Shown here: in pieces, positions 1 through 64,000 of the stretch
How the letters are laid out: each line of letters starts with the position of its first letter
Position numbering within the stretch: the first letter of the stretch is position 1
IMG/VR virus record: IMGVR_UViG_3300035665_000001
Coordinates: 186,001 to 250,000 of that record
Length of the DNA stretch: 64,000 bases
Strand: one strand, 5' to 3'
The notes under the pieces: generated by a model
Database searches by the model: none
Told to the model about the DNA's origin: nothing
What the model saw: the letters and a program-made list of their open reading frames with translations, nothing else
Translations under genes and position numbers: made by a program

Positions 1-5
1 TTGAA

Positions 6-962
6 TTGACTGAAATTCACAGAATGTTAAATTATAAGTATAATAAGGATAGTGAAGCCTTACTAAATTACCTCTATGAGTTAAAGAAAGTTGATGTTAT
101 GGTTAATACTTTAGGTAAAGTAAAAGACAGAATTGATTATAAACTAACATCAATAATCCATACACTAGAATGGTCAAAACATAAGAATATTTTAGATAAG
201 AAAATAAAAATTGGTATAGACCGAGATATTATTCTATCTTTCATTGATAGAAAGGATTATTTTGCAAAGATGCATCTTTCATTACAATTATCAATGGTTT
301 CAAAATATTCTAAGTTGTTATATGAGATATTGAAAGATTACGCTGGACTAAAAACGATTACTGTTGATTTTGGAATATTATTACCATTACTAAATGTTAA
401 TTTTGAAAATACTAGGAATGGTGAATGGTCTATGTTTAATCAAAACATTTTAATGAAATCGGTTAATGAAATCAATGAAAAATCTGATATTGTAGTTTCT
501 TATGAAGCGATTAAAGAAAAACCAGAAGGTGGTAGATTGCAAGTAACTAAAATAAAATTTACTATTGAAAAACAACCAGAAATAAGATTGTGTGAATTGG
601 GTTTAATTCCACCAAGAATTGATAATAATAAATTTTATAATAAATCAAAAACTAAACTAGATAAATTGATTAGTAGTGGTTATAAAGTTATTGATGAGGA
701 AAAATGGATTGAAACAGATATTACCAATAATGAAGAAAGATATGATGCAGAAATGCGTGTAGATATGTGGTTGAAAAGCACACCACGAGAAGATAGAAAT
801 AAGATTTATGAATTACTTGCAACAAATTTAGATGAATGTCATGAGCAATTTATCACCATTGAAGGCTATTTAATTAAAGGTATTTTTTCAAATGAAGCCT
901 ATACTAAGAATCCAATGGAAACTATTGCTGTTATGAATGATTTTTTGAGCAAAATAACATAA
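6..962 (+). CDS. repB: Rep_3 (RepB-like) plasmid-type replication initiator, probably 5'-truncated by the window edge
   Basis: SKYSKLLYEILKDY ... FNQNILMKSVNEINEKSDIVVSYEAIK ... VTKIKFTI matches the second winged-helix region of Rep_3 initiators; frame is open to the window start, so the TTG at 6 may not be the true start. Confidence 0.7.
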   Translation: MTEIHRMLNYKYNKDSEALLNYLYELKKVDVMVNTLGKVKDRIDYKLTSIIHTLEWSKHKNILDKKIKIGIDRDIILSFIDRKDYFAKMHLSLQLSMVSKYSKLLYEILKDYAGLKTITVDFGILLPLLNVNFENTRNGEWSMFNQNILMKSVNEINEKSDIVVSYEAIKEKPEGGRLQVTKIKFTIEKQPEIRLCELGLIPPRIDNNKFYNKSKTKLDKLISSGYKVIDEEKWIETDITNNEERYDAEMRVDMWLKSTPREDRNKIYELLATNLDECHEQFITIEGYLIKGIFSNEAYTKNPMETIAVMNDFLSKIT

Positions 963-997
963 ATAAACATATTAAAATAATAAAAAGGTATTCACAT

Positions 998-1513
998 ATG
1001 GCTGACGAAAAACTTAGTGCAAAATTTGCAAAATATTGTGGAGAAGGCAAACTTACCATGGTTAAAAAATATATTGCTGATAAAAATGTCGATGTTAATT
1101 GGAATATGAGTTCACCATTAACAAAAGCAGTTAAATATGATAAAATTGAAGTTGTGAAACTTTTACTATCTGACCCTCGATTACAAACCGATTTTGAGAA
1201 TAAAAAAGAGTTGCGTGGATCGTTAATGTATAATAACCCACCATTAGTTTTAAATAATGTTATTATCAATCCATTTACTGAGGCAATGTTTACTAAAAAG
1301 TATGATATTCTCGATTTATTTTTATCAGATGGTAGATTTACAACTAATCGAACTGAATATTTGGATATTTTATTAAAAATTGATGATGATGAATTGAACA
1401 ATTACTTTAAAAAAATTCCAGGGTTTAAAGAATATGCTGTTTCCAAAGTTAAAGAAAACAATGATTATGTTAAGATAATTTCTAAATCTGTTGCATCCAT
1501 TATGATGTTTTAA
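998..1513 (+). CDS. Ankyrin-repeat protein with C-terminal hydrophobic-Phe tag
   Basis: CGEGKLTMVKKYI..DVNWNMSSPLTKAVKYDKIEVVKLLLSD resembles ankyrin repeats; ends KSVASIMMF. Confidence 0.65.
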   Translation: MADEKLSAKFAKYCGEGKLTMVKKYIADKNVDVNWNMSSPLTKAVKYDKIEVVKLLLSDPRLQTDFENKKELRGSLMYNNPPLVLNNVIINPFTEAMFTKKYDILDLFLSDGRFTTNRTEYLDILLKIDDDELNNYFKKIPGFKEYAVSKVKENNDYVKIISKSVASIMMF

Positions 1514-1605
1514 GAGTTTAACCACTAACTATTTGAATAATGAAATATCTAGTTTTTTGAAGTGGTGAGGATAAATAATTAAAACAAAAATATATAGGGG
1601 AAAAT

Positions 1606-2118
1606 ATGCGTATATTAGATTTAATTTTGGAATTCCAATTTGAAGAATTAGCTCAAGCATTATTTGAAAAAACAGGTGATGGTAAGAATGCAACAGTTGT
1701 CGCATGGGCTAAAAAATTAGATATGACTTATGAAGAATTACATAAAGTATGGGATAAATCTAAAAAAATAGCAAAAAGTGATACTGATTATGGTTTGATT
1801 ATGACTATTTTTAAAAGACAGGTTACCTCACTTAAAGGCGTAACTAAAAAACAACTTAAAGATGGTGGCGATGCTAAATTTAATTATAAAGTTAGAACAC
1901 AACAAACAATAGATCAGTTATTAGACGATAAACCTGCACCAAAATCCACAAATCGAGTTGAAGTTAAAAAAGCAGCAGTAAAACTTAAAAAAATTAGTCA
2001 AGAAATCAAAGATATTAAAAGTAGACCAAATAATACACCTACTAGAAAAGCTAGAAATAAAAAGGATTTGGCTGCAGCAATCGCTAAAAGAAAAGAAATT
2101 AAAGATTCATTAAATTGA
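1606..2118 (+). CDS. Basic Lys-rich hypothetical protein, possibly virion-internal
   Basis: 170-aa ORF with GGGG-containing RBS; N-terminus MRILDLILE; Lys/Arg-rich C-half; ATAAATA upstream at about 1570. Confidence 0.55.
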   Translation: MRILDLILEFQFEELAQALFEKTGDGKNATVVAWAKKLDMTYEELHKVWDKSKKIAKSDTDYGLIMTIFKRQVTSLKGVTKKQLKDGGDAKFNYKVRTQQTIDQLLDDKPAPKSTNRVEVKKAAVKLKKISQEIKDIKSRPNNTPTRKARNKKDLAAAIAKRKEIKDSLN

Positions 2119-2127
2119 TTTGCTTCC

Positions 2128-2170
2128 CTTTTAAGGGGAAATGAACTAAATGTTAAATTCCCCTTAAAAG
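2128..2170. terminator. Inverted repeat between convergent genes, likely bidirectional terminator
   Basis: CTTTTAAGGGGAA (2128-2140) / TTCCCCTTAAAAG (2158-2170), 13-bp perfect stem. Confidence 0.6.
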
Positions 2171-3570
2171 AATATTATTTTTTTTATTTTTTCAGGTAAA
2201 TATTCTACTTTTTTGTTAGTTAACAAATATTGTATGAATTCCTTATTTTTCAATAGTGATTGTTTTAACTGATCACCATCATTTAAATATTTCATTATTG
2301 ATGCTTCATCAATAGCATAATCCATCATATTACTAATAGTCGTGTTTTCAATAAAAATTCTTATCAAATTTGTTGCAATTTTACCCTCATGAATCTTATT
2401 TCCACTAAACAATTTAAGCAATTGTAATAATATGGTAGGTTGGTAATCTGGAAAATGTACCAACAGTATTTTTAATAAAATTGCCTGTGATTGTAAGTTA
2501 GTTTCAAAAATAGTTTTTTTAATGAGTGATAACAATTGTACATTTTCATCATCTACTAATCGCAACCAGTCTTGATCTATCAGTAGTTGTAGAAATTTAT
2601 GATCCTGTAAACAGGTAAGTGTTATAACCGATGATTTTAATCTCCAGCTATTAAAATAATATTTTTTTGCATCTTTATAATCGATGAATCTTGCGAATGC
2701 TGCATTATTTTCCGTATCTAGTAGATATTGCAATATTTCTTGACCTGTTTCGAATGAAAAATCCCAATTCTTCAAGATGTTTATATATATTTTTTGATAA
2801 CTAACCCCAATTTCAAATAATTTAAATGTTTGTGATACATTGTGGTTATTGTCGTCATCAAATAATGCTAGGTTATCAATTTTAAAGTCAGACAAGTGGT
2901 ATAATATATCGGAATATATTTTGTTTTGTGATTTATCTGACATAATATGAAAAAATGAATGAATTACATCTTCAATTTTTGTAGATTTATTTTCTGTTAA
3001 AATTTTTAATAAATCTATATTTTCTTGAGCGATACTAAAATCGATTACCCAGTTTATTGGGTTTTTAACGGTTGATGAAATTTCATCTATATTATTAATA
3101 ATTAGTTTTAATTCATGTGGTTTCAACTTTTCATTAAACTGTGAAATTGGGGATTGTTTATTATCATCAAAACCATAACCCACATTTTTTGGTATGATTG
3201 AATCGTAATCAGTAGATTCGGCTGATTTAAAATTGGTTTCTATTTCAAAATCATTTTTAATTTCTTTAGAACTTAAAATATTCTCTTTTATATCTAAAAT
3301 TATTGATGAAATCACGCCATTTTCTATGGTATATGAATTTCTAATTTTGATATTATTTTTCTTTAAAATAACAACTAATTTTTCAAACTTATTATTTAAG
3401 GAGTTTACTTCATCCTTACCTAATGTATGAGCATCATAGATTTTTGAGTTTATAATGAAACCATTTTTTTGAAAAGGTTGCCATACTTGCATAATAGTAT
3501 GTATATTATTTTCAACACTACATTTTAGTCCTAAAGAAAGGACCATGTGCTCTAATTCACTTTTTTTCAT
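2164..3570 (-). CDS. Helical-repeat (ankyrin-like) hypothetical protein with C-terminal tag
   Basis: 468-aa ORF; segments like FSIAQENIDLLKILTE; ends YLPEKIKKIIFF. Confidence 0.6.
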   Translation of the reverse strand: MKKSELEHMVLSLGLKCSVENNIHTIMQVWQPFQKNGFIINSKIYDAHTLGKDEVNSLNNKFEKLVVILKKNNIKIRNSYTIENGVISSIILDIKENILSSKEIKNDFEIETNFKSAESTDYDSIIPKNVGYGFDDNKQSPISQFNEKLKPHELKLIINNIDEISSTVKNPINWVIDFSIAQENIDLLKILTENKSTKIEDVIHSFFHIMSDKSQNKIYSDILYHLSDFKIDNLALFDDDNNHNVSQTFKLFEIGVSYQKIYINILKNWDFSFETGQEILQYLLDTENNAAFARFIDYKDAKKYYFNSWRLKSSVITLTCLQDHKFLQLLIDQDWLRLVDDENVQLLSLIKKTIFETNLQSQAILLKILLVHFPDYQPTILLQLLKLFSGNKIHEGKIATNLIRIFIENTTISNMMDYAIDEASIMKYLNDGDQLKQSLLKNKEFIQYLLTNKKVEYLPEKIKKIIFF

Positions 3571-3603
3571 ATTATATTTCTCTGTTGAATATCTTTTAAC
3601 CGC

Positions 3604-4335
3604 CTAAAAAAATAGATCTTTGATTTCTGTAGGTATATATTTTAGATCCTTCGTTTTCTTATATAAGTATTTACCTATAACATTCCTCGTTTTTACATCG
3701 GATAATGCTGCAAATCTAGTTTCTAAGGATTTAATATCTATATTTCTATCTTTATTTAGAATATTTGATATAATTAATTCAACATTTTTTACTTTTTTAC
3801 TTAACGTTAAACAATATCTTATTATTGCATTGTAAATTGTTGACTCTGAATTAAATCCATCAATTTCATCGATAAGCTTGTTTAAAATTTCTACTTCTTT
3901 ACCTTTTTCTCGACTAAAAATAAGATACATAAAATCATTTATTTCTGAAAATGTTCCAAACCCAGCCATTTCTTTAAATGAACCGTCTAACGTAGCCATG
4001 TGTCTTATTATCCATTCTCTATCAATACTTTCAGAATCGAAACTTTTTTTAGCTATTGTCGAACTAAATTTGGTATAACATGTTACTGTTGAATCAAAGT
4101 AAGGTGTATCTTTTAATAGATCCATCATTTCTTTATAATCATCATATGAATCGAATTTATATTTTGACATAAATGCTGATAATATTGCTGCATCATACTT
4201 ATCAAGCTCTTTATTCGCTGGAATAGTATAAAATTCCATCAGTCTTTTAAAAGTTTTCTTTGTAGCGGGTGCTTTTTTTTTAAAAATTGAGAGAATAAAT
4301 ATTCTCCATTTAAGCTGGTTATTATTTAAAGTCAT
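3604..4335 (-). CDS. Hypothetical protein with C-terminal tag
   Basis: 243-aa ORF ending YIPTEIKDLFF. Confidence 0.65.
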   Translation of the reverse strand: MTLNNNQLKWRIFILSIFKKKAPATKKTFKRLMEFYTIPANKELDKYDAAILSAFMSKYKFDSYDDYKEMMDLLKDTPYFDSTVTCYTKFSSTIAKKSFDSESIDREWIIRHMATLDGSFKEMAGFGTFSEINDFMYLIFSREKGKEVEILNKLIDEIDGFNSESTIYNAIIRYCLTLSKKVKNVELIISNILNKDRNIDIKSLETRFAALSDVKTRNVIGKYLYKKTKDLKYIPTEIKDLFF

Positions 4336-4359
4336 ATTTCATCCACATGTATAAAATTT

Positions 4360-4490
4360 GTGAAGCACTCCGACCTAAAGGACGGAGCTTCTAATGCTTG
4401 TTTCCAAGACTTACAAAGATCTTGATTTCAATGGAAATCACAGCCTTCTCTCCCAGAGACCAATTTGTTTTGGGAACCAAATAACTTCAT
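4360..4490 (-). ncRNA. Putative TnpB-type omegaRNA/reRNA scaffold
   Basis: About 130 nt with stems TGATTTC/GAAATCA, CAAGA/TCTTG and the terminal CTCCG..CTTTAG..CGGAG hairpin ending TTCAC; inferred from TnpB right-end architecture. Confidence 0.4.
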
Positions 4491-4645
4491 GATTCTCCGA
4501 TCAACGATCCATTTATATTTGGATCTGCTACAATCTTTACAGATTGCATTAAATTTATTTTGTGGAAATCCACATTTTTATTTATATCGGATTTTGTGAA
4601 AAACTGCCTATCCATCCTAAGCCTAAAGTCCGAGGTCTTACGGTA
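4360..4645 (-). mobile_element. Non-autonomous IS200/IS605-family element (PATE-like) with both end hairpins and no transposase or TnpB
   Basis: Minus strand starts TAAGACCTCGGACTTTAGGCTTAGGATGGATAGGCAG (left-end-like) and ends AGAAGCTCCGTCCTTTAGGTCGGAGTGCTTCAC (right-end-like); the left-end part is repeated at 35831-35880 (44/50 identical). Confidence 0.6.
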
Positions 4646-4662
4646 GGAATGAATAAAATATC

Positions 4663-5136
4663 TCATAAAAAAAATATATTTTCGATCTGTGAATTTTTTT
4701 TTATCATTTCCATCCATTTTAATTCCAAAGCTATTTTATTGAAATTTTTATTGTTAGATAGAATTTCAGTTTCAAATCTCTTTATTTCCGATAATAGAAA
4801 AAAATTTGCGATTTCTCTATCCCATCTTATGTAGGTAAACAAATTTGGAAACCTTTTTAATACCTTGGTATCATTAATGTTAATTAGATTGATGTTGATT
4901 AGTCCACCATTTCCTTTATACTGTTGCACTTCATTATCTGCGTCATTTTGAGTTTGAATTATCCATTCGAGAACTCTTTCAACATTATATTTATCATTCC
5001 AACCTAATAATTCTGCATCACCTTCACGCATTTCATCAATGATTTTTAATGCTTCATGTGCTGGATCATATTTGCTGTTGTATTTGGTTTCATAAAAATC
5101 TTTGACTTTTTTCCAATATTCATTCGTATCTAACAT
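4663..5136 (-). CDS. Hypothetical protein with C-terminal tag
   Basis: 157-aa ORF ending SQIENIFFL. Confidence 0.6.
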   Translation of the reverse strand: MLDTNEYWKKVKDFYETKYNSKYDPAHEALKIIDEMREGDAELLGWNDKYNVERVLEWIIQTQNDADNEVQQYKGNGGLININLININDTKVLKRFPNLFTYIRWDREIANFFLLSEIKRFETEILSNNKNFNKIALELKWMEMIKKNSQIENIFFL

Positions 5137-5169
5137 AACCTTTGATTCCTTATTACGTATTTACTATAA

Positions 5170-6612
5170 TCAAAAAGCGAGAACATTTGATAATTTTTTA
5201 AATTTTTCATATGTTGCCTTCCCAGATTTATCGACAGTTTCTACAAAATCCATTGTACTTTTAGGAATAGTTACCACATTATCATCTATTAAATTATTTA
5301 GGATTGAATTGATTGAGGTTTTTATTTTTGGTGGGTATAAATTTGCTTCAAAATGTAACCATAACCAATCATCCGTTGATAAGTTTACTATGCGGGATTT
5401 TATTTTTTGATAGTTAAAATTTAAAGCTTGCATAATATCTATTATATGATATTTTTGTACTTTTATTCCTTTCGGCCAATTAGATTTTACTTTGAAAAAA
5501 GCAACATCGTGGTTCTTTACCAAAAAGTCTAAAATCAAACTGTTTGATAGTAATTCATCTTCTACATTTCCTGGTAGTGTGTTTATGGCTATATAACTGA
5601 TATTCAACTTTTCGAGAATTTCTTTTGTCAACATATTTCCTCGAAATAACCTAAGTATAAACCTAGCTTTTGGTGATATATTTAGTATTTTTGGTGGTGT
5701 TTCTAATACATATTTAACAATTTTGTCTGTTAATTCTATATCTTTATCTAATGCGATTGCTATACCAGTTTTAGAAAAGGCAACATCGACTAATTGTGAT
5801 TTCCATCTAGGGTCAATAAACGACCAATCGTCTGAGTTTACATTAGGGGTAAGTTCGAAATATTTTTTAATTGCGTCTATAGTATAATAAGGCTGAGAAT
5901 TAATTAGGTTGAAATTTTCTGATAATCCACCACTACTTATTAACCACAACGCAAATATTTCTGGGTCAGCTTTAAATGTAGTAGATAGTTGACTCCAAAA
6001 TAATCGTAAAATATTGTATGTTTTTTTGTCAGTGTTTTTTAGATAGTCTATTATTTCTGATCGAGTTAATAAATTTTCTGGTAAGAAAATTATTGAATTT
6101 AAATCTAATTTTAATACTTGTTCTTTTAAAGATTTATCCCACCAATCAGTATGGAAATATTTTATTTGGTATATTTGATTAGTTATCAACCATTCTAATG
6201 TTTTAGTTGATGGTTTTTCTCCATGATAATTACTAAGGAAGTTAGATGAATTTTGTTGCAAATAAGAAATTAACCGTTTTTCAGTTTGTACTTCCCCAGG
6301 TAAAAATGGAAATAGTCCATTTTTAAAATCTGTTTTTGTATATAACCTATCATAAAATTCAAGGTTCAAAAATCCACCAATACCATTAATATCGGGAAAT
6401 TTAAACCATCCAATTATATTTGCTATTGGTGGAGTTTGATATACAAAATATAATTTTTCTATTAATTTTTGCCCATTTGGTGAATCTAAAATAAAATCGA
6501 GTATCTGATTAAATGTTGGTGGGGTAATAGAAATTATTTTTTCTATTTCCGATTTATCAATCGTGGATTGTTTAGATAAATTTATAAAAATTTCATTTTC
6601 AAACGGGTTCAT
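5170..6612 (-). CDS. Large helical hypothetical protein (weak DUF4116-like segments)
   Basis: 480-aa ORF with RBS; VLKLDLNSIIFLPENLLT-like repeats; ends KLSNVLAF. Confidence 0.55.
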   Translation of the reverse strand: MNPFENEIFINLSKQSTIDKSEIEKIISITPPTFNQILDFILDSPNGQKLIEKLYFVYQTPPIANIIGWFKFPDINGIGGFLNLEFYDRLYTKTDFKNGLFPFLPGEVQTEKRLISYLQQNSSNFLSNYHGEKPSTKTLEWLITNQIYQIKYFHTDWWDKSLKEQVLKLDLNSIIFLPENLLTRSEIIDYLKNTDKKTYNILRLFWSQLSTTFKADPEIFALWLISSGGLSENFNLINSQPYYTIDAIKKYFELTPNVNSDDWSFIDPRWKSQLVDVAFSKTGIAIALDKDIELTDKIVKYVLETPPKILNISPKARFILRLFRGNMLTKEILEKLNISYIAINTLPGNVEDELLSNSLILDFLVKNHDVAFFKVKSNWPKGIKVQKYHIIDIMQALNFNYQKIKSRIVNLSTDDWLWLHFEANLYPPKIKTSINSILNNLIDDNVVTIPKSTMDFVETVDKSGKATYEKFKKLSNVLAF

Positions 6613-6633
6613 TATGTGTTCCTTACAGAATAA

Positions 6634-7122
6634 TTAAAAAGTAAAACATGACAAAACTTTAATAGCACGTAAAACTTTGTCTATTTCAGTTGATAATTGA
6701 GTTACAATAGTATTCATCTTCATATCAATCTCACCATCTACATGATATAGTGTGATCATTGTTTTAAGTTTTAGTTTTTCATCTAATTCAGCAACCAATA
6801 CATCGGAAATACCTTTGAAAACTAAAGTTGCTGAAAAATCTCTACGAGATGGTGCTTTATATCCAGCACCTAATTCTGAAATTTTAATGGTTGCTACAAC
6901 TTTAATATTATTTACCGGTTGAGTTATAAATGTTATTTTTGTTTTTCCATCAAAGGATGAAACTTTATTCTCAGAATCATATATAATTTCGGTTAAATTT
7001 ATATTAAGTTTATTGAACATATCATCCATTTTTTTGGAAGCGATATCTGTTAACATTTCAACATCATCTTTAAAAGTGTTTCTATCTTGTGCTGATAACA
7101 GTAGTGTTTTTTTAACTGACAT
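6634..7122 (-). CDS. Hypothetical protein
   Basis: 162-aa ORF with GAGAGGAG RBS. Confidence 0.65.
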   Translation of the reverse strand: MSVKKTLLLSAQDRNTFKDDVEMLTDIASKKMDDMFNKLNINLTEIIYDSENKVSSFDGKTKITFITQPVNNIKVVATIKISELGAGYKAPSRRDFSATLVFKGISDVLVAELDEKLKLKTMITLYHVDGEIDMKMNTIVTQLSTEIDKVLRAIKVLSCFTF

Positions 7123-7142
7123 TTTTTTATTCTCCTCTCATA

Positions 7143-7769
7143 TTATAGAAATAGTAAATTTTTCATCTTGCTAGATAAAAACTTTTTATCTTTTGTTAGT
7201 TGCACAAATAATTTCAAAATTTTATCTGTGGTCATATTATTATCAAAAACTGCTGAAAATATATCATTGTTTTCTTTACAAGTTGCAAATTTTTGCCCAA
7301 AATCAGAAAAAATCTGTAAAATAATTTCCTCAGAATAATTTTTTTTAGGGTATTTAAAAAAGTTATACCAGAACGTTTCCCAGATTTTATCTGATACTAT
7401 GTTTGTATGATTCATTATAAACTTATATAATGTTAACCACTCAGTATCACTGGCAAAAAATTTTTCATTTTCAAGAGGTTGCATTAAATAAAAACTATAT
7501 GTGGTATTTGATGAGATGAATTTGATAAAATCAAAAATCCATTCCTTTTTAAATGCTTCGTTGTCGTAAAACAATTTATAAACTCTACTATTTTTGTTGA
7601 ATATTTTTACTTTTTTGGGGTTTGTCAACACATTAAAGAATTCATCATTTATATTTTTACTCGACACTATAGCTTCAATAATATCATCGACATCATCACT
7701 GACTAATAATTTACAAAGGTCTTTGGATGATAGGTTATGTATAGTTTCATTATTATTTGAATTTGGCAT
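7143..7769 (-). CDS. Hypothetical protein with C-terminal tag
   Basis: 208-aa ORF ending FLSSKMKNLLFL. Confidence 0.65.
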   Translation of the reverse strand: MPNSNNNETIHNLSSKDLCKLLVSDDVDDIIEAIVSSKNINDEFFNVLTNPKKVKIFNKNSRVYKLFYDNEAFKKEWIFDFIKFISSNTTYSFYLMQPLENEKFFASDTEWLTLYKFIMNHTNIVSDKIWETFWYNFFKYPKKNYSEEIILQIFSDFGQKFATCKENNDIFSAVFDNNMTTDKILKLFVQLTKDKKFLSSKMKNLLFL

Positions 7770-7780
7770 AATAGTTTACC

Positions 7781-8593
7781 TTACAAAAACAATATATTTG
7801 CAATTTTTTCAGGGATGTACTTATTCGATCTTGTACTAGCGAATGCAGCTTTTTTAACTGCCATTGTTGCATTTTTATGATTGACAGCCTTATCTCTGAA
7901 TCCCTCTAAAAAACTAAAATTTCTAACATCTAATGGTGCTGAAGCAATATCGATAAGAATTGATTCATCTAAATCATCAAATTTTAATAATGTACCAACG
8001 ATAGAATACCAGATATTATCTTTGTATGACCAATCAGCATATTTTTTTAATTTATCATACCAGTCATTTATCAATTTTTTAGTAACATTTTTTGCTGCTA
8101 CTAATTTTTCAAATGCTAGGTAATTGTAATTTTTTGTATTGGGTGGTAATACCCACATATTAAAAAATAAATTTAAATGATTTTCTGTTATGGATGGGTT
8201 TTGAAGAACCTGAGCATAAGATGATGAACTTCGCATTAACGCATTGATTATACTGTCATCGATTACTGGGTTTTCAGCTAATAGTCTTCTAATTTTACCT
8301 CGCAATCCCAAGTTTTTGGATTTTGTTGCTTGTGAGATGCTACTTTGTTTTTCTTCGGTACTAATGTCCTTTAATGTTTTCATCATTAAACGTATAGTAT
8401 CGGGTGTTAAATTTGGATTTAATGCCGCTCCAATCCAGGCGTTATAATTTATTTTATCTGTAATAGTGATTAATTTTTCAACTTCTTTCAATGGTGCTTT
8501 AGAAAATTTTTCACCATCTTTTGTTAATTTAATGTCACTATCAATTGCACCTTGTAATCTAATTTGTCTATCTAAGTATTGACTCATACTCAT
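7781..8593 (-). CDS. LRV/HEAT-like helical repeat protein with C-terminal tag
   Basis: Repeats AALNPNLTPDTI, LAENPVIDDSII, VLQNPSITENHL, AVNHKNATMAV; ends YIPEKIANILFL. Confidence 0.6.
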   Translation of the reverse strand: MSMSQYLDRQIRLQGAIDSDIKLTKDGEKFSKAPLKEVEKLITITDKINYNAWIGAALNPNLTPDTIRLMMKTLKDISTEEKQSSISQATKSKNLGLRGKIRRLLAENPVIDDSIINALMRSSSSYAQVLQNPSITENHLNLFFNMWVLPPNTKNYNYLAFEKLVAAKNVTKKLINDWYDKLKKYADWSYKDNIWYSIVGTLLKFDDLDESILIDIASAPLDVRNFSFLEGFRDKAVNHKNATMAVKKAAFASTRSNKYIPEKIANILFL

Positions 8594-8615
8594 AAAATAA
8601 CTCCGGTTGTAAATA

Positions 8616-9944
8616 CTATATATTTATTTGGTAGGTGGTATTATTATCTAAATCAATTAACGCATTTCTAAGTGGTGGGGTTATTATCTCTTTTAATGCG
8701 TTTAATAGATAATCAACATCATCTTTTGTATGGGTATAATGAATGGAGATTCTCAACCAACCCATATCTGGTCTACTGTTTGGATCGTTTGGTAATCCAA
8801 GAAGTATATGTCCGTATGGACCAGCACAACTGCATCCTGCACGAGTTTCTAGTTGATATTGAGTTGATAGTTTTTCACATAGTTCTTCGGGAGTAAAACC
8901 TTTAACATTTAATGAACATATACCAATATTGGGAACATCCATATTTCCATAAACAGTAACATTAGGAAACGTACTCACTTCAGAAACGAAATACCGATGT
9001 AATTCTTTTTTGATATTCTTAATTTTATCTAATCCGAAATCATTTCGTAATTTATACGCTTTGGCAGTTTTTATAAATTGTAATATGCCCGGAGTTCCTG
9101 CATTTTCTCTAATATGTAAATCATCGTCATAATAGTGTTCTTCTGAATTAACATAACAAACTGTTCCACCACCTGCAAAAGTGGGTGGTAATGTAGTATC
9201 AACTAACGATTTTCTAATTACTAATAAACCTACACTACCTGGTCCACCAATACATTTATGTGGTGACATAAACATTACATCATAAAATGAGGAGGGTATA
9301 TTGATGTAAGGTGAACTTGTAGCAGCATCTAGACATAGCACAGCGTTATACTTCCTTGCTATGACACTTACCGCCTGTACATCGGTTATAATTCCAGTTA
9401 CGTTAGATGCTACGGATAAGCAAATATAAATTTCTCGATTTTTATTTTCTTGTAGTTTTTTTTCCAAATCTAATAAACATAATGTACCTGTATCATTTAA
9501 ATTTAATCGTATTATATCGGCAATGGATTCTCGATATGATACATCATTTGAGTGATGTTCATATGGACCGACTAATACTACAGGTTTATCAATTACTTTT
9601 ATTTCACATCGACGTTTTGTTCGTGGTGGTAAATAAATTCCAATCAATTCCTGAAATTTTTTTATTGCCGCTGTAGATCCATAACCTGCAGGTATTATTT
9701 CAAAATCGAAAGGATTTATTTCAAGTAATTTAAATAACGCATTTCTTGAAGTGGTCCAATGTTCGTTCATATAATTTGAAAGGGTTGCATCTTTAGAATG
9801 TGTATTTGCGTAATGTGCTGAAATTTGTTTCATTTCGGCTTCAATACTTTCAACACAAAGACCACTGGCAGTATAATCGAAATATTTATTTGCATTGGGA
9901 TTTATAAATTTGATTTTCACAGTTGCGATTTCCTTAGGTTGCAA
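8616..9944 (-). CDS. Aminotransferase class V / cysteine desulfurase-like PLP enzyme
   Basis: YFDYTASG, YANTHS, GSTAAI, EHHSN, DAA, SPHK (PLP Lys), GTPG, RAGCSCAGPYG (catalytic Cys loop). Confidence 0.9.
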   Translation of the reverse strand: MQPKEIATVKIKFINPNANKYFDYTASGLCVESIEAEMKQISAHYANTHSKDATLSNYMNEHWTTSRNALFKLLEINPFDFEIIPAGYGSTAAIKKFQELIGIYLPPRTKRRCEIKVIDKPVVLVGPYEHHSNDVSYRESIADIIRLNLNDTGTLCLLDLEKKLQENKNREIYICLSVASNVTGIITDVQAVSVIARKYNAVLCLDAATSSPYINIPSSFYDVMFMSPHKCIGGPGSVGLLVIRKSLVDTTLPPTFAGGGTVCYVNSEEHYYDDDLHIRENAGTPGILQFIKTAKAYKLRNDFGLDKIKNIKKELHRYFVSEVSTFPNVTVYGNMDVPNIGICSLNVKGFTPEELCEKLSTQYQLETRAGCSCAGPYGHILLGLPNDPNSRPDMGWLRISIHYTHTKDDVDYLLNALKEIITPPLRNALIDLDNNTTYQINI

Positions 9945-10035
9945 TGGTTTCGAGAATAAAATTATTTATAACATTTTTTTAAGAATTATTGTTAATCTTT
10001 AGTATAATAATTTTTTAATATAAAGAGAAAATAGA

Positions 10036-10803
10036 ATGATTGATTTAATTAAGGAAATAAATCTTGATACATTTATAATTTCAGATCTGCATTTTGCACA
10101 TAGTAGAATTCTACAATTTGAACCAGTAAGGGTTGAATACCTATCTGACTATAATTCCGATGTGATGCTAGAGTGTCAGGAATTATTAACTCTTTTGAAT
10201 TTAATTCCAAGAGAACAACGCTACAATCATACTGAGATAAACACACTGTGCAAATTTTTATTGCCTTTTCACGATGAAATGATTATAGAAAAATGGAACA
10301 TGACAGTTGGTGATGAAGATTTAATATTATGTTTGGGTGATTTTGCGTTTAGTGATGTTAAAAAATACACTGAACTTTTAAATGGTAGAAAAATATTATT
10401 GATGGGTAATCATGATAGAAATTCTGTTTCAGAATATTATGATTCTGGATGGAATTATGTTATTTCTACTGTCCACGAAAATATTGCATTGGATGAAGAT
10501 ATTACTATTCCCGAAATAATTCAAACTGATAAACACTGTAGTGGTTTGTTCAAAACCATTGAACAACATAAAATTTTATTTTCACATTATCCAATTTTTA
10601 ATACCAGTTTATATGATAATAAATTTTCAAAAATTACTGAAATTTTAGAATCAATGTATTCTAATAATAACGCAACTATTAATATTCATGGACATACTCA
10701 TAGTTCTAAATCAACATTTCCTAATGCTATTAGTGCGTCAATCGAATATTGTGCCTCTTTATCACCCATAACCATTCGAGCACTAATGGAAAAAAATCAA
10801 TAA
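10036..10803 (+). CDS. Calcineurin-like metallophosphoesterase
   Basis: SDLHF, LGDF, GNHD, FSHYP, IHGHTH motifs in canonical order. Confidence 0.9.
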   Translation: MIDLIKEINLDTFIISDLHFAHSRILQFEPVRVEYLSDYNSDVMLECQELLTLLNLIPREQRYNHTEINTLCKFLLPFHDEMIIEKWNMTVGDEDLILCLGDFAFSDVKKYTELLNGRKILLMGNHDRNSVSEYYDSGWNYVISTVHENIALDEDITIPEIIQTDKHCSGLFKTIEQHKILFSHYPIFNTSLYDNKFSKITEILESMYSNNNATINIHGHTHSSKSTFPNAISASIEYCASLSPITIRALMEKNQ

Positions 10804-10820
10804 TTGGTAAATGTTTTAAA

Positions 10821-10828
10821 TATAAATA
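10821..10828 (+). promoter_or_regulatory. T4-like late promoter TATAAATA
   Basis: Exact TATAAATA about 35 nt upstream of ATG 10862; specificity is limited in AT-rich DNA. Confidence 0.4.
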
Positions 10829-10861
10829 CAAATAATATAATGAATGTTTTTTGGAGTTAAA

Positions 10862-11236
10862 ATGTATAAGAAAATATTATTGTTTGGATTTTTAACAATT
10901 TTGTATGGCTGTGATGATACAGAGTTTCGAAAAAATAAAGAGATTGATGAATATATTGATAGTAAATATACGAGTAAATTACTGGAAGCCAATGTTAAGT
11001 TTCTAAAATGTTATCCACAAAAAGATGGAACAATGCGTGCAGTTTATACTACGATTCAAAGAGATAATTCATTTCCCGCAGTGGTAAGATTTGATTATTT
11101 TAATAATTCCTATAATCTTTATTTTGATGTATCTTATTTGAATACATCTAAAGACATTTTATTAACCGATATTGATAAATGTGTTGATGAATGGTCTAGA
11201 CTTAAAGAATCTAACCTTAGTTGGGGAAATGGATAA
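10862..11236 (+). CDS. Putative lipoprotein
   Basis: MYKKILLFGFLTILYG-C: basic N-terminus, hydrophobic core, lipobox Cys; GGAG RBS. Confidence 0.6.
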   Translation: MYKKILLFGFLTILYGCDDTEFRKNKEIDEYIDSKYTSKLLEANVKFLKCYPQKDGTMRAVYTTIQRDNSFPAVVRFDYFNNSYNLYFDVSYLNTSKDILLTDIDKCVDEWSRLKESNLSWGNG

Positions 11237-11238
11237 GT

Positions 11239-11679
11239 ATGTCCACATATACATTTGATATGTTAAGTATGTTAAATTATGTGGAAACCTATTCTAAAAA
11301 ACAATACATTCATAAAATGGTTTCCAAAATACGTGAAATAGGTGATGATGAATTTTGGGTATTAAATAAACAATATATGGAAATATATAAATTTCGGGCA
11401 GTTCGAGTATCAGAATTTGACGTACAAATGAATTTGGATAATGAGTTAGCAAAAGAACATATTTTTAGTGGAATATTCGTTTTACATATGAAGGAATTTT
11501 TGTTAAGATTTTTGGAAGAGGTTCCAGGAACTGTATATGTTAATAAGTTAGAATGTTACAGAGAACTCTATGATGTTTTATATGCAAAAGCTCATAAAAC
11601 AAAATCTTTAAAACAGAAAAAAATGTTGGTTGAAAAAATTGAGTTTATTGAAAATGAATTCCCACAATTTGTAATTTGA
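11239..11679 (+). CDS. Hypothetical protein
   Basis: ORF 11221-11679 of the track; start adjusted to the first ATG after the upstream stop. Confidence 0.55.
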   Translation: MSTYTFDMLSMLNYVETYSKKQYIHKMVSKIREIGDDEFWVLNKQYMEIYKFRAVRVSEFDVQMNLDNELAKEHIFSGIFVLHMKEFLLRFLEEVPGTVYVNKLECYRELYDVLYAKAHKTKSLKQKKMLVEKIEFIENEFPQFVI

Positions 11680-11706
11680 TGTAGGAATTCATTTCTTAAA
11701 TTTTAG

Positions 11707-12396
11707 TTATACGTGATATTTTTTTGATTTGATAGCACCATGTGTTCTCAAAGAGAATGTTTTTCCTTGTCTTCTCATAGCACTTATTTTTTTACCAAAC
11801 ATTCTACGAATTTTTTTATTTCTCATACGAATTTTTGATCTATTTTTTCTATAATTTAATTTTGCTGCTCTTTTTTCTGCAGATGTTGATTTTCCAAACA
11901 TAGATTCGTTGAAATCTTCATCTTCATCTTCATCACAGGTACATTCACCATTTTCATCTGGTTCACAGCATGGTTCATCTTCATCTTCATCCCATTCACC
12001 ACTGATATAATCTTCATTTTCATCAAAATCGGATTCTTCTACTTCACCACCACATGAAGGACATGCACCATCAACTAATTCTGCCTCTGTACCTATCCAA
12101 TCACCTTCAACACAAGCATATTCCATCATTTCATTATATTCATCATCATCACATGATTCACATGATTCCATTAATACATTTGCAAAAATTGATGAGATTG
12201 AATCCATCAATTTTGTTTTTTCTTTTTTAGTTAATGCATCATTTTTGAGCATTTCTAAAATTGTTTTAACTGCCTGTACGCTTCCATTTTTTGAATTTAA
12301 AGATCCCACTAAATCTTTATCTAAAGAAATTTTTGGTTTTTTACCCGCTTCTTTAAGATTTGCAGATGTTTTCATTAGTTCTCTTAAACTTGCCAT
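11707..12396 (-). CDS. Acidic, Cys-rich / basic-tailed protein, possibly prohead core or internal protein
   Basis: D/E-rich centre with CxxC motifs (CESC, CPSC), Arg/Lys-rich C-terminus, GAGG RBS, several TAAATA upstream. Confidence 0.55.
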   Translation of the reverse strand: MASLRELMKTSANLKEAGKKPKISLDKDLVGSLNSKNGSVQAVKTILEMLKNDALTKKEKTKLMDSISSIFANVLMESCESCDDDEYNEMMEYACVEGDWIGTEAELVDGACPSCGGEVEESDFDENEDYISGEWDEDEDEPCCEPDENGECTCDEDEDEDFNESMFGKSTSAEKRAAKLNYRKNRSKIRMRNKKIRRMFGKKISAMRRQGKTFSLRTHGAIKSKKYHV

Positions 12397-12479
12397 TTTA
12401 TTTCCTCACTTAGGTTATAATCGTTTTATTTATTTATTATTTATTTATGGATGAATTGTAAAATTACCATTTCAAAAAA

Positions 12480-12728
12480 ATGATGGATATAAAAATGGAT
12501 AATAATCAATATGCACCATTATCAGACAGTGAAATGATAATCTTAAAACGACAACATACACAGAATTTTGATGACATGACTATTAAAGCCACAATACAGC
12601 TATTACATATGTTGAATTTTTCTGATGAAACCATGAAAACACATGTAAATAGCGAAGCATATAACTTACTACTCCGCAGATTACATATGATAATTGATTG
12701 GACTAATTACCCTGAAAGATTAATTTAA
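12480..12728 (+). CDS. Hypothetical protein
   Basis: 82-aa ORF. Confidence 0.45.
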   Translation: MMDIKMDNNQYAPLSDSEMIILKRQHTQNFDDMTIKATIQLLHMLNFSDETMKTHVNSEAYNLLLRRLHMIIDWTNYPERLI

Positions 12729-12983
12729 TCTTTCAATTTTAACGGTCGACGCAAAATCACTACCTAGTTGGGAATTTAACCTTGATGCTAAATTTTCTAA
12801 TGCTGTATCATGATTATATTGTACTCTTCTATAATCAGTTAAATTTGGTATTTGTAAATTATTTACAATATTTGGTTGGTTAACCAGTTGTGTTTTTGCC
12901 CATTCTTCATGAAATTGTGTTGTATTTTTTGGTTCATTTAAACCTGCGAGTTCTCTAAATTCTGCCATTTCCGATGGTGTCAT
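12720..12983 (-). CDS. Hypothetical protein
   Basis: 87-aa ORF with AGGAG RBS. Confidence 0.6.
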   Translation of the reverse strand: MTPSEMAEFRELAGLNEPKNTTQFHEEWAKTQLVNQPNIVNNLQIPNLTDYRRVQYNHDTALENLASRLNSQLGSDFASTVKIERLN

Positions 12984-13073
12984 ACCTTACTCCTAAAAAC
13001 GTATATTTTTAAATTTTGATTTTACAAAAAAAATGTAAAATTGGTTAGTTAAATTAAATTAAATAGTGTAGGT

Positions 13074-14204
13074 ATGAAAACTAAAAATTATCATTATGTT
13101 TACAAAATTACAAATCATAATCCAGTAGATTCACGTAAGTTCTATATTGGTGTTAGAACAACGAAAGGGCGATTACCAGAAGATGATATTAATTATATGG
13201 GTTCATCAGATACATTAACCGCTGCAATTAAAACCCAAGGAAAAAAATATTTTTCTAAAGAAATTTTGTCAGTATGGCAATCAAAGGATGATGCATATGC
13301 TGAAGAAATAAGATTACATGAATTGTATGATGTTTGTAGAAACATGGAATATTATAATAATGCTAACCAAACGAGCACTAAATTTTGTACGGATGGTAGG
13401 GTTGTAGTGTTTGATAAGAACACGGGCAAAACAAAAAGTGTAACAAAAGAAGAATTTCAAACTGTTACTGATTATGTTGGTGTTAAAACAGGTATGGTTT
13501 CCGTAATGGATACTACCGATGGAGTATTTAAATCAGTGTCAAAGGAGGAATTTGAAAAATCCGAACATTATATTCATCCTGCAACTGGTAAAGTAACCGT
13601 GATTGATACCACCGATGGTTTAGTTAAACATGTGAACTGTACAGAATATAGAAGTTGTGAAAATTATGTTTCTATCGCTACTGGAACTGTAACGTGTTAT
13701 GATATTAGAGATGGAAAAAACAAACAAGTTTCTAAAGATGAATTTGATAATGCTGATAATTTAATCAGTTGTAATGCTGGAAAAGTTACTGTGCTTGATA
13801 CTCGTGATGGAATTAAGAAATCGGTAACTAAGGTAGAGTTTGATATTACCTCTCATTATGTCGGTGTTAAATCTGGTAGAGTTACCGCTTTCGATATTCG
13901 GGACAAAAAGTTTAAAACTGTTACGATTGAAGAATTTGCAAATGATGATAATTATGTGAAAGGTAATTCCAAAAAAGTTGTTATTTTTGATAATAATGAT
14001 AATGTGGTTTTTGTATCTTATGGCAATTTTGAAACTTTTTGTAAAAAACATAAATTGCCGTGCTTTGTATTTAGAATGTCATATCGTAATAATGGCAGTC
14101 CAATCTATCAAAATTTAAGAGGCGTAACAAAAGCAAAGATATTTAAAAATGGAAACTACAAATATATCGGTTGGTATGCTAAAATTAGTGATGATACAAC
14201 TTAA
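13074..14204 (+). CDS. GIY-YIG (Seg-like) homing endonuclease with six 32-aa repeats
   Basis: YHYVYKITN..KFYIGVR..YMGSS..KEIL..EIRLH..YYN; then six units of G(K/R)V(T/S)xxDxxDGxxKxVxxxEF. Confidence 0.85.
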   Translation: MKTKNYHYVYKITNHNPVDSRKFYIGVRTTKGRLPEDDINYMGSSDTLTAAIKTQGKKYFSKEILSVWQSKDDAYAEEIRLHELYDVCRNMEYYNNANQTSTKFCTDGRVVVFDKNTGKTKSVTKEEFQTVTDYVGVKTGMVSVMDTTDGVFKSVSKEEFEKSEHYIHPATGKVTVIDTTDGLVKHVNCTEYRSCENYVSIATGTVTCYDIRDGKNKQVSKDEFDNADNLISCNAGKVTVLDTRDGIKKSVTKVEFDITSHYVGVKSGRVTAFDIRDKKFKTVTIEEFANDDNYVKGNSKKVVIFDNNDNVVFVSYGNFETFCKKHKLPCFVFRMSYRNNGSPIYQNLRGVTKAKIFKNGNYKYIGWYAKISDDTT

Positions 14205-15511
14205 AAAACAGAAGGGAGAATATCCCATTTATCCATATCGGAGTCAGGATCATAATCATCATCCTCATCATATTCTACAACAGATGAACCATTTTGTGCC
14301 ATTCTGGCGTAGTATTCTCTTTCCTGTTTCTTTGCTTCTTCAATTAATTTTAGTTCTTCCTGTTTTTGTTGTTCTAATCGCAAAGTTTCTTTTTCTACTC
14401 GTTCTTTATATAATTTCGCAGGATCAATTTCTTCTTTATTGGTGTTGATAATTTTTTCATCTTTTTTAGTAATCAACATATTATCAACAGAAAAATCACC
14501 CATCGCGTAGTTTGCGAATTCATTAAGAAGATAATATACCATTAAGAATGAACAGGTGACTCTATCGTCAGTATAACCAGATTTAGCACAATACGCCCCA
14601 CCAGCTGTTCTAATAAATCCATATAATTCCTCAATAAATCTTCCATCTCGAATTACCATTTTGTCGTACTCAACCAAATTTTTAAATTGTAATGCTAGTT
14701 TATTTTTAAGAGTTGGGGTTATGTGTAATCCAGGTTTACCCTTAATATCATAGAAGATAGGCATTTCAAGATTTTCGATTGCCTTTTCAGTTTGGGTTAA
14801 AATTTGAGCTAATCCCTCACCAATACCATTACGTTCAAAGATAATAAGTGCTTCATTTGGTTCATACTGCCATCTTGTTCGCATGTAATCCTGTAACCAT
14901 AATAATTTTTCAAATAGTACTGATGCATCAGCAAATTCATCGACAAAAGAGGCGATTTCATAAACCTTATGTGGTGCTATTTCCCAAATTTGTAAACAAC
15001 TACTATTATTACCACCTGCGGATGGGTCAATAGTTACCACTAACAAACCATCATCGTGCTCCAATTTATCTTTAAAAATATTAAAACCATTAACATCCTC
15101 CTCAAGAATTTCAGGTATTTGGTAAAAATCTAAAATATCTGTAGAAATTAATGAAAGTTCGAAAGTGATGAAAGCACAATTATGGGTTTTTAATGAATTA
15201 GCCAATAAAAAACTGTGCTCATCGTTTTCAACCTCAATAATATCAAACATTTTGGTAAAATTGTGAATTTCATTGATTTCCTCCACCTCACACAAACCCG
15301 TTTCGGTTTTTAAATCAAACCCCACTAATAAATCTTTTGCTTTTATTAACAGGTTATTTGATGTCCAAAATAAATGTTCACCAGAACATTTTACCGAAAT
15401 ATCATTGCTTAATTTTATTTCAAAAAACGAATTATGTTCAGATGATGCTATTCCTGCAAACGCTTTGTAACCTTCAGGAGTTTTTATTTTAAATCTATTA
15501 TTTTTTACCAT
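14201..15511 (-). CDS. terL: Large terminase C-terminal fragment: split-intein C-half (111 aa) plus RNase H-fold nuclease domain
   Basis: IKTPEGYKAFAGI..CSGEHLF..FDIIEVENDEHSFLLANSLKTHN|CAF, then gp17-like TIDPSAGG, IFERNGIGEGL, GYTDDRV; ends in a coiled-coil/acidic tail. Confidence 0.88.
   Translation of the reverse strand: MVKNNRFKIKTPEGYKAFAGIASSEHNSFFEIKLSNDISVKCSGEHLFWTSNNLLIKAKDLLVGFDLKTETGLCEVEEINEIHNFTKMFDIIEVENDEHSFLLANSLKTHNCAFITFELSLISTDILDFYQIPEILEEDVNGFNIFKDKLEHDDGLLVVTIDPSAGGNNSSCLQIWEIAPHKVYEIASFVDEFADASVLFEKLLWLQDYMRTRWQYEPNEALIIFERNGIGEGLAQILTQTEKAIENLEMPIFYDIKGKPGLHITPTLKNKLALQFKNLVEYDKMVIRDGRFIEELYGFIRTAGGAYCAKSGYTDDRVTCSFLMVYYLLNEFANYAMGDFSVDNMLITKKDEKIINTNKEEIDPAKLYKERVEKETLRLEQQKQEELKLIEEAKKQEREYYARMAQNGSSVVEYDEDDDYDPDSDMDKWDILPSVF
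15179..15511 (-). other. Atypically split intein, C-half (TerL intein 2)
   Basis: Contains block B (SGEH), block F and terminal HN followed by +1 Cys; lacks block A. Confidence 0.85.
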
Positions 15512-15615
15512 GAATTTTTTCTCAAATTAATGTAATTAAACTATATTTATGAATTTTTTGTTGAAACAATTACAAAAATAAATAAATATAATAAAATTAT
15601 AATTTGGAGAAAAAA

Positions 15616-16422
15616 ATGACGGTAGTAAACCAGAGTGATATTAAAAGTGGTTCAAAACCTGTTAGGGATTTATTTTCATTACTACCAAAAGACAGAGATT
15701 ATGGTTGGTTGTGTACGCAAACCTATTCAAATGACGATCTTGTCGAAATTTCATATATTGTGAATAATATTGAGAGTCCACATATCAAGAATTTTGGTTT
15801 TTTTAACTTACTGATACAGAGTCAAGCTGGACCATTCAATTCTGCTGTTTTTGCTGTCTATTTAAAAGAGTTAAATGCTGTAGATGTTCTAATTCATTTG
15901 ATCGCAAAAACCCCTAACTTATCAGAAAAAGAAAAAATTGCTTGGTTGGAAAACCCAAATATTATATCTAAAGGTTTTATGACAATGGTTAGATATTTTT
16001 TTGATCATGGTGTTGCCGCACAATGTGGAATTTCTAATACTAAATCACCATATAATGTGATATTTGCAAAAGAAATAATGGTATATGGTTATAGTACAAA
16101 TCATGATCGATTAAAAGACTTTTTATTTGGTTCGTTAAATTCTTTGACTCCTGCTGAATTAGATTCATGGTATCGTGAAACTCTTTTTATGATTTGTGGT
16201 GAGGATAATTATGTAGCAGTTGATGTGTTGGGTGATTATCCAAATACACCCGAAAATTTGTTGGATGACTATTTTTCACATACTCAAAACACTGCGTTGA
16301 AATTGAAATTGGCTTTGCATAAAAATTTCCCAGTAAAAAAAATATATCCTATATGGAAAGAAACTGAAAATACCATATTGTATGATAAGTTACCAGCGTC
16401 AATAAAAAGCTTGATATTCTAA
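15616..16422 (+). CDS. LRV/HEAT-like repeat protein with C-terminal tag
   Basis: AKTPNLSEKE, GDYPNTPENLL, ALHKNFPVKK repeats; GGAG RBS; ends KLPASIKSLIF. Confidence 0.6.
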   Translation: MTVVNQSDIKSGSKPVRDLFSLLPKDRDYGWLCTQTYSNDDLVEISYIVNNIESPHIKNFGFFNLLIQSQAGPFNSAVFAVYLKELNAVDVLIHLIAKTPNLSEKEKIAWLENPNIISKGFMTMVRYFFDHGVAAQCGISNTKSPYNVIFAKEIMVYGYSTNHDRLKDFLFGSLNSLTPAELDSWYRETLFMICGEDNYVAVDVLGDYPNTPENLLDDYFSHTQNTALKLKLALHKNFPVKKIYPIWKETENTILYDKLPASIKSLIF

Positions 16423-16425
16423 GAG

Positions 16426-16459
16426 TGAGTTGGTTGATAGATTGTTTTCAACCAACTCA
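16426..16459. terminator. Inverted repeat between convergent genes
   Basis: TGAGTTGGTTGA / TCAACCAACTCA, 12-bp stem. Confidence 0.65.
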
Positions 16460-16466
16460 TTTGTAA

Positions 16467-16982
16467 TTATACCAACTTACTCAATAGGTAAGTTTTATGT
16501 TTATTATTGTTAAAAACAAACATCACCTCATTTTTTTCTGTATTTTCATACAATTTAAATTTCTTGTAAATTGAAATTAATTGAGTAATTGGTGCAGTCA
16601 TAGTAACCATATTCACTCTTACATTTCTATCATAACAGAACGCTTGTAGGTCAGTAATATTTTTACCAAAACTTCCAAGATAATTGAAATTTTTAAGGTC
16701 GATTGCTTTTTCTGGTGAGGTTCCTAGAGTTTGATCTGTTACGGGAACTAATTTGTTTCGAGTTAATCTGAATGTCCCTTCAAAATCAATTTCTTCGGGA
16801 TTGTCATATACAATCATTGTTTTATCATTAATGCACGTCAAATATTCATTACATGCTGATGTATAAAGATTTGTTTTTTCACGTTGTAAATTTTTAAAAC
16901 TTTTTAACACTTCACGGTTAACATTGTCAATAATATCTAGGTTTAATGCTTCCACAACTATACTCATCGGTAAATTCTCCAT
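16467..16982 (-). CDS. Hypothetical protein
   Basis: ORF 16467-17048 of the track; start adjusted to MENLPM. Confidence 0.55.
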   Translation of the reverse strand: MENLPMSIVVEALNLDIIDNVNREVLKSFKNLQREKTNLYTSACNEYLTCINDKTMIVYDNPEEIDFEGTFRLTRNKLVPVTDQTLGTSPEKAIDLKNFNYLGSFGKNITDLQAFCYDRNVRVNMVTMTAPITQLISIYKKFKLYENTEKNEVMFVFNNNKHKTYLLSKLV

Positions 16983-17065
16983 TTTTAATTTATTTTGAAT
17001 TATTTTACAAAAAAATAAAAATTTAGTATAATTCTTTTGGAATACCAATAAATACGGAGAATTCT

Positions 17066-17827
17066 ATGTTCATATCATGGTTAGAAAAAAAATGTTATCC
17101 AAACCATCCAATATCTTTGACCGCTGAAGAATGGGTTGAATGGGAAAAGGTAGAAAAATCAAAACCAATTTGTAATTTTTGTGTTAATGTAGTTCCTCAA
17201 TGGTGTAAAAAATATATTACTAGACCCCTATCAAATGCACAATATTGGTTTTTATATCGGTTTGTTAAAAAACACAAATATCATTTAATTGATACTGGAT
17301 TGTTACCAGGCTATTATGATGTGGATACTCGTATTTTTCATGGTGTTTTTAATTTGATGAAAGAATTTTGTGAGGATGAACAACCTAGAAATGATTGGAT
17401 GTGGGAATCTGATAAAAATTCTAAAAAATTTGTTCCTGGATTTAATGCAGCGATTGAATCTTTTAAATGGCAAAAAGAATTGGTTTATACCTCGGATGAT
17501 GTCTGGGATATTGAAAATCAACATCTTATTGGTACACCACAACCACAGGCTTTAGTTGCTAAAGAATTAGAAGAAATCTATATTTGGTGGGTGGTAACTA
17601 GACCAAATCGAGAAGATCCATATAAAAAATTTCAGGATTTTTATTTTGAAAATCTTTTGCGAGAAAAAGGTTCCAGTATGTCACTATTATGTGCGAGATC
17701 ACCAGAAGAAGAAGAAAAAAGAGCATTGGTAGTTGCACAACGAGATGAATTAGAAAAGCAGTATAAAGATGAGGATGAAAATATGCTACTTAGATTGATA
17801 AAAATTAGACATTCTTTATGGACATGA
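17066..17827 (+). CDS. Phage hypothetical protein
   Basis: 253-aa Trp-rich ORF; GGAG RBS; TTTACA-17-TATAAT promoter at 17004-17032. Confidence 0.7.
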   Translation: MFISWLEKKCYPNHPISLTAEEWVEWEKVEKSKPICNFCVNVVPQWCKKYITRPLSNAQYWFLYRFVKKHKYHLIDTGLLPGYYDVDTRIFHGVFNLMKEFCEDEQPRNDWMWESDKNSKKFVPGFNAAIESFKWQKELVYTSDDVWDIENQHLIGTPQPQALVAKELEEIYIWWVVTRPNREDPYKKFQDFYFENLLREKGSSMSLLCARSPEEEEKRALVVAQRDELEKQYKDEDENMLLRLIKIRHSLWT

Positions 17828-17924
17828 TGTTATTTGGGATTGTTATGTGAAATATTATTTTAGTTGTCGACATTCAATAACATATAAATATTCTGTTTTT
17901 AAAAAATTAATCGAGATTACGAAA

Positions 17925-18365
17925 ATGAAAAAAATATTATTACTGGCAATTTTATCATCGATACACCAAAATGCTCATGCTTTAAAAGTTATAGATAATG
18001 TAGTTGTCCCTATGGGTGCTGGAATTGCAGGAGCAATGATTTATCAGTCAATTAGTAGTGATGATAATCGGAGAAATAACAATCAGTATAACTCAGATTA
18101 TAATCGAAATACTTATCAATATAATAATACCTACCAATACAACAATAGTTATGGTCGAACCAATGATTATCAGTATAATAGAAACCACTACGATAACCAA
18201 TATGATTATAACAGTGATTACAGTAGAAGTAGAGATAATGAAAGAGAATATGAAGAACGACAAATTGAAAGAGATATTATTAGAGAAGAAAAAAGAAAAT
18301 TGCGATACTGTAAATATTTGTTAAATACACAACAACTTAATATGTATCGTTATAAATGTCAGTAG
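17925..18365 (+). CDS. Secreted protein with Asn/Tyr/Gln-rich low-complexity domain
   Basis: Signal peptide MKKILLLAILSSIHQNAHA, glycine-zipper-like GAGIAGAM, NNQYNSDYNRNTYQYNNTYQYNN tract; TATAAATA at 17883-17890. Confidence 0.6.
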   Translation: MKKILLLAILSSIHQNAHALKVIDNVVVPMGAGIAGAMIYQSISSDDNRRNNNQYNSDYNRNTYQYNNTYQYNNSYGRTNDYQYNRNHYDNQYDYNSDYSRSRDNEREYEERQIERDIIREEKRKLRYCKYLLNTQQLNMYRYKCQ

Positions 18366-18647
18366 TTGAAACACGAATCAGATATTGTGTTAATTTTTTT
18401 GGAGTTAATTATGAGTAAATTTATTTTACCGTGTTGTATTGGTTATATATTGATTAATTTGAATCATGTGATTTTTGGATATTCAGTTCATGATGATGTA
18501 ATACAGTTAATCAGTCATATGTTTTTACTGTTTTCGGAAATTTTTGTTATTGAATCCCTGATAAAATGGTTTAATAGACATGAAAATGTTGTATAATAAT
18601 ATTGAAAGTTACAACCATTAACACTAATTTTTTGAGTAGATAACACA

Positions 18648-19625
18648 ATGCATACAGCAACAGACATCAAAAATTTAAAAGAAATTAAAGATTTTCTTGA
18701 TGAAAACGGATTAGAATATAGCACTGAATATGATAACTTTTGCCTCCATTATGGTAATCCAGATGGTAAAAGGTCTTATGAAATTTGTTATGTTGCATCA
18801 CACGAATACCCTATATCATACAAACAATATGGCATTGCAGGAGTGGATGCCGCATATTTTTATGAATTGTCTCATAAAGCAGAACACGAACAAAATTCCT
18901 TTAAATGTTGGGTTAAAGATTATGAATGGGCTGATGATAGAAAAAGAGAAGTGTTAAAATCTTACTTTATGCACGCAGCTGGTAAAACACGTTATAAATT
19001 TTATGCAAGGGATTGTGAAGTTCGTGAAGTTTCTACTCCAGTTGCTAGAAAATTTGAAAGTGAAAATTGTTTTTATGGTAAACGAGGTGCTTCTTTAAAT
19101 TTAGGTCTTTATTTGCGAAAAGAAAAAAATGGATTACCAGCTGGTACATTGATGATGATTTATACTTTTGGTAAAAACTTTTTTGGAAAGGATGATTCTA
19201 TTGAAGTTTTGCGTGTAGGAACTAAAAAGTTTTCGAATGTTGTTGGTGGAGCATCTAAGTTACTAAAGCATTTCATTTATAATTACCCAGTGTTGCGAAT
19301 CGGTGCAGTTGATGTTCCCGTAACCGTTTTGAAATTCTATAGTGATTATGACCATAACATTGGTAACAGTATGGACGAATTAGGATTTAAGTTTGTAAGT
19401 TATTCGGGTGGTGGATTTATGAATTACTGGGTTGCTACTGGAGAAGTAAAAGGTAGACAACCAAACAAACACAAATGGGTTATGGAACAAATGAAAGAAG
19501 GAAAAGTATTGGCAATTCCAAATGCTGGGGTAAAAACCTTTGTAATGTATGTTGATAGATCAACTTTACCACCACCTCCAGAAAAAATTATCGATCCTAA
19601 TGTTGGACCAGAAGTTCTTTTCTAA
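18648..19625 (+). CDS. Hef-like homing-endonuclease-related protein with GNAT-like C-domain
   Basis: FYARDCEVREV, LGLY, YTFG, VVGGASKLLKHF, YSD, GF pattern recalled from phage Hef-like proteins. Confidence 0.55.
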   Translation: MHTATDIKNLKEIKDFLDENGLEYSTEYDNFCLHYGNPDGKRSYEICYVASHEYPISYKQYGIAGVDAAYFYELSHKAEHEQNSFKCWVKDYEWADDRKREVLKSYFMHAAGKTRYKFYARDCEVREVSTPVARKFESENCFYGKRGASLNLGLYLRKEKNGLPAGTLMMIYTFGKNFFGKDDSIEVLRVGTKKFSNVVGGASKLLKHFIYNYPVLRIGAVDVPVTVLKFYSDYDHNIGNSMDELGFKFVSYSGGGFMNYWVATGEVKGRQPNKHKWVMEQMKEGKVLAIPNAGVKTFVMYVDRSTLPPPPEKIIDPNVGPEVLF

Positions 19626-19656
19626 AAAAATTATTTTGTGTACTAAAGGATAAAAA

Positions 19657-20718
19657 ATGAAAATACAAGAACGATTAGAAAATGAAATTTTATTTATAAA
19701 ATTTGGAAATATTAATTTAGAGCAGTTTATTAGGATGGTTGGTTTGAAAATAGATGGTATTGCTAGTGTTGAAATTAGTAGTACCACTAATACGATAATT
19801 AGTGTGCATAAATCAAATGCACGTAGATTGGAGGTGTGTTTTGAATTAACATTAAATCTCTATAATAATTTTTTCTTAAATTGTGATAGAGATATTAAAA
19901 CTGCTTTAAAGAAACTATCAAAACATTCTAAAAAATATGATATTGAATTACTGGAAGTTAAAGATAGTTTTGCAGATGGTGAAAATAGATTTATCAGTTT
20001 TAAATTTAAACCACCCATAAAACAAATATTCCCATTAAGTACAAGAAAAAAAGAGATTTCAACTGATACAATCCGAGATATTATTGGGTTGAAAAAACAT
20101 TTAGATTATTCGGTTATTTCTGATAGACCTGTGAATAATGGGTGGCAATACATTTTCCATGTGTATGATATTGATAAATTTAGTTTACATTATATTGATA
20201 TGGAATTACAACGATCAAAAATATCAAAAGATTATTACATTAAAGTATTTTGTGATAAGTATGCTGATATTAGGGTAGTGCTTCAAAATAAAAAATCTAA
20301 ACAGTTTTTTAAAAATTGCATTCCCCAAATCACTATTCCACATTTAACTGCTATTCTTAGAACTAACGATTATGCTTTAAGTGGTGCATTTACTTACCAG
20401 GATGAATATGCCGCTGGGTTAAAATTTACTAATTTGTTTTTACCAACTATAAATGAATTTTTGGATTTTGATTATGTAGTCAACGAAATAAAACCTTATT
20501 TTAAAGAATATTATCATATTGAAACGAATGTAAGTGAAAATATGATTCGGTTTGTGGATAAAAGTGTTGATGCTAGATACAACCCCGAAGATTTGAGTGA
20601 TTCAATTATTCGTATCGTTCTTGAAGATGTAAAAGTAGAAAAGTTGTCGATACATGATGCAACGGAAATTATAAAATTGCATTTTGAACAAATAATCGAT
20701 AAATTGGTTACATCATAA
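19657..20718 (+). CDS. Hypothetical protein
   Basis: 353-aa ORF with AAGGA RBS. Confidence 0.65.
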   Translation: MKIQERLENEILFIKFGNINLEQFIRMVGLKIDGIASVEISSTTNTIISVHKSNARRLEVCFELTLNLYNNFFLNCDRDIKTALKKLSKHSKKYDIELLEVKDSFADGENRFISFKFKPPIKQIFPLSTRKKEISTDTIRDIIGLKKHLDYSVISDRPVNNGWQYIFHVYDIDKFSLHYIDMELQRSKISKDYYIKVFCDKYADIRVVLQNKKSKQFFKNCIPQITIPHLTAILRTNDYALSGAFTYQDEYAAGLKFTNLFLPTINEFLDFDYVVNEIKPYFKEYYHIETNVSENMIRFVDKSVDARYNPEDLSDSIIRIVLEDVKVEKLSIHDATEIIKLHFEQIIDKLVTS

Positions 20719-21240
20719 CACTACACACATTATTGTTGGGGTTACTAAAATGGTTGATATTATACATGCTACTGAAGCTCGGAAGGTTACTAATATAGCG
20801 GTATCTGTATTAGAAAATCAGTTACAAGTTTTAGAGAATAACAAATGGTTGAAAGATTTAGAAATTATTAATACCGATTTGGATAACATCATCACCAATA
20901 TTATTAATGATGCCATAAAAAATGCAGCAAATGAGATGAAATATAGTGTTGAGTTTATAATTTCTACCGAAGATATTTCTTATGCTGATAAGTATTTTTA
21001 TTATACTCATATCATTCTTTCAGAATATTCTGAAAGAATGGTGGAAACCTTTGTTGATAAACTTAAAACTATTATTGAAGGTGGTGGTTATCATTGGCAG
21101 ATTGCAAAAAATAATATATTAGATTTGTGTCCAAAATTACAGGTTTCAAGTTATGTAGAATATTATTTTTTATCAGTTGACTGGTTAGTTGATGATGATA
21201 TTTACAATTGATGTTCTAATCCCTATTAGAGGAAAAAACT

Positions 21241-21720
21241 ATGAATACACCAAATGAAGTTGAACTAGATGTTAATTATGATGTTGATCAAGATGAATGG
21301 GATAAATTACTCCAGAATCAAATTGATTTATTGGATGATGATGGTTTTTATGATTTTGATTGCGATGAATGGGTTGTTAGTATGGGCGAATATGTTCCAG
21401 ATAAATGGGTTATTGTAAATATTTCTAATCCTACGGTCACCATTAGAAAGGTTTTAGGGTCTTGGTATGGCGGTTTTAATGGTGGTTGGAGTTATCGATT
21501 GAGTAGCGGTATCACTCAAACTGTTGATATGGGAGATTATTTTGAAATTCATAATGCATCTGGTAGTGTATATAAATGTTATAAATTCTGTCATGGTATG
21601 AGCTTATTTACAGCTGGGATATATGATGATTTTGTTAAAAACATTCCTGATGATACAGCTATATTCATCGAGGATAACCATGAACAGGATTATTTCGGGC
21701 ATTCTAACCTTCTACCATAG
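21241..21720 (+). CDS. Phage hypothetical protein
   Basis: PDKWVIV..KVLGSWYGG..SYRLSSGIT..NASGSVYKC pattern; GAGG RBS. Confidence 0.6.
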   Translation: MNTPNEVELDVNYDVDQDEWDKLLQNQIDLLDDDGFYDFDCDEWVVSMGEYVPDKWVIVNISNPTVTIRKVLGSWYGGFNGGWSYRLSSGITQTVDMGDYFEIHNASGSVYKCYKFCHGMSLFTAGIYDDFVKNIPDDTAIFIEDNHEQDYFGHSNLLP

Positions 21721-24700
21721 AAATTTAAACTGTATGTTTTGGTTTGGTGGATATGGTTTTTAATTAATTGACATAAAATGGTTTATTTTCTCAAAATTGT
21801 ATTGTAATTATGGTATAATAAAATAACATTTTTTGAAATATGATTGAGAAAAAATATGAACACTATATCAGCATATAAAGAAACCACCGATAATTGGTTT
21901 CCTTCATTTAAATTTGTAGGAAATCAAAATCGGAATTTTGTTAATGTTGAATTCACAAAGATTGAACCAAATACATTGACAACGGGTATTGATGCATGGC
22001 GTGTTTGTGCTTGGGGCAATGATGATTTTGGGTTAGAACTTGATTATACCGACAGGATAGAAGCATTAAATATGTTTTACGCTATTATTACGTTGGAATA
22101 TGTTAATGTAGATATTTTGTGTGGTTATGGATTTAAAAGTGCATAAACTTTAGCTTTTTATTTTTTTAGGGGGAGAAATGAAAATTAATTTTGACAAAAG
22201 GTCGGTTGGACTTATATCTGTAATATTTTTGGGTGTGTTAATATTGATACAGTATATTTACACTATTGTAAGTTTTATTATGTAGAGTTATTAAGAAAAT
22301 GCAAACTATCCTGATAGCGTTTATTATGTTTCATATGACATTGATGATGTCATATGAGTTTAGATGTAGATTATATTTAATGCTATTATCTATTTTAGAG
22401 AAAATTGAACGAAAAATAAAGGAAATAAAAAAAGATGACGAATAATTTTTTTAGTAAACTGTCCGCTAAAGATGAATTACGTAAAAAGTTGATTAAAGAT
22501 TATGAGATTGGTTTGGATTATGCAAAAAAATTAAAAAATGCTGGTCGTGAAAACATTATTGATAATTTAGGTGGTACAACTTATAATGTTGTGTCAATTG
22601 ATGATTATATTAATTATTGGGAAGTTGGATTAAAAGCCCTATTATCGGGTGCTGATCCAGAAAAATATGATTTTTAATATATTTTTTTAATATTTAGTAT
22701 TTGATTACTAAACAAATTTTAACAGATTTAAAAATAGGATGAAAGAATGGCTCTTAAAGAATCAAACAAAAATAGAAGTAACATGAATAACTGTTGTGGA
22801 CAGGGATGTAATAATCATGCAAACAAAGGTTGTGGGTCGAATGATGTTGATGATACATCGAGTTATATTACTGGAATAATTATTGGTAGTATGTTTGTTT
22901 TTGGTATATTTTTTCTGTTAGTTAACAGTTTTATTTTTCCAACGTTGTAATGGGTTTGTAGGTTACTTTACTCTGGGAGTTAATGATGTGTTTTAAATTG
23001 TTTGAATTGCTATGTATTGTATTATTCGTCAGTGTAATTGTAGGCTTAATAAGTTTGTTGGGATTTGTTTTAATTAAAATTCCATATTTCTTAATGTTAA
23101 TTATTAATGTTTTGTCAATAATAATCTTAGTTGTTATGTTTTTTTACGGTGGTATTGCACTTAGTTGTAGAATCGATAGAATATATAACCGTAAGATAAA
23201 AGATTAGCTAGTATTATTGTTGAGTACTGTATGCCATTAAGAGATAGACAGGCTGCGAGACGCATTAAAACTTTGTTAGAGTTACCTAATACTGATATTG
23301 GTAGTATTACTGATTTGTTGACAGATATTATTCATTATTGTAATCTTGAGGGTGAAGATTTTAATTCGATTCTAAAAGATGCCAAGGATTATGTGTGGAA
23401 GGATATTGAAACTGATGAGGCTGAATTTGATGATATAGCTGAATTAGAATGGAACAAAAAATAAAAATTCACTTATGTAGTTTGGATAATTAATATGAAA
23501 CATACTAACACTAACTTTAAACCTGATTTAGATTGGGTAGATTTTTTCGAACGTTTTGATCGTAGAATTGAGGAATTAATTTCTGCTAACGATATAACTT
23601 TCGAACAGGCAGAAAAAATTGTTAACACGGAATTTAATTTAGATGACTGACATGACTATTCCGCCTGTAGTATTGGTTATTTTGAAGATAAACATTTAAG
23701 TTACTATGATTAAAAATAAGAAAAAATTATGACTTTTGTTAATTTTGAGAATAAATGTGATGATATAGATTCTATAACATGGGAATTCCAAGGTATAGTG
23801 ATTTATCCATTTTATGCCAAATACAAAGATTCGGATGGATATGATATTACATTTGTTGTAGATAACACTGGAATAGCAATTTGTTATTCTAAAAACATCA
23901 ATTCAAAAAAATTTGATGAATTTTTTTATTTTATTCAATGTGATTTAAATTACACTTTAGCTAAATTAGTTTGTGATGGGTTGGAAAAAATGGATATTGA
24001 CAGATATTTAGGTGAGGTTAAACATTATTATGAAAAACACACTATAACACATACCAACTTAAAGAGAAATTAAAAAAATTTGATAAATTGAATCAATTGA
24101 GTTAAGTATATTTTCAATTTTAAAATAGGGGTGCATAATGCTAAGTGAAAAGAAAGAAACAATATTAACACAAAAAATAGATAATTTCTTTAAAATAACA
24201 GAACTACTAAATGAACAATATACTCATTTAGTTTACCAACCGATTCTGGATATAACTTACAGAATATCATTTGATGGTAATAATGTTGTTTGGTATAAAT
24301 CTGGAAATGAAACCACCAAATATCGATTGCCACCAAATATTTTTTTAAAATATATTAAAGTGGATATTGATAAAAAAATAAAATGCAGATTAGAAGATTT
24401 AGCTTATGTTGTATCAAGAAATTTTACATCTGGTAAATCGTCGAGTGCAGATGTAAATTGGGATATGGTTGATTTCACCGACAATGGTATCATATTGTCG
24501 TTTAATATAATGCCCTATACTGCAAATTGGTGTGGAATTAAAAAATTTCAAACACCATATAAATTCACCATTACCATTAGTAAGGATTATATTATAGTTG
24601 AGTCAGTTGAAATTAACACAAATGTTGAACCTATATCTGCCACGCTGTTTGATTTTTACGAACTGGATAATGTTATCACATTATTAGGTAAAATGTTAAA

Positions 24701-26198
24701 AATTAGAGATTATGGTGATGATGGTTAAGTTTTGAAAATTGAATATTTTCAAAGTAATTTTCACTAGATGTGGGGTAAAGTAATGGTTTTCGATAAAGAA
24801 CCAAATTTAAAAGAATTTAATGATATATTTCAATCGTATGTTTCTGATTGTATGAGTAATGATGGTAATATTCAGTCACATACGTTTCCTGCAAACCTGA
24901 ATGTGTGGTGTGAGGAAGAAGATGGTTCATGCTACGATATAGTTGCGATTAATCGGGATTATTTAGGTGGTTGTGGTTGCCCTAGTGGTATTGAAATCAT
25001 TATTAAAAAGAGTAACATTTAATTAAAAAAATAATAGGATAATAATATATGGGTTTTATTCCTGCTGAACCACCACCAAAAAGTAAAACTATCCCGCTAT
25101 CAGATGACAATCTTATATTAATGGATGGTAATGAGAGTTTAATTGATGTTGTTGAAAATAATCCATCAGCATTCTGTAACAGAATGGATTTTGATAATAT
25201 TTCAACAATTGATGATGATATGGTATAATATTCTTATATTTTTGTATGTTAATTCCCTTTGTGAACGTATTACCAAATACTTTTGAGTATTGGTTTCACA
25301 TCACGGATAAAATAACCAAAATCATTTTAGGTTTCTAAAAAACGATGAACGATGTAGTTGGTTGTAAGTTTCCACTTTTATTAGATTGCGGTAAGAAAAT
25401 TAGATGATTAAAAATGAAAGCTAAAGAATTAATTAAATTATTATCACAACATCCTAACGCTGATGTGGTTATAAGTGACTATAATGGTTGCGAAACACCA
25501 TTTTATGATGTTGATGCTATTGAATTCCATGAAAATAGTTATCCTGTCGGTGAAAATATTAGAAAAAGTGTCCAAACCAAACAAAGGTTTGATTACTTTC
25601 ATATTGGGTGAAAAATGTTAATGTGTAGTATTTTCCAACACTACACAAAGAATGCTGTGTGTTGATAGTCAAAATAATGAATCATGTGGTGTGAAGTATT
25701 TACATTTAATGATATTACATTAAGTGTGAATAATGTACAATCCAAAACATTTTATAACCGTGCTGAATTGATTGAATTTTTAAAACAGCATAAAGTTAGA
25801 TTAGATGATCCAAAATATCCCTTAGAATTAGAGGGACCTTACGAACATCATGTCTTTGGTAATTGTGTTTATACCGTTAAACAATGAACCACTATTGGCT
25901 GGATTAAAGACGAAATGATAGGATAAAATAATGAATAAACATATTTACGAGCTTGCAGAACAAGCTGGAATACAACACCGTTTAGAAACCCCTAACGAGA
26001 TTTGGGGATTTGATCATAATTTAGAAAAGTTTGCTGAACTGATTATCAAAGAATGTATTGATAAGATTGAAACGCATCGAATTCGTGTAGGCAACAGTCC
26101 AGCAGGTGAATTAGCAGCTGAATGGACTTATGATTCATTGTTTGTGATTAGGGATAAGATTAAAGATCATTTTGATATGGGTTAGTAGATTATAATCC

Positions 26199-26719
26199 AT
26201 GAAAATTAATGGGACATTAATGAAAAGTAACTTTAGTAATCCAGTTGAAGCTGCTATACATTTGTTAAATGTTGCATGGGATGACAATCTTCCGGTAAAT
26301 CCAATAAAAATAGCGAACAAAATAGGTATAGAAGTGCGTTCTATTTCTTCGGACTCTTATAGTGGCAAAGCAATGTACGAAGGAAATAAACCAATTGTTG
26401 AGTTTAATGAAAAAGATACTCTTAGTGGTAAATTATTTACTATTTCTCATGAAATAGGACATCATTATCTTGGGCATACTGAAGGTGAAGAACAACATTT
26501 TGTACCACGCATTGATGAAGCTGAAAATTTCAATGTAAACGTAAATGATGAGTATGACAGACAAGCAAATAATTTCGCTATGGAATTGTTGATGCCTTAC
26601 AGTGTGGTTGATTTTTTAATAACTAAAAAAAGATGACCTCATTATATGATTTAGCGAATAAATTTGAAGTATCAACAGTTGCGATGAAATATAGGCTAAA
26701 GAATTTAGGGTGGAATTAA
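26199..26719 (+). CDS. ImmA/IrrE-family zinc metallopeptidase; C-terminal HTH tail is in the -1 frame
   Basis: FTISHEIGH (HExxH), RQANNFAMELLMP; after A7 at 26625-26631 the -1 frame reads MTSLYDLANKFEVSTVAMKYRLKNLGWN to 26719. Confidence 0.75.
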
Positions 26720-26881
26720 AATATGCCATTGGTAATTGAGTTGATACTCAAAAGTAAACAAAATCAGGTCCACAATAACCATACTTGAGATATTTAATAT
26801 ATTGTATGTTATAATCAATAATTATATTAATCTTCAAAAATTATTATCTGATAATAGACGTCAATTAAAGAGGAATTAAAA

Positions 26882-27106
26882 ATGAGAAGTGATGCATCAA
26901 GATTTACCGAATATGTTTTATTAGATATTAACCAGGCAAACGAAAAATTATCCAAGGCTGTATGGAGTATCAATCAGGTACAACAGCAGTTTACGTCTGA
27001 GAAATTTGAGTATGTAAAACAGCTAATGTACGAATCTAAAGAGATAGATGAATTAAAACGAAATATTGCTGATTTTGAAAAATTGTTAAATAACCATGCT
27101 GATTAG
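26882..27106 (+). CDS. Hypothetical protein, paralog of 39603-39833
   Basis: ESKEIDELKRNIADFEKLL vs ESGAIEKLKQGITDFEAML; similar upstream DNA. Confidence 0.6.
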   Translation: MRSDASRFTEYVLLDINQANEKLSKAVWSINQVQQQFTSEKFEYVKQLMYESKEIDELKRNIADFEKLLNNHAD

Positions 27107-27112
27107 ATAGGT

Positions 27113-27141
27113 GTCAATTACCCCACCCTAAAGGATGGGGC
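27113..27141. mobile_element. Isolated IS200/IS605-type end hairpin
   Basis: GTCAATTACCCCACCCTAAAGGATGGGGC, with the same CCTAAAGG loop core as the 4360 hairpin. Confidence 0.5.
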
Positions 27142-28017
27142 ATTTTGGTAGAACATGGGTAAATTAAAGAGAAAATAAAATGCCAACAACTAAAGAATTG
27201 ACGTCAACAACTGATAAATTTTGTGAAAAACATGGTGGTACTGTAGAACAAGGTGATGCATACTGGTTATGTGACACATGTACTAGAGAGAATATCAACA
27301 AATGTAAATGTGGTGCTTATGCTAGGTATTTTGGCGAAGCTATGCTGTGTAGTATTTCTTGTGAAGCAAATTGTGGTGAAAATTTAGTAATGATATGCTA
27401 CGATGGTGATATTCGTCAGATGTGGAATGATGGTTTGCGTGGGTCCTACGAGGATTAAAATGAAAGATGTTAGTGATACATTAGTTGGTAAATTTCACAG
27501 CCACTTAACAATTAAAAGTAATGACATTGACATGCTAAAAAAGCTGCTACTATAGCTAAAGGTAAATTGACAGTAATGTAGCTTTAGATGCTTGGTGGTG
27601 GACTACATGGATTTAACACACAGAGGAAATAAAAATGACTAAACAATATGAAGAACGTGATATTATGGCATTAGACAGAGCTGGTGGATATTATATTAGA
27701 CATGTTGGTGCCATGACAACAGAAAAATTACACAACAAATCTGATATTGCTGCAGAATTAGCTCATCGAGATTGGTTAATTGATGATTTATTACAGCAAC
27801 TAAAAGCTTATCAGGTTAACTTCAATGATCAAGAAGAACTCTTGGAACAACTTTATTGGGAGTTTGATTCTGAAAGAAAAAGAACACCTGAGAATGAACG
27901 TATTTTGTTCAAAGGTAAGATGAGATTTTTTACAGGACAAGTAACTCAATACTTAAACACCCTTGTTGATGCACTTAAAAATAAGGAGAATTAAATGAAA
28001 TTGGTTGGAGATAGAAA

Positions 28018-28327
28018 ATGCCATTACCGTTTAAAGTTGCTAGTAAATCAACTGAAAAACTGATGTCTTGGAAAGAAGCAGTAAGCTATGTTAAAACGAG
28101 ATGGGTGGTGGTTGGAGATTGCAAACTAAAAATGAAATGAATTGAATTTGATTTACAATTCCAAAACCAATTTTAACGAAAATGAATACTGGTCTGGCAC
28201 GGAGTTTAGTTCAACAAGGTCGTGAATAAAATTCTCCAACTGTTGTGGGTTCAGAAATCTTACTCATAAGTCTCACAGTTACTACATTAGAGCTGTAATG
28301 GATGTTGAACAAGTAAAACAAATCTAA
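28018..28327 (+). pseudogene. Lcl/DUF1566-like pseudogene
   Basis: MPLPFKVASKSTEKLMSWKEAVSYVK / GGWRLQTKNE / YWSGTE..YIRAV, with frameshifts and TGA at the conserved Trp. Confidence 0.75.
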
Positions 28328-29906
28328 ACAACTTATTATGGGGTGTGGATAAAGAAAATGGATAATCAGATAACTTATCTTTATTTTTGTACTCTTGGTG
28401 GATTGGCTAATCCTCGGTGTTACAAAAAGAAACACCAAAATGGAACGCATGTCTACTATACGTATCATTTAAATTATTAGAGTGAAAATAATATGTCTCA
28501 AAGTAAAATTTTAGAAAATCACAATGTGGGGTAAAATGATGAAATCGCAGTTTGTATGGTTTGGTATTTGGTTTTTTGTTATATTTGTACCAATGGTTAG
28601 TTTGGTGGTGTGCCAATTAACCAGGTGCTTTGGTTAGTTATGAATCGGAAAAAATAAACTGTTAGTCGAATGGTTTCATTCACAATCACCACATATTTGT
28701 GAGATATGGAAAAATATGTCTGGTATCGGTTGTGTCCATCACTGTGTGGGTGTTTTAACATTATTTAATTAGGTAGAGAAGAAAATGGCAAATTATATTT
28801 TAGTAGAAGTGGACATGAATGATGCTGATTATGCAAGTAAATTTACACCAATTGATGATGAAGTATTGGCAATTATATTACCTTTAATTGAAAAAATTAA
28901 AGGTAATACAAACCGTCATAATTTTAGTTATCGAGAAAATACAAATGATGGTGAACATGCGTACGAGGTATATGTAAATGAAGAGACGGTTGATCACGAT
29001 GAAGAAGTTCTTGATATGTTTATGGATTTTCTTCCAGTAACAGAATACGGTTTTCATACGATAAAAACTATTGAAATTTATGATGTTGGGCACATTGAAA
29101 AATTTTTATAATCTGTTGAATAATGTTAGATATTGCGTTTGTGTTATTTGGCTATAATTTGAGTGAGTCAAGCGTACTATGTGAACGTGTTTTAACTAAT
29201 ATGTTGAGGAGTTAAAAAATGACTGATATATTATCATATGACGAATTTATTAAAGGGCGTAAACGTTACGAAAGTAAACGCGAATTAGAAGCGATAGACG
29301 ATTTTTTTGATAATGATGAAAATTGCGATGGCGTGACAATTGATGTTTTTATTGGTTTTTTAAAAAAAATTAAGGAAGACCATAAAGACAAAGATCTTCG
29401 CGTAAAGCAAGATAGTTGGTATTCGTCAAACAAAACATACATTACATACACTGTATATGAGTCTGATAAAGACTATACTCAACGAATGACTAAATCCTAC
29501 AATACATACGTTGAAAATCAATCAGCAAAAATGATTAAAATGGCTGTTGATCCAGCAGATAAAATCAAAGCATTAGAAGTGGAGATTGCTAGACTAAGAA
29601 CGTTGATTGGAACAAATGAATGAAAAAATTTCCGGTAATATGGTAAGAAAAAAATGAACAAAAATATTACATTTGAAACGTACAATTATATTACAGTAAC
29701 ATTAGATAAGTTGAGAGATGAAATAATGTATGTTGGTGATACTGATACTCGCATTTCGTTGTTAGAGCATCGTGATGCTATTCAACGCATTATTAGTGGA
29801 CATTCGTTTAAACCAATTAATCCCACCATTCCACCACAAAAACTTCCAAAAGACGGACAATAATATTTTTACATTGATTCATTGAAATGAAAAAGGAAAT
29901 ACAAAA

Positions 29907-30842
29907 ATGTCTAAAAAATTTAAACAAAAAATATCAAAATATATCAATGAGTTGGAATCACGTGGTGTCATTGTTGTGCAAGAAGGTGATTACATGGAAG
30001 ACGAAGATTATACAATTTATGATGTTGTTTATGAATATGTGATGAAATGTAATGACGATGAAATATATCATATCGTCCATCATGCTGATGGACATCTGGA
30101 GTTTACAAATGCAATTGAGGTTGATGTTTTAATTATTGATGATGCGTCAGATTTGTCATTATTATCTAATATCCAAGTTACATTAGATTTGTCGTTAGTG
30201 GAAGATGAAGATGAACCAGCTGATAACGATAGATTGAAATCTGTTGAAAATCAATTAGATAGATTAACACAAATACTATTGCCAATTTCTGAAAAATTGG
30301 ATAACTTGGAACGGAAATTATTAAAATTGAATACTCAACAAGCAAATTATTGTTTAAAATTTAATAAATTGCAGGAAGAAATAACTGGTATCCAAAAACA
30401 CCTAGTGGGTAGTAATGTGCAATCTCCAATTAAATCAAATATCACTTTGAAAAAATCTATTGATGATTTATTTGGTGAGGGTTATTACGATAGTCATCAA
30501 CAATTGGAAAATAGCGACCATCATCAATCGGAAATTAAATCAAAAAACAGTTTGACACGATATATTGATGATTTACTCGAGTTGGGTATTATATCGGCAG
30601 GTAAAAATTGTGGAAGATATTTTGATGGTACCTCAAGAATAATTCATAAAGTTAGTGATGAATATACCCTGACCCATTATAGTGAAATTAACACCTTTGA
30701 TGTTACCGAATTAAATTATGGTGCTGATACATTAACATTATATGGACAAAATGGTGCCTTTGGAGAACGTTATACCAACGAAGATTTTGAAACGTTTTTT
30801 AAAGAATCAAATTATCCATTAAAATTTAAATTAGCTAATTAG
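29907..30842 (+). CDS. Hypothetical protein with central coiled coil
   Basis: 311-aa ORF; heptad-rich segment RLKSVENQLDRL..LQEEITGIQKHL. Confidence 0.65.
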   Translation: MSKKFKQKISKYINELESRGVIVVQEGDYMEDEDYTIYDVVYEYVMKCNDDEIYHIVHHADGHLEFTNAIEVDVLIIDDASDLSLLSNIQVTLDLSLVEDEDEPADNDRLKSVENQLDRLTQILLPISEKLDNLERKLLKLNTQQANYCLKFNKLQEEITGIQKHLVGSNVQSPIKSNITLKKSIDDLFGEGYYDSHQQLENSDHHQSEIKSKNSLTRYIDDLLELGIISAGKNCGRYFDGTSRIIHKVSDEYTLTHYSEINTFDVTELNYGADTLTLYGQNGAFGERYTNEDFETFFKESNYPLKFKLAN

Positions 30843-30913
30843 TGGACTAACGTAATAAATTATAATATAATATATTTTTTAAAATAACTTTTACAAACTA
30901 AAAGGATACTATT

Positions 30914-31852
30914 ATGGACATTAAAACAGAAATTGCCGAATTAAAATCTCGCATTAATATATTAGAACAACAATTAATTGAATTACCAAAAGAATTTCCA
31001 TTTGAAATAGCTCCTAAAATAAGTGAGCGAGAATGTAAATGGGAAGATGCCATTAGCTATTGTGAATTTTTAGGCCATGGATGGAGATTGCCTTATTTGA
31101 ATGAATTGGATTTAATATATCAAACTGAAAATGATTTTGGTGACAATACCTACTGGTCCGATACCACGAGTGGTGGCATTTACGTATGGCTTCATAATAT
31201 GTCTAATGGAAATCAGTTCAGGGACAGTAAGGTTAATAGCAGATACTATGTTAGACCTATCCGTGATTTAGTTAAATCAAAACTACCATTCGAAATAGCA
31301 GATATATCAACTGAGATTAAATCTGATTGGGATAGTGCCGTAGAATATGTTAAAAGATTAGGTAATGAATGGAGATTACCTAGTATAAATGAATTGGATT
31401 TGATTTATCAAACTGAAAACGACTTTGGGGACAATACTTACTGGACCTCTACTGAGGGCAATGGCAATGGCGCATGGGGTCAGAATGTGTCTAATGGGAA
31501 TCAGTTCAACTACAGTAAGAACTTCGGTGGCAACTACGTTAGACCTATCCGCAATTTAGTTAAATCGAAACTACCCTTTGTAATTGCAGCCAAGGCGTTT
31601 GAGATTAAATCTGATTGGGATAGTGCAGTAGAATATGTTAAAACATTGGGTAAAGGATGGCGACTACCAACTAAAGATGAATTAACATTAATTTATCAAA
31701 CTGCAAATGATTTCGGTGACAATACTTACTGGTCCACCACTGAGCCTGATGGCGATTACGCCTGGATTCAGGATATGTCCTGTGGGTATCAGAACTTCCA
31801 CAATAAGTATGGTGGCAATTTCTATGTTAGAGCTGTTAAAGATATAAATTAA
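30914..31852 (+). CDS. Protein with coiled-coil leader and three tandem Lcl/DUF1566-like domains (putative DGR target)
   Basis: Three 96-aa (288-nt) units, each W..A..Y....G..WRLP...EL....YWS...W.......G.Q......YVR. Confidence 0.85.
   Translation: MDIKTEIAELKSRINILEQQLIELPKEFPFEIAPKISERECKWEDAISYCEFLGHGWRLPYLNELDLIYQTENDFGDNTYWSDTTSGGIYVWLHNMSNGNQFRDSKVNSRYYVRPIRDLVKSKLPFEIADISTEIKSDWDSAVEYVKRLGNEWRLPSINELDLIYQTENDFGDNTYWTSTEGNGNGAWGQNVSNGNQFNYSKNFGGNYVRPIRNLVKSKLPFVIAAKAFEIKSDWDSAVEYVKTLGKGWRLPTKDELTLIYQTANDFGDNTYWSTTEPDGDYAWIQDMSCGYQNFHNKYGGNFYVRAVKDIN
31151..31264 (+). repeat. DGR-like variable region VR-A
   Basis: 38 codons; aligns with VR-B and VR-C; variable codons mostly NNY. Confidence 0.7.
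31439..31552 (+). repeat. DGR-like variable region VR-B
   Basis: tac tgg acc tct act gag ggc aat ggc aat ggc gca tgg ggt cag aat ... aac tac gtt aga. Confidence 0.75.
31727..31840 (+). repeat. DGR-like variable region VR-C
   Basis: tac tgg tcc acc act gag cct gat ggc gat tac gcc tgg att cag gat ... ttc tat gtt aga. Confidence 0.75.
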
Positions 31853-31867
31853 AAAGATAATATTAAA

Positions 31868-32548
31868 ATGAATATCAATCAAGAAATTGCAAGAGTAAAA
31901 TATCGCCTTAGTAAATTAGAACAACAGCGAGATGAATTTCGGAGTGTGTTTTTACCAAACAATCGTGATAACAAGATTGATTGGAATTATAACAAAAACC
32001 GTGTTGATAAATGGAGACTGCCTAATGTCTCTAACTACGAAGTTAAAGAATGGTTAATTAACCTTGCATGCGGTGTGCGTTCAAAATTCGTGACCGCTGA
32101 TGAATTAATACATAAATTGCACTCATTGCCTACCGAGGTGCATGAGCGTATAATGTGGCACGCAAGTTTTGATGGTGGGCAATGTTTCGAAGATCTGTTT
32201 AGTGGTGATAGTTCACCTGTTACTGAATCCGCTGCAAGTGAATCGAATTTTGAAATAGCCCCAAAATCAACCGAAGTTAAAACTAATTGGTTCTATGCCA
32301 AGTTATATTGTATTGCTCTTAATATCGATGGAAAGACTGGTTGGCGTATGCCATCTAAAGAAGAACTAAATCAGATATACGAATCTGAAAATGATTTTGA
32401 GAAGGATTGGTATTGGTCATCCACTGAGGCTATTGGTGAACAAGGTCATGGTGATTATGCTTGGTATCAGCATTTTGGTCGATATCCGGTACCGGACTTC
32501 TACCAGAAAAATTACCGCAGATACGTTAGAGCTATTAGAGACATTTAG
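31868..32548 (+). CDS. Coiled-coil leader, unrelated insert and C-terminal Lcl/DUF1566-like domain
   Basis: MNINQEIARVKYRLSKLEQQ leader; FEIAPK..NW..A..YC..GWRMPSKEEL..YWSSTE..YVRAIR. Confidence 0.8.
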   Translation: MNINQEIARVKYRLSKLEQQRDEFRSVFLPNNRDNKIDWNYNKNRVDKWRLPNVSNYEVKEWLINLACGVRSKFVTADELIHKLHSLPTEVHERIMWHASFDGGQCFEDLFSGDSSPVTESAASESNFEIAPKSTEVKTNWFYAKLYCIALNIDGKTGWRMPSKEELNQIYESENDFEKDWYWSSTEAIGEQGHGDYAWYQHFGRYPVPDFYQKNYRRYVRAIRDI

Positions 32549-34453
32549 ATTTTTTAATTGGGACTGATAAATGAAAGATTTTCAAACATTTGAACAAACT
32601 ACAAGGAGTAATGATGCTGTTATTTAAACATGATACACGAGAATATGGTATTAAGATTTCTAAGAAGTATCTTAGATTAGCAGCAACATATAGAAGGTTT
32701 TCAGACAGACATAACCAACATTGGGATTTCTCATTAGAAGCATTAATCGATTGTTTCAACCATGAATCCAGTGGTGGAACTTATTTTGGTAACAATGGTT
32801 ATGTTCATGGCAAATGGAATAAAGATATAACATTTGCTATGTGGGTTGAGGACATTAGAAACGGATATACCGCGAAGATTGAATATTACACACCATTAAA
32901 CAAGTGGTGGGCAATTCCTGCACTATCAACTGTTGCGGTAACAAAGCCATTGTTTCCATATACAGATATTAAAGTAAGAGAAAAGATTATACATGAAAAC
33001 AGAATATAGCTTAATTTAACCTGGTAGAAAATACAATGACCAAAGAATTTGTTCACCGATTGAAAGAATTGGCCGCTACTGATGCTTGGGTGGATATAAT
33101 TCTGGAGAGATTCAATTAACTCGAGAAATTCTAAGTGAGCTTAACATTAAATGGTATGAAGAAGATGAGTAAACAAACGATTCAAGAATATAAAAAACGT
33201 AAGGTTGTTTTAAAACACCCCTGTACTGAGTGTATATCAAAAGATAACGATAAAATAAAGTTAGCATTAGGTTTAACCGCAGCGGTAGCATTGTTAGCTG
33301 GACTTTGTATTGGTTTAGACAATTCAAGACGATAATGAGGCAAACAATGCATGGATTTGATTTTGATTTGATAAGAATGAGAGAAGCAGTGGAATCTAAA
33401 ACTATTTCTATTCCATTAGAAGCATTGGATAGCTTTGAAAAGTTTGATGAATGGATTACTACAAGGCATAATTTATACACCAATATCAGAAATAGATTGC
33501 CAAACCCATTTACCACCGATTATCAATATAAAAATGGGCCATTAGATTTATACACTGAAACGGAGATGTTGAAATTTGCTGAAGCAATTATAAACCACTG
33601 TGTATATATGCTGGATGTAAATGATATATTATTGGTAGATGGTGTTGATAATACGCCAATCCCATCAACCGTAATTAAAAAAGGTTTTGGAATGAGTTTT
33701 AGTGAGGTAACTAAATGAATAAAAATTTTGAGTTGTCAGATTTGTTGGGTTTATTGGTAATATCTTTATTAATTCTTACCTGTGTTAGTATATTTTATTC
33801 TTTGGTTAAAGATGCAAATCAAAAATATGTACAAAATCAAGTATTAGAACAACTCGATAGCCGTACTAAGGATGACAATTATATTAAATCGCATATACAT
33901 TATGGTAAAGACCAATTTGGAAATTGTTGGGTATGGGGGAGTAATAGTGGTCTTGTTTCAATAGAATGTTCTAAAATAGGTAGACAACATGAATGATAAA
34001 TTATTATTATCCAATGAAATTGGAGTGTATCCAAATCCACCGATTTCTGGTACATACCCCGTTTTCATTGAAAATACAATATTTGGCTTTCAACCGTATA
34101 TGAATTTTGATGGGAAATTATGGGACGTTCCACATGAGTTCATAAACAAACGAATTTGGTGGCTTAATGAAAAATGGGACAATATTAATGAACTATCACA
34201 GTGAAAAATAAGAAAATGAGTGAAGAATATATTTTACCACCGAAAGATTTAATTGATAATGATGATATTGATTACAAAAAGGAACTGACTAAGGCATTAC
34301 GAGAAGCCACAGGATGTTATACGATGGAATGCAAAAGGGCATTGATGTTATTTGATTGGGATTTTATCCAGGCAAAGGCATATTTGGAAAACCCAATAAA
34401 TTCTATGCGTATATTGAATTTAAGAATTTAAATGGAAATTTGTGAAAAAGTTC

Positions 34454-34482
34454 TTGACAAACTTTACACAGAATGGTATAAT
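34454..34482 (+). promoter_or_regulatory. Consensus sigma70-type early promoter
   Basis: TTGACA-17 nt-TATAAT, with TG at the extended -10 position. Confidence 0.75.
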
Positions 34483-35094
34483 AATTTAAACTAATTGGTT
34501 GGAGAGAAAATGAAGATTAAATTGTTTGACGTATTTTGTATTTGTGCATTTGTTATTATATCAATAGTTGTTATTATATCAATGGGAATAATTTGGTTTG
34601 TTATTTTCACATTTGTTAAAATTCCGGCATATCTATTTGTTTTTGTGGTATTATGGGGGTTGAGTGTTTTTTATTTGATGCGTATAATTATTAATGGTAT
34701 GATGCTTATTGATGGATTCCCACTTGGAGTAAGAAAAAAATGACAAATAAGAGAGATAATATTTTAATGTCTGTAATTCTTGGTGGGATATTTGGTATTG
34801 TATTAACTGTAATTTTTTCCTGGAATAAGGCAACTAAATTAGATTGTCCGATAAAAATGGCCAGAATTCATAATGATTGGGGATTTGAAGAATTGGAACA
34901 AGCGTGTGGCATAGAACTTAGTGCGTCTAAAGAAAGTTGTATTCGCAGATTATCAAAAATTCATAGTGATTGGCGAGTAGAAGAATTAAGACAGGCTTGT
35001 TAATGAAATTTTTTGCTAATAATAGTTTAGGTTTAGATGTAGATTTCGGTTTGAATAGCATGTTAAAAAATACAGTAGAATCAGTTGATAAAAT

Positions 35095-35382
35095 TTGGAG
35101 AAAACAATAACATTATCATTTGAAATAGCACCGAAAGAATATGAAAGATGGTTAAATTGGGATGATAGTAAATTATATTGCACATTATTAATACTAAATG
35201 AACAGGATGATTGGCGATTACCCACCTTAACTGAATTGAATCACATGTTTAAATCTGAAAATGATTTTGCAAGCACAGGTTATTGGTCGTCTTCTGAGGG
35301 CATTAGTAATGATTGTGGGACAGAATACTACGGTGGCAAGGTTTTTAGTTGTTATGTTCGTCCTGTAAGAACTATTAAATAA
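35095..35382 (+). CDS. Single Lcl/DUF1566-like domain with shortened variable region
   Basis: FEIAPK..NW..YC..WRLPTLTEL..YWSSSE..YVRPVR; the AW segment of the VR is deleted. Confidence 0.75.
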   Translation: MEKTITLSFEIAPKEYERWLNWDDSKLYCTLLILNEQDDWRLPTLTELNHMFKSENDFASTGYWSSSEGISNDCGTEYYGGKVFSCYVRPVRTIK

Positions 35383-35451
35383 TTAACAAACCATATTAAC
35401 TAGTGATTATTTTTAGTTGATGGTAGAGAATAATTAAAGAGATAACTTACG

Positions 35452-35742
35452 AATATCGAAATAAGTCATAAAGAATTTGAAAAAAAGTTAAACTGGTATG
35501 ATGGAATGAGGTATTGTCAATTATTAGATATTGATGGTAAGAAGGATTAGAGGATGCCTACTAAAGAAGAATTAAATGAAATATATAATTCTGAAAATGA
35601 TTTTGTCGGTTTCTTCTACTGGTCGTCTACTGAGTACAATGGTAACACCGCCTGGTATCAGGCTTTCTCGAATGGGTATCAGTTCAACTATTTCAAGAAT
35701 ACCTGCAACTATGTGTGTGCTGTGCGGAGTTCAACCATTTAA
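35452..35742 (+). pseudogene. Lcl/DUF1566-like gene with in-frame TAG, carrying GC-rich VR-D (35617-35727)
   Basis: NIEISHKEFEKKLNWYDGMRYCQLLDIDGKKD*RMPTKEEL; TAG replaces the conserved Trp; TAA upstream at 35443 and no in-frame start. Confidence 0.75.
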
Positions 35743-35764
35743 TTTTTTTATCCATACTCTGTCG

Positions 35765-35880
35765 GAAAACCCAGTCCCTTTAGGGGTACGGTATAAATCA
35801 ACTGGGAAAATATCTTAAAGAAAAATAATTATTTTGTGGAGAACTACCTGTCCATCCTTAACCTAAAGTCCGAGGTCTTA
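35765..35880. mobile_element. Remnant IS200/IS605-type end hairpins
   Basis: GAAAACCCAGTCCCTTTAGGGG..TCAAC on +, plus a 44/50 copy of the 4591-4640 left-end-like sequence. Confidence 0.55.
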
Positions 35881-35909
35881 TGTCAGTAATGTTAAAAAAG
35901 GAAAAGAAA

Positions 35910-36557
35910 ATGAATATCAAAGAAGAAATCGATAATTTAAAAAAATTTATTGGGATTCATGAAAAAAGATTAGCTAAATTGGAACAACAATTATTAGAAT
36001 CAGAATCACGATTTGAAATAGCACCGAAGCTATTAGAAAAAGAAAATGTAAATTGGAATGAGGCTGTTAAATACTGTGAACTGTTGGGTAATGGATGGCG
36101 TTTACCATCTAAAGACGAATTAAAAATAATTCTTACATTGGAAAATGACTTAAACACAAACTATAGATATTGGTCAACAGCTACTAGGGGTAATAAAGAT
36201 CTTATTGCTTTTAATCAAAGTTTGTATAGAGGATATCGAGTTAGACCTATTAGAGATATTATTAAACCAAAATCATGTTTACCGTTCGAAGTTGCTGATA
36301 AATCAACTGAAAATAGATTATCATGGAATGAGGCTGTAAAATATGTTAAAACATTAGGTAAAGGTTGGAGATTGCCAACTAAACATGAATTAACTTTAAT
36401 CTATATTTCTGATAATGATTTTGACAAGGAATACTATTGGTCTAGTACAGAGTTTAATTCTACAGACGCTTGGGGGAAGGTCTTCGACGGTGGGTATGAG
36501 ACCACCAGCAATAAGGCTGGTAGTAACTATGTTAGAGCTATCCGTCCAATTCTTTAA
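35910..36557 (+). CDS. Coiled-coil leader plus two Lcl/DUF1566-like domains (VR-E 36435-36545)
   Basis: Two GWRLP..EL..YW..VR units; the terminal VR has mostly NNY codons. Confidence 0.82.
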   Translation: MNIKEEIDNLKKFIGIHEKRLAKLEQQLLESESRFEIAPKLLEKENVNWNEAVKYCELLGNGWRLPSKDELKIILTLENDLNTNYRYWSTATRGNKDLIAFNQSLYRGYRVRPIRDIIKPKSCLPFEVADKSTENRLSWNEAVKYVKTLGKGWRLPTKHELTLIYISDNDFDKEYYWSSTEFNSTDAWGKVFDGGYETTSNKAGSNYVRAIRPIL

Positions 36558-36645
36558 TTATTAGATCATTTGTAAGAGGAATGAAAATGAAATCTATCAA
36601 TACAACTAAATTGTACACCATTAATCGTTAAACTAATACAATATG

Positions 36646-36674
36646 TTGACAAACGCACAATGGTGTGTTATAAT
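36646..36674 (+). promoter_or_regulatory. Consensus sigma70-type early promoter
   Basis: TTGACA-17 nt-TATAAT. Confidence 0.75.
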
Positions 36675-37867
36675 ATACACAGTGAATAACTTTTACAAAT
36701 TAAAAGGACCAAATCAAATGAAAATTTTCAAACAAACAACGAGTATTATTAGTATTATTTTTGCATTAGCTGTATGTTTATTTTCCGTATCAGCGTTTAT
36801 ACATGCGTTATTTGTAATTCCAGCTTTTAGAATGTACTTAGGCCAGATGATTGTTGTCTGTGGAGCCACTTATCTATTTTTCAAGGGTATATTTGAGCTA
36901 TTGTCAATGTATATTGATTATGATCAACACCGAAAATAATGGTAGACCATCGATTACATAATATGTGAATTAACTAACTTTTCAACTAAGGGGTGTGTTA
37001 ATGAACAACATTGATGAGGATATTTTTGATGAATACTATCTAAGTCGGAGTAGATGTACACAATAATCCACTAATTAAAATGTTTGAGGATGAAAAAAAT
37101 GTTTGAACCTGCAAAAGAAATGTTACATAAAGCAAATGAAAATTTTAAAGCACTTTTTGAAGAGAAGATTACTGAAGTTGGTCCATGTATTCAAGAAGCA
37201 CTATTTGATGTGGCTGCTAAGGGAGAGTATAAAACTACCATCATATTTACTGGTCGTTCACATCGCAATCCAATTGGTTGGATACCAAACAACTATGTCC
37301 ACTATAATGAAGAAGATACAATGCTCAGTGCATTAACTGAGTTCTTTTGTGAACAATTGACTAATGATGGTTATGGTGTAGTTACCCAAATGGTTAAAAA
37401 TGATATAATTGTGATAACGATTTTTTTTAATCCTATGAAGACAAATAAAATGGGTACAAATTTACATGCAGTAGGTAATGGTTACTAAGACGGATGAGTA
37501 AACGGAACAACAAATTATCTTTGAATTGTATCAAACGTCAACTAATGTTACCTGGGATATATTAACCTCAATTCAGAACAAACATATTTTGAGTGGGTGA
37601 TTACGTTTAGGATAAAGATTATGCCCCCAGTTTACGGAGATGATGATTATTTCTGGTAGTATCCACCAATATGGTATAATATAATTTTTGAAGGTGATAT
37701 GCGCATTTAATAGAGTTAGATAATTTTAGTACTAAATGATGAGAATATTGGATATATGGTTGAATTATATTTAACAAATTCCATCAGAGTTAGAGCTATT
37801 TAATATGGTGTGTCACATGGTGAGTGGGATTAGAGATAGATTATCAATTATACTGAGTAATATAAAA

Positions 37868-38644
37868 ATGAATATTAATGAAGAAATTGCTGAAGTAAAA
37901 TCAATTATTGCAGTTCAAGAAAAACGATTAGCTGAATTAGAAAAGCAATCAAATGAATTAACATTTGAAATAGCTCCGGAGTTATTAGAAAAAGGCAATG
38001 TGGATTGGTATGAGGCGATTAACTATTGTAAATTGTTAGGTAATGGTTGGCGACTTCCATCTCGGGATGAACTGAAAATAATTTATAACTCTGATAATGA
38101 CTTGAACGAAAACAGTACGTATTGGTCAGCTACAAGGGGTAATAATGATCGTCTTGCTTTTAATCAAAGTATGTATAATGGGGATCAATTTATTTCGGAT
38201 AAAAGTTTTAGTTCCAATGAATATCGAGTTAGACCGATAAGGGATATTATTAGACCAAATTTATCGTTTGAAGTAGTTAATAAATCGACTGAGATTCAAG
38301 TGGAATGGGATAGTGTGGATAAGCATTGTAAACCGTTAGGTTTATCAACTACCGATGAATTACCGTTTGAAATTTCTCCTAAATCATGTGAAAAACAATG
38401 CAATTGGTATGAAGCATTTGAATATGCTGAATTTGTGGATCAAGGTTGGAGAATACCCACAATAGATGATTTAAAGCTTATTTTTCAAAACCGTAAAGGT
38501 ACAAATATGGAGCTTGGTGTTTATTGGACAAAAAATGTATATGGGCATACCGCTTTAGGTATTAATATGCTGAATGGATTACAACAACCGTATGGTAAAG
38601 AAATGGGTAACAACTACATTAGGCTAATTCGGAATAAAAAATGA
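37868..38644 (+). CDS. Coiled-coil leader plus two Lcl/DUF1566-like domains and a truncated middle unit
   Basis: First domain is closely paralogous to 35910-36250; FEVVNKSTEIQVEWDSV is a truncated unit; last domain is divergent. Confidence 0.8.
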   Translation: MNINEEIAEVKSIIAVQEKRLAELEKQSNELTFEIAPELLEKGNVDWYEAINYCKLLGNGWRLPSRDELKIIYNSDNDLNENSTYWSATRGNNDRLAFNQSMYNGDQFISDKSFSSNEYRVRPIRDIIRPNLSFEVVNKSTEIQVEWDSVDKHCKPLGLSTTDELPFEISPKSCEKQCNWYEAFEYAEFVDQGWRIPTIDDLKLIFQNRKGTNMELGVYWTKNVYGHTALGINMLNGLQQPYGKEMGNNYIRLIRNKK

Positions 38645-39153
38645 ATATAAAGAAAGAGACGATGTACACATTTGATGGGTTGAAAAACGCATGTCGAAAT
38701 GAAGTAATTGATTTTATTGAAGAATTGATGAAAGAAATTGACTTTCAACCTACTTGGTATGACCATAAGGAATCTGATTCTGATTTGCCTCGAGTACCAG
38801 TAACACCATCTGGGACATATATGTATGCCTTAAAAGTAATTAACAGTAGATGTAAAGAGTGGGAACATTTAATAATGGAGGAACCCAAATATTCGTATTT
38901 GTATGCATTAAACGTAATTGGTGGGAGATGGGAAGAGGCAGAACCAATTATTATGACTGATCCACAGTATGCATATTCGTATGCCATTGAGGTGATTAAA
39001 GGTAGATGGGAGCTAGGAGAGACTGTTATTAAAGAAGATTCCTATTATGCCTATTTGTATGCCCGAGATATACTTAAAGAGAGGTGGTGGGATGCTGAAC
39101 CTTATATAATGGAAACATCATGGTGGAAAAGGTATATACGTGATCTTGGATAA
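38641..39153 (+). CDS. Repeat protein (about 24-aa YAxxVIxGRWxEAEPxI units)
   Basis: YALNVIGGRWEEAEPII, YAIEVIKGRWELGETVI, YARDILKERWWDAEPYI. Confidence 0.7.
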   Translation: MNIKKETMYTFDGLKNACRNEVIDFIEELMKEIDFQPTWYDHKESDSDLPRVPVTPSGTYMYALKVINSRCKEWEHLIMEEPKYSYLYALNVIGGRWEEAEPIIMTDPQYAYSYAIEVIKGRWELGETVIKEDSYYAYLYARDILKERWWDAEPYIMETSWWKRYIRDLG

Positions 39154-39602
39154 TTGATTCAAAATTATCTTTAGTAAATGTAGAAAACGAATAGGTTGAA
39201 TTTAGTGATCATACTGTAATAGGGTTTAAAATGAGAAATGTGCAAGAAATAGCTGAAACTTTGATTAGCGAAGGTGTATTAGAATGGGTAGACAGTAATG
39301 AATTACCGTTTTATGAGATATTTGATGTATCTGATAATTATATTTTAGAACTTGATTACCTTGTTAATGATGATTATCCAATTAGATATAGAATTTGCTA
39401 TGTCAATATATCCGATGAGAAAATTGATTTTATCGGGTGTGAAGATGATAATATGCGATTACCACTCGATGGGTTGTTGGATGAATCAATTATGCATATA
39501 TATCAAAAAATATCAATTTAATATGTTGAGTGTTACAATCAATAGTTAAATTAGTCTTCAAAATTTGATGTCTACTGATAGACAAAAAAGAGGTATTGAA
39601 AA

Positions 39603-39833
39603 GTGTTTACTCACGAACAGGATATTGATAACGCATTGTTTGATATTGACCAAATGCACAAAAAATTAGCTGATCACGTTTGTTGGGTGTCAAATGTTAT
39701 GCGTGATCTTGATAATACGGAAATTGAGAAATTAAAAACACTGGTCACTGAGTCAGGTGCAATTGAAAAATTAAAACAAGGTATTACTGATTTTGAAGCA
39801 ATGTTGGATCATCGAGGAATTAAAAATGAATGA
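39603..39833 (+). CDS. Hypothetical protein, paralog of 26882-27106
   Basis: GTG start with GAGG RBS; protein and upstream DNA resemble the 26882 locus. Confidence 0.6.
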   Translation: MFTHEQDIDNALFDIDQMHKKLADHVCWVSNVMRDLDNTEIEKLKTLVTESGAIEKLKQGITDFEAMLDHRGIKNE

Positions 39834-39954
39834 AAAAAGTTTAAAATCGACTGGTGTTCAACTCAGTAAATCCCACAAGAATTACATCAGCTACGTGCGT
39901 ACAGTAAGAGATCTCTAAACAGATAATAGAAACCATTTAACAAGGAAATCTATA

Positions 39955-40338
39955 ATGAATCACCAACCACCAATATCTATCACCAAAGAACACTATGACA
40001 ACAGAGATGTAATTTATTCGGATACATTGTTTGTGGTATGGATGCCAGATAATACCAGAAGAAAAACAATCGAACTAGCTATCAATGCAGTACGTTTATC
40101 TTGGCTTGATTTATCTTGGGCTAATTTAGCACATGACGATTTATCTGGGTTAGATTTATCGGGTTTGGATCTTTCTTATACTAATTTAACGTTTGCAAAT
40201 TTGTCAAATGCTAATCTAACCAATGCGAATTTATTTCAAGCAAGTTTACGTGGTGCTGATCTTACGAACACCATGATAAATAATACAAATCTTCAATATG
40301 CTGATTTAAGTTATACATTATTAAAAAATGACAGATAA
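39955..40338 (+). CDS. Pentapeptide-repeat protein
   Basis: ANLAH DDLSG LDLSG LDLSY TNLTF ANLSN ANLTN ANLFQ ASLRG ADLTN. Confidence 0.85.
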   Translation: MNHQPPISITKEHYDNRDVIYSDTLFVVWMPDNTRRKTIELAINAVRLSWLDLSWANLAHDDLSGLDLSGLDLSYTNLTFANLSNANLTNANLFQASLRGADLTNTMINNTNLQYADLSYTLLKNDR

Positions 40339-40362
40339 TTTTACAATTTTTTTAAAAATCTC

Positions 40363-40391
40363 TTGACACCTTGACTTGTTTAAGGTATAAT
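40363..40391 (+). promoter_or_regulatory. Consensus sigma70-type early promoter
   Basis: TTGACA-17 nt-TATAAT. Confidence 0.75.
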
Positions 40392-43300
40392 ATTACTATC
40401 AAATTATTATTAGAAATATTCAAAATATATGCATGAAAAAGTAAAACCATTTTTGCCTGTTTACACTAGACCACCAAATGTCTTTTTGCGATATGAAGAA
40501 ACAAGATTTGATGATGGATATGGGCATACAGGTATAGCTAGAACAGCATTCTTTTTAACTAAAAAGAAAGAAGAAATGTCAATGATTGCCCAAATTATTT
40601 GGGATAACTTATGAGGATTAAATAATGAATTTGTACTTGTTGGAACAAGAAGAAAATAGTGGTTATGATACTTATGATTCTATGGTAGTAGCAGCAGAAA
40701 CTGAAGATAAAGCCAGATTAATTCATCCAAATACTTGGTTAGATAATCCTTGGGATAGAACAAAATTTAATAGAGATTGGGCAACTTCTCCCGATCAAGT
40801 TTCTGTTAAGTTAATCGGAACAGCGGTAGAAGGAACAAAATCTGGTGTGATTTTATCATCATTTAATGCAGGTTAGATAAGGAAAGAATATGCCTTTTAA
40901 AAAACATAGAACTGATTGTATATCAGAGTATGCAAACACAATTGCAAAGTTGTCTGTAGAGTTGGCTGTTTTAGGTACAAACCGGGATGATGCTGTTAAA
41001 TGTACCACAAAATTGATTAGTACCCTATTGAATAAATTGATGTTGAGTCCAGGGGCAGTAGAGATTCTAAAACATGATTTAAAAAATAATGTTATTCCAC
41101 TGTATAATTCTACTATTAAAAATGAGAGTGAAAATCAATATCCTACACCTGTTAAACAAAAAAAGTTAACGGTGGATTTTAATTTCGATTTGGAGAGAAT
41201 GAAAGTTGCGGTTGAATCAAAAAAAATTGAGATTCCAAAACATGCTTTAGAAAGTTTTGAAGCTTTTGATGCCTGGTTGAATGATGATGAACTACCTAAA
41301 AAGCAAATTTGTCCACAGAAAGTAAATGGACATTGTCCACTACATAATTTGTTTTGTAAATATCCAGAATGTGAGAAAATCCCTTTAGGGATGGGTAATT
41401 GACAATCAACTTTTTGCAGAAATTATCAAATCATTGCACCACTGATAATAGTAAAAAAATTGTAATAATAGAAATCGTATTGGTTGCAGAGATGTCTAAA
41501 GATTCTCTAACTATCCAATCACTTTTTTGAGTAAAGGTAGGTATAATTATGAAAAATGCTAAAGCCGAAATTGTAGAAATTGTATCAAAAATTAATCCTG
41601 ATTTGGTTAGTCATGTTGATTTACTAAACATTGATAAGGCATGTTTTCAGTGTGGTCATTTTAACAAAAATTTAAAAGATGTAGATGTATATCGATGCTA
41701 TAATATTGGTACGTGTATATCGGCAACATTACATCCCGAAATCACTGATAAAATTTGGAGTGAATACACTGAAAATTTTTGGAAAGATGTTGATTGTGGT
41801 ATAATATAGGTGACAGATGAAAGTGTATGTGGTTTACTATACCGATGGTTTAGGGATGTCAGATCGTTTTTGTGGTGTGTTTGATTCTCCCGAATCATGT
41901 ATTACATTTATCGATCGTCAAGATTTTAGTTGGTATTATGATTGGTTTTCATCAAAAGTATTATCTAAAGATGATCTAACATTGGATGATGTTTAAAACT
42001 ATTATGGATTGTGGGTAAAAATGGCACAAATTGAAAACCCAGATTTAAAAATTTTTAAAGTTGTTTTAACAGAATATGAACGTGGCTGGGGATCTAAAAT
42101 CTGGGACACATTGTATTTTGATAATGAATTAGAAGCAAAAACATTTGCTACTGACTACAATCAACAAAATAATAGTGATTCTTATGTACCCGATTGGTAT
42201 GTTAGTGCGACTTATGAAGGTAAAGTAAGATAATGATGGTTGATTATGAAATATTATAACAGTAAGATAAGAGAGTTGGCTAATAAAACTGCGAATGAAA
42301 TAGCGGATCAATTTGCAATAGGTTATTTTGATGATCGTATGGTTGAATTACATTCTGACATTATAGAAAGAAATATGCTCACAATCGTGGATTTGTGCTC
42401 TCTAATAATATTAGAAGATGATAAGAAACAGGTTTCAATGTTTGATAAATTATTGAGAAATGATGCAGAGGAAATGCATAATCTTAGTAAAAAAATTAAA
42501 CTTTATTTTGGTGTGTTATAATGCATACATATATACAGAATATTGCCGATCAGGCTACCGAATATGCCAGTTTAAAGAAAAATTTGGTATGTGTTCAACT
42601 GCAAATGGTAATTAAACCGATGTTAAGAAAATTAAAATAACTATATTACATTAAAAAATAGTAATAACAGAATCTAATGGAAATAGGAATTAATATGCAT
42701 GAAAACGTAAAACGAATTATTGATCAGTGGGATGAAATTTTAGATGATGAAGCTGATTTTGATGTCGAGTTAGCTAAATTGGTGGAAATAGTTGTTTTTG
42801 ATGTTATCAACAATATCAATGATGTTAAATATGAATCTGGAAAAAGTCTTTCTAAAATTATTGAAACTGTGATTAAAAACCATTATGGTTTAGAATATGA
42901 ACATTAAAAATAGATATTTGTTGGTTTACCATTTTGAGTTGAATTTATGAATGAAAAAATTAAAGAAATTGCAACTAGGTGTAATTGGGTAGATTTAACT
43001 GGCGACGATAACTGGATCAACATTGAAGCTAATAAACGTGGTTATTTCACTGAAAAAGATTTAGAAAAGTTTGCAAGAGAGATAGTAAAAGAATGTATTG
43101 GTGTGTATGTGACCATTGCAAATGGTAATTATGTTGAGGATACCGATGATTACATTGTTGCGATTGGAAAAACATTTTTAACTGAGCGAAAAGTGGAAGA
43201 ATGATATTATGGTCACCAAAATTCAAAAATTGATAAGTAAGTTTGATGATAATTTTTTAGATAAAAATGATTCATTCGAACAAATGATGGAAAAATTTGC

Positions 43301-43746
43301 TACATTGGTGATTTCTGATGTACTATATGTAGTAAACGATGAATTACAATATGAAATTGGTTTTGGGTTAGCAAAAACAATAAACCATGCAGTAAATAAA
43401 CATTATGAAATAAAGGATGATTAGAGTCCACACAAAACATAACTGATATGGTGTTATATTGATTATATTATCAGTTGGTTATTTAGAAAAACATTTTGAG
43501 AAAAAACATATGACAGATAATAATGTAGTGAAAAAAAAAGTTGTTACATACCCAATTATTGGTATTTTTCCAAAAACTGGAAACATAGTATTATTTTCAT
43601 CTTTGACCACTGGAACTTTTTTAAAATGTTCAGAGAGTTGTACACTTAAAGTGGGAACAACCATTTCTAATTTTGCTCGCAATTGGATTCCCTATCCAGG
43701 GATGTTAAACATGTCAAACGATATATTATCCAGGTAAAGAGTAATT

Positions 43747-43780
43747 AAGAAACCCCATATTTCAATTTGTGGGGTTTCTT
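43747..43780 (+). terminator. Intrinsic terminator ending the small-ORF array
   Basis: AAGAAACCCCA / TGGGGTTTCTT, 11-bp stem right after the last small ORF. Confidence 0.7.
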
Positions 43781-43965
43781 CCACAAAAAATTGACACAAC
43801 CGTATATTTTCTTCAGAGTACACATTATGTCACTCAATTCAACAAGCCGGTAATCCTCAAAAATTTGTTAAAAATTCCAACACACGGGTATCTCACTACC
43901 CATAAGTTGACAAAAAATTGGTATTAATTAATTACGTTGACTTTTTTCATCACCTTGCTAAAAAT

Positions 43966-43973
43966 TATAAATA
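43966..43973 (+). promoter_or_regulatory. T4-like late promoter upstream of the terminase middle fragment
   Basis: Exact TATAAATA 36 nt upstream of ATG 44010. Confidence 0.5.
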
Positions 43974-44009
43974 GAATAACATCAGCAAAAAACTATTTAG
44001 AGTAAGATA

Positions 44010-44333
44010 ATGAAAGATATTAATGAGTGGGAGATTTTAACTCCAGAGGGATGGCGTGATTTTTCGGGAATTATCCAATTAGATAAGAAAGTTATCACTA
44101 TTGAATTTGATAATGGTAAACAGTTAACAGGTAGTGAAACACATCGAATTTTTTCTAAAATTGGAATACAAGAATTTAACACTTTAATGGTTGGTGATGA
44201 AATCAAAACCAATGATGGTTGGACTGTGGTAACTAAAATTTCAGATGTAAAACAAACTCAGAAAGTATATGATTTGGTAGAAGTAAAATCAGCTAACCAT
44301 CAATATTATACCAATGGTTTTGTTTCAAAAAAT
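44010..44333 (+). other. Atypically split intein C-half (TerL intein 1); partner N-half not in window
   Basis: Blocks B (SETH), F and G ending SKN, with +1 Cys. Confidence 0.82.
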
Positions 44334-44798
44334 TGTGATGAGATTGCGTTTATTCCCAACAGAATTCAGGAAGAATTTATGTCTGGCACAACACCGGCTC
44401 TTTCTGCTACAAAAGGAAAAATGTTAATTACCTCAACGCCCAATGGTTCGAGAGATTTATTTGCGAAACTTTGGTTTGGATCCGGTATGACATGGGATAA
44501 AAAACAATATACATACGTCAGAAAAAATGAACCAAAAAACCTTTTTAGTCCATTATTTGTACCTTTTTGGATTGACCCAGAAAAAAACACTGATGAATGG
44601 ATTCACAGAGAAAAGATGACTCTCGATAGCCCAATAGCATGGAAAATAGAGTTTGAATGTATGTATCCAGATACGTTGATTGATGTATATGATGAAAAAA
44701 CTAAAAATTATCAAACAATAACTATAGAAGATATGTATCGAATGATACTTCGAGATGAAATTGAGAATAAAGTTATTATTGATGAATCTGATAATTAG
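44010..44798 (+). CDS. terL: Large terminase middle fragment: IntC(108 aa) - ATPase Walker B/motif C region - IntN(46 aa)
   Basis: ILTPEGWRDFSGI..SETH..YDL..YTNGFVSKN|CDEIAFIP..LITSTPNG..IEFE|CMYPDTLIDV..ITIEDMY. Confidence 0.9.
   Translation: MKDINEWEILTPEGWRDFSGIIQLDKKVITIEFDNGKQLTGSETHRIFSKIGIQEFNTLMVGDEIKTNDGWTVVTKISDVKQTQKVYDLVEVKSANHQYYTNGFVSKNCDEIAFIPNRIQEEFMSGTTPALSATKGKMLITSTPNGSRDLFAKLWFGSGMTWDKKQYTYVRKNEPKNLFSPLFVPFWIDPEKNTDEWIHREKMTLDSPIAWKIEFECMYPDTLIDVYDEKTKNYQTITIEDMYRMILRDEIENKVIIDESDN
44658..44798 (+). other. Atypically split intein N-half (TerL intein 2), 46 aa
   Basis: CMYPDTLIDV block A plus ITIEDMY helix, then stop. Confidence 0.85.
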
Positions 44799-44806
44799 AG
44801 AAATAT

Positions 44807-45970
44807 ATGTTGTTGAAAGAAAAAATGATATTGATAGAATTCATAATATTCGCAAAAAACAATATTAATAATATCGCTGAAAATCCAACAGATACGTTCA
44901 TCGATAAAGTGGTTGAAATTTACCATCGCAAGAAAAATGTTGAATTTAAAAACCCACTAGCAAATGAATTTCCTAGAGCACCTAATACACTTGAATATTG
45001 GTTACACCGTGGATGGAATGAAAAAGAAGCAGAGAAAAAAAGGTGTGAAAAAATTCTCGCTAGTAGTTGCTCATTACAAGCTTTAATTGCTAAACATGGT
45101 GAAGAAAAAGGGTATCATTTGTTCACCGAAATCAATACTAAAAAATCAAATACTTTGGATGGTTTCATTAGAAGACACGGTGATGAAATAGGAAAAAAAT
45201 TGTACGCTGCATATACCCTAAAAATGTCCACACAAAATACTTTAGTTGGGATGATTGAAACTTATGGTGAAATTGAGGGTAATGAAAGATATAACACTAT
45301 GATTTCTGGTAAGATACATAACTTAGAAAGTGTTATTAAGCGATATGGGGAAGAAGAAGGTAAAAAACGATACACTGCTAGTAATTTAAAAAGAAGTAAA
45401 TCACACAGTTATGTGGGGTTCGTTGAAAGGTTTGGTTCTTACGCTGACCAAAAATGGGAGGAATTATCAAAAAATCGATCATATAGAACAACAGTAGATT
45501 ATTATATTGAAAAATATGGGGATGATTTAGGGAGAAAAAAACATACCGATTGGTTTAAATCATCGATTGGTGGTGATTTTAGTCAAAGTTTTTCAAAAAC
45601 ATCTAAAATGTTATTTGAAAGTTTAAAAAATAATGAATTTGCTCAATTTGGTTGTAATGAAGCTTTAATTGAATTAACTACAGATGAACAATCAGTTTTA
45701 AATAGGAAATTTATTCGCCCCGATTTTTTACTTGATAACAAAATAATTGAATTTTACGGAACCTATTGGCATTGTCATGAATCCATGTTTGCTGCAGATC
45801 AGATACATCCACAGTTTAATAAGACAGCAACAGATATACGAAACTACGATTGTAAGAAAAATGAGGTGTTGAAATTGAAAGGGTTTGATGTTTTGGTTAT
45901 TTGGGAACATAATTATTATGCTAACAAAGAAGGTATTATTGCACAGTGTAATGACTTCTTAAATCAATAA
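44807..45970 (+). CDS. Free-standing homing endonuclease with C-terminal Vsr-like PD-(D/E)xK domain
   Basis: Repeated K(H/Y)GxExGxxxY units; RPDF..IIEFYGTYWH..GFDVLVIWE; paralog of 62689-63924. Confidence 0.75.
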   Translation: MLLKEKMILIEFIIFAKNNINNIAENPTDTFIDKVVEIYHRKKNVEFKNPLANEFPRAPNTLEYWLHRGWNEKEAEKKRCEKILASSCSLQALIAKHGEEKGYHLFTEINTKKSNTLDGFIRRHGDEIGKKLYAAYTLKMSTQNTLVGMIETYGEIEGNERYNTMISGKIHNLESVIKRYGEEEGKKRYTASNLKRSKSHSYVGFVERFGSYADQKWEELSKNRSYRTTVDYYIEKYGDDLGRKKHTDWFKSSIGGDFSQSFSKTSKMLFESLKNNEFAQFGCNEALIELTTDEQSVLNRKFIRPDFLLDNKIIEFYGTYWHCHESMFAADQIHPQFNKTATDIRNYDCKKNEVLKLKGFDVLVIWEHNYYANKEGIIAQCNDFLNQ

Positions 45971-45991
45971 TACCACTAAGTTACTTACAAA

Positions 45992-46501
45992 TCAAAAAAT
46001 ACTACTATTATTTAATTTATCGTGATTCTTTTTAAATTCGGTAATCAAGTCTGTAACTAACTGATGGTCTTTAATGTATTGTTTAATATCATCAACAGTA
46101 GCAGTTACCAATCGTTTATTTCTAAATTTAGGCCAGTTAGATGTAATATCTCGTTTGTTACCTAAACGACCGTTTGCATCGTAATAAAATTTTCTAACTT
46201 TTACAATTGTATGGAATGGATGTTCCATCGTGGGATCAAAATCCTCAGTTCCATCAAAATACCATTTAACTTGGGACTTTTTAAAATTGCCCACAAGAAA
46301 AATTATTTCTGATTTTTCACCAATCGATTCTAGATAAGTATGCAATGCTAATGCAAATTCATAGCATTTTCCCGATTCAAATGCAGATGGTCCTCTCATT
46401 CCACGCTCAATAAAAAACATACTATTCCGGTTTAAATCCGAAATAATTTGTTCAATATTATACTGTTTCATTGAGGCTTCTAAAAGTGTTGATAATCTCA
46501 T
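45992..46501 (-). CDS. Hypothetical protein with a possible papain/transglutaminase-like Cys-His-Asp triad
   Basis: GKCYEFALAL .. FHTIVKV .. YYDANG; N-terminus MRLSTLLEA. Confidence 0.45.
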   Translation of the reverse strand: MRLSTLLEASMKQYNIEQIISDLNRNSMFFIERGMRGPSAFESGKCYEFALALHTYLESIGEKSEIIFLVGNFKKSQVKWYFDGTEDFDPTMEHPFHTIVKVRKFYYDANGRLGNKRDITSNWPKFRNKRLVTATVDDIKQYIKDHQLVTDLITEFKKNHDKLNNSSIF

Positions 46502-46592
46502 AAGTGGTTTTCCTATTAATTAAAGTTTTAACTATTTATCAACCCGAAATGTAAAATTACAAAATTGATTACATTGAAAGGAGAGTTAGACT

Positions 46593-48056
46593 TTGAGAAC
46601 CATATTAAAATTTATATTGATTACACTACTTTTGTTATTACCCGTAGTATTGATAACAAATCTAGGTGTGATACAACCTTCATACTATCATATTATTATA
46701 AATCAAATTTACAATACGGTAATTATAGTTTTGTCTGTATGTTTTATTACTACTATTGTTGGTGTAACACTATCATGGGTATTTGCAATTTACGATTTCC
46801 CCTTTAAAAATAGTTTGGAAAAAATAATTATTTTAGGTATGGTTTTTCCAAGTTATGTATTGGCATTTTTTTATTCCGAAATGTTTAATATCTTTGGTTC
46901 AATTGCGTTAATTGGTACTTTAGTTGTTACCACATTACCTTATGTTTTTATGATGGTAACTACCAGTATCCGAATACAATCCCAACGTATGGTTGAATCG
47001 GCATTGATGTTTGGTAAAGATAAGAGATGGATAAAAGGTAAATTGATATTGCCATTAATTTTTCCAACAATCGTTTTATCAACATTATTGGTTATGGGAG
47101 ATACATTTTCTGAATTTGGTGCCACTTATTTTTATGGTGTTAATACTGTGATGACTGGAATTTACGAAATTTGGTTTGGTTTGAATGAATCTATACAAGG
47201 GATACGATTGTCAGCATGGTTGTTAACAGTTGTTATAATGGTATATTTGGTTATTAATGTTTTGAAAAAAGTATTTGTTGATAAATCCGATAATTTTATA
47301 AACAGTCGTGAATTTAAAGGTATAGTGGTCGAGAATATAGGTATTAAAGGTTGGTTTATAACTTTTTTAATATTCTTACTAACCATTATTACTTTTTTTA
47401 TACCTTGTTTCGTGTTATTAACATGGGTAATTGAAAGTTATAACAAAACCGATTGGTTTAAAGTTTTAGCAACCACAATTAATTCGGGAATCTTAGCATC
47501 AATAATATCTTTAAGTGTATTATGTGTTACCACTATAATTTTATATTTGTTTAAGCATCGGCTAGTGGCAATAATGACAATTTGTAATACGTTGTATTCA
47601 ATACCAGGTATTGTTTTGGCAATAACGACAATCTTTATATCTACACATCTTCCATTGAGTTTTACACCTGTTATATTTTTGTATGTTTTAATAGTCAAGT
47701 ATATTGCAATTGGTGTTGATAATATTAGTGCTCCAATTCAAAAAATTCATAAACAACATTATCACTCCTCAAAATTGTTAGGTCATAGTTCCTTATGGTA
47801 TATTAAAAATGTTCAGTTTCCATTAGGTTTTCAAATATATTTGGTTGCAGGATTATTAGTTTGGATCGATGTCATTCGGGAATTAGTAATAGGGTTGACT
47901 ATTAGACCACAGGGATTAAATTTATTAAGTATCGAAATTTTTAGATTTATGGATTTAGAACAATTATCTATGAGTGGTCCTTGGATTTTATCTATGGTTA
48001 TTTTAACAATGGTTCCAATTTATTTTATAAATATGGTTTTAAAGCAAAATAGGTAA
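46593..48056 (+). CDS. fbpB: Fe3+ ABC transporter permease (FbpB/FutB-like)
   Basis: Multi-TM with two duplicated halves; ESALMFG..LILPLIFP EAA-like motif, SEFGAT. Confidence 0.85.
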   Translation: MRTILKFILITLLLLLPVVLITNLGVIQPSYYHIIINQIYNTVIIVLSVCFITTIVGVTLSWVFAIYDFPFKNSLEKIIILGMVFPSYVLAFFYSEMFNIFGSIALIGTLVVTTLPYVFMMVTTSIRIQSQRMVESALMFGKDKRWIKGKLILPLIFPTIVLSTLLVMGDTFSEFGATYFYGVNTVMTGIYEIWFGLNESIQGIRLSAWLLTVVIMVYLVINVLKKVFVDKSDNFINSREFKGIVVENIGIKGWFITFLIFLLTIITFFIPCFVLLTWVIESYNKTDWFKVLATTINSGILASIISLSVLCVTTIILYLFKHRLVAIMTICNTLYSIPGIVLAITTIFISTHLPLSFTPVIFLYVLIVKYIAIGVDNISAPIQKIHKQHYHSSKLLGHSSLWYIKNVQFPLGFQIYLVAGLLVWIDVIRELVIGLTIRPQGLNLLSIEIFRFMDLEQLSMSGPWILSMVILTMVPIYFINMVLKQNR

Positions 48057-48062
48057 ATCTGT

Positions 48063-48968
48063 ATGTTTGATGTAAAAAATCTAAACCTAATAATAGATGA
48101 TGTTGATATTCTACACAATATAAACTTTGATATTCATAATGGTGAAATACTTTCTATTATTGGACCGAGTGGTTGTGGTAAATCATCTATTTTAAAATCT
48201 ATAGCTGGAATTTATAAACATACTACAGGGGCATTAATATTAGATGGTGAAAATATCGCGGACAAACCTATTAATCTCAGAAATGTCAACTTAGTTTTTC
48301 AAGATTTCCCTTTGTTTCCACATATGACTACTATACAAAATATGCTTGTTGCCTGTGATAATAACCGAGTTATTGATATAGTCCTCGATGAAATGGGTAT
48401 CAAACATTTAAAATTTAAATATCCTCATGAAATGAGTGGTGGTGAACAACAACGAGTTGCATTAGCTCGTGCGATAGTGTATAAACCCAAATTATTATTA
48501 TTGGACGAACCATTTTCAAATATTGATGTGCTAACCACAAAAGTATTGAGACATAAAGTATTTAATTTATTGAAGCAATTTAATATTACTACTCTAATGG
48601 TTACACATGATTTGGATGATGTTTTTGAAATGAGTGAAAGATGTATCGTTATGAAAAATTCGAGTATTGTACAGTTTGATACTTTTGATAATTTATACAA
48701 TTATCCAGTTGACGAATATGTTTCAACTTTATTCGGTAATGTTGTTTCTTATGCAGGTAAAAATTATAGACCAGAAAATATATTAATTATTGCAGATTAT
48801 TCACCTAATTCCGTTAAAACTGTAATTAAAAATGTAAAATTTAAATCACATTATAATGAAATAACTTTAGAATTGGATAATAAACAAGATATCATTGTTT
48901 TTGATTATTATCGTAAAAAGTATAAAATTAATGAGATTATGTATTTGAATTTTAATAACCCATTATAG
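48063..48968 (+). CDS. fbpC: Fe3+ ABC transporter ATPase (FbpC/FutC-like)
   Basis: GPSGCGKS Walker A, VFQDFPLFPH Q-loop, MSGGEQQR signature, LLLDEPF Walker B, VTHD. Confidence 0.9.
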   Translation: MFDVKNLNLIIDDVDILHNINFDIHNGEILSIIGPSGCGKSSILKSIAGIYKHTTGALILDGENIADKPINLRNVNLVFQDFPLFPHMTTIQNMLVACDNNRVIDIVLDEMGIKHLKFKYPHEMSGGEQQRVALARAIVYKPKLLLLDEPFSNIDVLTTKVLRHKVFNLLKQFNITTLMVTHDLDDVFEMSERCIVMKNSSIVQFDTFDNLYNYPVDEYVSTLFGNVVSYAGKNYRPENILIIADYSPNSVKTVIKNVKFKSHYNEITLELDNKQDIIVFDYYRKKYKINEIMYLNFNNPL

Positions 48969-48980
48969 GAAAAACATATT

Positions 48981-49976
48981 ATGAAGAAAAATTTATGGTT
49001 GCTACTTTTTTTGTTTGGTATTTATAATGCATCTGCTTCAGATAAAAAGAGTATTCATGTTATTACTGATAGAAGTGATGCACACTTATTAGATTTAACA
49101 TCAAAATTTGAAAAAGAAAGTGGTGTTGAAGTGAATTTAACATTCGTTAAAAATGGCATTATTGAAAAAGTAAAAAGTTATGATTATGATGCAATTATCA
49201 GTAAGGATAGTAGTGAATTAGTTGCGGCGAAAGATGAGGGGTTGTTACATACTATTGATGATAGTGTGCTAGACAACATTCCAACCAATTTTAAGGATAT
49301 TGATAAACAATGGTTTAATATGAGCTATAGAATTAGATCATTTCATATGAAGAAAGGTTTAACAGATGCACCAACATCGTATGAGGATTTAGCAAAACCC
49401 CAGTATAAAAATAGAATTTGTATTAGAAGTTTAACTCACAATTACAATTTAGAAATGTATGGAACTATGTTATCATATATGGGTGAGGAGAAATTTACTA
49501 ACTGGTTTAAAGGATTTAAATCGAATATAGTTAAAGATTCGGCAGCAGGAAATGATAGAACCCAGGTTAAAGGTGTGTATGATGGTGAATGTGACATAGC
49601 AGTTGCAAATTCATATTATCGTGGATTGATGTTACAAGATCCGGAGCAAAAAAAATGGGCAGAAGCAACATATTTATACATACCTAACCAAGAAAACGGT
49701 AGAGGAGCGATAGCATTGTATTCTGCAGTAGGTTCGTTATCGGATAATACCAATAATAAAACATTTTTGAATTATTTAATTTCAAAAGAAACGCAACAAC
49801 AGTTATCATATGATAATTATGAATATCCAATTAAAACTGAAAATACATCACCTACTGTTAAACAATATGGTGATGCACAGAAATTGGACTATAAATCAAT
49901 CAAATTATTTGATAATGTTCAAAACGATTTATTTGAATTGAGAAAAAAAGCTTATTTAATTATTAAAGCCAACTAA
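48981..49976 (+). CDS. fbpA: Fe3+ ABC transporter periplasmic binding protein (FbpA/FutA-like)
   Basis: Signal peptide; SYEDLAKPQYKNRICIRS..HNYN, GNDRTQ, CDIAVANSYY, YEYP. Confidence 0.85.
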   Translation: MKKNLWLLLFLFGIYNASASDKKSIHVITDRSDAHLLDLTSKFEKESGVEVNLTFVKNGIIEKVKSYDYDAIISKDSSELVAAKDEGLLHTIDDSVLDNIPTNFKDIDKQWFNMSYRIRSFHMKKGLTDAPTSYEDLAKPQYKNRICIRSLTHNYNLEMYGTMLSYMGEEKFTNWFKGFKSNIVKDSAAGNDRTQVKGVYDGECDIAVANSYYRGLMLQDPEQKKWAEATYLYIPNQENGRGAIALYSAVGSLSDNTNNKTFLNYLISKETQQQLSYDNYEYPIKTENTSPTVKQYGDAQKLDYKSIKLFDNVQNDLFELRKKAYLIIKAN

Positions 49977-50944
49977 AACAAAACCAATTTTGCAATTGGG
50001 GTGAGTTTAATAAATTCACCCCAATGTTTCCAATCTCTTTCAGCTGATATAGTTTTTACAAACACTTTTGATCTTGAATTGAGGTCGGCAATCAAATCCT
50101 CATCAAATAATATTTTATCATCTTTTAATAATGAAATAGCTAATTGTTTCCATTCATCGTCAGAAAATTTAAAAAAATCTAAATATTTTGGATTCTCAAC
50201 GTATAAATCTGACATATTTTTAATAACTACTTGACCAATAGCTGTTGATGATATTCTCACAAATGGCAATATCTTTTCTAATGATCTGGATGATAAATTT
50301 CGTAAAAATGGATAGGTATAAACTGATAGTCCTGTCAATACTTTACCATCTCTTATAATACCCATTTTTATATAAAAATCAATAGTTTCATCTTCTCTAT
50401 CAAGTGAACGACAATTCAATAATATTGATGCCACCCAATTATTGTCAATGATGGGATAGTTTTTAACACCGTAAGTTTTAACCAACCATTCCATTGCAGG
50501 TAAATTGTGAAATTTATAAAACAATTGAAAGTATTTTATATCACTGAAATTTGTTAATTTATTTTCCTTGTATAACTTATCAAGTATTGGTACAACATTG
50601 GGATCATCATACTTTATACTTGATAAATCGGCATCAAAGAAAAATTTACGCAATTCTGGTGTAAATTTATCAATGGTTAATTTTTTTAACATTGCCGCAG
50701 TTATTGAATATCTACCCTTTGGTGTTTTTTTGATTTCTATACCATTTGCTTTTAAGGCTGATACAATAATTTCGACTTTTTTATTGAATTCATCGATTTT
50801 TAGATTTGATGTGTAATTGTTTCCTCGTCCAAAATAATCCAATATTTCTTCACGCAATCCACATTGTGAATTTCTAAAGGTTTCTAACCATTCGATTATG
50901 TTTAATCTTCCAGAAAGGGGTAAACTTAATAATTTTGATGCCAT
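49973..50944 (-). CDS. Hypothetical helical protein with C-terminal tag
   Basis: 323-aa ORF ending KLTPIAKLVLF; GATAAATA upstream. Confidence 0.6.
   Translation of the reverse strand: MASKLLSLPLSGRLNIIEWLETFRNSQCGLREEILDYFGRGNNYTSNLKIDEFNKKVEIIVSALKANGIEIKKTPKGRYSITAAMLKKLTIDKFTPELRKFFFDADLSSIKYDDPNVVPILDKLYKENKLTNFSDIKYFQLFYKFHNLPAMEWLVKTYGVKNYPIIDNNWVASILLNCRSLDREDETIDFYIKMGIIRDGKVLTGLSVYTYPFLRNLSSRSLEKILPFVRISSTAIGQVVIKNMSDLYVENPKYLDFFKFSDDEWKQLAISLLKDDKILFDEDLIADLNSRSKVFVKTISAERDWKHWGEFIKLTPIAKLVLF
49995..50025. terminator. Hairpin at the convergence of the fbp operon and the 49973 gene
   Basis: ATTGGGGTGA / TCACCCCAAT stem; lies inside the 3' end of the minus-strand CDS; weak U tract. 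Confidence 0.35.
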
Positions 50945-51080
50945 GCAGATTTCTCCAAACGTAATGATTATATTTAATTATACTAAAATAATTTATACTA
51001 AAACAGTATTTATCCTCACATTTTTAAAAATAATGAATAAAAATGGGATAAATAAATTCATATTTAAGGAGATAAATACT

Positions 51081-51299
51081 ATGATAGATGGTTATAATTT
51101 ATTTTTACAAAATTTAGAATCAAAATATCCTGAGGTATATTTCAAACTTTGTAGTTTACCACAGGCATCGATATATGGTATTATTAATGGGTTTCAATCA
51201 TCGAATGTTAATTTTAATGATGAGGATAAGGTTGTCACTTATTTTAAAAACATACCATCATTGCGAGAATATACTGAAATTGAATTTAAAATCAAATAG
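51081..51299 (+). CDS. Hypothetical protein
   Basis: AAGGAG RBS before ATG 51081, inside track ORF 50898-51299. Confidence 0.55.
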   Translation: MIDGYNLFLQNLESKYPEVYFKLCSLPQASIYGIINGFQSSNVNFNDEDKVVTYFKNIPSLREYTEIEFKIK

Positions 51300-51315
51300 C
51301 CGTTGGAGATAAAAT

Positions 51316-51990
51316 ATGGTTGATAATATCACGAATGTTGAACATACAATTAATTATTTTAGAAAGAATTACATAAGTGATGGATTGGAAATAAATTATC
51401 AACTTGTTGGTTCGGAAAAATTAAAATTTAAAATACCAAAAAACGAATATGGTTTAATAACTCAAAAATTAAAAGCTGACAATATTGATTTTGAAGTAAT
51501 CCCATCCGATAGAAAAATGGAATTGGAATTTCAGCAATATGATGGTTTTCAGTTATTGACAAAAACGTTTAAAATGGATATATATTTTGTTGAGTATGCA
51601 GCACTTAAAAATGTTGAAAATATTCATAATTCCACGGATTTAAACATTAAAAATTGGTCTGATTTTTTTGATCTAATTGATCCGGAGTATCGCAATTTAT
51701 TGCTTCATATTATAAATGGTGTGCCTATAGCAACTCATAAAAATGAATACAATAAGGTCATTTCGAAGAAAGTATATTGGATTGATCCCAAAGATGGTTT
51801 ATTTGAAAAGAAAGAAAAATTGGTAAATGATGAGTGGAAAGTTACTTATCAATTGGTTACAAATAATTTACACCAAATATTTAAAATGTTTTTTAAATAT
51901 TTTGATGAAATTCCATTTAATGAGTTAGCCGATTTTGAAAAATTCAAAGAAATTGTTGCCAACACAAAATATAAAACTTATTTGTATTAA
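51316..51990 (+). CDS. Hypothetical protein
   Basis: 224-aa ORF with GGAG RBS. Confidence 0.65.
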   Translation: MVDNITNVEHTINYFRKNYISDGLEINYQLVGSEKLKFKIPKNEYGLITQKLKADNIDFEVIPSDRKMELEFQQYDGFQLLTKTFKMDIYFVEYAALKNVENIHNSTDLNIKNWSDFFDLIDPEYRNLLLHIINGVPIATHKNEYNKVISKKVYWIDPKDGLFEKKEKLVNDEWKVTYQLVTNNLHQIFKMFFKYFDEIPFNELADFEKFKEIVANTKYKTYLY

Positions 51991-52048
51991 AAAATATTTT
52001 TTGAGTAAATAAAGGAATGTTGAAATACTTTATAAAGGATAGTGTTAT

Positions 52049-53608
52049 ATGACTTATACTGAAAATGATCTAATTTATTATAAAAACCACCCAGAACATA
52101 TAACGTCGGAACTTGATCACGATTTATTATTAGCATTAATATCTTATAACGTTGAAAATATGTCGCGTATTAAGAAACAAACCACCGAATTTATAAGTGC
52201 AGCTTATGATATAAGTCATTCAGTTTTTAAATATATTGATTTCAGTGAAGTATCTATTCACTTTTTAGAAATTGCAATATCAAATAACCCTACATTTATT
52301 CAATACCTATATTCACCAAGCCCAGAAATAATTAAATTAGCATTATCGAAAGACATCAACGTGTTTATGTATGTTGAGAAATACTTGGATGCTAGTATGT
52401 TTGAATGGTTGTTATCACAAAATGGATTGATGTTAGAATATGTCCCGGCAGAAATACAAACTGAAAAAATGGTATTGATAGCATTAAAAGAAAATGTACA
52501 GTCGTATAAATTTGCACATATAAAAACAAAAGAAACAGATATTTGTTTAATTAATATCGACCAAACAAAAATAAGTTGGATAACTGGTTTTTGGACAGAA
52601 TTAGTTAAACCGATAATTGAATATAATCCTTTATACATCGCCAAATTTTTCGATACCCCTGAAATATTAACCAATGATATTGTAAAAATGGCATTAAGAA
52701 AAAACCCAAAAATTTATAAAATTCTACCAAATCCAAACCCAGAATTAAAATTGTATGCCGCTGAATTGGATATTTCTTTACTTGAACACATGAAATTTGA
52801 CAGAACACTGATTGAACATATTGTTTCTAAAAACGGGTTAGCTCTTAAATATGTAAAGAAAAAAGATTTGTATATAATAAAAATAGCAATTTTACAAAAT
52901 GTATTTTCACTCGATTATGTTGTAAATGTTGATAGACCTAGACAATTTCTTATTGATTATGCGTTTAAGCATGATGGTGCTGCATTAAAATATATGACGT
53001 CACCTACATACAAACAATGTTTAGACGCAGTTACTAGAAATCCATTGGCAATTCAATTTGTTCCAGCGTTACATAACACTGAAGAGATACAATTGGTGGC
53101 GTTGCATGGTGGGAAATATGAAGTGGTACAGTATATTTCTACACCTGCATCAAATGTGGTTATTTTGGCAATGATTGAATGTGATCCAAGTTATATATTT
53201 AAAATTCCAAATCCAACAAAAGAAATATATAAACTTGCGTTTAAACATGATGGTCGATTGATGATGCAATTTCCAAATTGGAATAATAAATTTGATCCTG
53301 ATGTTATTTCTGTTGCACTTAGTCAAGATGGTGAAATATTTGAATATGTTGAACGCAAAACTAAAACTTACGCGACTGTCGCAATTAGTCAATATCCACC
53401 AGCGATACAATGGGTTATATTCCAGGATTTAGAATTAGCTACTTTAGCGGTAAATTTAGATCCAAGAACGATATTTTTCGTCGATAAAAGTATATTAGAT
53501 AAAAAATTATTTGAAACTGCACTTACATTAGATCCAGACTTTTTTGAACATACAGCTGGTGAGATGACATGGGATGAATGGTTGAAAATAATTACACCAA
53601 TACAATAA
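52049..53608 (+). CDS. DUF4116-like tandem repeat protein
   Basis: Many roughly 24-aa units such as LSQNGLMLEYVP, VSKNGLALKYVK, FKHDGAALKYMT, VTRNPLAIQFVP. Confidence 0.75.
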   Translation: MTYTENDLIYYKNHPEHITSELDHDLLLALISYNVENMSRIKKQTTEFISAAYDISHSVFKYIDFSEVSIHFLEIAISNNPTFIQYLYSPSPEIIKLALSKDINVFMYVEKYLDASMFEWLLSQNGLMLEYVPAEIQTEKMVLIALKENVQSYKFAHIKTKETDICLINIDQTKISWITGFWTELVKPIIEYNPLYIAKFFDTPEILTNDIVKMALRKNPKIYKILPNPNPELKLYAAELDISLLEHMKFDRTLIEHIVSKNGLALKYVKKKDLYIIKIAILQNVFSLDYVVNVDRPRQFLIDYAFKHDGAALKYMTSPTYKQCLDAVTRNPLAIQFVPALHNTEEIQLVALHGGKYEVVQYISTPASNVVILAMIECDPSYIFKIPNPTKEIYKLAFKHDGRLMMQFPNWNNKFDPDVISVALSQDGEIFEYVERKTKTYATVAISQYPPAIQWVIFQDLELATLAVNLDPRTIFFVDKSILDKKLFETALTLDPDFFEHTAGEMTWDEWLKIITPIQ

Positions 53609-53627
53609 CAAAGAAGGAAATCAAACA

Positions 53628-54155
53628 ATGAAATTAGGTAAATTAAGTGAAAGTTTTACAAATCCAGATACATTTTTTCTGAAATTGTATCAGACTGAAG
53701 ATTTGTCAAATTGTACAACATTAAATGAAACCAAAGAAACTATATCTACCATATTTGCAGCCGCAGATACTTATGCAGTTAATAATAAGTTTAAACACAA
53801 ATATTTTGATTTGGCACATACTCCCCTGTGGGAAAATTTAGAAATTGAAAAACACCATTTTATTTTAAAAGGTTTTGATGCGTTTATTGCGATCGATTTA
53901 ACTGAAAATTTGCATGACATTAGACCATTTGTATTGGTTCAACACAATAATGTTGAAGATTTGGAATATGGGCATCGAATTGAAATCACTGAAGAATTTA
54001 TAAATTCTATGGTTGTATTTCAGAAAGAACTTTTTTTAGAAGCATTACATAGATTTGAAAGTGAAACTGTGGAAACATTAAAGGCTGTTTGGAAGGTTGA
54101 ACAGCAAAGAATAGATAAATGGGTTAAAACTTGTAAAATTGATTTGAATTCGTAA
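53628..54155 (+). CDS. Hypothetical protein
   Basis: 175-aa ORF; N-terminus MKLGKLSES. Confidence 0.6.
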   Translation: MKLGKLSESFTNPDTFFLKLYQTEDLSNCTTLNETKETISTIFAAADTYAVNNKFKHKYFDLAHTPLWENLEIEKHHFILKGFDAFIAIDLTENLHDIRPFVLVQHNNVEDLEYGHRIEITEEFINSMVVFQKELFLEALHRFESETVETLKAVWKVEQQRIDKWVKTCKIDLNS

Positions 54156-54170
54156 ATCAGTGTAGTATAA

Positions 54171-54485
54171 TTGGTATTTAATTATACAAATAGGATAAAC
54201 ATGGAAATCTTGGATATTTCAACAGTTCGTGAAAAAACTATCAATTCACAACCCATTGAAAAAGAATATGATACTATGATTTCTGACTGGAATAATATCA
54301 TTGATTGGACATCTAATAATCACTTTGGATATACTAAAATTTGGTTTTATGAGCATCAACTCGAAGAATTAGAAACTGATATTTTACATGTTTCTAATTT
54401 GTATAGGGTTGGTGGTTATAAAGTGAGTGACATCGGGTTTGATAAATACTTCTCTTATTATTTTGTAGAGATATCGTGGGCATGA
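54171..54485 (+). CDS. Hypothetical protein
   Basis: About 100-aa ORF. Confidence 0.5.
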   Translation: MVFNYTNRINMEILDISTVREKTINSQPIEKEYDTMISDWNNIIDWTSNNHFGYTKIWFYEHQLEELETDILHVSNLYRVGGYKVSDIGFDKYFSYYFVEISWA

Positions 54486-54952
54486 CAATATTTCTTGATA
54501 AAATCAAAGATTTGTTAACTGTACAGAAAAACATTATAATTTCTGATATTACCCCAGTTATACATGTGGCCCATATAACTAACAATGGGTATCTACATTT
54601 GGGAATTGAATTTCATGAGGAGTTACAGGTAAGAATGTTATATCATGGTTTTAAACCAAATAATGTGTGGCAGTTATCACTTACGGGGTTATTTGACGAA
54701 CATGAAAACATAATCACTTATATATCGGAACATTATTTAACCATACAGGTAACAAATAATCGGTGGTATCAATTAGATTTATTCACCGATAATGAGGTAA
54801 GTGATTACAGTTTAACTATCGAAAGTATTGAATTCTCGAAAGTAGTTAAGTCACTATTACAGTTATCAGAAGAAAAAACAATCCATTTAAGAGTTAGAAT
54901 TGGTGAGTCAAATTGGTCAGAAATAGTGAAATTTGATGTTTCAAAAATTTAG
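54476..54952 (+). CDS. Hypothetical protein
   Basis: About 155-aa ORF. Confidence 0.5.
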   Translation: MGMTIFLDKIKDLLTVQKNIIISDITPVIHVAHITNNGYLHLGIEFHEELQVRMLYHGFKPNNVWQLSLTGLFDEHENIITYISEHYLTIQVTNNRWYQLDLFTDNEVSDYSLTIESIEFSKVVKSLLQLSEEKTIHLRVRIGESNWSEIVKFDVSKI

Positions 54953-55176
54953 GAACCAAATTATCTACCTAAGAGGAGATTAAACTCAATGAATCATAAT
55001 CGTGTTTTGATGGTGTATGAACAATCTAAGAAAAAATTACTACCTCACAATATCACTAAAATATGGGAATATATTTCTCATCACATTCCAACTAAAAAAA
55101 TACCAGTTAAAACTTTTTTATCACCAAAAAATATTGTAAAATTGTTATCATCAACAATAAAATAGGATATTAAATT

Positions 55177-55470
55177 ATGGCTAAGAAAGACACAACCACA
55201 TCTACATCTAAAAGTGCCACACCTAAAAAAAATGATTTATTCACCAAAATGAGAAAAAACATTCTTAAAAAGAATGAAGATGCAATGTTAGATTTAACGG
55301 AACCTACTGTTTGGGCATCATCTGGAAATTATGTATTAAATCATATTTTGAGTGGTAGATTTCATAGAGGTTATCCTTCTGGAAGAATTGTACAAATTTT
55401 TGGTGATTCTGGGTGTTTATTGCCACATGAAAAAATAAAAGTGTATGAATTCAAATCAAATATTGTATGA
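55177..55470 (+). CDS. recA: RecA/UvsX fragment 1: N-terminus to mid-Walker A plus 18-aa split-intein N-half
   Basis: SSGNYVLNHILSG..GYPSGRIVQIFGDSG|CLLPHEKIKVYEFKSNIV*; IntN 55414-55467. Confidence 0.85.
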   Translation: MAKKDTTTSTSKSATPKKNDLFTKMRKNILKKNEDAMLDLTEPTVWASSGNYVLNHILSGRFHRGYPSGRIVQIFGDSGCLLPHEKIKVYEFKSNIV

Positions 55471-55533
55471 AATACTTGTTAAATTATTATAAAACTAACA
55501 ATCAAAAAATAAAAAACTTTATTGGAGAACAAA

Positions 55534-56856
55534 ATGATTGAAAACAATGTTAGAGAATTAACTGATAAAGAAAAATTACTGGAATTAAAAGAATGGTATT
55601 CCTCTGATGAATTATCAAAATCCCTTGATGTTACTGAAGAAATGCTTGGTAATTTTTTAAATGATAAAAGTTCTTTTACATTAACAAATTCTGAGAAATT
55701 GAACGATTTTTTTAATAACCATGTTCATGAAAATTCAAAATTTGAAATGATTAAAAATGTTTATGGTTTGTGGGAAACTGATGAAAAACAATTTATGGTT
55801 GATACTCCTGATGGGTTTCAATTTGTTAGTGAATTTATTCATAAAGATTCAAGAAGTTGCTTTGACTTAAGAACCGATAATTTTCATATTGAATGTTCGG
55901 GTGACCATTTGATTGAAACTGATAAAGGTTGGGTGAAAACTGAAGATATTGTAGTTGGTTCAAAAGTGTTAACCCGTGTTGGTTTTGAGGAAGTTAAATC
56001 AAATGCACAACTTAGTGATAGTGATGTTTACGATATGACTGTTGAACATGATAATCATCGATATTGGGGTGGTGCCGGTATTTCATCACATAATTCTGGT
56101 AAATCTTTTCTTATGGCTAAAGCGATTGTTGAGGCTCAAAAAGAAGGTTATATGGTGGCAGTATTAGATTCGGAACAAGCGGTTTCACAGGATTATTTGA
56201 AAAAAATTGGGGTTGATTTAGACCCATCAATGTTAATGACTGTGCAGGTACAAACAGTTGAACAAACTCAAGATATGCTTCTAGAAGTTTTGGAAGGTGT
56301 TAAGGAAGAACAAGAAGCTTTAGGAAATACCAAAGAACTAAAATTATTACTGATTGTTGATTCCATTGGTATGCTTTCATCTGGAAAAGCACTAGCAAAT
56401 GCTGAAGCTGGACATCACGCGGCTGATATGGGTACTAAAGCAAAAGCATTAACCAATATGTTCAACCAAATTGTACAAAAAGTTGGTATTACTGAAACTG
56501 TTTGTTTAGTAACTAATCATGGAGCATTAGAAGTTGGAGTTATGTTCCCACAACTCAAACCAAAAGGTGGACAATGTTTAGTAGCAGGTACAAAAGTACA
56601 AACTGATAAAGGTTATAAAAATATTGAAGAAATCCAAGTTGGTGATATGGTGAGAACACACTTGAACCAAATTAAACCTGTTGAAAAATTATTTAGTTTC
56701 GATAATCTTGATATTCTTAATTTTGAATTAGAAACAGGACAAAACATTAAAATGTCGAAGGATCATAAAATGTTAGTTTTGCGAAATGGTGAAAAATTGT
56801 GGTTGGAAGCTCAATTTATAACTACTTATGATTCATTGTTAGCACTTGATGTTTAA
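55534..56856 (+). CDS. recA: RecA/UvsX fragment 2: IntC(187 aa) - ATPase core - IntN(93 aa)
   Basis: GGAG RBS; ..CSGDHL..YDMTV..ISSHN|SGKS..LDSE..IVDSIG..VTNH..KGGQ|CLVAGTKV..SKDHK. Confidence 0.9.
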   Translation: MIENNVRELTDKEKLLELKEWYSSDELSKSLDVTEEMLGNFLNDKSSFTLTNSEKLNDFFNNHVHENSKFEMIKNVYGLWETDEKQFMVDTPDGFQFVSEFIHKDSRSCFDLRTDNFHIECSGDHLIETDKGWVKTEDIVVGSKVLTRVGFEEVKSNAQLSDSDVYDMTVEHDNHRYWGGAGISSHNSGKSFLMAKAIVEAQKEGYMVAVLDSEQAVSQDYLKKIGVDLDPSMLMTVQVQTVEQTQDMLLEVLEGVKEEQEALGNTKELKLLLIVDSIGMLSSGKALANAEAGHHAADMGTKAKALTNMFNQIVQKVGITETVCLVTNHGALEVGVMFPQLKPKGGQCLVAGTKVQTDKGYKNIEEIQVGDMVRTHLNQIKPVEKLFSFDNLDILNFELETGQNIKMSKDHKMLVLRNGEKLWLEAQFITTYDSLLALDV

Positions 56857-56870
56857 TAATTAAATGGATT

Positions 56871-56901
56871 GGGGTGGATATTGAAATCCACCCCATTTTT
56901 T
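56871..56901 (+). terminator. Intrinsic terminator after RecA fragment 2
   Basis: GGGGTGGA / TCCACCCC stem followed by a T run. Confidence 0.75.
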
Positions 56902-57397
56902 TATTGTACAGCCCCATATCTAGAACCAGTAACCAACCATGTAATTGAACTGTTTCCACTTATTGATGCACCACCTGAACCACCACCTGAACCCATATCG
57001 TTGTATGATGTTTTACCACCGCCACCACCACAGATTGCACCTGCTTGACCTGTAAATGCTGAACCGCCTGTACCTGCTGTCCTACCATATGAGTTAGAAC
57101 CATTAGTTCCGTATGTCGCACCTATCCAGTTTTCAGTACCACTTCCCCATGGTGAAGCACCACCAGCACCACCTTGAGTTTGTGTACCACTGTTACCATT
57201 ACCACCAGCGGCATAACCAAAACTTGTTTCCGTTCCACCTGATGCAGGTGAATTATTCGAATCGGACTGTCTAGCAGTTGTTTCTGCAGCTAAATTAGTA
57301 GTTAAAGTTGCATCTGCAGCTTGTCTCGCAGTTACCTCATTTGCAATATTGGTAGCAACAACACTACCGATTTTTTTTTAAATATTGAATCGACCAT
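56901..57397 (-). pseudogene. Frameshifted Gly-rich tail-fibre-like ORF (about 165 aa if shifted -1 at A9)
   Basis: AGGAG RBS, then MVDSIFKKK / IGSVVATNIANEVTARQAADATLTTNLAAETTARQ..GGAGGAS..CGGGGG..GSGGGSGG..AVQ*; T9 run at 57371-57379; GC-richer than flanks; absent from the ORF track. Confidence 0.6.
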
Positions 57398-57477
57398 TTG
57401 TATCTCCTATTTAATAACTATTAAAAATCGGTATGATTTTTTGAATGAATCCACTTGTGTGGAATATGTTATATTTA

Positions 57478-57789
57478 TCAAATAGTATCATTTTGCGGAA
57501 CTAAATTTCGTTCTAAAACACCCCATTTATGTAATCTTCTTAGTTCTGCAGAATGATCACGGCAGCAGGTTTTATTAAATCCAGCACCAATTGACACAAA
57601 TTTTGTTACTTTATTACATTTTGGATGTTGACATATATTGCTGTCTGGATGATAAAATAAATAAATTTTTGCATCTGTCGGTGTACCTTCAAAAAGTTTG
57701 GAATCCTCACATTCATTTAACCATAACCCAACGTTATGTTTGAATCCTTTTTCTTTGTTTTTTATAAAATATGTTTCAAAATTATTCAT
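57478..57789 (-). CDS. Truncated homing-endonuclease-like N-terminal fragment (Cys motif)
   Basis: CQHPKCNKVTKFVSIGAGFNKTCC resembles the Zn-binding N-domains of phage free-standing endonucleases; no nuclease domain. Confidence 0.4.
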   Translation of the reverse strand: MNNFETYFIKNKEKGFKHNVGLWLNECEDSKLFEGTPTDAKIYLFYHPDSNICQHPKCNKVTKFVSIGAGFNKTCCRDHSAELRRLHKWGVLERNLVPQNDTI

Positions 57790-57945
57790 TTGTTTTTTTC
57801 TCCTGAAAATAATATAGTATTATACATTAAGTGACAATTCATCTTATTATCGAGTGATAGGCAAAAAATAAATTTTTAAGATTTTACTTTTATCTCATTT
57901 GATTGTAAAATAATAGTTAATAACCATTCACTAAAGGAGTATTTT

Positions 57946-58614
57946 ATGAACTCAAATGAGTTTTTAGTCGATTCAAATTATAAACCAGTTAAGATTAAAT
58001 CTATTACCCCTGTGGCAATAGAAAAAACTTATGATTTTCAAGTTGCTGACGATCATAGTTTTTTATTAGAAAATAATATAATTTCAAGTAATTGTATGGA
58101 ATTTGTACCATCAATTTCTTTGCGTGTAACTAAAGGTAAGATTAAACCCACTGATTTGGCAGAATTAGAATATTTGTATGATGGTGGAATACCAAAACAT
58201 TTGGGTGCTTTAGGGATTGTATCGAGAATTGAATTGTATAAATCCCGATTTACCCGACCTTTTAGAAAGGTACAATTGATGATTCCATACGATTTTGGAT
58301 TACCTGAATATGCGGGATTATTTGATTATCTCAAAGATAATGGTATAATTATTGAAAATGGTAGAAAAGGTTATTATAATTGTACTGAGGTACAATTTGA
58401 AAAAGATTTTACTAGAAAAGATTTTATTAAAGGTGGTTGGGCTGATTTAATTATGGAACATTTATTAGCTGAGGAAACCAAAGGTAGAATTTATGATTTT
58501 ATTATGAAATCTAGTGATGATGATGCCCGAGAAAAAGAACAAGGATTAGATTCAATTGATGACTCTTACATTGAAGATGATGATATGGATGAATCGGAAT
58601 TTAATGTTGAATAA
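57946..58614 (+). CDS. recA: RecA/UvsX fragment 3: IntC(49 aa) plus C-terminal domain with acidic tail
   Basis: AAGGAG RBS; VKIKSI..TYDFQVADDHSFLLENNIISSN|CMEFVPSISL..KSRFTRPFR. Confidence 0.88.
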   Translation: MNSNEFLVDSNYKPVKIKSITPVAIEKTYDFQVADDHSFLLENNIISSNCMEFVPSISLRVTKGKIKPTDLAELEYLYDGGIPKHLGALGIVSRIELYKSRFTRPFRKVQLMIPYDFGLPEYAGLFDYLKDNGIIIENGRKGYYNCTEVQFEKDFTRKDFIKGGWADLIMEHLLAEETKGRIYDFIMKSSDDDAREKEQGLDSIDDSYIEDDDMDESEFNVE

Positions 58615-58632
58615 CCATAGTGAGAAAAAAAT

Positions 58633-59079
58633 ATGTTTAGAGTAGTTTCAATTAATGGTACTATGAATGATATTTTTAATGAAGGGAGTTTTCTCGTTGA
58701 AGAAGCTTTCTTCTTCACTATTAAATCAACTTCATATTACAATGTTTATAATAAAAGAGAAGAACTTATTGGTGTGATTCCTGATGGATACAACTTATTC
58801 TTTAAAGTTGAGGAACATGATAATTTTGAAGAAATTGATATGTTTAATGTGCTCAGATTATTTGAAATGGGTGAAGAATTTCAAATTGTTGGAACTATTA
58901 GTAATAGTCAACAGGTTAAATTGATTTCAAGTAATATTATTAAAGAATTTAGATTGGTCGATGATGATGTTATTAATATTCCATTTACTAATAAGGCATT
59001 TGATTCTGAGGGAATCATCGTATTCAAAAATATGGTATCATTGGCTGAATCTATTAAATTAGAAAATGATTCACATTGA
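58633..59079 (+). CDS. Hypothetical protein
   Basis: 148-aa ORF. Confidence 0.6.
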   Translation: MFRVVSINGTMNDIFNEGSFLVEEAFFFTIKSTSYYNVYNKREELIGVIPDGYNLFFKVEEHDNFEEIDMFNVLRLFEMGEEFQIVGTISNSQQVKLISSNIIKEFRLVDDDVINIPFTNKAFDSEGIIVFKNMVSLAESIKLENDSH

Positions 59080-59117
59080 TTGTGTTATTAAAAAATTATA
59101 TTGGTTGGTGATAAATA

Positions 59118-59705
59118 ATGGATATTTTTGAAATAGCTCAGAAAGGTATGGAAATCCAAGAAGTTGAAAGGGTTGAAAAACTTAAAGAAGCGGCTGAAAT
59201 AGAAAAAACTAAAGCGTACAAATTAGAAATTTTTGATGTTATTAGAGCTGCCGAAAATAAAGATTATGATTGGTTTAATCGTTTGGGTGAGAACCAAAAA
59301 CATTTTCAACCGTTTATGTTAAATTTATGGTTGGGTATGTTGTGGAATGTAAAAAATACACAAAAAAAATTCAATAATAATGATATGATTTATGCTGAGT
59401 TGATTAAAAGTATAAATCATAATTTAAACAGACACGTATACAACACTCCAAAAGAATTATTTTGGTTATTAGCTTGTATAATTCAAGAGTATGACGCACC
59501 ATTCGATGTAGATTATAAAAAATCATTAAAAAAAATATCAGGCGAAAAATATAATAAAAAGGTTATTGATTATATGTCTAAAGAATTATTATCTTCAAAA
59601 GAGAAAATTCTTGATATGATTGATATGGGTTTAATAACCAATGAGGATATGATTGAAATTGAAAAAGATTTGGAAACTCTTGAAGATCAACGAAAAAAGA
59701 AGTAA
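59118..59705 (+). CDS. Possible clamp-loader small subunit (gp62-like)
   Basis: IFDVIRAA..K...F..FQPFMLNLWLG resembles gp62 homologues; lies in the replication cluster. Confidence 0.45.
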   Translation: MDIFEIAQKGMEIQEVERVEKLKEAAEIEKTKAYKLEIFDVIRAAENKDYDWFNRLGENQKHFQPFMLNLWLGMLWNVKNTQKKFNNNDMIYAELIKSINHNLNRHVYNTPKELFWLLACIIQEYDAPFDVDYKKSLKKISGEKYNKKVIDYMSKELLSSKEKILDMIDMGLITNEDMIEIEKDLETLEDQRKKK

Positions 59706-59741
59706 CACTTTTAATTTAAAAATCTAAAAAAGGAACATGTC

Positions 59742-59951
59742 ATGAAACTAAAATTTCGCAATCCATTGTTAAATAAAAACAAAAAACCATGTAAATTTAC
59801 ATGTCATAATCAATCAATCAGATCTAAAGGAGTAGTTATTACTTATTCAACGGAAGAAAGTTATGAACTTAGGAGTTGTACCTCCTGTGGTAGAAAATAT
59901 ACTGCTGTATTAACCCCTGTTGGCTTGATTGAAACACAAAACAAATTTTAG
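59742..59951 (+). CDS. Small Zn-ribbon-like protein
   Basis: CKFTC and CTSC motifs. Confidence 0.45.
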   Translation: MKLKFRNPLLNKNKKPCKFTCHNQSIRSKGVVITYSTEESYELRSCTSCGRKYTAVLTPVGLIETQNKF

Positions 59952-59959
59952 GATTTCTT

Positions 59960-60337
59960 ATGTTGAGTTTAATAGAAGAGTTTAAACAAGATGCAACAAT
60001 TTTCATCTTGGTAAAAAATACAAAGGATTTTTTATATGGTGAATACCACGTTGTAGATGTCAAATATCGAAGTATGAATAATCAGTATGCTAAATTAGCA
60101 TTGAAAGTTGCACCTAAAAAACAAAGGTATTTTAAACCTACCTTTGAATTTGATGGGTTTCATATTGAATTTAAAAATCATTCAAATCAGGAATATTTAG
60201 TTTTTGAAACTTATGATGATTTAGTTCGAGAATTTTGTAATATCTTAGATAAAAATGGTGATTATGATTCAAAGTTATTTAAAAAGTTTAAAAAACTGTA
60301 TCCTCAATTTTTTAAATTTAAACATTATGATCTGTAA
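59960..60337 (+). CDS. Hypothetical protein
   Basis: 125-aa ORF with AGGA RBS. Confidence 0.55.
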   Translation: MLSLIEEFKQDATIFILVKNTKDFLYGEYHVVDVKYRSMNNQYAKLALKVAPKKQRYFKPTFEFDGFHIEFKNHSNQEYLVFETYDDLVREFCNILDKNGDYDSKLFKKFKKLYPQFFKFKHYDL

Positions 60338-60358
60338 AAACTGATAGGATAAGTTAAA

Positions 60359-60796
60359 ATGTCAATTACAATTTACACTGATGGCAGTTGTCGTGGAAAC
60401 CCTGGACCAGGTGGTTGGGCTACATTGATAAAAAAAAGTAACGGTGGTGAAGAAAAAGTTTTACATGGTAGCAATGAAAAAACTACCAATAATGTGATGG
60501 AATTAACTGCCATCATTGAGGCTTTGCGAGAAATTCAATTATCTACCGATACAACTTTACCCATAAAAATATATTCTGATAGCACTTATTGTGTTAAAGG
60601 GATTTCTGAATGGCTTCCAGGTTGGATAAAAACCAATTTCAAAGGTAAAAAAAATGTGGATCTTTGGAAAGATTACATTTCCTGTTCAAAAGGCTTAAAC
60701 ATTACCGTTGAATGGGTTAAGGCACATAATGGTCATGAAGAAAATGAATTCGTTGATAGGTTAGCGTTTGAAGAAGCTAGTAGGTATTTTACATGA
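60359..60796 (+). CDS. rnhA: Ribonuclease HI
   Basis: YTDGSCRGNPGPGGW, TTNNVMEL, YSDSTY, WVKAHNG..NEFVDRLA. Confidence 0.95.
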   Translation: MSITIYTDGSCRGNPGPGGWATLIKKSNGGEEKVLHGSNEKTTNNVMELTAIIEALREIQLSTDTTLPIKIYSDSTYCVKGISEWLPGWIKTNFKGKKNVDLWKDYISCSKGLNITVEWVKAHNGHEENEFVDRLAFEEASRYFT

Positions 60797-60952
60797 TCAT
60801 CCGATATGGATTAGTAAAAATTGATTATAATTGGATTAATACTCGAGCATATTATATTTACTTAGAAACTAACGAAGATGATGATTTTAAAAATTGGTTA
60901 CAGGCTCAGGAAGAATATTTCATTTTTGTTAATATGGATGAAGGAAGAATAA

Positions 60953-62692
60953 ATGGCTAACTATATTGATTTTGCTTATTTAGGTAAAACCGCAGACCCA
61001 ACAGGCATTAGAGTGTGGGAACAAAATTATGAAACAGGTAAAATTGATGAGAAAGATTATGACATAAAAGATTATTTGTATTTTTACATTGATGCTACTG
61101 ACGAGAACAAAATTGAAAAAAATTTAATTTCTCAAAGGGGAACAAAAGTTAAAAAAGTGGTTGCAGATAACTTTAAAGTTCTTAGAAATGGTGAATCTGC
61201 GAAAATGTTTCATAGTTTAAATCTTAATACTTATGAGTCTGATATTGAACCCTTACATAAGGTAATGTTGGATAATTATGGAAAAGATCATCAAAAAGCC
61301 ACTAATTGGAATTTAGCTTTATATGATATTGAAACGGATGTTCGTATGGAGGATTCTTTTATGGGTATGCGAGCAAATGCAGATCGAGAGATAAACGCTA
61401 TTTCTGTGTGGTATTCGAAACCAAATAAATTTTATAATTTTACCGTTGTACCACCTATGCTGCGAGATGAATGGGATTTTGATACTATTGAAACTCGTGG
61501 TAATTTTGAGATTATCTATTTTGATAATGAAGAAGAAATGCTGGAAACATTTTTCACAGTTACAAAAAAACATGAAACTATGGCATTAGGTGCGTGGAAT
61601 GGGGATTTTTTCGATACCAAGTATATTTTTGATAGATGCAAAAATATTTGGAAAGAAAAAGGTGCTGCAGAACGAATGGGGCGGTTTACAAAAGTTAAAA
61701 AAACTAAAATCATGTTGGGTGAAAAAGAAGAAATTTTGGTTAGACCAATTGGTATGATTTGGTACGATTGTATGGAGGCTTATAAGAAAAATGGTCCAGA
61801 ATTAGAATCGTTTGCTCTAAATGCTGTAGTTGAACATGAAAATTTGGGAAGTAAGTTAGATTTTGAAGGGTCGTTTGAAACTTTATATCACGGAAGTAGA
61901 AAAGATAGAGATAGATTTTTAGAATTAACACCAAAGAAAAAAAGAAAAAATTTGATTAAAAAATCTAATGAGATTGGAAACTCGGTTATTTCTGATTTGG
62001 GGTTATATAGCGAATGTAAAGATATGTTGAAGATGGATACAAGCATCGAAGAATATGAATTGGAAACTCGAATTCAAATAAGTATTACTGATAGATTGGA
62101 AGAGCTTCTCAAAATGAATGAAACCAAAGAAGATTTAGGTGATATGTTTGAGGATTTTGAACGATTTGTAGTGTATAAAAAGTTAACAGATACTTATAGA
62201 CTTTTTGTTGATTATTCTAATCAGGATAGTCAACTTTTACATGATTTAGAAATGAAGTTGGAAAAATTTAAAACTCTTATGATGTTGGCACAGTATAATG
62301 TATCATCGTTTTATGATGTATTTTCTACACTCAAACAGGTTGAACAGGGTATTACTAATTTTGCTCATTTATATAATAATAAAGTTGTTATTGATCGAGA
62401 GTATGATAAGAAAAAACAGATTTATAATAAATTTGTTGATAAAGATTTGTTACAAATCAGAATCGACAATGATACTCGTATACAACCAAATGATAATCGG
62501 AAGATAAGAGAAATAAAAACTCTTTTGGAGCAAAAAAAAATACCTGGAGCCAACGTGCTTCAACCATACGTAGGATTGATTTCTTACAATGAGGCGGAAA
62601 CACCACAGTTAGCAAGAGAATTCAAATCATTAAAAAATGAATTGCGAGAAATAGATGAACAGTTAAAACAATTTGAAATGGATGAAAATTAG
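60953..62692 (+). CDS. polB: Family B DNA polymerase N-terminal (3'-5' exonuclease) subunit of a split gene
   Basis: ExoI YDIET, ExoII WNGDFFD, ExoIII YSNQD; ends PGANVLQPYVG plus a coiled coil, before polymerase motif A. Confidence 0.85.
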   Translation: MANYIDFAYLGKTADPTGIRVWEQNYETGKIDEKDYDIKDYLYFYIDATDENKIEKNLISQRGTKVKKVVADNFKVLRNGESAKMFHSLNLNTYESDIEPLHKVMLDNYGKDHQKATNWNLALYDIETDVRMEDSFMGMRANADREINAISVWYSKPNKFYNFTVVPPMLRDEWDFDTIETRGNFEIIYFDNEEEMLETFFTVTKKHETMALGAWNGDFFDTKYIFDRCKNIWKEKGAAERMGRFTKVKKTKIMLGEKEEILVRPIGMIWYDCMEAYKKNGPELESFALNAVVEHENLGSKLDFEGSFETLYHGSRKDRDRFLELTPKKKRKNLIKKSNEIGNSVISDLGLYSECKDMLKMDTSIEEYELETRIQISITDRLEELLKMNETKEDLGDMFEDFERFVVYKKLTDTYRLFVDYSNQDSQLLHDLEMKLEKFKTLMMLAQYNVSSFYDVFSTLKQVEQGITNFAHLYNNKVVIDREYDKKKQIYNKFVDKDLLQIRIDNDTRIQPNDNRKIREIKTLLEQKKIPGANVLQPYVGLISYNEAETPQLAREFKSLKNELREIDEQLKQFEMDEN

Positions 62693-63924
62693 ATTCTCTC
62701 TTTAATTAGATTCACACATTTTTCTACCATCTGTTCTATATTTTCTTTTGTTTCATAATCCCAAATTTCGATTACAGTGAACCCTTTTTTTTCAGCAGAT
62801 GCTAATTTTAATCTGTCCAATTCAAATTTTTCATCTGCTGATTTTCCTGTCCAAGGACATCTCCATCGTTCCCATTGCTCAGTTGTTAATTTTTCTTTTG
62901 ATGGGTGTACATGACTTCCATTATATTCAAAAATTAATTTTAGTGGTAAAATAGTATAATCGAATGAATGCAGTTTTGTACCTTCTTCAATTTTGTATTC
63001 ACAAGAGTTTTCAACGCCGTAAAAAATATCAGAAAAATCAATACCGTGTGCAAGTGAAAAATCAGTTAAATGTTTAAAAAATGCCAATGATTCTTTGGAA
63101 GCAATATAACCTGCATTGCTGTTTTTGTATTTTTTCCATCTGGTCAACCCTTCTTCATATCCATGAACTCTGATGAAATTCTCTTTAGTATTTGCAGATC
63201 GTTTACAAAATAGGTTGTATTTCTTTTCACCTAATTCTGTACCATACCGGGAAATGAAATTCTCCTTACTTAATTTAGATTTTTCTTTAAATTCTACCCA
63301 TTTTTGTTTTCCCAATTCTTCTCCATGCCGAAGTTTAAAATTTTCTTCGGATAGCATGCACTTTTTTTTCCATGATTTGTATTTCTTTTCACCCAATTCA
63401 ACACCATGACGTTTTTGCATTTTTTCTAAAGTTTGTCCACCTCTTGTAGAAATTGCCTTGGTAAACAATTTCAACCCTTCATCATTTCCATATTTCTTAG
63501 TGAATTTTTCTAAGGTAAGCACTTTTTTTGAATTCATTTCAGTGTATCTTCTAGATCCTTCTTCCAATCCATATTTTTCTACTTGTCCCTCTAACGTGTT
63601 ACCAATACCTTTTTTTCTGTTATTATCAAGATATTTTTTTAAACCTATCTCGTCACCATACTTTAACCTAAAATAATGTTCAGTGTTAGATTTAGTCTTT
63701 AGAAATTTTTTAAATCGGACTACTAAATTTTCTTCTAGGGTAGTGGTAGATATTAGCATACAATGAAACGAATATCTTTGTTCTTGTGTTAAATTTCCTC
63801 CCAATACTAAGTTGACGTCTTTTAATCTTTCAATCCCAATGTTTTCAAAAGTAATCCCATTCTCCTTAAAAAACTTATTGGTGAACGCTCTTTTCGTTTT
63901 TAAATTTAATTCTGAATATTTCAT
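62689..63924 (-). CDS. Free-standing homing endonuclease with Vsr-like C-terminal domain
   Basis: Many (K/R)YGxExGxxxY repeats; SFDY..IFEYNGSHVHP..GFTVIEIWD; paralog of 44807-45970. Confidence 0.75.
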   Translation of the reverse strand: MKYSELNLKTKRAFTNKFFKENGITFENIGIERLKDVNLVLGGNLTQEQRYSFHCMLISTTTLEENLVVRFKKFLKTKSNTEHYFRLKYGDEIGLKKYLDNNRKKGIGNTLEGQVEKYGLEEGSRRYTEMNSKKVLTLEKFTKKYGNDEGLKLFTKAISTRGGQTLEKMQKRHGVELGEKKYKSWKKKCMLSEENFKLRHGEELGKQKWVEFKEKSKLSKENFISRYGTELGEKKYNLFCKRSANTKENFIRVHGYEEGLTRWKKYKNSNAGYIASKESLAFFKHLTDFSLAHGIDFSDIFYGVENSCEYKIEEGTKLHSFDYTILPLKLIFEYNGSHVHPSKEKLTTEQWERWRCPWTGKSADEKFELDRLKLASAEKKGFTVIEIWDYETKENIEQMVEKCVNLIKERI

Positions 63925-64000
63925 GTTAACCGATTATTATTGTATAATTTAAATATATTATTATACAAATTTATGTATTTGAAGGTGTTTTCTTATGAAA

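Follow-up and report, generated by a model that had tools for sequence, protein, structure and literature searches.

The window analysed here, the whole stretch of 64,000 nucleotides at positions 186,001 to 250,000 of IMG/VR record IMGVR_UViG_3300035665_000001, lies in a 306-kb record of an uncultivated T4-like jumbo phage (hereafter G000) with gp23, gp21 and terminase. Near its left end, a group of genes encodes otherwise different proteins that share a short C-terminal peptide. On the plus strand, the gene at 998-1513 encodes a 171-aa ankyrin-like protein (Pfam Ank_2, below the cut-off) with the weak tail SKSVASIMMF at 1475-1510, and the T4-late-promoter-like motif ATAAATA is located at 959-965, 32 nt upstream. 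It is followed by an untagged 170-aa gene (1606-2118, plus strand), the N-terminus of which, MRILDLILE, resembles a T4-type N-terminal capsid-targeting sequence (CTS). The subsequent genes are on the minus strand, including a 468-aa protein with an orphan body (2164-3570; tail YLPEKIKKIIFF at 2167-2202), a 243-aa protein (3604-4335; tail YIPTEIKDLFF), a 157-aa protein (4663-5136; weak tail NSQIENIFFL) preceded by TAAATA at 5158-5163 (minus strand), 21 nt upstream, and a 480-aa helical orphan (5170-6612; weak tail KKLSNVLAF), for which the structural matches in the Atlas are weak, DUF4116-like and below TM 0.5. The 162-aa product of 6634-7122 (minus strand), ending VLSCFTF, is a doubtful member inside the cluster, with neither ortholog nor HMM support. 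Next to it are a 208-aa protein (7143-7769, minus strand; tail FLSSKMKNLLFL) and a 270-aa LRV/HEAT-like alpha-solenoid (7781-8593, minus strand; tail YIPEKIANILFL), the latter encoded by the first gene of the window operon. The AF2 model of the 270-aa protein is all-alpha with a pLDDT of 81, falling to 63 in the last 10 residues, and Atlas structures match it to LRV/HEAT proteins (given for 7784-8593). The late-promoter-like motif AATAAATA is found at 8621-8628 (minus strand), 27 nt upstream of this gene, overlapping the end of a class-V aminotransferase gene (8616-9833, minus strand; PF00266). The synteny of the aminotransferase gene with the tagged cluster is kept in two other lineages, L092 and L094. 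In addition, the nearest cellular homologs of the aminotransferase are from Arcobacteraceae, suggesting that the phage probably infects Arcobacter-type bacteria.

Two further tagged genes are located apart from the cluster. The gene at 15616-16422 (plus strand) encodes a 268-aa protein of subfamily A, with paralogs at genome positions 12293 and 157270; its tail, KLPASIKSLIF, lies at about 16387-16419, and two overlapping AATAAATA motifs are found at 15577-15588 (plus strand), 27-31 nt upstream. A word-indexed search of 5.8 billion proteins with this protein returned only itself. The gene at 49973-50944 (minus strand) encodes a 323-aa protein with the weak tail KLTPIAKLVLF; ATAAATA is present at 51007-51013 (minus strand), 62 nt upstream, and a TAAATA also lies 26 nt upstream. 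PHROGs gave nothing for the nine tagged window proteins searched.

A sequence-only reading of the window had listed nine such termini on proteins with different bodies and no signal peptides, clustered at 1-8.6 kb, several with TAAATA upstream. This observation is confirmed, and it is larger than was proposed. All nine termini are present at the respective ORFs, although for the two plus-strand genes the coordinate given was the gene start; the doubtful gene at 6634-7122 had not been listed. The clustering was confirmed at 2.1-8.6 kb, the absence of signal peptides and transmembrane segments was confirmed by a simple hydropathy scan, and the upstream motif was confirmed and sharpened to (A/T)ATAAATA at transcription-unit starts.

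Genome-wide, 14 strong and about five weak members were found. The pattern [LI]P..[ILVM]..[ILVMF][ILVMF][FL] occurs 11 times in the proteome of 352 ORFs and 92,468 residues, each time within five residues of a C-terminus, whereas about 2% of positions would qualify if it were placed at random. Meanwhile, a tail HMM run against all six-frame ORFs recovered only C-terminal ends of real genes, with nothing comparable in other frames. The four weak tails (998, 4663, 5170 and 49973) belong to genuine members, since their one-to-one orthologs in the relative G001 carry canonical tails: B264389 ends IPKELRDIFIF, B257319 ends VPEISDLFIF, B255183 ends DVQDIFIF and B282558 ends LLPEVREIFIF. The genes at 2164, 3604 and 7143 have the G001 orthologs B271115, B267134 and B249172, respectively.

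The relative G001, with an 83-85% identical capsid protein, carries about 40 tagged genes in one 47-kb array, their products ending Y..T.D..[YF]LP.E[VI]KDIF[IV]F, and tagged genes were found in further lineages. An exhaustive profile search of 1.84 billion proteins returned 32 hits at E<=1e-3, of which 31 end at the last residue and one a residue before it; the 3604-4335 protein was recovered among them. DNA pattern scans of IMG/VR for the exact tails found only G005, a near-identical copy of the phage, with the G000-type pattern and G001 itself with the G001-type pattern, adding nothing on wider distribution. The tail profile gave only chance-level matches against PDB sequences, and literature searches found no prior description of the tag.

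To find out whether the tail is merely residual homology of full-length paralogs, as the sequence-only reading had named among the outcomes that would count against it, 60 tagged proteins were compared with their tails removed. They fell into 44 unrelated groups (ankyrin, LRV/HEAT-like and orphans), although two small paralog subfamilies exist and many bodies are alpha-solenoids that could share very old ancestry; the paralogy objection thus partly holds. Among 71 members searched against Pfam at E<=0.01, only ankyrin families were found, in 10 proteins, and no enzymes; most other bodies have no match. The tagged orthologs are 22-38% identical, against 59-85% for head proteins.

The tails differ between genomes in a concerted way, despite 10 one-to-one ortholog pairs. 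For example, position +2 after the proline is K in 8 of 13 G000 tails and in none of 33 G001 tails (Fisher 5e-6), and the tails of unrelated proteins within a genome are more alike than those of orthologs between genomes. Codon identity at identical residues is 0.67 against 0.63 expected, so that selection acts on the protein and there is no gene conversion. A DNA-level function, such as an RBS or recombination site, is likewise rejected, because codon identity is at the codon-usage expectation, all three stop codons are used and isolated genes also carry the tag. (T/A)ATAAATA precedes every tagged transcription unit in G000 and the operon starts in the G001 array, and the same motif precedes the MCP gene. 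However, the late timing rests on this promoter motif alone, which is common in this AT-rich genome, with 34% of unit leaders carrying ATAAATA.

Taken together, these data are best explained by a modular C-terminal docking peptide with the core [YF]LPxx[IV]K[ND][IL]F(x)F, inside a module of about 25-34 residues (..N.P.E....hY..T.D..yLP.E.KDIFhF). In this view, a clade of T4-like jumbo phages attaches the peptide to a large, rapidly diversifying set of late-expressed, non-enzymatic repeat or helical binder proteins (ankyrin, LRV/HEAT-like, LRR-like and orphans), and all copies in one genome are kept compatible with one common, lineage-specific partner. The most likely partner would be a component of the assembling prohead, either the scaffolding core or the inner shell, and the proteins would be loaded into the head and delivered with the DNA into the next host cell. 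The motif, its strict terminal position and modularity, the protein-level selection, the concerted change between genomes, the late-promoter motifs and the fast evolution of the bodies are established by the present analysis; docking on a common partner is inferred from them, whereas the prohead as partner and the injection of cargo remain conjecture from sequence alone. The interpretation in the sequence-only reading, a sorting signal for loading cargo into the capsid or tail or for docking on a common partner or protease, is partly supported. Capsid loading is favoured by the late-promoter motifs, by the presence of gp23 and gp21 (both by Pfam) and of a gp22-like scaffold (assigned by position and coiled-coil character), and by several precedents: the T4 CTS is shared by diverse anti-defence internal proteins (PMC3012670), C-terminal propeptides of T4 gp21 and Alt are suggested to be targeting signals (PMC9026906), and SPN3US heads contain about 50 different proteins (PMC7411985). 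However, no partner was identified, and a complex prediction with MCP, scaffold and tail gave no answer, which counts neither for nor against. A comparison for compensating charge changes allowed no conclusion: the MCP has only five G000-specific substitutions, none changing charge, and the scaffold is more acidic in the G001-type phages, the wrong direction for simple charge complementarity. In addition, the same phage has about 14 proteins with a T4-like N-terminal CTS-type motif ending in [LI]-x-E, which could already serve head targeting and leave the C-terminal tail for another address, and no consistent gp21-type L/I-x-E site lies at the tail junction. We regard this reading as tentative, with a probability of about 0.4.

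Among the alternatives, the tail might dock on a common hub other than the capsid, with the variable bodies bringing different host targets to one phage or host machine such as an AAA+ unfoldase or protease; this would be the bacterial counterpart of poxvirus ANK/F-box adaptors or of the ClpX-binding tail of SspB. The architecture of a variable binder with a short conserved C-terminal peptide, the genome-specific dialects implying a shared partner and the fast evolution of the bodies, as expected of host-interaction proteins, are compatible with this idea; the genome encodes an AAA+ ATPase at 3413-5032, and, by eye only, the LPxE[IV]..I[FL] core looks like the start of an F-box. However, the late-promoter motifs argue against early host takeover, no F-box or PRANC match was found in Pfam, the inferred bacterial host has no Skp1, and no protease partner was identified, so this possibility seems unlikely. 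Equally unlikely is that the tail has no docking function and is the conserved C-terminal capping helix of one very old, explosively diverged family of alpha-solenoid paralogs. The tandem arrays, the paralog subfamilies, the many alpha-solenoid bodies and the predicted helicity of the tail are consistent with such residual homology, and by eye the first half of the module (H.N.P.E....hY) resembles an LRV-type repeat unit. Nevertheless, the idea that the module is 1.5 LRV repeats remains a by-eye lead, since no internal repeat matches the module significantly; different repeat classes (ankyrin, LRV and an LRR-like protein) and orphans carry the same tail; the tail has lower pLDDT than the body; and a private structural cap would not be expected to vary between genomes in concert.

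Two further possibilities appear very unlikely. The tail could bind a sliding clamp, given that T4 gp43 ends SLDFLFG, that the tail ends D/N-hydrophobic-F-(x)-F and that the same phages carry a clearer clamp-type tail, [ST]T[DN][FIL]LF, on RNase HII and others. However, that clearer motif is a distinct class on different proteins, while the carriers of the tail described here are about 40 non-enzymatic repeat proteins with no replication or transcription domains. Searches for a clamp or clamp loader (PF02916, PF09116, phrog_223, phrog_168 and phmmer with T4 proteins) gave no credible hit: no gp45 or gp44 homolog was detected in G000, and no gp45 homolog in G001-G005, although the longest records are only 85-87% complete. 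Alternatively, the tail might be an amphipathic membrane-targeting helix or might mediate assembly of the family members with each other, since its core is predicted to be helical with one hydrophobic face and the G000 tails are Lys-rich. Membrane targeting is nonetheless judged unlikely, because G001-type tails carry net negative charge (E, D and the carboxylate), which is atypical for bacterial membrane-targeting helices, and no other membrane features were found; self-assembly remains hypothetical.

If the tag is a capsid or hub address, it gives a simple rule for listing the delivered or hub-bound proteins of a jumbo phage from sequence alone. It would also point to a very large, diversifying arsenal of binder proteins, likely host-interaction or anti-defence factors, in phages of Arcobacter-type bacteria, and it would offer a short natural peptide that may be suitable as a cargo-loading tag. 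The dialects would also provide a clean natural case of many ligands co-evolving with one receptor. A more far-reaching possibility, which we consider doubtful, is that 20-45 different, rapidly evolving ankyrin, LRV or orphan binder proteins are loaded into the capsid through this C-terminal address, as by an encapsulin or scaffold tail but in a tailed phage, and are injected with the DNA as a broad anti-defence arsenal; together with the two other terminal tags seen in the same genomes, this would amount to a small postcode system of short linear motifs.

Among known systems, the poxvirus ANK/PRANC (F-box-like) proteins are large families of ankyrin proteins with a conserved C-terminal LPxEI-type motif that docks on a common partner. 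However, an F-box or PRANC is a three-helix domain of about 40-60 residues, whereas only 9-10 residues follow the LP here; no such Pfam match was found in 71 members at E<=0.01 or in 10 window proteins at E<=1, and the host is inferred to be bacterial. The clamp-binding tails of T4 gp43, gp33 and gp55 are hydrophobic and aromatic at the extreme C-terminus and dock several proteins on one ring, but their consensus, [ST]LDFL[FY], and their carriers differ from those described here, and the separate TTDFLF class in these phages fits the T4 motif better. Encapsulin cargo-loading peptides, the scaffold C-termini of P22, 80alpha and herpesviruses, and the HK97 protease C-tail are short C-terminal peptides or helices that address a protein to the inside of an HK97-fold shell; the present tag is likewise a short C-terminal peptide on unrelated proteins, with a different consensus, and its binding to the MCP or scaffold of this phage could not be predicted. 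The CTS of the T4 internal proteins IPI/II/III and Alt is also a short peptide shared by otherwise unrelated, fast-evolving proteins encoded in variable loci of a T4-type phage with gp21, gp22 and gp23; the T4 genes are late, and their products are packaged and injected as anti-defence factors (PMC3012670, PMC9026906). In contrast to the CTS, which is N-terminal, about 10 residues long and removed at an L/I-x-E site, the tag described here is at the C-terminus in all members and consists of a 10-11-residue core inside the longer module, with LPE in 6 of 13 G000 and 9 of 33 G001 tails and with D, or E one position later, in many others. Its packaging is a conjecture by analogy with the CTS, and its family, at about 40 genes, is much larger.

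The single 306,333-bp IMG/VR virus record, called G000 here, of which the window takes up bases 186,001-250,000, has a G+C content of 30%, is about 85% complete by CheckV, and represents a distant T4-type phage. The Pfam Gp23 major capsid protein (MCP) profile matches at an E-value of 3e-81, with a second, gp24-like copy, and the gp21 prohead protease (Peptidase_S77) matches at 5e-35. A gp22-like coiled-coil scaffold lies between the protease and MCP genes, a T4-like large terminase is located at window 14201-15511, and homologs of gp46 and gp47 are present. The nearest cultured capsid proteins are only 31-33% identical and belong to jumbo myoviruses such as PA5oct, XaC1, RsoM2USA and the E. 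coli phages of about 350 kb. A cysteine-desulfurase-like class-V aminotransferase gene, an auxiliary gene next to the tagged cluster at window 8616-9833, has its nearest cellular homologs (52-55% identity) in Arcobacter, Malaciobacter, Poseidonibacter and Aliarcobacter, which, together with the low G+C content, suggests by inference that Arcobacteraceae are the likely host. A Rep3-type plasmid replication initiator (Pfam Rep3_N and Rep3_C) lies directly upstream of the tagged genes of the window (window 1-962; G000 185754-186962). In addition, core genes look broken up by mobile elements (window 14201-15511, 18648-19625 and 60953-62692; G000 63460-66627, 73078, 118714, 257123, 279267 and 298298). 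The terminase ORF begins with a segment that by eye looks intein-like, DNA polymerase B matches are spread over several ORFs, and the portal-like ORF is 1055 aa long against about 495 aa in relatives. Two ORFs match HNH homing endonuclease families (phrog_3339/559), whereas two more, at 73078 and 118714, only share the same C-terminal WDCG motif, by eye.

The sequence-only reading had described a shared C-terminal ending on nine otherwise unrelated proteins; this observation holds, all nine termini being as written, and the family is larger than was described. In a crude call of 352 ORFs for the whole genome, seven further genes, at genome positions 12293, 135714, 136541, 137343, 139817, 140737 and 157270, end in the same way, and a tail HMM run against all six-frame ORFs adds those at 138142 and 138932. 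The strict pattern [LI]P..[ILVM]..[ILVMF][ILVMF][FL] occurs 11 times in 92,468 residues, and every occurrence is within 5 residues of a C-terminus. No comparable HMM hit was found inside proteins or in non-coding frames. The genes form two clusters, both on the minus strand, at genome 135.7-141.6 kb (seven genes) and 188.1-194.6 kb (window 2164-8593), while single genes lie elsewhere.

The tail is conserved in relatives, where it is carried by even more proteins. A search with the MCP found related IMG/VR contigs, among them G005, a near-identical 140-kb fragment of the same phage, and G001, a record of 289,880 bp with an MCP 83-85% identical. The tail profile hits 23 places in G001 at E<=1, and the ORF listing shows about 40 consecutive plus-strand genes of 105-513 aa between 236.7 and 283.6 kb, which end in ...Y..T.D..[YF]LP.E[VI]KDIF[IV]F. 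An exhaustive HMMER search with a 34-column profile of 49 tails against 1.84 billion representative proteins returned 32 proteins at E<=0.001; of these matches, 31 end at the last residue and one ends one residue before it. About 20 of the proteins come from other metagenomes, and they include an LRR-like body (P0026) and several LRV-like ones. Two further lineages (contigs L092 and L094), which were reached through the aminotransferase, keep the synteny of aminotransferase followed by tagged cluster. Their tails have their own variants and are sometimes followed by 1-8 extra residues, for example ...DIFWFNFVNLKPI, and a free carboxylate directly after the last Phe is therefore usual but not obligatory. 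These related phage contigs also carry, near the tagged cluster, an IS605 OrfB/TnpB (Cas12f-like) gene and ABC-transporter components (permease, ATPase and binding protein) (L092 18315-19589; L094 2894-7577).

To examine whether the bodies are related, we removed the last 25-26 residues and compared the rest; the bodies are mostly unrelated. Within G000, blastp and iterated phmmer/hmmsearch find only two small subfamilies, one formed by the genes at 12293, 157270 and 201616, and the other by the ankyrin set at 135714, 136541 and 137343, which the gene at 138142 joins in a later comparison. Across 60 tagged proteins of G000 and G001 there are 44 unconnected groups, ten of which are one-to-one ortholog pairs between the two genomes. 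These pairs show that the four weak tails listed in the sequence-only reading (window 998, 4663, 5170 and 49973) are true members, since their orthologs end in IPKELRDIFIF, VPEISDLFIF, DVQDIFIF and LLPEVREIFIF, respectively. A Pfam search of 71 tagged proteins finds ankyrin repeats in 10 and nothing else credible, and no enzymes. The protein encoded at window 7781-8593 is an LRV/HEAT-type solenoid according to Atlas structure matches and an all-alpha AF2 model with pLDDT 81, and an ankyrin paralog models at pLDDT 88.7. In both models the terminal helix has lower confidence than the body (63 and 68-84, against 85-97 for the residues just before it). One of 60 proteins has a hydrophobic 19-mer, and none has a signal-peptide-like start.

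Selection acts on the peptide rather than on the DNA. At positions where two G001 tails share an amino acid, they share the codon in 66.6% of cases, while codon usage alone predicts 62.5%, and all three stop codons are used; this excludes recent gene conversion or a DNA-level role. The two genomes nevertheless use different dialects, LPEKIKNLFF in G000 and LPxEVKDIFIF in G001. Position +2 after the Pro is K in 8/13 G000 tails and in 0/33 G001 tails (Fisher 5e-6), and it is acidic in 1/13 against 23/33 (2e-4). Position +6 is L in G000 and I in G001 (2e-5), and the G001 tails are one residue longer in 27/33 cases. The genomes are linked by the ten ortholog pairs, whose bodies are 22-38% identical, and many independent tails have therefore shifted in the same direction. 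A set of ligands tracking one receptor would do this, whereas private structural caps would not. The head proteins of the same two genomes are 59-85% identical, so that the tagged proteins evolve much faster.

The sequence TATAAATA is the T4 late-promoter consensus, and in G000 it lies within 60 nt upstream of the MCP gene and many structural genes. Seven of the eight tagged transcription units in G000, namely those at 12293, 140737 (exact TATAAATA), 157270, 186998, 193781, 201616 and 235973, have (T/A)ATAAATA or ATAAATA within 70 nt upstream, while the eighth, at 190663, has only TAAATA. The background among unit leaders is 34%, and seven of eight gives a p of about 0.003. In the G001 array the genes are 8-14 nt apart, and at the larger gaps a TATAAATA or AATAAATA often appears, as at 239882, 246542, 251481, 254719, 258066, 267134 and 282558. 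The tagged genes therefore look like late operons, although this is inferred from the motif only.

The same genomes carry other terminal motifs. A second C-terminal tag, ...[YFH]P[EQ].[LWFY][IVL]-COOH, sits on at least 16 small proteins of 79-169 aa (window 12480-12728 and 11239-11679; G000 17898, 131777, 154340 and 163978; G001 228665-239813), which show no detectable body similarity by phmmer with the last 12 residues removed; eleven of them lie just upstream of the G001 array. A third, ...[ST]T[DN][FIL]LF (variants ..SDGLF, ..TSELF and ..SNSLF), is found on RNase HII (G000 149405-150019), on four phrog_10773 paralogs (G000 285997, 287360, 302763 and 304485), at G000 300400, and at G001 231048 and 235296. 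It resembles the clamp-binding end of T4 gp43, ...SLDFLFG, yet no gp45 or gp44 homolog was detected in G000, and no gp45 homolog in the related records. Another set of plus-strand genes in the window (30914-31852, 31868-32548, 35880-36557 and 37805-38644) shares a C-terminal ...N[YF][VI]R[AL][IV][RK].. ending (for example NFYVRAVKDIN, YVRAIRDI, NYVRAIRPIL and NYIRLIRNKK), and these are probably a paralog family.

Taken together, these results point to a docking peptide for one common partner. A strictly terminal peptide conserved at the protein level, about 40 unrelated, non-enzymatic bodies of binder type, concerted and lineage-specific change of the tails, the late-promoter motifs and the fast evolution of the bodies are established from the sequences, whereas binding to a common partner and late expression are inferred from them, and prohead targeting remains a hypothesis. 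The suggestion of the sequence-only reading that the ending is a sorting or docking signal is thus partly supported. We rank prohead targeting first, but only tentatively, with a probability of about 0.3-0.4. A complex prediction of MCP, scaffold and tail gave no answer, which is evidence neither way. One complication is that about 14 G000 proteins (including those at window 1606-2118 and 45992-46501 and at G000 13125, 20177, 132893, 133640, 162344, 256040, 261870, 283487, 285261 and 296191) and several G001 proteins interspersed in the array (248604, 249000, 258066, 274313 and 278018) start with M[KR][LIV]x[DEQ]L[LIV]..E, which resembles a T4-type N-terminal capsid-targeting sequence ending in a gp21-like [LI]-x-E site; some are interspersed in the tag arrays and several have TATAAATA upstream. 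If that motif is the head address, the C-terminal tail may address something else. A weak lead, by eye only, goes the other way: the prohead protease (G000 69734-370) ends in ...KEIKSFLNSIINKTK (EIRNFL or EIQKFL in relatives), which resembles the tail core E-I-K-[DS]-[IL]-F, and the loose pattern occurs only 9 times in the proteome; on this lead, the tag may mimic a protease targeting segment.

Other readings of the tail account for part of the evidence. A hub other than the capsid, for which the tagged proteins would act as adaptors to an unfoldase or protease in the style of ANK/F-box proteins, fits the architecture, but it does not fit the late timing inferred from the promoter motif, and no F-box profile match was found. 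Pure residual homology among solenoid paralogs would explain the arrays and the helical bodies; however, it does not fit the mixed repeat classes, the concerted dialects, or the lack of internal matches to the module. Clamp binding is suggested by the hydrophobic aromatic end and by the T4 gp43 terminus, but the [ST]T[DN][FIL]LF class on RNase HII and other proteins is separate and fits better, and no clamp gene was found in G000 and the related records, the longest of which are 85-87% complete. Membrane targeting is unlikely because the G001 tails are net acidic.

We found no description of this motif or family in Pfam, PHROGs, PDB sequences or the searched literature. Targeting or docking tags on diverse phage proteins are already known, and if the function is as proposed the present tail would be a further variant of such tags; the size of the family and the co-existence of several terminal tags in one phage are unusual. 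The closest documented system is in T4 itself, where the first 10 residues of IPIII suffice to load foreign proteins. T4 gp21 and Alt also lose C-terminal propeptides that may be targeting signals (PMC9026906), and the heads of giant phages can hold about 50 different proteins (PMC7411985).

Follow-up and report, generated by a model that had tools for sequence, protein, structure and literature searches.

How does a phage obtain a complete large terminase (TerL) when parts of its coding sequence lie tens of kilobases apart on opposite strands? The question is raised by a window of 64,000 nucleotides corresponding to bases 186001-250000 of a 306,333-bp IMG/VR contig, in the same orientation and verified to match it base for base, in which an initial annotation had described a TerL in at least three pieces. 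The fragmentation stands, but the number of pieces is four, and both missing ones lie just outside the window. We consider it probable (roughly 0.8) that this four-gene TerL, carrying three atypical split inteins, is trans-spliced to one protein and was formed by the scattering of a co-linear fractured gene.

One large terminase in four genes

The TerL of this uncultured phage of ~306 kb is distributed over four separate genes, named N1, N2, M and C in the order of the protein, which span 61 kb and occupy both strands, with gaps of 15, 30 and 60 kb between partner genes. Instead of a single contiguous polypeptide from one gene, there are four ORFs at four loci, each intact and with its own start codon; M is on the plus strand, and N1, N2 and C are all on the minus strand. 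The pieces and their parts are as follows (window coordinates unless stated; IntN and IntC, short N-half and long C-half of the split inteins at sites a, b and c).

contig 184957-185298 (window -1043..-702), minus strand: N1 (P0192), 113 aa, N-terminus to Walker A Lys, then 32-aa IntN-a
contig 169358-170110 (L015:9614-10366; window -16642..-15890), minus strand: N2, 250 aa, IntC-a, Walker A Thr to Walker B strand, 33-aa IntN-b
44010..44798, plus strand: M, 262-aa ORF, IntC-b, TerL extein and IntN-c (PHROG terminase large subunit, 1.9e-10)
44010..44333, plus strand: IntC-b, 108 aa, split intein in Walker B, ends ..FVSKN, +1 Cys
44334..44657, plus strand: TerL extein 3, 108 aa, Walker B CDE, TSTPNG, ATPase subdomain to ..KIEFE (aligned to T4 gp17 253-299 and PA5oct TerL 181-272)
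44658..44795, plus strand: IntN-c, 46 aa, ATPase-nuclease linker site, starts CMYPDT (IntN HMM, 3.8e-14)
14201..15511, minus strand: C, 436-aa ORF, IntC-c, nuclease domain and C-terminal tail (~85 homologues)
15179..15511, minus strand: IntC-c, 111 aa, ends ..KTHN, +1 Cys (CatC, 2.7e-12 with the C-family profile)
14204..15178, minus strand: TerL extein 4, 325 aa, gp17-type RNase H-fold nuclease, starts CAF (profile to T4 gp17 352-566 and RB49 nuclease)

Placed end to end, the exteins (N1 81 + N2 88 + M 108 + C 325 = 602 aa) tile a contiguous TerL. On the TerL of PA5oct, N1 corresponds to residues 68-93, N2 to 94-181 and M to 181-272, and profile matches to T4 gp17 place N2 at 166-254, M at 253-299 and C from 352; the three split inteins fall at gp17 positions ~166/167, 253/254 and 353/354. 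The motifs follow the gp17-type order across the pieces, with SRQMSK/T divided between N1 and N2, CDE and TSTPNG in M, and the RNase H-fold nuclease in C. In particular, the N1 junction breaks inside Walker A (..ASRQMSK/CVKGNS..), the junctions of N2 read ..GILSHN/TTIGAF..KFVY/CLDGKT.., and the M extein has CDEIAF (Walker B) directly after IntC-b and also contains ITSTPNG.

The initial annotation had read M as IntC, ATPase and short IntN, and C as a long IntC followed by CAF and a gp17-like nuclease, the two being joined as IEFE-CAF at the gp17 ATPase-nuclease linker. The coordinates and motifs are present in both ORFs, and profile and fold matches bear out their domains and the junction. The Walker A piece had been reported as missing from the window, where regular-expression and tblastn searches indeed found none; an N-piece with Walker A ending in a short IntN, which the annotation had proposed to look for in the rest of the genome, has its counterpart to the left of the window in N1, where Walker A is present up to its Lys.

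M has ~55 full-length homologues with 55-67% identity. C matched the PHROG large terminase at 1.3e-5, and the C-family profile matched the RB49/T4 gp17 nuclease at 1e-8 to 3e-7. Furthermore, Foldseek related the AF2 model of C (pLDDT 80) both to T4 gp17 (3cpe, 1e-12; 3c6a, TM 0.83) and to the Cat intein (3.6e-8; 6dsl chain B, TM 0.76), with PDB 8dgc also among the fold matches.

Three atypically split inteins

The intein parts show a Hint fold with the block B His and the block G Asn, as indicated by PDB profile matches to CatC, gp41-1 and VidaL and by AF2/Foldseek. CatC was the best PDB match of both the M and C families, the M-family profile reaching 3.8e-14 with CatC (6dsl_B), 7.8e-9 with gp41-1 and 3.4e-6 with VidaL; N2, searched as a single sequence, had VidaL as its best match and CatC as its second. 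IntN-c gave a weak match to CatN (6dsl_A; 0.043, M profile positions 214-246). The IntN lengths of 32, 33 and 46 aa and the IntC lengths of 117, 108 and 111 aa (sites a, b and c) correspond to a split after block A. Judged from their sequences, all three inteins are members of the atypically split GOS-TerL/AceL-TerL/Cat class, with a short N-half and a Hint-fold C-half of 108-117 aa that lacks the N-half, and the short-N/long-C split recognized by the initial annotation is upheld.

The nucleophiles flanking the TerL exteins are Cys1 at all three sites and a +1 Thr (a), Cys (b) and Cys (c), invariant in the respective families, and the splice and TerL catalytic residues are invariant across the homologues (48 for M, 79 for C, 28 for N1). 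In IntC-b, the terminal Asn and the +1 Cys occur in 48/48 sequences, while at the penultimate position 39/48 have His and 5/48, the studied phage among them, have Lys; Cys1 and the Thr at +6 of IntN-c are likewise found in 48/48. In IntC-c, H46, H110, N111 and the following C112 are present in 79/79 homologues. The block B His is conserved in 47/48 (M) and 79/79 (C) sequences.

An HMM scan of contig positions 159,460-250,000 detected exactly three short IntNs (N1, N2 and M), and long IntCs in N2, M, C and one unrelated RecA-like ORF. Halves a and b resemble each other, IntN-a and IntN-b being 38% and IntC-a and IntC-b 45% identical. Uninterrupted, intein-less alleles exist for site a (P0055, P0176 and L016) and for site b (P0055 and P0052, ..VYCDEM..). 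At site c, the intein is an allele of the one divided between the adjacent genes gp17A and gp17B in Aeromonas phage PX29, and IntC-c is homologous to the IntC of gp17B.

Neighboring endonucleases and promoter-like boxes

Endonuclease genes abut M, C and N2, and promoter-like boxes precede the pieces. In the window, these elements are the following.

44807..45970, plus strand: free-standing Vsr/DUF559-like endonuclease gene, directly after IntN-c (phrog_22677, 5e-23; phrog endonuclease, 1.6e-4)
13074..14204, plus strand: SegE-like GIY-YIG endonuclease gene, convergent with C and overlapping its stop codon (Pfam SegE_GIY-YIG, 1.2e-7; phrog_314 homing endonuclease, 6e-18)
43966..43973, plus strand: TATAAATA box, T4-late-promoter-like, 36 nt before the ATG of M
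15544..15550, minus strand: ATAAATA (cATAAATA), 7/8 match to the late-promoter box, 33 nt upstream of the C start codon

The gene next to M is a probable homing endonuclease; its Pfam matches (MTES_1575, 0.0045; DUF559, 0.053) are both below the cut-off, and a PDB sequence search gave no match. Such a gene is missing at M in one relative (L005), where an ABC-transporter gene directly follows M. A second SegE-like GIY-YIG gene occupies the equivalent position beside N2, and two relatives (L009 and L011) have none beside C.

The upstream TATAAATA box is exact at M and N1 and has one mismatch at C and N2. The boxes noted previously upstream of M and C were thus found in place, but they are weak evidence, since the motif occurs 9 times in the window against ~19 expected; by our reading, 4/9 occurrences are at most 40 nt upstream of an ORF start.

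Arrangement of the pieces in related phages

Multi-split, scattered TerL recurs across a clade of large phages, with different numbers of splits in different members. In a second phage (IMGVR 3300026521_000003), 59-77% identical, M is at ~279.4 kb (plus strand) and C at ~197 kb (minus strand), 82 kb apart, while N, a homing endonuclease and M are co-linear. In more distant relatives, the pieces of the multi-split TerL are co-linear and close together. These arrangements support the earlier proposal that the halves were relocated and inverted; the dispersal, however, is not unique, as Campylobacter Fletchervirus phages have it likewise.

Alternative explanations

The contig is a short-read metagenome assembly, and if it were chimeric or mis-joined, C might really follow the endonuclease gene at 44807, which is the layout of an ordinary fractured gene. 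However, an identical M protein is flanked on both sides by the same genes in four further assemblies, which come from four samples and have contigs of 10.8 to 228 kb. For C, four further assemblies likewise combine the identical protein with unchanged flanks, two of them also carrying N1 on the same contig, and C never directly follows that endonuclease in assemblies carrying the exact M or C protein. Since the flanks of M, C and N1 each recur in four or five independent assemblies, the relevant junctions do not reflect a misassembly, a concern that the initial annotation had raised; the C piece stands alone in divergent relatives too, and we regard an artefact as exceedingly improbable. It is also highly unlikely that the pieces are decaying relics and that their function is performed by an intact terminase gene located elsewhere in the 306-kb genome. 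The contig was read over 159,460-250,000 and the remainder (~70%) was probed with a few peptide patterns, a weak search for an intact terL, which gave no second M-like or C-like locus in the contig; against decay, all four ORFs are intact, dozens of homologues with 50-70% identity show no variation at the catalytic TerL residues or at any intein splice residue, and the same piece architectures occur in many genomes.

Two further explanations concern the inteins themselves. Split-intein halves bind each other tightly, and IntC-b lacks the penultimate His, so that the halves could be high-affinity docking modules only, or only some junctions could splice, leaving the motor a non-covalent complex. 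We consider this unlikely: Cys1, the terminal Asn and the +1 nucleophile, which docking alone does not require, are strictly conserved at the three sites, unspliced inteins inside the P-loop and Walker B should block ATP hydrolysis, and in vitro splicing is documented for relatives of this intein class (PMC11766414). Pairing might instead depart from the extein order, for instance between IntN-c and the RecA-like IntC, or deliberate cross-splicing might give rise to other products, cyclised N2 or M among them, given that the 90 kb read contain four long IntCs and three short IntNs and that the a and b halves are similar. Such pairing appears very improbable, as the exteins at sites a and b continue exactly as in the intein-less alleles, the two halves at site c have their homologues in the PX29 gp17A/B pair, and the IntC of the RecA-like gene (55.7 kb) is the most divergent of the four. 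Nevertheless, some mis-pairing, including self-cyclisation of N2 or M, is conceivable from the similarity of the a and b halves, the IntC-extein-IntN topology and the reported interchangeability of GOS and AceL IntN fragments (PMC11766414).

Proposed assembly and origin of the split TerL

Beyond the observed gene structure, homologies, conservation and genomic arrangement, we infer splicing, the joining order and the specificity of the pairs. After translation, each short IntN would dock into its own IntC, and three trans-splicing reactions, using Cys1, the terminal Asn and the +1 Thr, Cys and Cys, would yield one TerL of 602 aa; all three reactions are probably needed for each TerL. Because each junction interrupts either a catalytic motif or the domain hinge, a piece by itself should be inactive. 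As for the origin, split inteins and free-standing homing endonucleases may first have produced a co-linear fractured gene, as still seen in the more distant relatives, after which genome rearrangement would have scattered the pieces, a scattering tolerated because joining occurs at the protein level.

It is rather doubtful that the fragmentation is adaptive, and not merely a tolerated parasite load. If it were, three orthogonal splicing events could act as a late-assembly checkpoint, with full-length TerL formed only when all four genes are expressed. The complete TerL fold is the ligand of Avs-type STAND defence sensors, and it could be kept from forming early. Moreover, endonuclease-linked pieces could swap between co-infecting phages as independent modules.

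Significance

An essential, highly conserved motor protein thus seems to depend on three trans-splicing events between the products of four unlinked genes, which shows the extent to which protein-level joining can free viral gene order from selection; neither a natural multi-split TerL nor scattered TerL pieces of a phage had been described in the literature that we searched. The three co-resident atypical split inteins are presumably orthogonal in vivo, because N2 and M, with their IntC-extein-IntN topology, would cyclise if they were not. Their IntN tags of ~32-46 aa, of which each site offers dozens of natural variants, make these inteins candidates for multi-fragment protein ligation and semisynthesis. 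TerL serves as the standard phage marker in phylogeny and in checks of completeness and binning, and annotation should take into account that these phages present it as four "hypothetical" ORFs; the N half of Campylobacter phage CP30A is likewise a "hypothetical protein" in GenBank.

Comparison with known systems

To our knowledge, natural split inteins are known as single junctions, with halves usually side by side. GOS-TerL, AceL-TerL and the engineered consensus Cat (PDB 6dsl), with an IntN of ~25-37 aa and an IntC of ~104-122 aa (PMC2677866, PMC11766414), share the host protein and the unusual split point with the inteins described here. They have been described as single splits, whereas three such inteins occur here in one TerL with partners that are not adjacent, and the halves of GOS-TerL flank a free-standing endonuclease, which is not so in the studied phage. 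The fractured genes of Dassa et al. 2009 come from phage-derived metagenomic DNA and include a terminase example with a long C-half (PMC2677866). As here, their halves are on separate ORFs and adjoin free-standing GIY-YIG or Vsr-like endonuclease genes (PMC2677866); the co-linear order of N-half, endonuclease and C-half at one locus is found in the relatives L016 and L017 but not in the studied phage, where partners are 15-60 kb away.

The gp17A/gp17B genes of Aeromonas phage PX29 (GenBank GU396103) share the split site at the ATPase-nuclease linker, where a short IntN follows ..QQEH. Different from the phage considered here, PX29 has one split only, its two genes are adjacent and overlapping, and a GIY-YIG endonuclease is fused into gp17B. 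Cultured Campylobacter Fletchervirus phages (CP30A, F367 and NCTC12673) also have an atypically split TerL, but in two pieces only. In CP30A, the halves are 24 kb apart on opposite strands (49486-50202, minus; 74590-75918, plus), the IntN is 55% identical to IntN-b, and the insertion point is three residues later (..IDE/CAF); the CP30A annotation makes no remark on this layout, and our literature search found no paper on the Fletchervirus TerL arrangement. In Synechocystis, dnaE-n and dnaE-c, which carry the cyanobacterial split DnaE intein, are far apart on opposite strands. As in the proposed TerL assembly, an essential enzyme is trans-spliced there from distant opposite-strand loci, but with a canonical split site (long N-half, short C-half), at a single junction and in a cellular genome.

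Identification of the terminase pieces

Both open reading frames (ORFs) in which the initial annotation had observed pieces of a split TerL (the T4 gp17-type large terminase) were confirmed and read exactly as it had described them, with TerL-coding stretches (exteins) flanked by halves of split inteins, i.e., a short N-half (IntN) and a long C-half (IntC). These two ORFs correspond to the third (M) and fourth (C) of four pieces, N1, N2, M, and C, whose junctions N1/N2, N2/M, and M/C are referred to as sites a, b, and c.

M, 44010-44798 (+), 262 amino acids (aa):
residues 1-108, C-half of a Hint domain, ending ..FVSKN
residues 109-216, TerL segment, starting CDEIAF (Walker B Asp-Glu), with ITSTPNG inside, and ending ..KIEFE
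residues 217-262, short intein N-half, beginning CMYPDT
C, 14201-15511 (-), 436 aa:
residues 1-111, Hint C-half, ending ..KTHN
from Cys112 (CAFITF..) on, nuclease domain and charged tail

Pfam was almost silent on the two ORFs, and PHROGs called both of them large terminase. Profiles built from homologues of either piece matched CatC, the C-half of Cat, an engineered consensus atypical split TerL intein. In particular, the profile of 50 M-type proteins matched CatC (PDB 6dsl_B) at 3.8e-14 and T4 gp17 at residues 253-299, and also gave a weak match (0.043) to the 33-aa CatN chain where IntN-c lies. The profile of 55 C-type proteins matched CatC at 2.7e-12, the nuclease of RB49 gp17 at 1.2e-8, and T4 gp17 at 2e-7 to 3e-7, with T4 gp17 residues 352-566 aligned to profile positions 110-338. 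BLASTP of the C piece against the TerL of Pseudomonas phage PA5oct returned nothing at 1e-2, and it is the profile and fold searches that support its assignment as a nuclease; the AF2 model of C (mean pLDDT, 80.3) matched T4 gp17 (3cpe) at 1e-12, the RB49 nuclease with a TM score of 0.83, and the Cat intein with a TM score of 0.76.

As the initial annotation had noticed, the Walker A piece is absent from the window, where none of the Walker A-to-B segment was found. The source record, IMGVR_UViG_3300035665_000001, is the 306,333-bp contig Ga0334984_0000005, which carries the window in the same orientation (checked base for base against overlapping loci), and two further pieces were located on it to the left of the window (minus positions):

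N2, contig 169358-170110, window -16642..-15890 (-): 250-aa ORF, found with the Walker A-to-B segment of M homologues lacking the first intein (P0052 and P0055) as a probe
N1 (protein P0192), contig 184957-185298, window -1043..-702 (-): 113 aa, found with a relative's first 82 residues as a query

N2 consists of a long IntC ending ..GILSHN, an 88-aa extein (TTIGAF...KSLKFVY), and a 33-aa IntN starting CLDGKT; as it begins with an IntC, the region before Walker B is split once more, inside Walker A. N1 consists of an 81-aa extein ending ..ASRQMSK and a 32-aa IntN starting CVKGNS. A single-sequence pattern scan for N1 retrieved the query's own contig only, and a protein-cluster search was required to find it. 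Separately, the ORF at 11707-12396 (-), flagged as a candidate N piece by a Walker A regular expression (..RRQGKT, 17 residues from the end), was rejected because it gave no Pfam terminase or intein signal and no tblastn match to TerL N-terminal regions.

Putative reconstruction of a single terminase

The order on the contig is N2 (-), N1 (-), C (-), and M (+), with a total span of 61.4 kb. Together the four exteins cover contiguous TerLs end to end, with neither gaps nor overlaps: on the PA5oct TerL, N1 covers residues 68-93, N2 94-181, and M 181-272, and on T4 gp17, N2 covers 166-254, M 253-299, and C the region from ~352. Site a corresponds to K166/T167 of T4 gp17, within Walker A; site b to Y253/I254, in the Walker B strand immediately before D255-E256; and site c to ~353/354, in the ATPase-nuclease hinge. 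In intein-less alleles, site a (..SRQMSKTT.. in P0055, P0176, and locus L016) and site b (..VYCDEM.. in P0055 and P0052) are uninterrupted. The exteins would amount to 81+88+108+325 = 602 aa if joined; the pieces were searched one by one, and joining here means summed lengths and printed junction octamers. The earlier interpretation of a TerL apparently assembled by trans-splicing from at least three pieces was supported, the count now standing at four pieces and three inteins. The part of the contig read was 159,460-250,000; for a second terL elsewhere, scans of the contig with peptide patterns gave one M-like and one C-like locus.

Neighboring endonucleases and promoter-like boxes

Three endonuclease genes adjoin the terminase pieces:

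44807-45970 (+): Vsr/DUF559-like endonuclease gene after IntN-c, with a strong PHROG match and sub-threshold Pfam matches
13074-14204 (+): SegE-like GIY-YIG gene adjoining the 3' end of C
L015:10373-11608 (-): SegE-like GIY-YIG gene adjoining the 3' end of N2

The first of these had no match among PDB sequences and a weak one (E value, 0.013; nuclease core only) to the 711-aa endonuclease of locus L016, so that its Vsr/DUF559 assignment rests on the sub-threshold Pfam matches and PHROGs. Both SegE-like proteins carry a long C-terminal array of ~30-aa repeats (..G.VTVIDTRDG..K.VS..E..), presumably a modular DNA-binding region, and, as judged by eye, the two genes appear to be paralogues. Relatives lack these endonuclease genes at the same positions, which makes them recent additions.

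The box TATAAATA occurs upstream of M and N1, with one-mismatch versions upstream of C and N2. It is depleted in the whole window (9 copies versus 19.1 +/- 4.1 in shuffles), and four of the nine copies lie within 40 nucleotides upstream of ORF starts (9944-, 10844+, 44010+, and 48063+). Depletion and placement fit a real promoter element avoided elsewhere, and are suggestive only.

Reality of the arrangement and putative trans-splicing

The scattering could in principle have been produced by misassembly, an alternative raised in the initial annotation, according to which C would directly follow the endonuclease gene at 44807. The identical M protein is present in four further assemblies (Logan SRR11637951; JGI 3300059473, 176 kb; ENA ERZ28008831, 228 kb; Logan SRR11069770), with unchanged genes upstream and, downstream of it, the same endonuclease gene, 169-aa gene, and ABC-transporter genes; the identical C protein recurs with unchanged flanks in four further assemblies, two of which also carry N1 on the same contig (38 and 34 kb); and a 140-kb contig of a different metagenome carries an identical N2. 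C follows the 44807 endonuclease in none of the further assemblies, and misassembly is therefore not tenable. It could also be supposed that the pieces are relics, or that the intein halves serve as mere docking tags. However, the residues required at the splice junctions are conserved in a manner that does not fit either idea. In the M family alignment, 48/48 sequences have the terminal Asn, the +1 Cys, the Walker B Asp-Glu, and the IntN-c Cys1, and 47/48 have the block B His, the penultimate residue of IntC-b being His in 39 of the 48 and Lys in 5, including the phage studied; all 79 members of the C family alignment carry the block B His as well as the His-Asn-Cys junction, and 28/28 of the N1 family carry SRQMSK|C. 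Judged from these alignments, this is the pattern expected of splicing-competent inteins under selection.

The gene structure, homology, conservation, and arrangement of the pieces are shown by these data. We infer that each short IntN would dock into its partially folded partner IntC, in the manner reported for Cat and AceL-TerL (PMC11766414), and that three splicing reactions would yield one TerL. Every junction cuts a catalytic motif or hinge, so the separate pieces should be inactive. As for specificity, identity is 38% between IntN-a and IntN-b and 45% between IntC-a and IntC-b, the site-c halves being more distant (22-33%). Since N2 and M both have an IntC-extein-IntN topology, any cross-reaction would cyclise N2 or M or skip a piece. 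The IntN fragments of GOS and AceL have been reported to be interchangeable (PMC11766414), and mutual orthogonality of the three inteins cannot be assumed.

Terminase arrangement in relatives

Full-length homologues of the three piece types searched formed ~55 M-type, ~85 C-type, and ~35 N1-type clusters, and the arrangement differs among them. In L005, a 261-kb NCBI metagenome contig, an N piece without the site-a intein lies 2.5 kb upstream of M, and an ABC-transporter gene directly follows M with no endonuclease between; a group I intron (L005:6644-6942; Rfam RF00028, 70 bits, E value of 1.6e-17) interrupts the N-terminal TerL extein, so that this TerL has an intron plus split inteins. A classical fractured gene is seen in IMGVR 3300026521_000003 (290 kb, 59-77% identical), where N and M are co-linear with a 711-aa Vsr-like endonuclease and a 435-aa ORF between them; the C piece of this phage, however, maps to ~197 kb, opposite in strand to M and 82 kb away from it. 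C is solitary in three other relatives, where no second TerL piece was called closer than 10 kb.

More distant phages (~25-48% identity to individual segments) have three or four TerL pieces, co-linear within 2 to 5 kb, with endonuclease genes in between in some and absent in others. One such contig, L017, shows the following series:

L017:6514-7458 (+) and L017:8124-13038: N1, 317-aa ORF, N2, 401-aa ORF, and fused M+C

The two intervening ORFs are presumed homing endonucleases, and the insertion points differ by 3 to 5 residues from those of the window. The ORF immediately upstream starts with an intein C-half and, judged by eye, may be the C-terminal piece of a polymerase. It is likely that atypical split inteins and endonucleases repeatedly invaded TerL and that later rearrangements scattered the pieces in the clade of the phage studied.

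Other features of the genome

A second fractured gene, of the RecA family, was noticed in the window:

55747-56856 (+): atypical long IntC ending ..SSHN before SGKSF (P-loop), RecA core (Pfam RecA, 1.8e-11), and conventional long IntN (Hint_2, 6e-10)
57946-58614 (+): ORF that possibly starts with a short conventional IntC, its start matching the IntC model weakly (E value, 0.004) and in part, at the C-terminal end, with Pfam silent

A piece with the matching short IntN was not found within the 90 kb read.

Window positions 1-962 (+) hold a gene for a replication initiator of the Rep3 type (Pfam Rep3_N and Rep3_C). Four copies of the iteron CCCAATAGAAAATGA precede this gene, ~300-410 bp left of the window (L019:9600-9710), the array being located between the rep gene and N1; together they resemble a plasmid-style origin, here within a jumbo phage. 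Directly downstream of the M locus, a complete ABC uptake system (46593-49976, +) comprises a permease (BPD_transp_1), an ATPase (ABC_tran), and a substrate-binding protein (SBP_bac_6/11). Relatives keep this system, and in one of them P-II and response-regulator genes are also close by. Upstream of M, two genes (35880-36557 and 37805-38644, +) have Lcl_C/FGE-sulfatase-like domains (precomputed Pfam).

Comparison with known systems

Split TerL, fractured genes, and inteins of this class were already known (PMC2677866; PMC11766414; PDB 6dsl). In the literature searched, we found no description of the present combination, with three such inteins per protein and partner genes scattered over both strands, recurring in a phage clade. 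The gp17A/gp17B genes of Aeromonas phage PX29 are split at the same place as site c, and both halves, annotated in the record as "putative N-intein" and "C-intein," resemble the site-c halves described here.

When the 40-50 kb part of the window was compared by megablast with 50,697 phage records, no match was obtained. The best M matches among these records were Campylobacter Fletchervirus phages, whose 443-aa "terminase" starts with an IntC, annotated in F367 as "Intein C-terminal splicing region." For Campylobacter phage terminases and inteins, the sole paper found in the searched literature deals with another group of phages, in which the arrangement is adjacent. In phage CP30A, the halves are encoded as follows:

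JX569801.1 49486-50202 (L025:487-1203) (-): N half of TerL, AFR52368.1 "hypothetical protein," ending ..LIFIDE, then a 31-aa IntN
74590-75918 (+): C half of TerL, the annotated terminase

The IntN of CP30A is 55% identical to IntN-b, and the two TerL halves of this cultured phage, a precedent for the dispersal described here, lie 24 kb apart on opposite strands.

Follow-up and report, generated by a model that had tools for sequence, protein, structure and literature searches.

Fragmented terminase and recombinase of a freshwater jumbo phage and their probable reassembly by tandem protein trans-splicing

The window analyzed here is a stretch of 64,000 nucleotides from the freshwater, 306-kb record of a T4-like lake-water jumbo phage (IMGVR_UViG_3300035665_000001; linear and about 85% complete). 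It carries pieces of the genes for the large terminase subunit (TerL) and a UvsX/RecA-like recombinase, each of which begins with the C-terminal half of an intein (IntC), ends with an N-terminal half (IntN), or does both. The features, including two TerL pieces that lie outside the window, are as follows.

Genome 169361-170074, minus strand: TerL piece 2 (IntC-a, extein, 33-aa IntN-b tail), 16 kb before the window.
Genome 184960-185298, minus strand: TerL piece 1, partner of the IntC opening piece 2; outside the window.
Window 13074-14204, plus strand: free-standing GIY-YIG (SegE-like) homing endonuclease (Pfam PF19835, E 1.2e-7; phrog_314 'homing endonuclease', E 6e-18).
Window 14201-15511, minus strand: TerL piece 4, 436 aa (IntC-c of 111 aa and a nuclease-domain extein).
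Window 14201-15178, minus strand: extein of TerL piece 4, 325 aa plus stop, nuclease/C-terminal part (phrog_24361 terminase).
Window 15179-15511, minus strand: IntC of TerL intein c, 111 aa, with the block B His, ending THN, +1 Cys.
Window 44010-44798, plus strand: TerL piece 3, 262 aa (IntC-b 108 aa, extein 108 aa, IntN-c 46 aa).
Window 44010-44333, plus strand: IntC of TerL intein b, 108 aa, ending SKN, +1 Cys.
Window 44334-44657, plus strand: extein of TerL piece 3, 108 aa, starting in Walker B (..CDE..) (phrog_36964 TerL positions 522-641).
Window 44658-44798, plus strand: IntN of TerL intein c, 46 aa plus stop, starting with Cys, predicted beta-beta-alpha, matched by the N-junction HMM.
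Window 44807-45970, plus strand: free-standing nuclease, putative homing endonuclease, with a DUF559/Vsr-superfamily C-terminal domain and NUMOD3-like repeats.
Window 55177-55413, plus strand: extein of UvsX piece 1, 79 aa, ending in the P-loop (..GDSG) (phrog_97 UvsX-like positions 1-84).
Window 55414-55470, plus strand: IntN of UvsX intein 1, 18 aa plus stop, starting with Cys (N-junction HMM E 1e-5).
Window 55471-55533, no strand assigned: intercistronic spacer with in-frame stops TGA, TAA and TAA, then GGAG and the piece 2 start.
Window 55534-56094, plus strand: IntC of UvsX intein 1, 187 aa from the ATG, ending SHN, +1 Ser (junction HMM).
Window 56095-56574, plus strand: extein of UvsX piece 2, 160 aa, RecA core from ..SGKS (Pfam RecA E 2.8e-11).
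Window 56575-56856, plus strand: IntN of UvsX intein 2, 93 aa plus stop, canonical split, starting with Cys (Pfam Hint_2 E 1.2e-9).
Window 56870-56895, plus strand: terminator-like hairpin after UvsX piece 2 (10-bp stem, 6 GC pairs, T run).
Window 57946-58092, plus strand: IntC of UvsX intein 2, 49 aa, ending SSN, +1 Cys (junction HMM E 2.5e-12).
Window 58093-58614, plus strand: extein of UvsX piece 3, 173 aa plus stop (phrog_97 positions 363-494).

The joined TerL comes to about 602 aa from four polypeptides, whose genes are spread over 60 kb and both strands. Its three split inteins are all of the short-N ("atypical") kind; a interrupts the P-loop, b interrupts Walker B, and c lies ahead of the nuclease domain. 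The original prediction had placed a first TerL system within the window; its N half in fact lies outside, as the 33-aa tail of piece 2. The second predicted TerL system (46 + 111 aa) corresponds to IntN-c and IntC-c, and both intein halves on 44010-44798 are, as had been proposed, of the short-N type. IntC-b is matched by the junction HMM (E 1e-11) and by CatC (6dsl_B, E 3.9e-7), and its AF2 model superimposes on 6dsl_B with a Z of 13.0 and an rmsd of 1.6 over 101 aa (34% identity). Asn108 and Cys109 of IntC-b are invariant across the aligned homologues, as are Cys217 and Thr222 of IntN-c (piece 3 numbering) in the alignment; the penultimate residue in the piece-3 alignment is His in 45/56 and Lys in 5/56 sequences. 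IntC-c likewise matches the junction HMM (E 1.3e-10) and PDB CatC 6dsl_B (E 4e-4). The predicted IntN-b/IntC-b complex scored an ipSAE of 0.61 (best of 3 controls, 0.02), a mark that 51 of 78 solved complexes attain, as do 2 of 108 mismatched pairs, with contact agreement of at least 80% between runs and a partner pLDDT of at least 65. Because a like complex has already been solved, this prediction speaks to likeness, not to binding by this particular copy, and does not tell family members apart.

The TerL exteins also fit together. Those of pieces 2 and 3 are contiguous in homologues P0052 and P0055, where they are fused exactly at the junctions. The piece 4 extein gives tblastn matches to T4-like gp17 terminases, aligns by phmmer to residues 474-683 of Campylobacter phage CP20 TerL, and shows 59-62% full-length identity with one piece of relative G001. 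No TerL beyond these pieces was matched by the terminase families searched in the approximately 85%-complete record.

UvsX is encoded by three ORFs (55177-55470, 55522/55534-56856 and 57946-58614) amounting to about 412 aa when joined, and all four predicted intein halves (18 + 187 aa and 93 + 49 aa) are where they had been proposed to be. The three exteins correspond to residues 3-66 and 66-226 of intein-free P0121 (the second also to phrog_97 positions 83-239) and to residues 224-380 of P0128. IntC-1, which would be 191 aa long if started at the TTG at 55522 (the database gene call is 440 aa), consists of a helical insert of about 70 aa followed by the HINT core, and it matches VidaL (PDB 6vgv) with E 1.2e-15 over residues 77-194. 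The 18 residues of IntN-1 also open the contiguous intein of six relatives; the IntN of intein 2 is supported by the N-junction HMMs. Pieces 1 and 2 are separated by 51 nt that hold no endonuclease gene, and between pieces 2 and 3 there are two minus-strand ORFs, neither recognizable as an endonuclease. A frameshifted ORF was also noted between pieces 2 and 3. The UvsX region, including the 51-nt gap with its stops, is reproduced base for base in independent lake metagenome contigs (0 differences across the spacer in one of them), and contigs from RNA libraries, which are no proof of transcription, fall in pieces 2 and 3. An intact second UvsX was not found with phrog_97, which matched the three pieces only in this approximately 85%-complete record.

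The original prediction of four split-intein systems in one genome segment was sound as far as it went, in that all four are present with every catalytic residue in place by HMMs and motifs and the halves named lie in the window. It was an undercount, and confining the systems to one segment understated the case, with two TerL pieces lying outside. The whole record carries 12 inteins, made up of 8 complete split pairs, 2 orphan IntC-bearing pieces, whose N partners were not found in the approximately 85% of the genome covered, and 2 contiguous inteins, both in the portal gene. TerL is in four pieces, UvsX and RNR are in three each and an AAA ATPase is in two. The C-terminal splice-junction HMM matched 12 junctions in the genome at E<1e-9, and the best of the remaining ORFs reached E 0.6, so the signal stands far above chance. 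Cys1, the block B His, the terminal Asn and a +1 Cys, Ser or Thr were found in every half of the set and are invariant or nearly so among relatives; two inteins in the window (ending SKN and SSN) lack the usual penultimate His. The extein pieces map seamlessly, one after another, on intein-free homologues. It had also been pointed out that fragments bearing both an IntC and an IntN must avoid self-cyclization, and this holds for four fragments (TerL pieces 2 and 3, UvsX piece 2 and RNR piece 2), for which exon skipping has to be added as a hazard.

These double-ended fragments, which join halves of different inteins, are widely conserved. Metagenomic protein clusters that keep them number at least 55 for TerL piece 3, at least 73 for TerL piece 2 and at least 12 for UvsX (sets compared: 56 sequences, 74 sequences made up of our own and 73 clusters, and 12 clusters, respectively). 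They are 55-78% identical, with the Asn, the +1 residue and Cys1 invariant, and both halves are catalytically intact in 74/74 piece-2-type sequences. In G001, TerL pieces 3 and 4 lie 82 kb apart, and in an NCBI contig piece 3 adjoins the same ABC transporter as in the window. Every intein is absent, contiguous or split depending on the relative, which implies that each was acquired independently; this comparison shows them to be selfish elements gained one by one. UvsX intein 1 is contiguous (145-202 aa) in close relatives, so its break arose in a loop that held no endonuclease gene. Some of the inteins were broken where they stood, and some of the pieces have since been separated.

Homing-endonuclease genes adjoin several of the pieces. 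The gene at 13074-14204 lies tail-to-tail with TerL piece 4, and a 41%-identical paralogue outside the window adjoins TerL piece 2 in the same manner. The gene at 44807-45970 has weak Pfam matches to MTES_1575 and DUF559 and a match to phrog_13076 endonuclease, and its atlas neighbors carry DUF559, MTES_1575 and NUMOD3. A relative lacks it there and has piece 3 directly beside the ABC permease.

The individual inteins are of known types, namely Cat/AceL/GOS-TerL, VidaL and canonical. As in the atypical (S2-type) terminase inteins AceL-TerL, GOS-TerL and Cat-TerL and in the gp17 terminase split intein of Dassa et al. 2009, the host is a T4-like TerL. IntN halves of 32, 33 and 46 aa compare with published lengths of 25-37 aa, and block-B-bearing IntC halves of 108-117 aa with 104-122 aa; the predicted beta-beta-alpha IntN, Cys1 and a +1 Cys for b and c are further likenesses, as is the match to Cat structure 6dsl in sequence and fold. 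Unlike the published cases, there are three inteins per TerL, at three sites, in four fragments over 60 kb and both strands; identity with CatC amounts to only about 34%, intein b has a penultimate Lys for His, and intein a has a +1 Thr. UvsX intein 1 resembles the ultra-short (S1-type) VidaL in its IntN (18 aa, with Cys1, against 16 aa) and IntC core (E 1.2e-15), but its IntC has about 70 additional helical aa in front of the core. There is precedent for fractured phage genes in the same kinds of host protein, terminase and RNR. Dassa et al. describe canonical and one atypical split inteins, with free-standing GIY-YIG and Vsr-like endonucleases adjoining the pieces as here. However, the genes described there consist of two adjacent same-strand halves with an endonuclease between them, whereas ours are in three or four pieces, those of TerL far apart on both strands, with a gene-free gap at UvsX-1 and no recognizable endonuclease in the UvsX-2 gap.

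Dispersal of this sort is also found in a cultured, viable phage. In the 440-kb Salicola jumbo phage SCTP-2 (MF360958.1), TerL is split more than once and dispersed: gene 267 ('terminase large subunit', 297 aa) consists of IntC-a, extein and IntN-b, and its partner ORF, opening with IntC-b, lies about 38 kb away on the opposite strand. UvsX inteins occupy the same two sites, although both are contiguous in SCTP-2 and split in our phage. SCTP-2 further differs in lacking the intein c split, in having its TerL interrupted elsewhere by a contiguous intein, in ending IntC-b with Gln rather than Asn, and in coming from a hypersaline habitat (identity is only about 40%). Our literature search found no paper describing its multi-split TerL.

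We favor the possibility, to which we give a probability of roughly 0.8, that the genes for essential phage proteins are broken up into separate fragments, from whose products tandem protein trans-splicing restores the whole proteins, and in which each IntN/IntC pair would dock non-covalently, complete the HINT fold, ligate both exteins and leave. Working orthogonality of the set in vivo is strongly implied; that fidelity is good enough follows from the conserved double-ended fragments, the viability of SCTP-2 and the failure to match an intact second copy of TerL or UvsX in the approximately 85%-complete record with the terminase families searched and phrog_97. It probably derives from low mutual identity (25-44% overall, 25-31% among IntCs), from different split architectures and from the charge patterns of b and c. 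Since close relatives can lack any one of the inteins, or have it contiguous or split, the set was assembled from independently invading, already divergent inteins, and divergence alone usually gives orthogonality (Pinto 2020, PMC7090010). With regard to charge, there is a family-wide swap in which b pairs a basic IntN with an acidic IntC and c an acidic IntN (family mean -3.7) with an IntC whose first strand is basic (+4, from two sequences only). The two halves resident on piece 3, IntC-b and IntN-c, both have acidic pairing strands, which would disfavor self-cyclization. The conserved swap fits either history or the selection for orthogonality that had been proposed.

The strongest alternative, which we consider unlikely, is that the set is leaky, with appreciable cross-splicing or self-cyclization that yields circular or exon-skipped by-products tolerated or even used by the phage. 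The most likely leak would be IntC-a with IntN-b on TerL piece 2, where the IntC-a strand is acidic and the resident IntN-b basic. IntN-a agrees with IntN-b at 12 of 27 residues (44%), reported cross-talk is mainly among atypically split short-peptide inteins (Pinto 2020, PMC7090010), and the N halves of GOS and AceL TerL, between which cross-talk is also reported, are interchangeable. On the other hand, the IntCs are just 25-31% identical, and 74/74 intact piece-2-type sequences would hardly be expected if an essential protein destroyed itself efficiently. AF2 gave the piece 2 IntN-b tail a pLDDT of 71-84 against 51-63 for the piece 3 IntN-c tail, but these models came with no contact map and with unequal alignment depths (48 against 25 sequences), so the contrast is no evidence of docking.

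It is much less probable that the fragments are held together non-covalently through docked halves and function with no ligation, or that some inteins are splicing-dead. There is a parallel in the NrdA of phage Aeh1, split by a homing endonuclease and reported to be assembled with no splicing (PMC3045599), and two of our inteins have a non-His penultimate residue. Splice residues are nevertheless kept in all halves and are (nearly) invariant in relatives, which would be pointless if there were no chemistry, and a retained intein of 140-200 aa within the P-loop or Walker B would block the ATPase site. Pseudogene decay or an assembly artifact as the source of the pieces, with real genes elsewhere, is scarcely credible: the linear record covers about 85% of the genome and there is the frameshifted ORF between UvsX pieces 2 and 3, but the frames are long and open, same-length fragments 55-78% identical recur in many studies, the local sequence is identical in independent lake metagenomes, dispersal is repeated in G001, the NCBI contig and cultured SCTP-2, and no second TerL or UvsX was matched in the record by the terminase families searched or phrog_97.

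Tandem trans-splicing, as we propose it, has been engineered with orthogonal split inteins (Pinto 2020, PMC7090010; Humberg 2025, PMC12707363), including the set gp41-1, gp41-8, NrdJ-1 and IMPDH-1; we found no description of it in the literature for naturally dispersed fragments. The engineered systems likewise have at least three segments, at least two mutually orthogonal inteins and middle segments with an IntC and an IntN, but they were made in the laboratory by combining inteins from different organisms, whereas the present set is natural and serves essential genes in one cytoplasm. It includes several short-N inteins, a class that is scarce and prone to cross-talk in the engineered toolbox. 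We also observed that a T4-type late-promoter word, TATAAATA, of which 612 kb of strand sequence hold only 57 copies, lies 36 nt upstream of TerL piece 3 and 70 nt upstream of piece 1.

The terminase large subunit (TerL) of this phage is encoded in four pieces, predicted to be joined by three split inteins, a (P-loop), b (Walker B) and c (before the nuclease domain), all of the short-N kind, in which the split is atypical and the N half (IntN) short. The original prediction counted four split systems, two in TerL and two in the RecA-like protein UvsX; all four are present at the places it named, but the count was too low, as TerL alone has three split inteins in four pieces and more are found in RNR and an AAA ATPase. 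The TerL pieces are spread over 60 kb, in the genome order 2, 1, 4 (all minus strand) and 3 (plus strand); genome coordinates refer to the whole record, IntC is the C half of an intein and the extein is the host-protein part.

Pieces of TerL
Genome 184960-185298, minus strand: piece 1, an 81-aa extein ending ..SRQMSK and a 32-aa IntN-a
Genome 169361-170113, minus strand: piece 2, IntC-a ending SHN with +1 Thr, an 88-aa extein and a 33-aa IntN-b
Window 44010-44798, plus strand: piece 3 (262 aa), a 108-aa IntC-b ending SKN with +1 Cys, a 108-aa ATPase extein and a 46-aa IntN-c starting from Cys
Window 14201-15511, minus strand: piece 4, a 111-aa IntC-c ending THN with +1 Cys, and the TerL nuclease part

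The piece 2 ORF, 16 kb before the window, was located with a TerL profile together with an intein profile, and its extein runs from just past the Walker A lysine to Walker B; the extein of piece 3 begins in Walker B. The first TerL system had been recognized by a C half ending SKN, which does lie in the window, but its N half lies outside, as the 33-aa tail of piece 2. Piece 1 was traced by way of the TerL of Campylobacter phage CP20, where this P-loop site is occupied by a contiguous intein. Searching the ~85%-complete record for terminase families revealed no TerL beyond the pieces; PF03237 gave a sub-threshold match only and PF17289 none.

UvsX is divided into three pieces, associated with intein 1 (VidaL-like) and intein 2 (canonical).

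Pieces of UvsX
Window 55177-55470: piece 1, a 79-aa extein ending in the P-loop and an 18-aa IntN-1
Window 55534-56856: piece 2, a 187-aa IntC-1 ending SHN, a 160-aa RecA core starting SGKS and a 93-aa IntN-2
Window 57946-58614: piece 3, a 49-aa IntC-2 ending SSN with +1 Cys, and a 173-aa extein

Pieces 1 and 2 are in the same frame on either side of a 51-nt gap holding three stop codons, and because an independent metagenome contig spans this gap with zero differences, the split is not a sequencing slip. The contiguous intein 1 of relatives aligns with the split copy across the break; the split therefore took place within a loop, without an endonuclease gene. A phrog_97 search of the ~85%-complete record matched only the three UvsX pieces. 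RNA-library contigs fall within pieces 2 and 3, which is not proof of transcription, and sigma-70-like promoter matches around UvsX were not enriched (16 found versus 20 in shuffles). The first ~70 residues of IntC-1 (window 55534-55750, plus strand) form a helical insert at the split site, with a motif ..LLELKEWYS.. common to contiguous relatives and absent from a 145-aa mini version (P0099); this insert may be the remnant of a DNA-binding module.

Our assignment of halves to one another was made by aligning exteins piece by piece to intein-free homologues, and no joined extein sequence was used in any search or fold. UvsX pieces 1, 2 and 3 map to residues 3-66, 66-226 and 228-382 of the homologue P0121, and TerL pieces 2 and 3 to residues 82-170 and 170-318 of the homologue P0055; in P0055 and a second TerL homologue, P0052, exteins are joined precisely at junction b or at both a and b. 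The cognate IntN-b/IntC-b pair, whose halves are 60 kb apart, passed a predicted-complex test with a score of 0.61 against 0.02 for the best of three controls, the runs agreeing in at least 80% of contacts and the partner pLDDT being at least 65 (the mark is reached by 51 of 78 solved complexes and by 2 of 108 mismatched pairs). As the Cat complex has been solved, this pass speaks to likeness to the Cat family and not to binding of this copy or to partner choice.

The halves carry the expected residues. Cys1 is present in IntN-b, IntN-c and both UvsX N halves, and among relatives in 74/74 IntN-b and 54/56 IntN-c sequences (the other two being truncated). The C-terminal junctions read SKN|C (b), THN|C (c), SHN|S (UvsX-1) and SSN|C (UvsX-2), with block F/G HMM E values of 1e-10 to 1e-13, and the terminal Asn is kept in 55/56 homologues of the piece-3 type and 74/74 of the piece-2 type; the penultimate His is replaced by Lys in intein b and by Ser in UvsX-2. 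Translations give the block B xxxH motifs SETH (b), SGEH (c), SGDH (UvsX-1) and SKDH (UvsX-2), and His45 of piece 3, in block B, is invariant. The HINT fold was checked by structure model (AF2) for IntC-b, the other halves being assigned by sequence: its core has a pLDDT of 71-93 and matches Cat (6dsl_B) at Z 13.0, with an rmsd of 1.6 over 101 residues at 34% identity, and it matches many inteins at Z 10-13 over ~104 aa.

With regard to split class, TerL inteins a, b and c are like the consensus atypical TerL intein CatC, and their N halves fit the S2 split of the AceL and GOS TerL inteins. The S2 class (AceL/GOS/Cat-TerL) is split after helix alpha-1, giving an IntN of ~25-37 aa (beta-beta-alpha) and an IntC of at least 100 aa with block B. 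Here the N halves are 32 (a), 33 (b) and 46 aa (c), the last exceeding the published range because of an acidic tail, and the C halves are 117, 108 and 111 aa; beta-beta-alpha is predicted for IntN-b and IntN-c, and the C halves match CatC (6dsl_B) at E 5.6e-5 (a), 3.9e-7 (b) and 4.2e-4 (c). As early as 2009, a split intein of gp17 terminase was noted whose C half is 122 aa long. UvsX intein 1 falls into the S1 (VidaL) class, which is split after strand beta-2 with an IntN of ~15-16 aa: its IntN is 18 aa, and residues 77-194 of its IntC align with residues 28-145 of 6vgv (E 1.2e-15). UvsX intein 2 (93 + 49 aa) has the canonical split of the gp41-1, NrdJ-1 and DnaE type, located at the endonuclease insertion site with an IntN of 88-130 aa and an IntC of 33-54 aa; Pfam Hint_2 is found on its N half, and there is a weak match to gp41-1 (6qaz, E 0.013).

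The original prediction held that middle fragments carry an IntC and an IntN of different inteins, and this was borne out, with four such fragments in the genome. Fidelity is required for just this reason, and in vivo it is evidently good enough, the arrangement being old, widespread and found in a viable phage. The piece-3-type fragment (IntC-b, extein, IntN-c) has at least 55 same-length homologue clusters at 55-67% identity, with the +1 Cys of IntC-b invariant across those aligned; the piece-2-type fragment (IntC-a, extein, IntN-b) gave 645 matches, with Asn and Cys1 kept in 74/74 same-length sequences; and double-ended homologues of the UvsX middle fragment make up 12 clusters.

We consider it likely that fidelity would draw on divergence, split architecture and charge. 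Pairwise identity is 25-31% among the short-N IntC halves and 25-44% across short-N halves overall (IntN a/b 12/27 residues, b/c 9/27, a/c 7/29), and UvsX inteins 1 and 2 belong to different split classes. The segments predicted to pair also differ in charge.

Charge of the pairing segments
IntN-b positions 7-17: mean +1.55 (n=74)
IntC-b first strand: mean -1.68 (n=56)
IntN-c positions 7-17: mean -3.73 (n=56)
IntC-c first strand: +4 here and +3 in the 290-kb relative G001 (n=2)

In the predicted IntN-b/IntC-b complex the charged segments are exactly those in contact. The two halves resident on piece 3 are both acidic in their pairing segments, which argues against self-cyclisation. The weak point is piece 2, where an acidic IntC-a strand sits beside the basic IntN-b, itself 44% identical to IntN-a. 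AF2 models of pieces 2 and 3 gave no contact output and are silent on IntN-IntC docking, and the pLDDT contrast between them is confounded by alignment depth.

Taken with the conservation of double-ended fragments, the 25-44% identity and the b/c charge swap suggest indirectly that the set may be mutually orthogonal. It may be that this orthogonality is simply inherited, since the inteins were acquired independently. Most unrelated inteins proved orthogonal in a 24 x 24 test, where cross-talk was concentrated in short-peptide splits (Pinto 2020, PMC7090010), and the N halves of the GOS and AceL TerL inteins are interchangeable. A more specific possibility, to which we give roughly one chance in three, is that partner choice is charge-coded (b basic/acidic, c acidic/basic, a near-neutral) and that selection against cyclisation and exon skipping gave the code its form. 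In that case the clade would hold five short-N and three or more canonical pairs as a natural, mutually orthogonal kit, already carrying out four-fragment tandem ligation in one cell. All that is said here on splicing, cross-splicing and cyclisation is inference.

Independent acquisition is shown by the pattern among relatives, where every intein is polymorphic.

State of the inteins among relatives
TerL a: absent, contiguous or split
TerL b: absent or split
UvsX 1 and 2: neither in 28 clusters, only 2 in 13, only 1 in 6, both in 12
UvsX 1: contiguous in 6 clusters

In G001, RNR, the AAA ATPase and the portal (499 aa) are intein-free and TerL pieces 1 and 2 are fused, and inteins b and c are kept split, with TerL pieces 3 and 4 lying 82 kb apart and topoisomerase halves 117 kb apart. 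A search of viral contigs with a single protein as query found no close relative, whereas an alignment as query did find one. The cultured Salicola phage SCTP-2 has a 297-aa 'terminase large subunit' consisting of IntC-a, extein and IntN-b; a partner ORF, starting with IntC-b, lies ~38 kb off on the opposite strand. In the UvsX of SCTP-2 the two sites found here are likewise occupied, by contiguous inteins. A literature search found no paper describing this arrangement. The SCTP-2 IntC-b (loci L051 and L053, 216-218 kb, minus strand) ends ..SQ before the +1 Cys, not Asn, and may therefore be a C-terminal Gln intein; another contiguous intein, ending GSN|T, lies in this ORF.

To build a protein out of three or more segments, one needs several split inteins that are mutually indifferent. 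Those of the short-N kind, with an N half accessible to chemical synthesis, are scarce and are also the class reported to cross-talk. Here a single essential polypeptide has three of them, the same cell holds two further short-N pairs and no fewer than three complete canonical ones, and dozens of sequence-diverse relatives and a cultured phage with the same arrangement provide ready engineering candidates; the charge swap offers a testable specificity rule. The individual intein types are already known; the novelty lies in a natural tandem arrangement of four and three fragments with dispersed genes, in how widespread it is and in the candidate specificity code.

In evolutionary terms, gene pieces that have drifted tens of kilobases apart are one step past the published 'fractured gene' model, defined as N-extein-IntN, an endonuclease gene and IntC-C-extein, adjacent and on one strand (Dassa 2009). 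None of the systems has this form: for TerL c an endonuclease gene does follow IntN-c, but IntC-c is 29 kb off on the other strand; the TerL b halves are 60 kb apart; the UvsX-1 gap of 51 nt holds no gene; and the UvsX-2 gap of 1.09 kb holds two minus-strand ORFs and no recognisable endonuclease. Three endonuclease genes lie beside TerL pieces.

Endonuclease genes next to TerL pieces
Window 13074-14204, plus strand: GIY-YIG endonuclease, tail-to-tail with piece 4
Genome 168170-169348, plus strand: GIY-YIG paralogue (41% identity), tail-to-tail with piece 2
Window 44807-45970, after piece 3: DUF559/NUMOD3-type nuclease, from weak Pfam/PHROG matches and Atlas neighbours

That each GIY-YIG paralogue is tail-to-tail with an IntC-bearing TerL piece hints that endonuclease and TerL piece moved together. 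Both paralogues contain long repeated 'TV.D.RDG..K.V' modules. A PDB sequence search with the 44807-45970 endonuclease gave chance matches only, and the gene is missing at this place in the NCBI metagenome contig L046, where piece 3 directly abuts the ABC transporter also found here. Downstream of piece 3 (window 46593-49976, plus strand) is a complete ABC importer, comprising a permease (487 aa), an ATPase (301 aa) and an SBP_bac_6-type binding protein (331 aa), and the same three genes follow piece 3 in L046; it looks like an auxiliary uptake system.

In the UvsX-2 gap, a Cys-rich 103-aa ORF (window 57478-57789, minus strand), with no family match in Pfam or PHROGs, occupies the spot where a homing endonuclease would be expected. 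Also between pieces 2 and 3 is a Gly-rich tail-fibre-like ORF (window 56900-57400, minus strand), whose start (MVDSIFKK..) is put out of frame by an A9 run (window 57371-57379); an intact 772-aa ORF elsewhere (genome 181213-183528) begins with this N-terminus. Two independent metagenome contigs carry the A9 run unchanged, so this is either a real pseudogene or a slippage site.

The dispersal of TerL also poses the problem of how four separately transcribed genes can reliably yield one essential late protein. Genome-wide, the T4 late-promoter word TATAAATA is strongly under-represented (57 found versus ~136 expected), and it occurs 36 nt upstream of TerL piece 3 and 70 nt upstream of piece 1, while piece 4 has CATAAATA; TATAAATA may mark late genes in this phage.

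A C-terminal junction HMM found 12 junctions genome-wide at E<1e-9, the next ORF having E 0.6. Two canonical split inteins divide the RNR large subunit into three pieces, and other intein-bearing genes are as follows.

Other intein-bearing genes
Genome 1113-5035, minus strand: AAA ATPase in two pieces, with a fifth short-N split intein (29 + 139 aa) in the second P-loop (..GIGK|C)
Genome 63427-66624: T4-type portal with two contiguous inteins ~15 residues apart, the second with an HNH endonuclease domain
Genome 117459-118694: topoisomerase II piece beginning with an IntC half
Genome 159022-159591, minus strand: unassigned piece beginning with an IntC half

The AAA ATPase halves are adjacent, ~260 nt apart, and in G001 the gene is contiguous, intein-free and 1056 aa long. 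N partners of the last two pieces were not found in the record by motif search, N-junction HMMs, PF03796 and PF00204, and the G001 topoisomerase N piece gave no match in it as a tblastn query; they are probably located in the absent 15% of the genome. Identification of the 159022-159591 piece as a helicase was dropped, as no family supports it.

The phage itself is a distant T4-like one, as placed by its terminase, portal (Pfam Portal_T4) and UvsX. Its record (G000) is a single linear virus record of 306,333 bp with 30% G+C, ~85% complete (CheckV), and the window covers positions 186001-250000 of it. Scans of the window for Rfam families and tRNAs gave nothing. Near-identical DNA was found in lake-water and freshwater metagenomes from many separate studies, with at least 60% of sampled words present in six runs, of which two are possible sources of this DNA. 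The contig start (G000:C1:1-110) is a perfect 9-nt tandem repeat, TGTCCTTGT, and may be a repeat-induced assembly end.

What the first reader, a model, noticed from the sequence alone, without database searches (positions are those of the whole stretch)
28018..38644. Dispersed multi-target DGR-like array: about 11 Lcl/DUF1566-like domains in 7 loci, with no RT or template in the window
Seen: the domains end in a shared ~111-114 nt segment with fixed scaffold (TAY TGG ..ACT GAG / GCN TGG / CAG / GGG / CAG / AAG / TAY GTT AGA). Intervening codons vary freely at positions 1-2 while position 3 stays C/T, e.g. VR-A agt ggt ggc att tac, VR-B ggc aat ggc aat ggc, VR-C cct gat ggc gat tac, VR-D tac aat ggt aac acc. 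These segments are GC-richer than the surrounding DNA. Known: this NNY pattern is what A-specific mutagenesis of AAY codons by a diversity-generating retroelement produces, and C-type-lectin-fold domains are typical DGR targets. Inference: a remote DGR diversifies a whole family of small, non-tail-fibre proteins scattered through the early region. Predicted template: about TACTGGTCNTCTACTGAG(AAY)5GCCTGGAATCAGAAT..AATGGGAATCAGAACAACAACAATAAG(AAY)4-5TAYGTTAGA.
Basis: partly seen in the sequence, partly recalled or inferred. Interest (0 to 1): 0.9.

Follow-up and report, generated by a model that had tools for sequence, protein, structure and literature searches.

The report
Eroded DGR target array in jumbo phage
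A giant phage carries eleven copies of a small lectin-like binding domain; five to seven still show the marks of a retroelement that rewrites such domains in related phages, but here the copies look frozen and decaying, not actively diversified.

Summary
There are 11 Lcl_C (DUF1566, C-type-lectin fold) domains in 7 loci. Five copies (A, B, C, G, I) end in a GC-rich segment where 79 of 84 variable codons are NNY (background 49%, p=6e-19). The window has no RT, Avd or template.

It sits between a bAvd gene and a DGR reverse transcriptase in related jumbo phages, one on a 271,688-bp scaffold. There the variable regions (VRs) differ from the template (TR) only at adenines (0-1 other mismatches) and differ between samples.

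The window's copies behave differently:
- Only 51-73% of mismatches to the best template fall on adenines.
- The copies differ from each other at 20-42% of non-adenine sites (relatives: mean 7%).
- They share no common 3' homing sequence.
- Two copies are pseudogenes.
- The locus is 100% identical in five other assemblies.
- About 160 kb of contiguous genome lacks RT and Avd, and pattern scans of the 306-kb contig find no template.

Verdict: a family of former DGR targets, now frozen and eroding. A DGR in the unseen part of this genome (at least 364 kb) is not excluded.

The parts
28018..28310 (+). Decayed Lcl_C copy (psi). Reading it needs at least two frame changes and passes a TGA. Its C-terminal segment shows no NNY pattern.
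   Evidence: Sequence and frames. Domain HMM hit on the first fragment only. No adenine bias against any template.
30914..31852 (+). 312-aa ORF: a short N-terminal heptad-like helix, then three tandem Lcl_C domains (A 31001-31270, B 31289-31558, C 31577-31849).
   Evidence: Pfam PF07603, 6.6e-34, three stretches. Translation. AlphaFold2 model of domain B with pLDDT 96; best PDB match is the Legionella Lcl C-terminal domain 8q4e (TMq 0.76).
31151..31255 (+). VR-like segment of domain A; partly eroded (codons AGG and AGA, ACC ACG in place of ACT GAG).
   Evidence: Against the best template: adenine sites 19/45, other sites 16/60, p=0.07.
31439..31543 (+). VR-like segment of domain B, the best preserved. 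All 17 variable codons are NNY.
   Evidence: Against the L226 template: adenine sites 16/44, other sites 6/61, p=1e-3.
31727..31831 (+). VR-like segment of domain C. All 17 variable codons are NNY.
   Evidence: Adenine sites 19/44, other sites 10/61. Differs from neighbouring copy B at 12/61 non-adenine sites.
31868..32548 (+). 226-aa ORF with one Lcl_C domain (E, 32249-32545). Its C-terminal segment is only partly NNY and is conserved, not variable, across phages.
   Evidence: Pfam. 88.5% amino-acid identity to a 231-aa ORF in L027; 95% nucleotide identity to L033.
35095..35382 (+). 95-aa single-domain ORF (F) with a shortened C-terminal segment.
   Evidence: Pfam 1.1e-6 (below the family's cut-off). 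Codons.
35455..35742 (+). Copy G, a pseudogene: no start codon, and TAG (35539-35541) replacing the conserved Trp. It keeps a nearly pristine NNY VR (35617-35718) and the only homing-site-like 3' end, CGGAGTTCAACCATTTAA. Nothing resembling Avd, TR or RT follows it.
   Evidence: Adenine sites 16/41, other sites 10/52. No GC hairpin downstream.
35880..36557 (+). 225-aa ORF: N-terminal helix plus domains H (36012-36290, truncated, not DGR-like) and I (36285-36554; VR-like 36435-36536, eroded).
   Evidence: Pfam. Codons. Copy I: adenine sites 18/41, other sites 17/52.
37805..38644 (+). 279-aa ORF: N-terminal helix, domain J (37964-38260), a 33-residue stump of a further domain (38267-38365), and domain K (38366-38641). 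None of these is DGR-like.

Best explanation
The array is a paralogous family of small proteins. Each has a short N-terminal helix that probably oligomerises, followed by one to three Lcl_C (C-type-lectin-fold) domains. The C-terminal loops of these domains are former variable regions of a diversity-generating retroelement.

In an ancestor, or in a donor phage, a template rich in AAY codons was reverse-transcribed with errors at adenines. It was then copied into these segments, leaving NNY codons in a GC-rich scaffold.

In this phage that rewriting has stopped, at least for the family as a whole. The copies have since evolved by ordinary duplication, point mutation (mostly C>T at third positions, towards the genome's 30% GC), deletion and pseudogenisation. 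The result is a series running from nearly pristine (B, C, G) through eroded (A, I, E, F) to unrecognisable (H, J, K, psi).

What remains is a fixed, germline-like set of different binding surfaces, not a hypervariable one.

Shown: the fold, the footprint, the erosion, the lack of variation between assemblies, and a live DGR with matching template in relatives.

Inferred: that the proteins bind ligands through the former VR face, that the N-terminal helix oligomerises them, and whether the cassette was lost from this lineage or the genes were imported from a DGR-bearing relative.
For: Footprint:
- 79/84 NNY codons, excess NNC, Y-ending four-fold codons.
- VR GC 40-48% against 27-34% upstream.
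- The variable positions coincide with the AAY codons of an independently found template.

A live system in relatives, which also serves as positive control:
- The order VR, GC hairpin, bAvd, TR, RVT_1 in L156 and L223-L228. L223 is the end of a 271,688-bp scaffold.
- Cassette-adjacent and several array VRs have 0-1 non-adenine mismatches against 16-22 adenine mismatches.
- These VRs differ at 21-30 of 105-108 nt between contigs whose avd genes are 97-100% identical.

Erosion in the window:
- Only 51-73% of mismatches fall on adenines. Non-adenine sites mismatch at 10-33%.
- Pairwise non-adenine divergence averages 0.30, against 0.07 in relatives.
- 45 of 87 non-adenine changes are C>T, mostly at third positions.
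- Third-position divergence inside the VRs (0.39) is about the same as outside them (0.42).
- The 3' ends differ between copies, and only G resembles the relatives' homing site.
- No GC hairpin follows any copy.
- Two copies are pseudogenes and one is a stump.

No machinery found:
- None in the window.
- None in about 160 kb of contiguous genome (Pfam columns; HMMs).
- Three template-catching patterns return only VRs B, C and G, or nothing, on the 306-kb contig.
- Two RT peptide scans of IMG/VR return 58 and 43 RT loci, none on that contig.

No variation: 7.8-21 kb spanning the array is 100% identical in five other assemblies.
Against: - The genome is not fully seen. The 306-kb contig is not the whole genome, because another assembly continues past its end and the continuation is a separate 58-kb contig that is not in IMG/VR. 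Contig positions 1-158,170 were checked only by pattern scans, and the sequence beyond the first ~11 kb past the contig end was not checked at all.
- Copy B has only 6/61 non-adenine mismatches to a relative's template. Two of these are shared by all five copies, so a lineage-specific template that still serves B cannot be ruled out.
- DGR-bearing relatives also carry eroded copies (10-18% non-adenine mismatches). Erosion of some copies therefore does not prove the DGR is absent.
- Assemblies give consensus sequences. Low-frequency variants within a population would not show, and some of the five assemblies may be re-assemblies of the same samples.
- The metagenome collection that was scanned is incomplete. 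It missed a matching template that is present in JGI sample 3300044655.
Confidence: 0.68

Rival explanations
1. An active DGR lies in the unseen part of this phage's genome and still rewrites one or a few copies (B or G are the best candidates). The other copies are retired targets, as in the relatives.
For: - Relatives with a proven cassette also hold mixtures of in-sync and eroded VRs.
- B has only 6/61 non-adenine mismatches, two of them shared by all window copies.
- G keeps a homing-site-like 3' end.
- Much of the genome (at least 364 kb in all) was checked only by pattern scans or not at all.
- DGR cassettes sit at contig ends in relatives, so assemblies tend to lose them.
Against: - Three patterns that would catch a B-, C- or G-type template find none on the 306-kb contig.
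- Two RT peptide scans find none there either.
- About 160 kb read directly has no RT or Avd.
- The locus is invariant across assemblies, unlike the relatives' VRs.
- G is a pseudogene with nothing downstream.
Confidence: 0.17
2. The DGR of a co-infecting related jumbo phage acts in trans on this phage's copies.
For: - The Bordetella phage avd, TR and brt work in trans from a plasmid, as cited in PMC5758913.
- The relatives occur in the same kinds of samples and have exchanged at least one Lcl_C gene with this phage: 88.5% amino-acid identity for ORF 31868, against 35-70% for the few other shared genes.
Against: - The window copies carry 10-33% non-adenine mismatches to every relative template. 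Homing from those templates would erase such mismatches.
- The locus does not vary between assemblies.
- The homing-site-like 3' end is degenerate in all copies except G.
Confidence: 0.04
3. There is no DGR history. The NNY pattern reflects selection for Asn, Gly, Ser, Tyr and Asp in binding loops, plus local codon bias.
For: Binding loops are often rich in these residues. Third positions do vary between C and T.
Against: - Synonymous choice is also biased: 20/23 four-fold codons end in C or T, and C is used 2.6 times more than background in a 30% GC genome.
- The variable codons coincide one for one with the AAY codons of a real template next to Avd and RT.
- The scaffold is conserved at the DNA level with about 130 canonical DGR templates from 34-64% GC contigs.
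Confidence: 0.02

Closest known systems
The DGR of related jumbo phages found here (L156, L223-L228; arrays in L015, L024, L027, L028, L033, L036)
   Same: - The same Lcl_C domain family.
- The same VR scaffold at the DNA level (TAYTGG TCN TCT ACT GAG ... GCN TGG ... CAG ... AAG ... TAY GTT AGA).
- The same two VR classes (ATG TCN and TTC NNY).
- Many small paralogous genes per genome.
- A 3' end like that of copy G.
- One gene (ORF 31868) is 88.5% identical at the protein level.
   Different: - The relatives have bAvd, TR and RT. Their VRs match the template at all but 0-1 non-adenine sites, vary between samples, and are followed by a GC hairpin.
- Their array genes are mostly single domains of about 100 aa in overlapping tandem runs of 4-8.
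- The window has no cassette and its VRs are eroded. Its proteins have an N-terminal helix and 1-3 domains, and its genome is 30% GC against 37-40%.
DGR variable proteins of the DUF1566 / CLec2 class (category 'd' of Wu et al. 2018, PMC5758913; type example Legionella LdtA)
   Same: - A C-type-lectin-fold domain detected as DUF1566/Lcl_C, with the VR at its C-terminal end.
- About half of that class are short proteins made of the domain alone.
   Different: - Members of that class are defined by a cognate template with adenine-only mismatches. No such template was found for the window copies.
- LdtA is a surface lipoprotein. The window proteins have no recognisable signal or lipobox by my reading of the translations.
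Multi-target and remote-target DGRs (Treponema denticola, 7 non-adjacent targets; Stenotrophomonas, 8 tandem targets; Wu et al. 2018)
   Same: One retroelement serves many paralogous CLec targets, some of them far from the RT.
   Different: - Wu et al. saw remote targets (more than 100 kb from the RT) in DGRs without evidence of phage association, with one exception.
- Here the family is on a jumbo phage, and the window's copies are not in register with any template.
Legionella pneumophila Lcl C-terminal domain (PDB 8q4e)
   Same: The best structural match to the model of domain B (TMq 0.76, 28% identity). It is the founding member of Pfam PF07603.
   Different: Lcl is a bacterial collagen-like adhesin and is not a DGR target. 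The window domains are shorter (about 90 against 131 residues) and sit behind a short helix, not a collagen repeat.
Bordetella phage BPP-1 DGR (Mtd, avd, TR, brt)
   Same: The mechanism that left the footprint: adenine-specific mutagenic retrohoming into the C-terminal CLec loops of a binding protein (established knowledge).
   Different: - Mtd is a tail-fibre tip protein with one VR next to the cassette.
- The window family is not recognisably virion-associated, has many copies, and has no cassette.

Membership tests
Diversity-generating retroelement (complete system) | Reverse transcriptase of the DGR clade | tested here: not met
   - An HMM of 11 DGR RTs finds nothing in the window or in about 160 kb of contiguous genome. 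The one 12-bit hit has no Pfam RVT match.
- The Pfam columns show no RVT_1.
- The IMG/VR peptide scans return no locus on the 306-kb contig.
- The rest of the genome was not read.
Diversity-generating retroelement (complete system) | A template repeat paired with the VR, with mismatches almost only at template adenines | tested here: not met
   - There is no template in the window, and none on the 306-kb contig by three patterns.
- Against the closest real templates, 51-73% of mismatches in A, B, C, G and I fall at adenines. Controls give 94-100%.
Diversity-generating retroelement (complete system) | Accessory gene (Avd or HRDC) next to the TR and RT | tested here: not met
   phmmer with the relatives' bAvd gives nothing at E<=0.05 in the window or the walked loci. 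No PF22296 appears in the Pfam columns.
Diversity-generating retroelement (complete system) | A homing sequence (IMH) at the 3' end of each VR, with a downstream hairpin | tested here: inconclusive
   - Copy G ends in CGGAGTTCAACCATTTAA, against CGGAGATCAACCATTTAG in the relatives.
- The other copies share nothing beyond TAYGTTAGA.
- The relatives have a 7-8 bp GC hairpin after the VR. No window copy does.
Diversity-generating retroelement (complete system) | Variation of the VR between or within populations | tested here: not met
   The locus is 100% identical in five other assemblies. The relatives' VRs differ at 21-30 of about 105 nt between contigs. Read-level variation could not be tested.
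DGR variable-protein fold (C-type lectin, CLec2/DUF1566 class) | C-type-lectin-like fold with the variable residues in the C-terminal loops | tested here: met
   The AlphaFold2 model has pLDDT 96. Foldseek finds 8q4e (Lcl C-terminal domain) and then many C-type-lectin-like chains. The VR maps to residues of about 51-85 of the 90-residue domain.
DGR variable-protein fold (C-type lectin, CLec2/DUF1566 class) | VR codons of NNY type derived from AAY template codons | tested here: met
   79/84 in copies A, B, C, G and I. Not met in H, J, K and psi.
Pfam PF07603 Lcl_C (formerly DUF1566) | Profile match above the curated cut-off (34.9 bits) | tested here: met
   117.1, 44.1, 66.9 and 64.7 bits for ORFs 30914, 31868, 35880 and 37805. 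ORF 35095 and the 62-aa piece of G score 29.3 and 27.4 bits, below the cut-off.

The most novel reading that the evidence does not exclude
A DGR that was not seen still rewrites a subset of the copies (B or G). It could lie in the unread part of this genome (at least 364 kb) or be carried by a co-infecting related jumbo phage and act in trans. In that case giant phages would keep a mixed repertoire of 'live' and 'frozen' binding modules, possibly diversified across genome boundaries.
Probability: 0.15. Interest if true: 0.8.

Novelty: new member of a known kind. Interest (0 to 1): 0.5.

Why it matters
- It documents the afterlife of DGR targets. A single genome holds a graded series from nearly pristine to unrecognisable former variable regions, so the birth, retirement and decay of hypervariable binding domains can be read directly.
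- It uncovered a live DGR with polymorphic templates in related jumbo phages. That DGR serves arrays of tiny lectin-fold proteins, not a tail fibre. A 2021 survey of 224 jumbo phages reported no such DGR-type lectin domains (PMC7824862).
- If the function of these small proteins were known (virion decoration, host-surface binding or binding of host factors), the frozen and live versions would make a natural comparison of fixed and adaptive repertoires.

Tried and rejected
- Megablast and tblastn of the array against GenBank phages found nothing. The DNA polymerase gives only about 27% identity to Rak2/XacN1-like jumbo phages, so no annotated relative could be used.
- The pattern ATG TCN AAY GGN AAY CAG (AAY)4 AAG found nothing in IMG/VR, although such templates exist in ENA and JGI contigs.
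- The supplements of Roux et al. 2021 do not list these metagenomes.
- I first assumed the 306-kb contig was a circularly permuted complete genome. That was wrong: the sequence continues into a separate 58-kb contig that is absent from IMG/VR.
- RT homologues at 75-80% identity to the relatives' RT (P0002, P0003, P0121) could not be assigned to a sample.
- A template scan of 185,579 bacterial and archaeal genomes found nothing, so a host-borne template is unsupported.
- A 12-bit RT-HMM hit on a 551-aa protein has no Pfam RVT match and was dismissed as chance.
- I looked for repeats at the assembly breakpoints 24,224 and 39,531 and found none.

Full report
**What is there.** The window is 29.6% GC phage DNA, with a family-B DNA polymerase, a UvsX/RecA-like gene and many small ORFs. 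It corresponds to positions 186,001-250,000 of a 306,333-bp metagenomic contig, Ga0334984_0000005, which is also IMGVR_UViG_3300035665_000001.

Between 28,018 and 38,644, all on the + strand, a six-frame motif scan and Pfam find 11 Lcl_C (PF07603, formerly DUF1566) domains in 7 loci:
- a decayed copy at 28018-28310;
- three tandem domains (A, B, C) in ORF 30914-31852;
- one (E) in ORF 31868-32548;
- one (F) in ORF 35095-35382;
- one (G) at 35455-35742;
- two (H, I) in ORF 35880-36557;
- two (J, K), plus a 33-residue stump, in ORF 37805-38644.

An AlphaFold2 model of domain B is confident (pLDDT 96). Its best PDB match is the Legionella Lcl C-terminal domain 8q4e (TMq 0.76), followed by many C-type-lectin-like chains. 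By my reading of the translations, the three larger proteins start with a heptad-like helix of about 25-50 residues and have no signal peptide.

**The footprint is real.** In A, B, C, G and I the last ~105 nt of the domain follow the scaffold TAY TGG TCN NNY ACT GAG (NNY)5 GCN TGG NNY CAG ... GGG NAY CAG (NNY)4 AAG (NNY)4-5 TAY GTT AGA.
- I took as variable the 17 codons that are AAY in a template found later and independently. By that definition 79 of 84 codons are NNY, against 49% in the window's other long ORFs (p=6e-19).
- C is used at 44% of the Y-ending codons, against 17% (p=1e-8).
- Four-fold-degenerate codons end in C or T in 20 of 23 cases (p=2e-4).
- The segments are 40-48% GC, against 27-34% for the upstream half of the same domains.
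- H, J, K and the 28018 copy lack all of this. E and F are intermediate.

The window holds no RT, Avd or A-rich template.

**The predicted template exists, in relatives.**
- IMG/VR pattern scans showed that the scaffold is the canonical template of DUF1566-class DGRs (about 130 templates, each next to an RT, in contigs of 34-64% GC).
- They also showed that other jumbo-phage contigs (327, 372, 88 and 48 kb; 37-40% GC) carry tandem arrays of 4-8 overlapping single-domain Lcl_C genes of about 100 aa with the same VR scaffold.
- A metagenome scan for the predicted template returned L156, a 1.8-kb contig with the order VR, GC hairpin, Avd, TR, RT.
- Looking up its Avd found the same cassette in 31 blocks of the collection. 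One copy is at the end of a 271,688-bp scaffold, next to further Lcl_C genes and DUF7487 genes. The DUF7487 family is also abundant in the window's phage.
- The templates are polymorphic among strains with identical Avd...AAT ATG TCA AAT GGC......ATG AAT AAT......TTC AAC AAT.... These match the two VR classes seen in the window (A-C against G and I).
- In these relatives the cassette-adjacent VRs and several array VRs have 16-22 mismatches at template adenines and 0-1 elsewhere.
- Those VRs differ at 21-30 of about 105 nt between contigs whose avd genes are 97-100% identical. That is an active multi-target DGR, and it serves as the positive control for the tests below.

**The window's copies are not in register with any template.**
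- Against the best-fitting of the three template types:

| Copy | Mismatches at adenine sites | Mismatches at other sites |
|---|---|---|
| B | 16/44 | 6/61 |
| C | 19/44 | 10/61 |
| G | 16/41 | 10/52 |
| A | 19/45 | 16/60 |
| I | 18/41 | 17/52 |

- E, F, H, J, K and psi show no significant adenine bias.
- Between copies, template non-adenine sites differ at 20-42% (mean 0.30). The mean is 0.07 among the relatives' VRs.
- Third-position divergence inside the VRs (0.39) is about the same as in the rest of the domain (0.42).
- Of 87 non-adenine changes, 45 are C>T, mostly at third positions. That is the direction expected from drift towards a 30% GC genome.
- Beyond TAYGTTAGA the 3' ends differ between copies. 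Only G keeps a sequence like the relatives' homing site (CGGAGTTCAACCATTTAA against CGGAGATCAACCATTTAG).
- G has no start codon, has TAG in place of the conserved Trp, and is followed by 138 nt of unrelated DNA, not by a hairpin, Avd, TR and RT.
- The 28018 copy is broken by frameshifts and a stop.
- The copies therefore cannot all be current products of one template. Neighbours B and C, in the same protein, differ at 12 of 61 non-adenine sites.

**No variation, no machinery found.**
- Five other contigs from JGI, ENA and Logan assemblies cover 7.8-21 kb of the locus at 100% identity. Some may be re-assemblies of the same samples.
- Walking the genome with all twelve contig look-ups gave contiguous sequence from contig position 158,170 to the contig end, plus about 11 kb beyond. 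No RVT_1, bAvd or further Lcl_C gene appears there.
- On the 306-kb contig, three patterns that would catch a B-, C- or G-type template return only VRs B, C and G, or nothing. Two RT peptide scans return no locus there.
- A scan of 185,579 prokaryotic genomes found no such template.

**Limits.**
- The 306-kb contig is not the whole genome. The sequence continues into a separate 58-kb contig that is absent from IMG/VR. Contig positions 1-158,170 were covered only by pattern scans, and the sequence beyond the first ~11 kb past the contig end was not examined.
- The metagenome collection that was scanned is incomplete.
- Reads were not available.

**Interpretation.** The most economical reading is that this is a family of former DGR targets. 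The NNY footprint was written by a template like that of the relatives. This happened either in a common ancestor that later lost the cassette, or in a donor from which the genes were imported.
- Exchange does occur. ORF 31868 is 88.5% identical in protein, and 85-95% in DNA, to relatives whose few other shared genes are 35-70% identical.
- Since then the copies have duplicated, drifted and partly died.
- By analogy with other CLec-fold DGR proteins and with Lcl, the surviving proteins probably display the former VR face as a ligand-binding surface on a small oligomer. That part is inference.
- I put this reading at about 0.68.
- The main rival (about 0.17) is a cassette in the unseen part of the genome that still serves one or a few copies, as in the relatives, which also carry eroded copies alongside live ones.

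**Comparison with what is known.**
- DUF1566-class DGR targets, short targets made of the domain alone, multi-target DGRs and remote-target DGRs are all documented (PMC5758913).
- What is less familiar is their presence as large arrays on jumbo phages. A 2021 survey of 224 jumbo phages found no DGR-type lectin domains (PMC7824862), and full-text searches found no paper describing this.
- Also less familiar is a genome in which the whole decay series is preserved.
- The window itself is best filed as a new member of a known kind. It fails the membership test for a complete DGR, but it plainly descends from one.

Noticed in passing
window 24224 and 39531: Two other assemblies (ENA ERZ28008831 and JGI 3300035188) both break at exactly these coordinates. 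They yield a separate 15.3-kb contig that holds the entire Lcl_C array. No repeat was found at either boundary. The segment may be an island that varies between strains.
   Followed up: partly
L223-L228 and L156 (related jumbo phages): The template repeat itself is polymorphic among strains whose Avd protein is identical (ATG TCA, ATG AAT and TTC AAC versions; one has an extra AAC codon). Cassette-adjacent VRs are 105 or 108 nt long. The DGR cassette sits at contig ends in most assemblies.
   Followed up: partly
window 31868-32548 against L027:5399-6091 and L033:1-306: This one Lcl_C gene is 88.5% identical in protein and 85-95% in DNA between the 30% GC phage and the 37-39% GC relatives. The few other shared genes are 35-70% identical. 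This suggests recent gene exchange between the lineages.
   Followed up: partly
window 55522-56856: The UvsX/RecA-like gene has Hint/intein Pfam hits on its product (PT-HINT, Hint_2, Intein_splicing), so it probably carries an intein. A topoisomerase gene beyond the contig end also shows an intein hit.
   Followed up: no
window 13074-14204: A 376-aa ORF matches PHROGs families for a homing endonuclease and an NAD synthetase.
   Followed up: no
window 38641-39153: The 170-aa protein directly after the array is made of three or four internal repeats of about 25 residues (YxYxYAxxVIxGRWxExEPxIM-like). It has no Pfam hit.
   Followed up: no
window 39955-40338: A 127-aa ORF has a pentapeptide-repeat-like run (LSGLDLSGLDLSYTNLTFANLSNANLTNANL...).
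   Followed up: no
window 33305-33718 and 40890-41402; also 26882-27106 and 39603-39833: Two pairs of small paralogous ORFs flank the array. One pair shares a FDLxRMxxAVESKxIxIP...SFExFDxW motif. The other pair shares a C-terminal ...KLKxxIxDFExxL motif.
   Followed up: no
L216, L217, L222, L229, L233 (same genome, outside the window): - The phage encodes anti-defence-type genes: Acb1 (PF23474) and Apyc1 (PF23023).
- It also encodes an actin-like Alp7A/ALP_N protein, Cpn60, and at least six DUF7487 genes.
- Several assemblies, including the 306-kb contig, end next to one of the DUF7487 genes.
   Followed up: no
window 26199-26636: A Peptidase_M78 (ImmA/IrrE-type) gene lies just upstream of the array region.
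   Followed up: no
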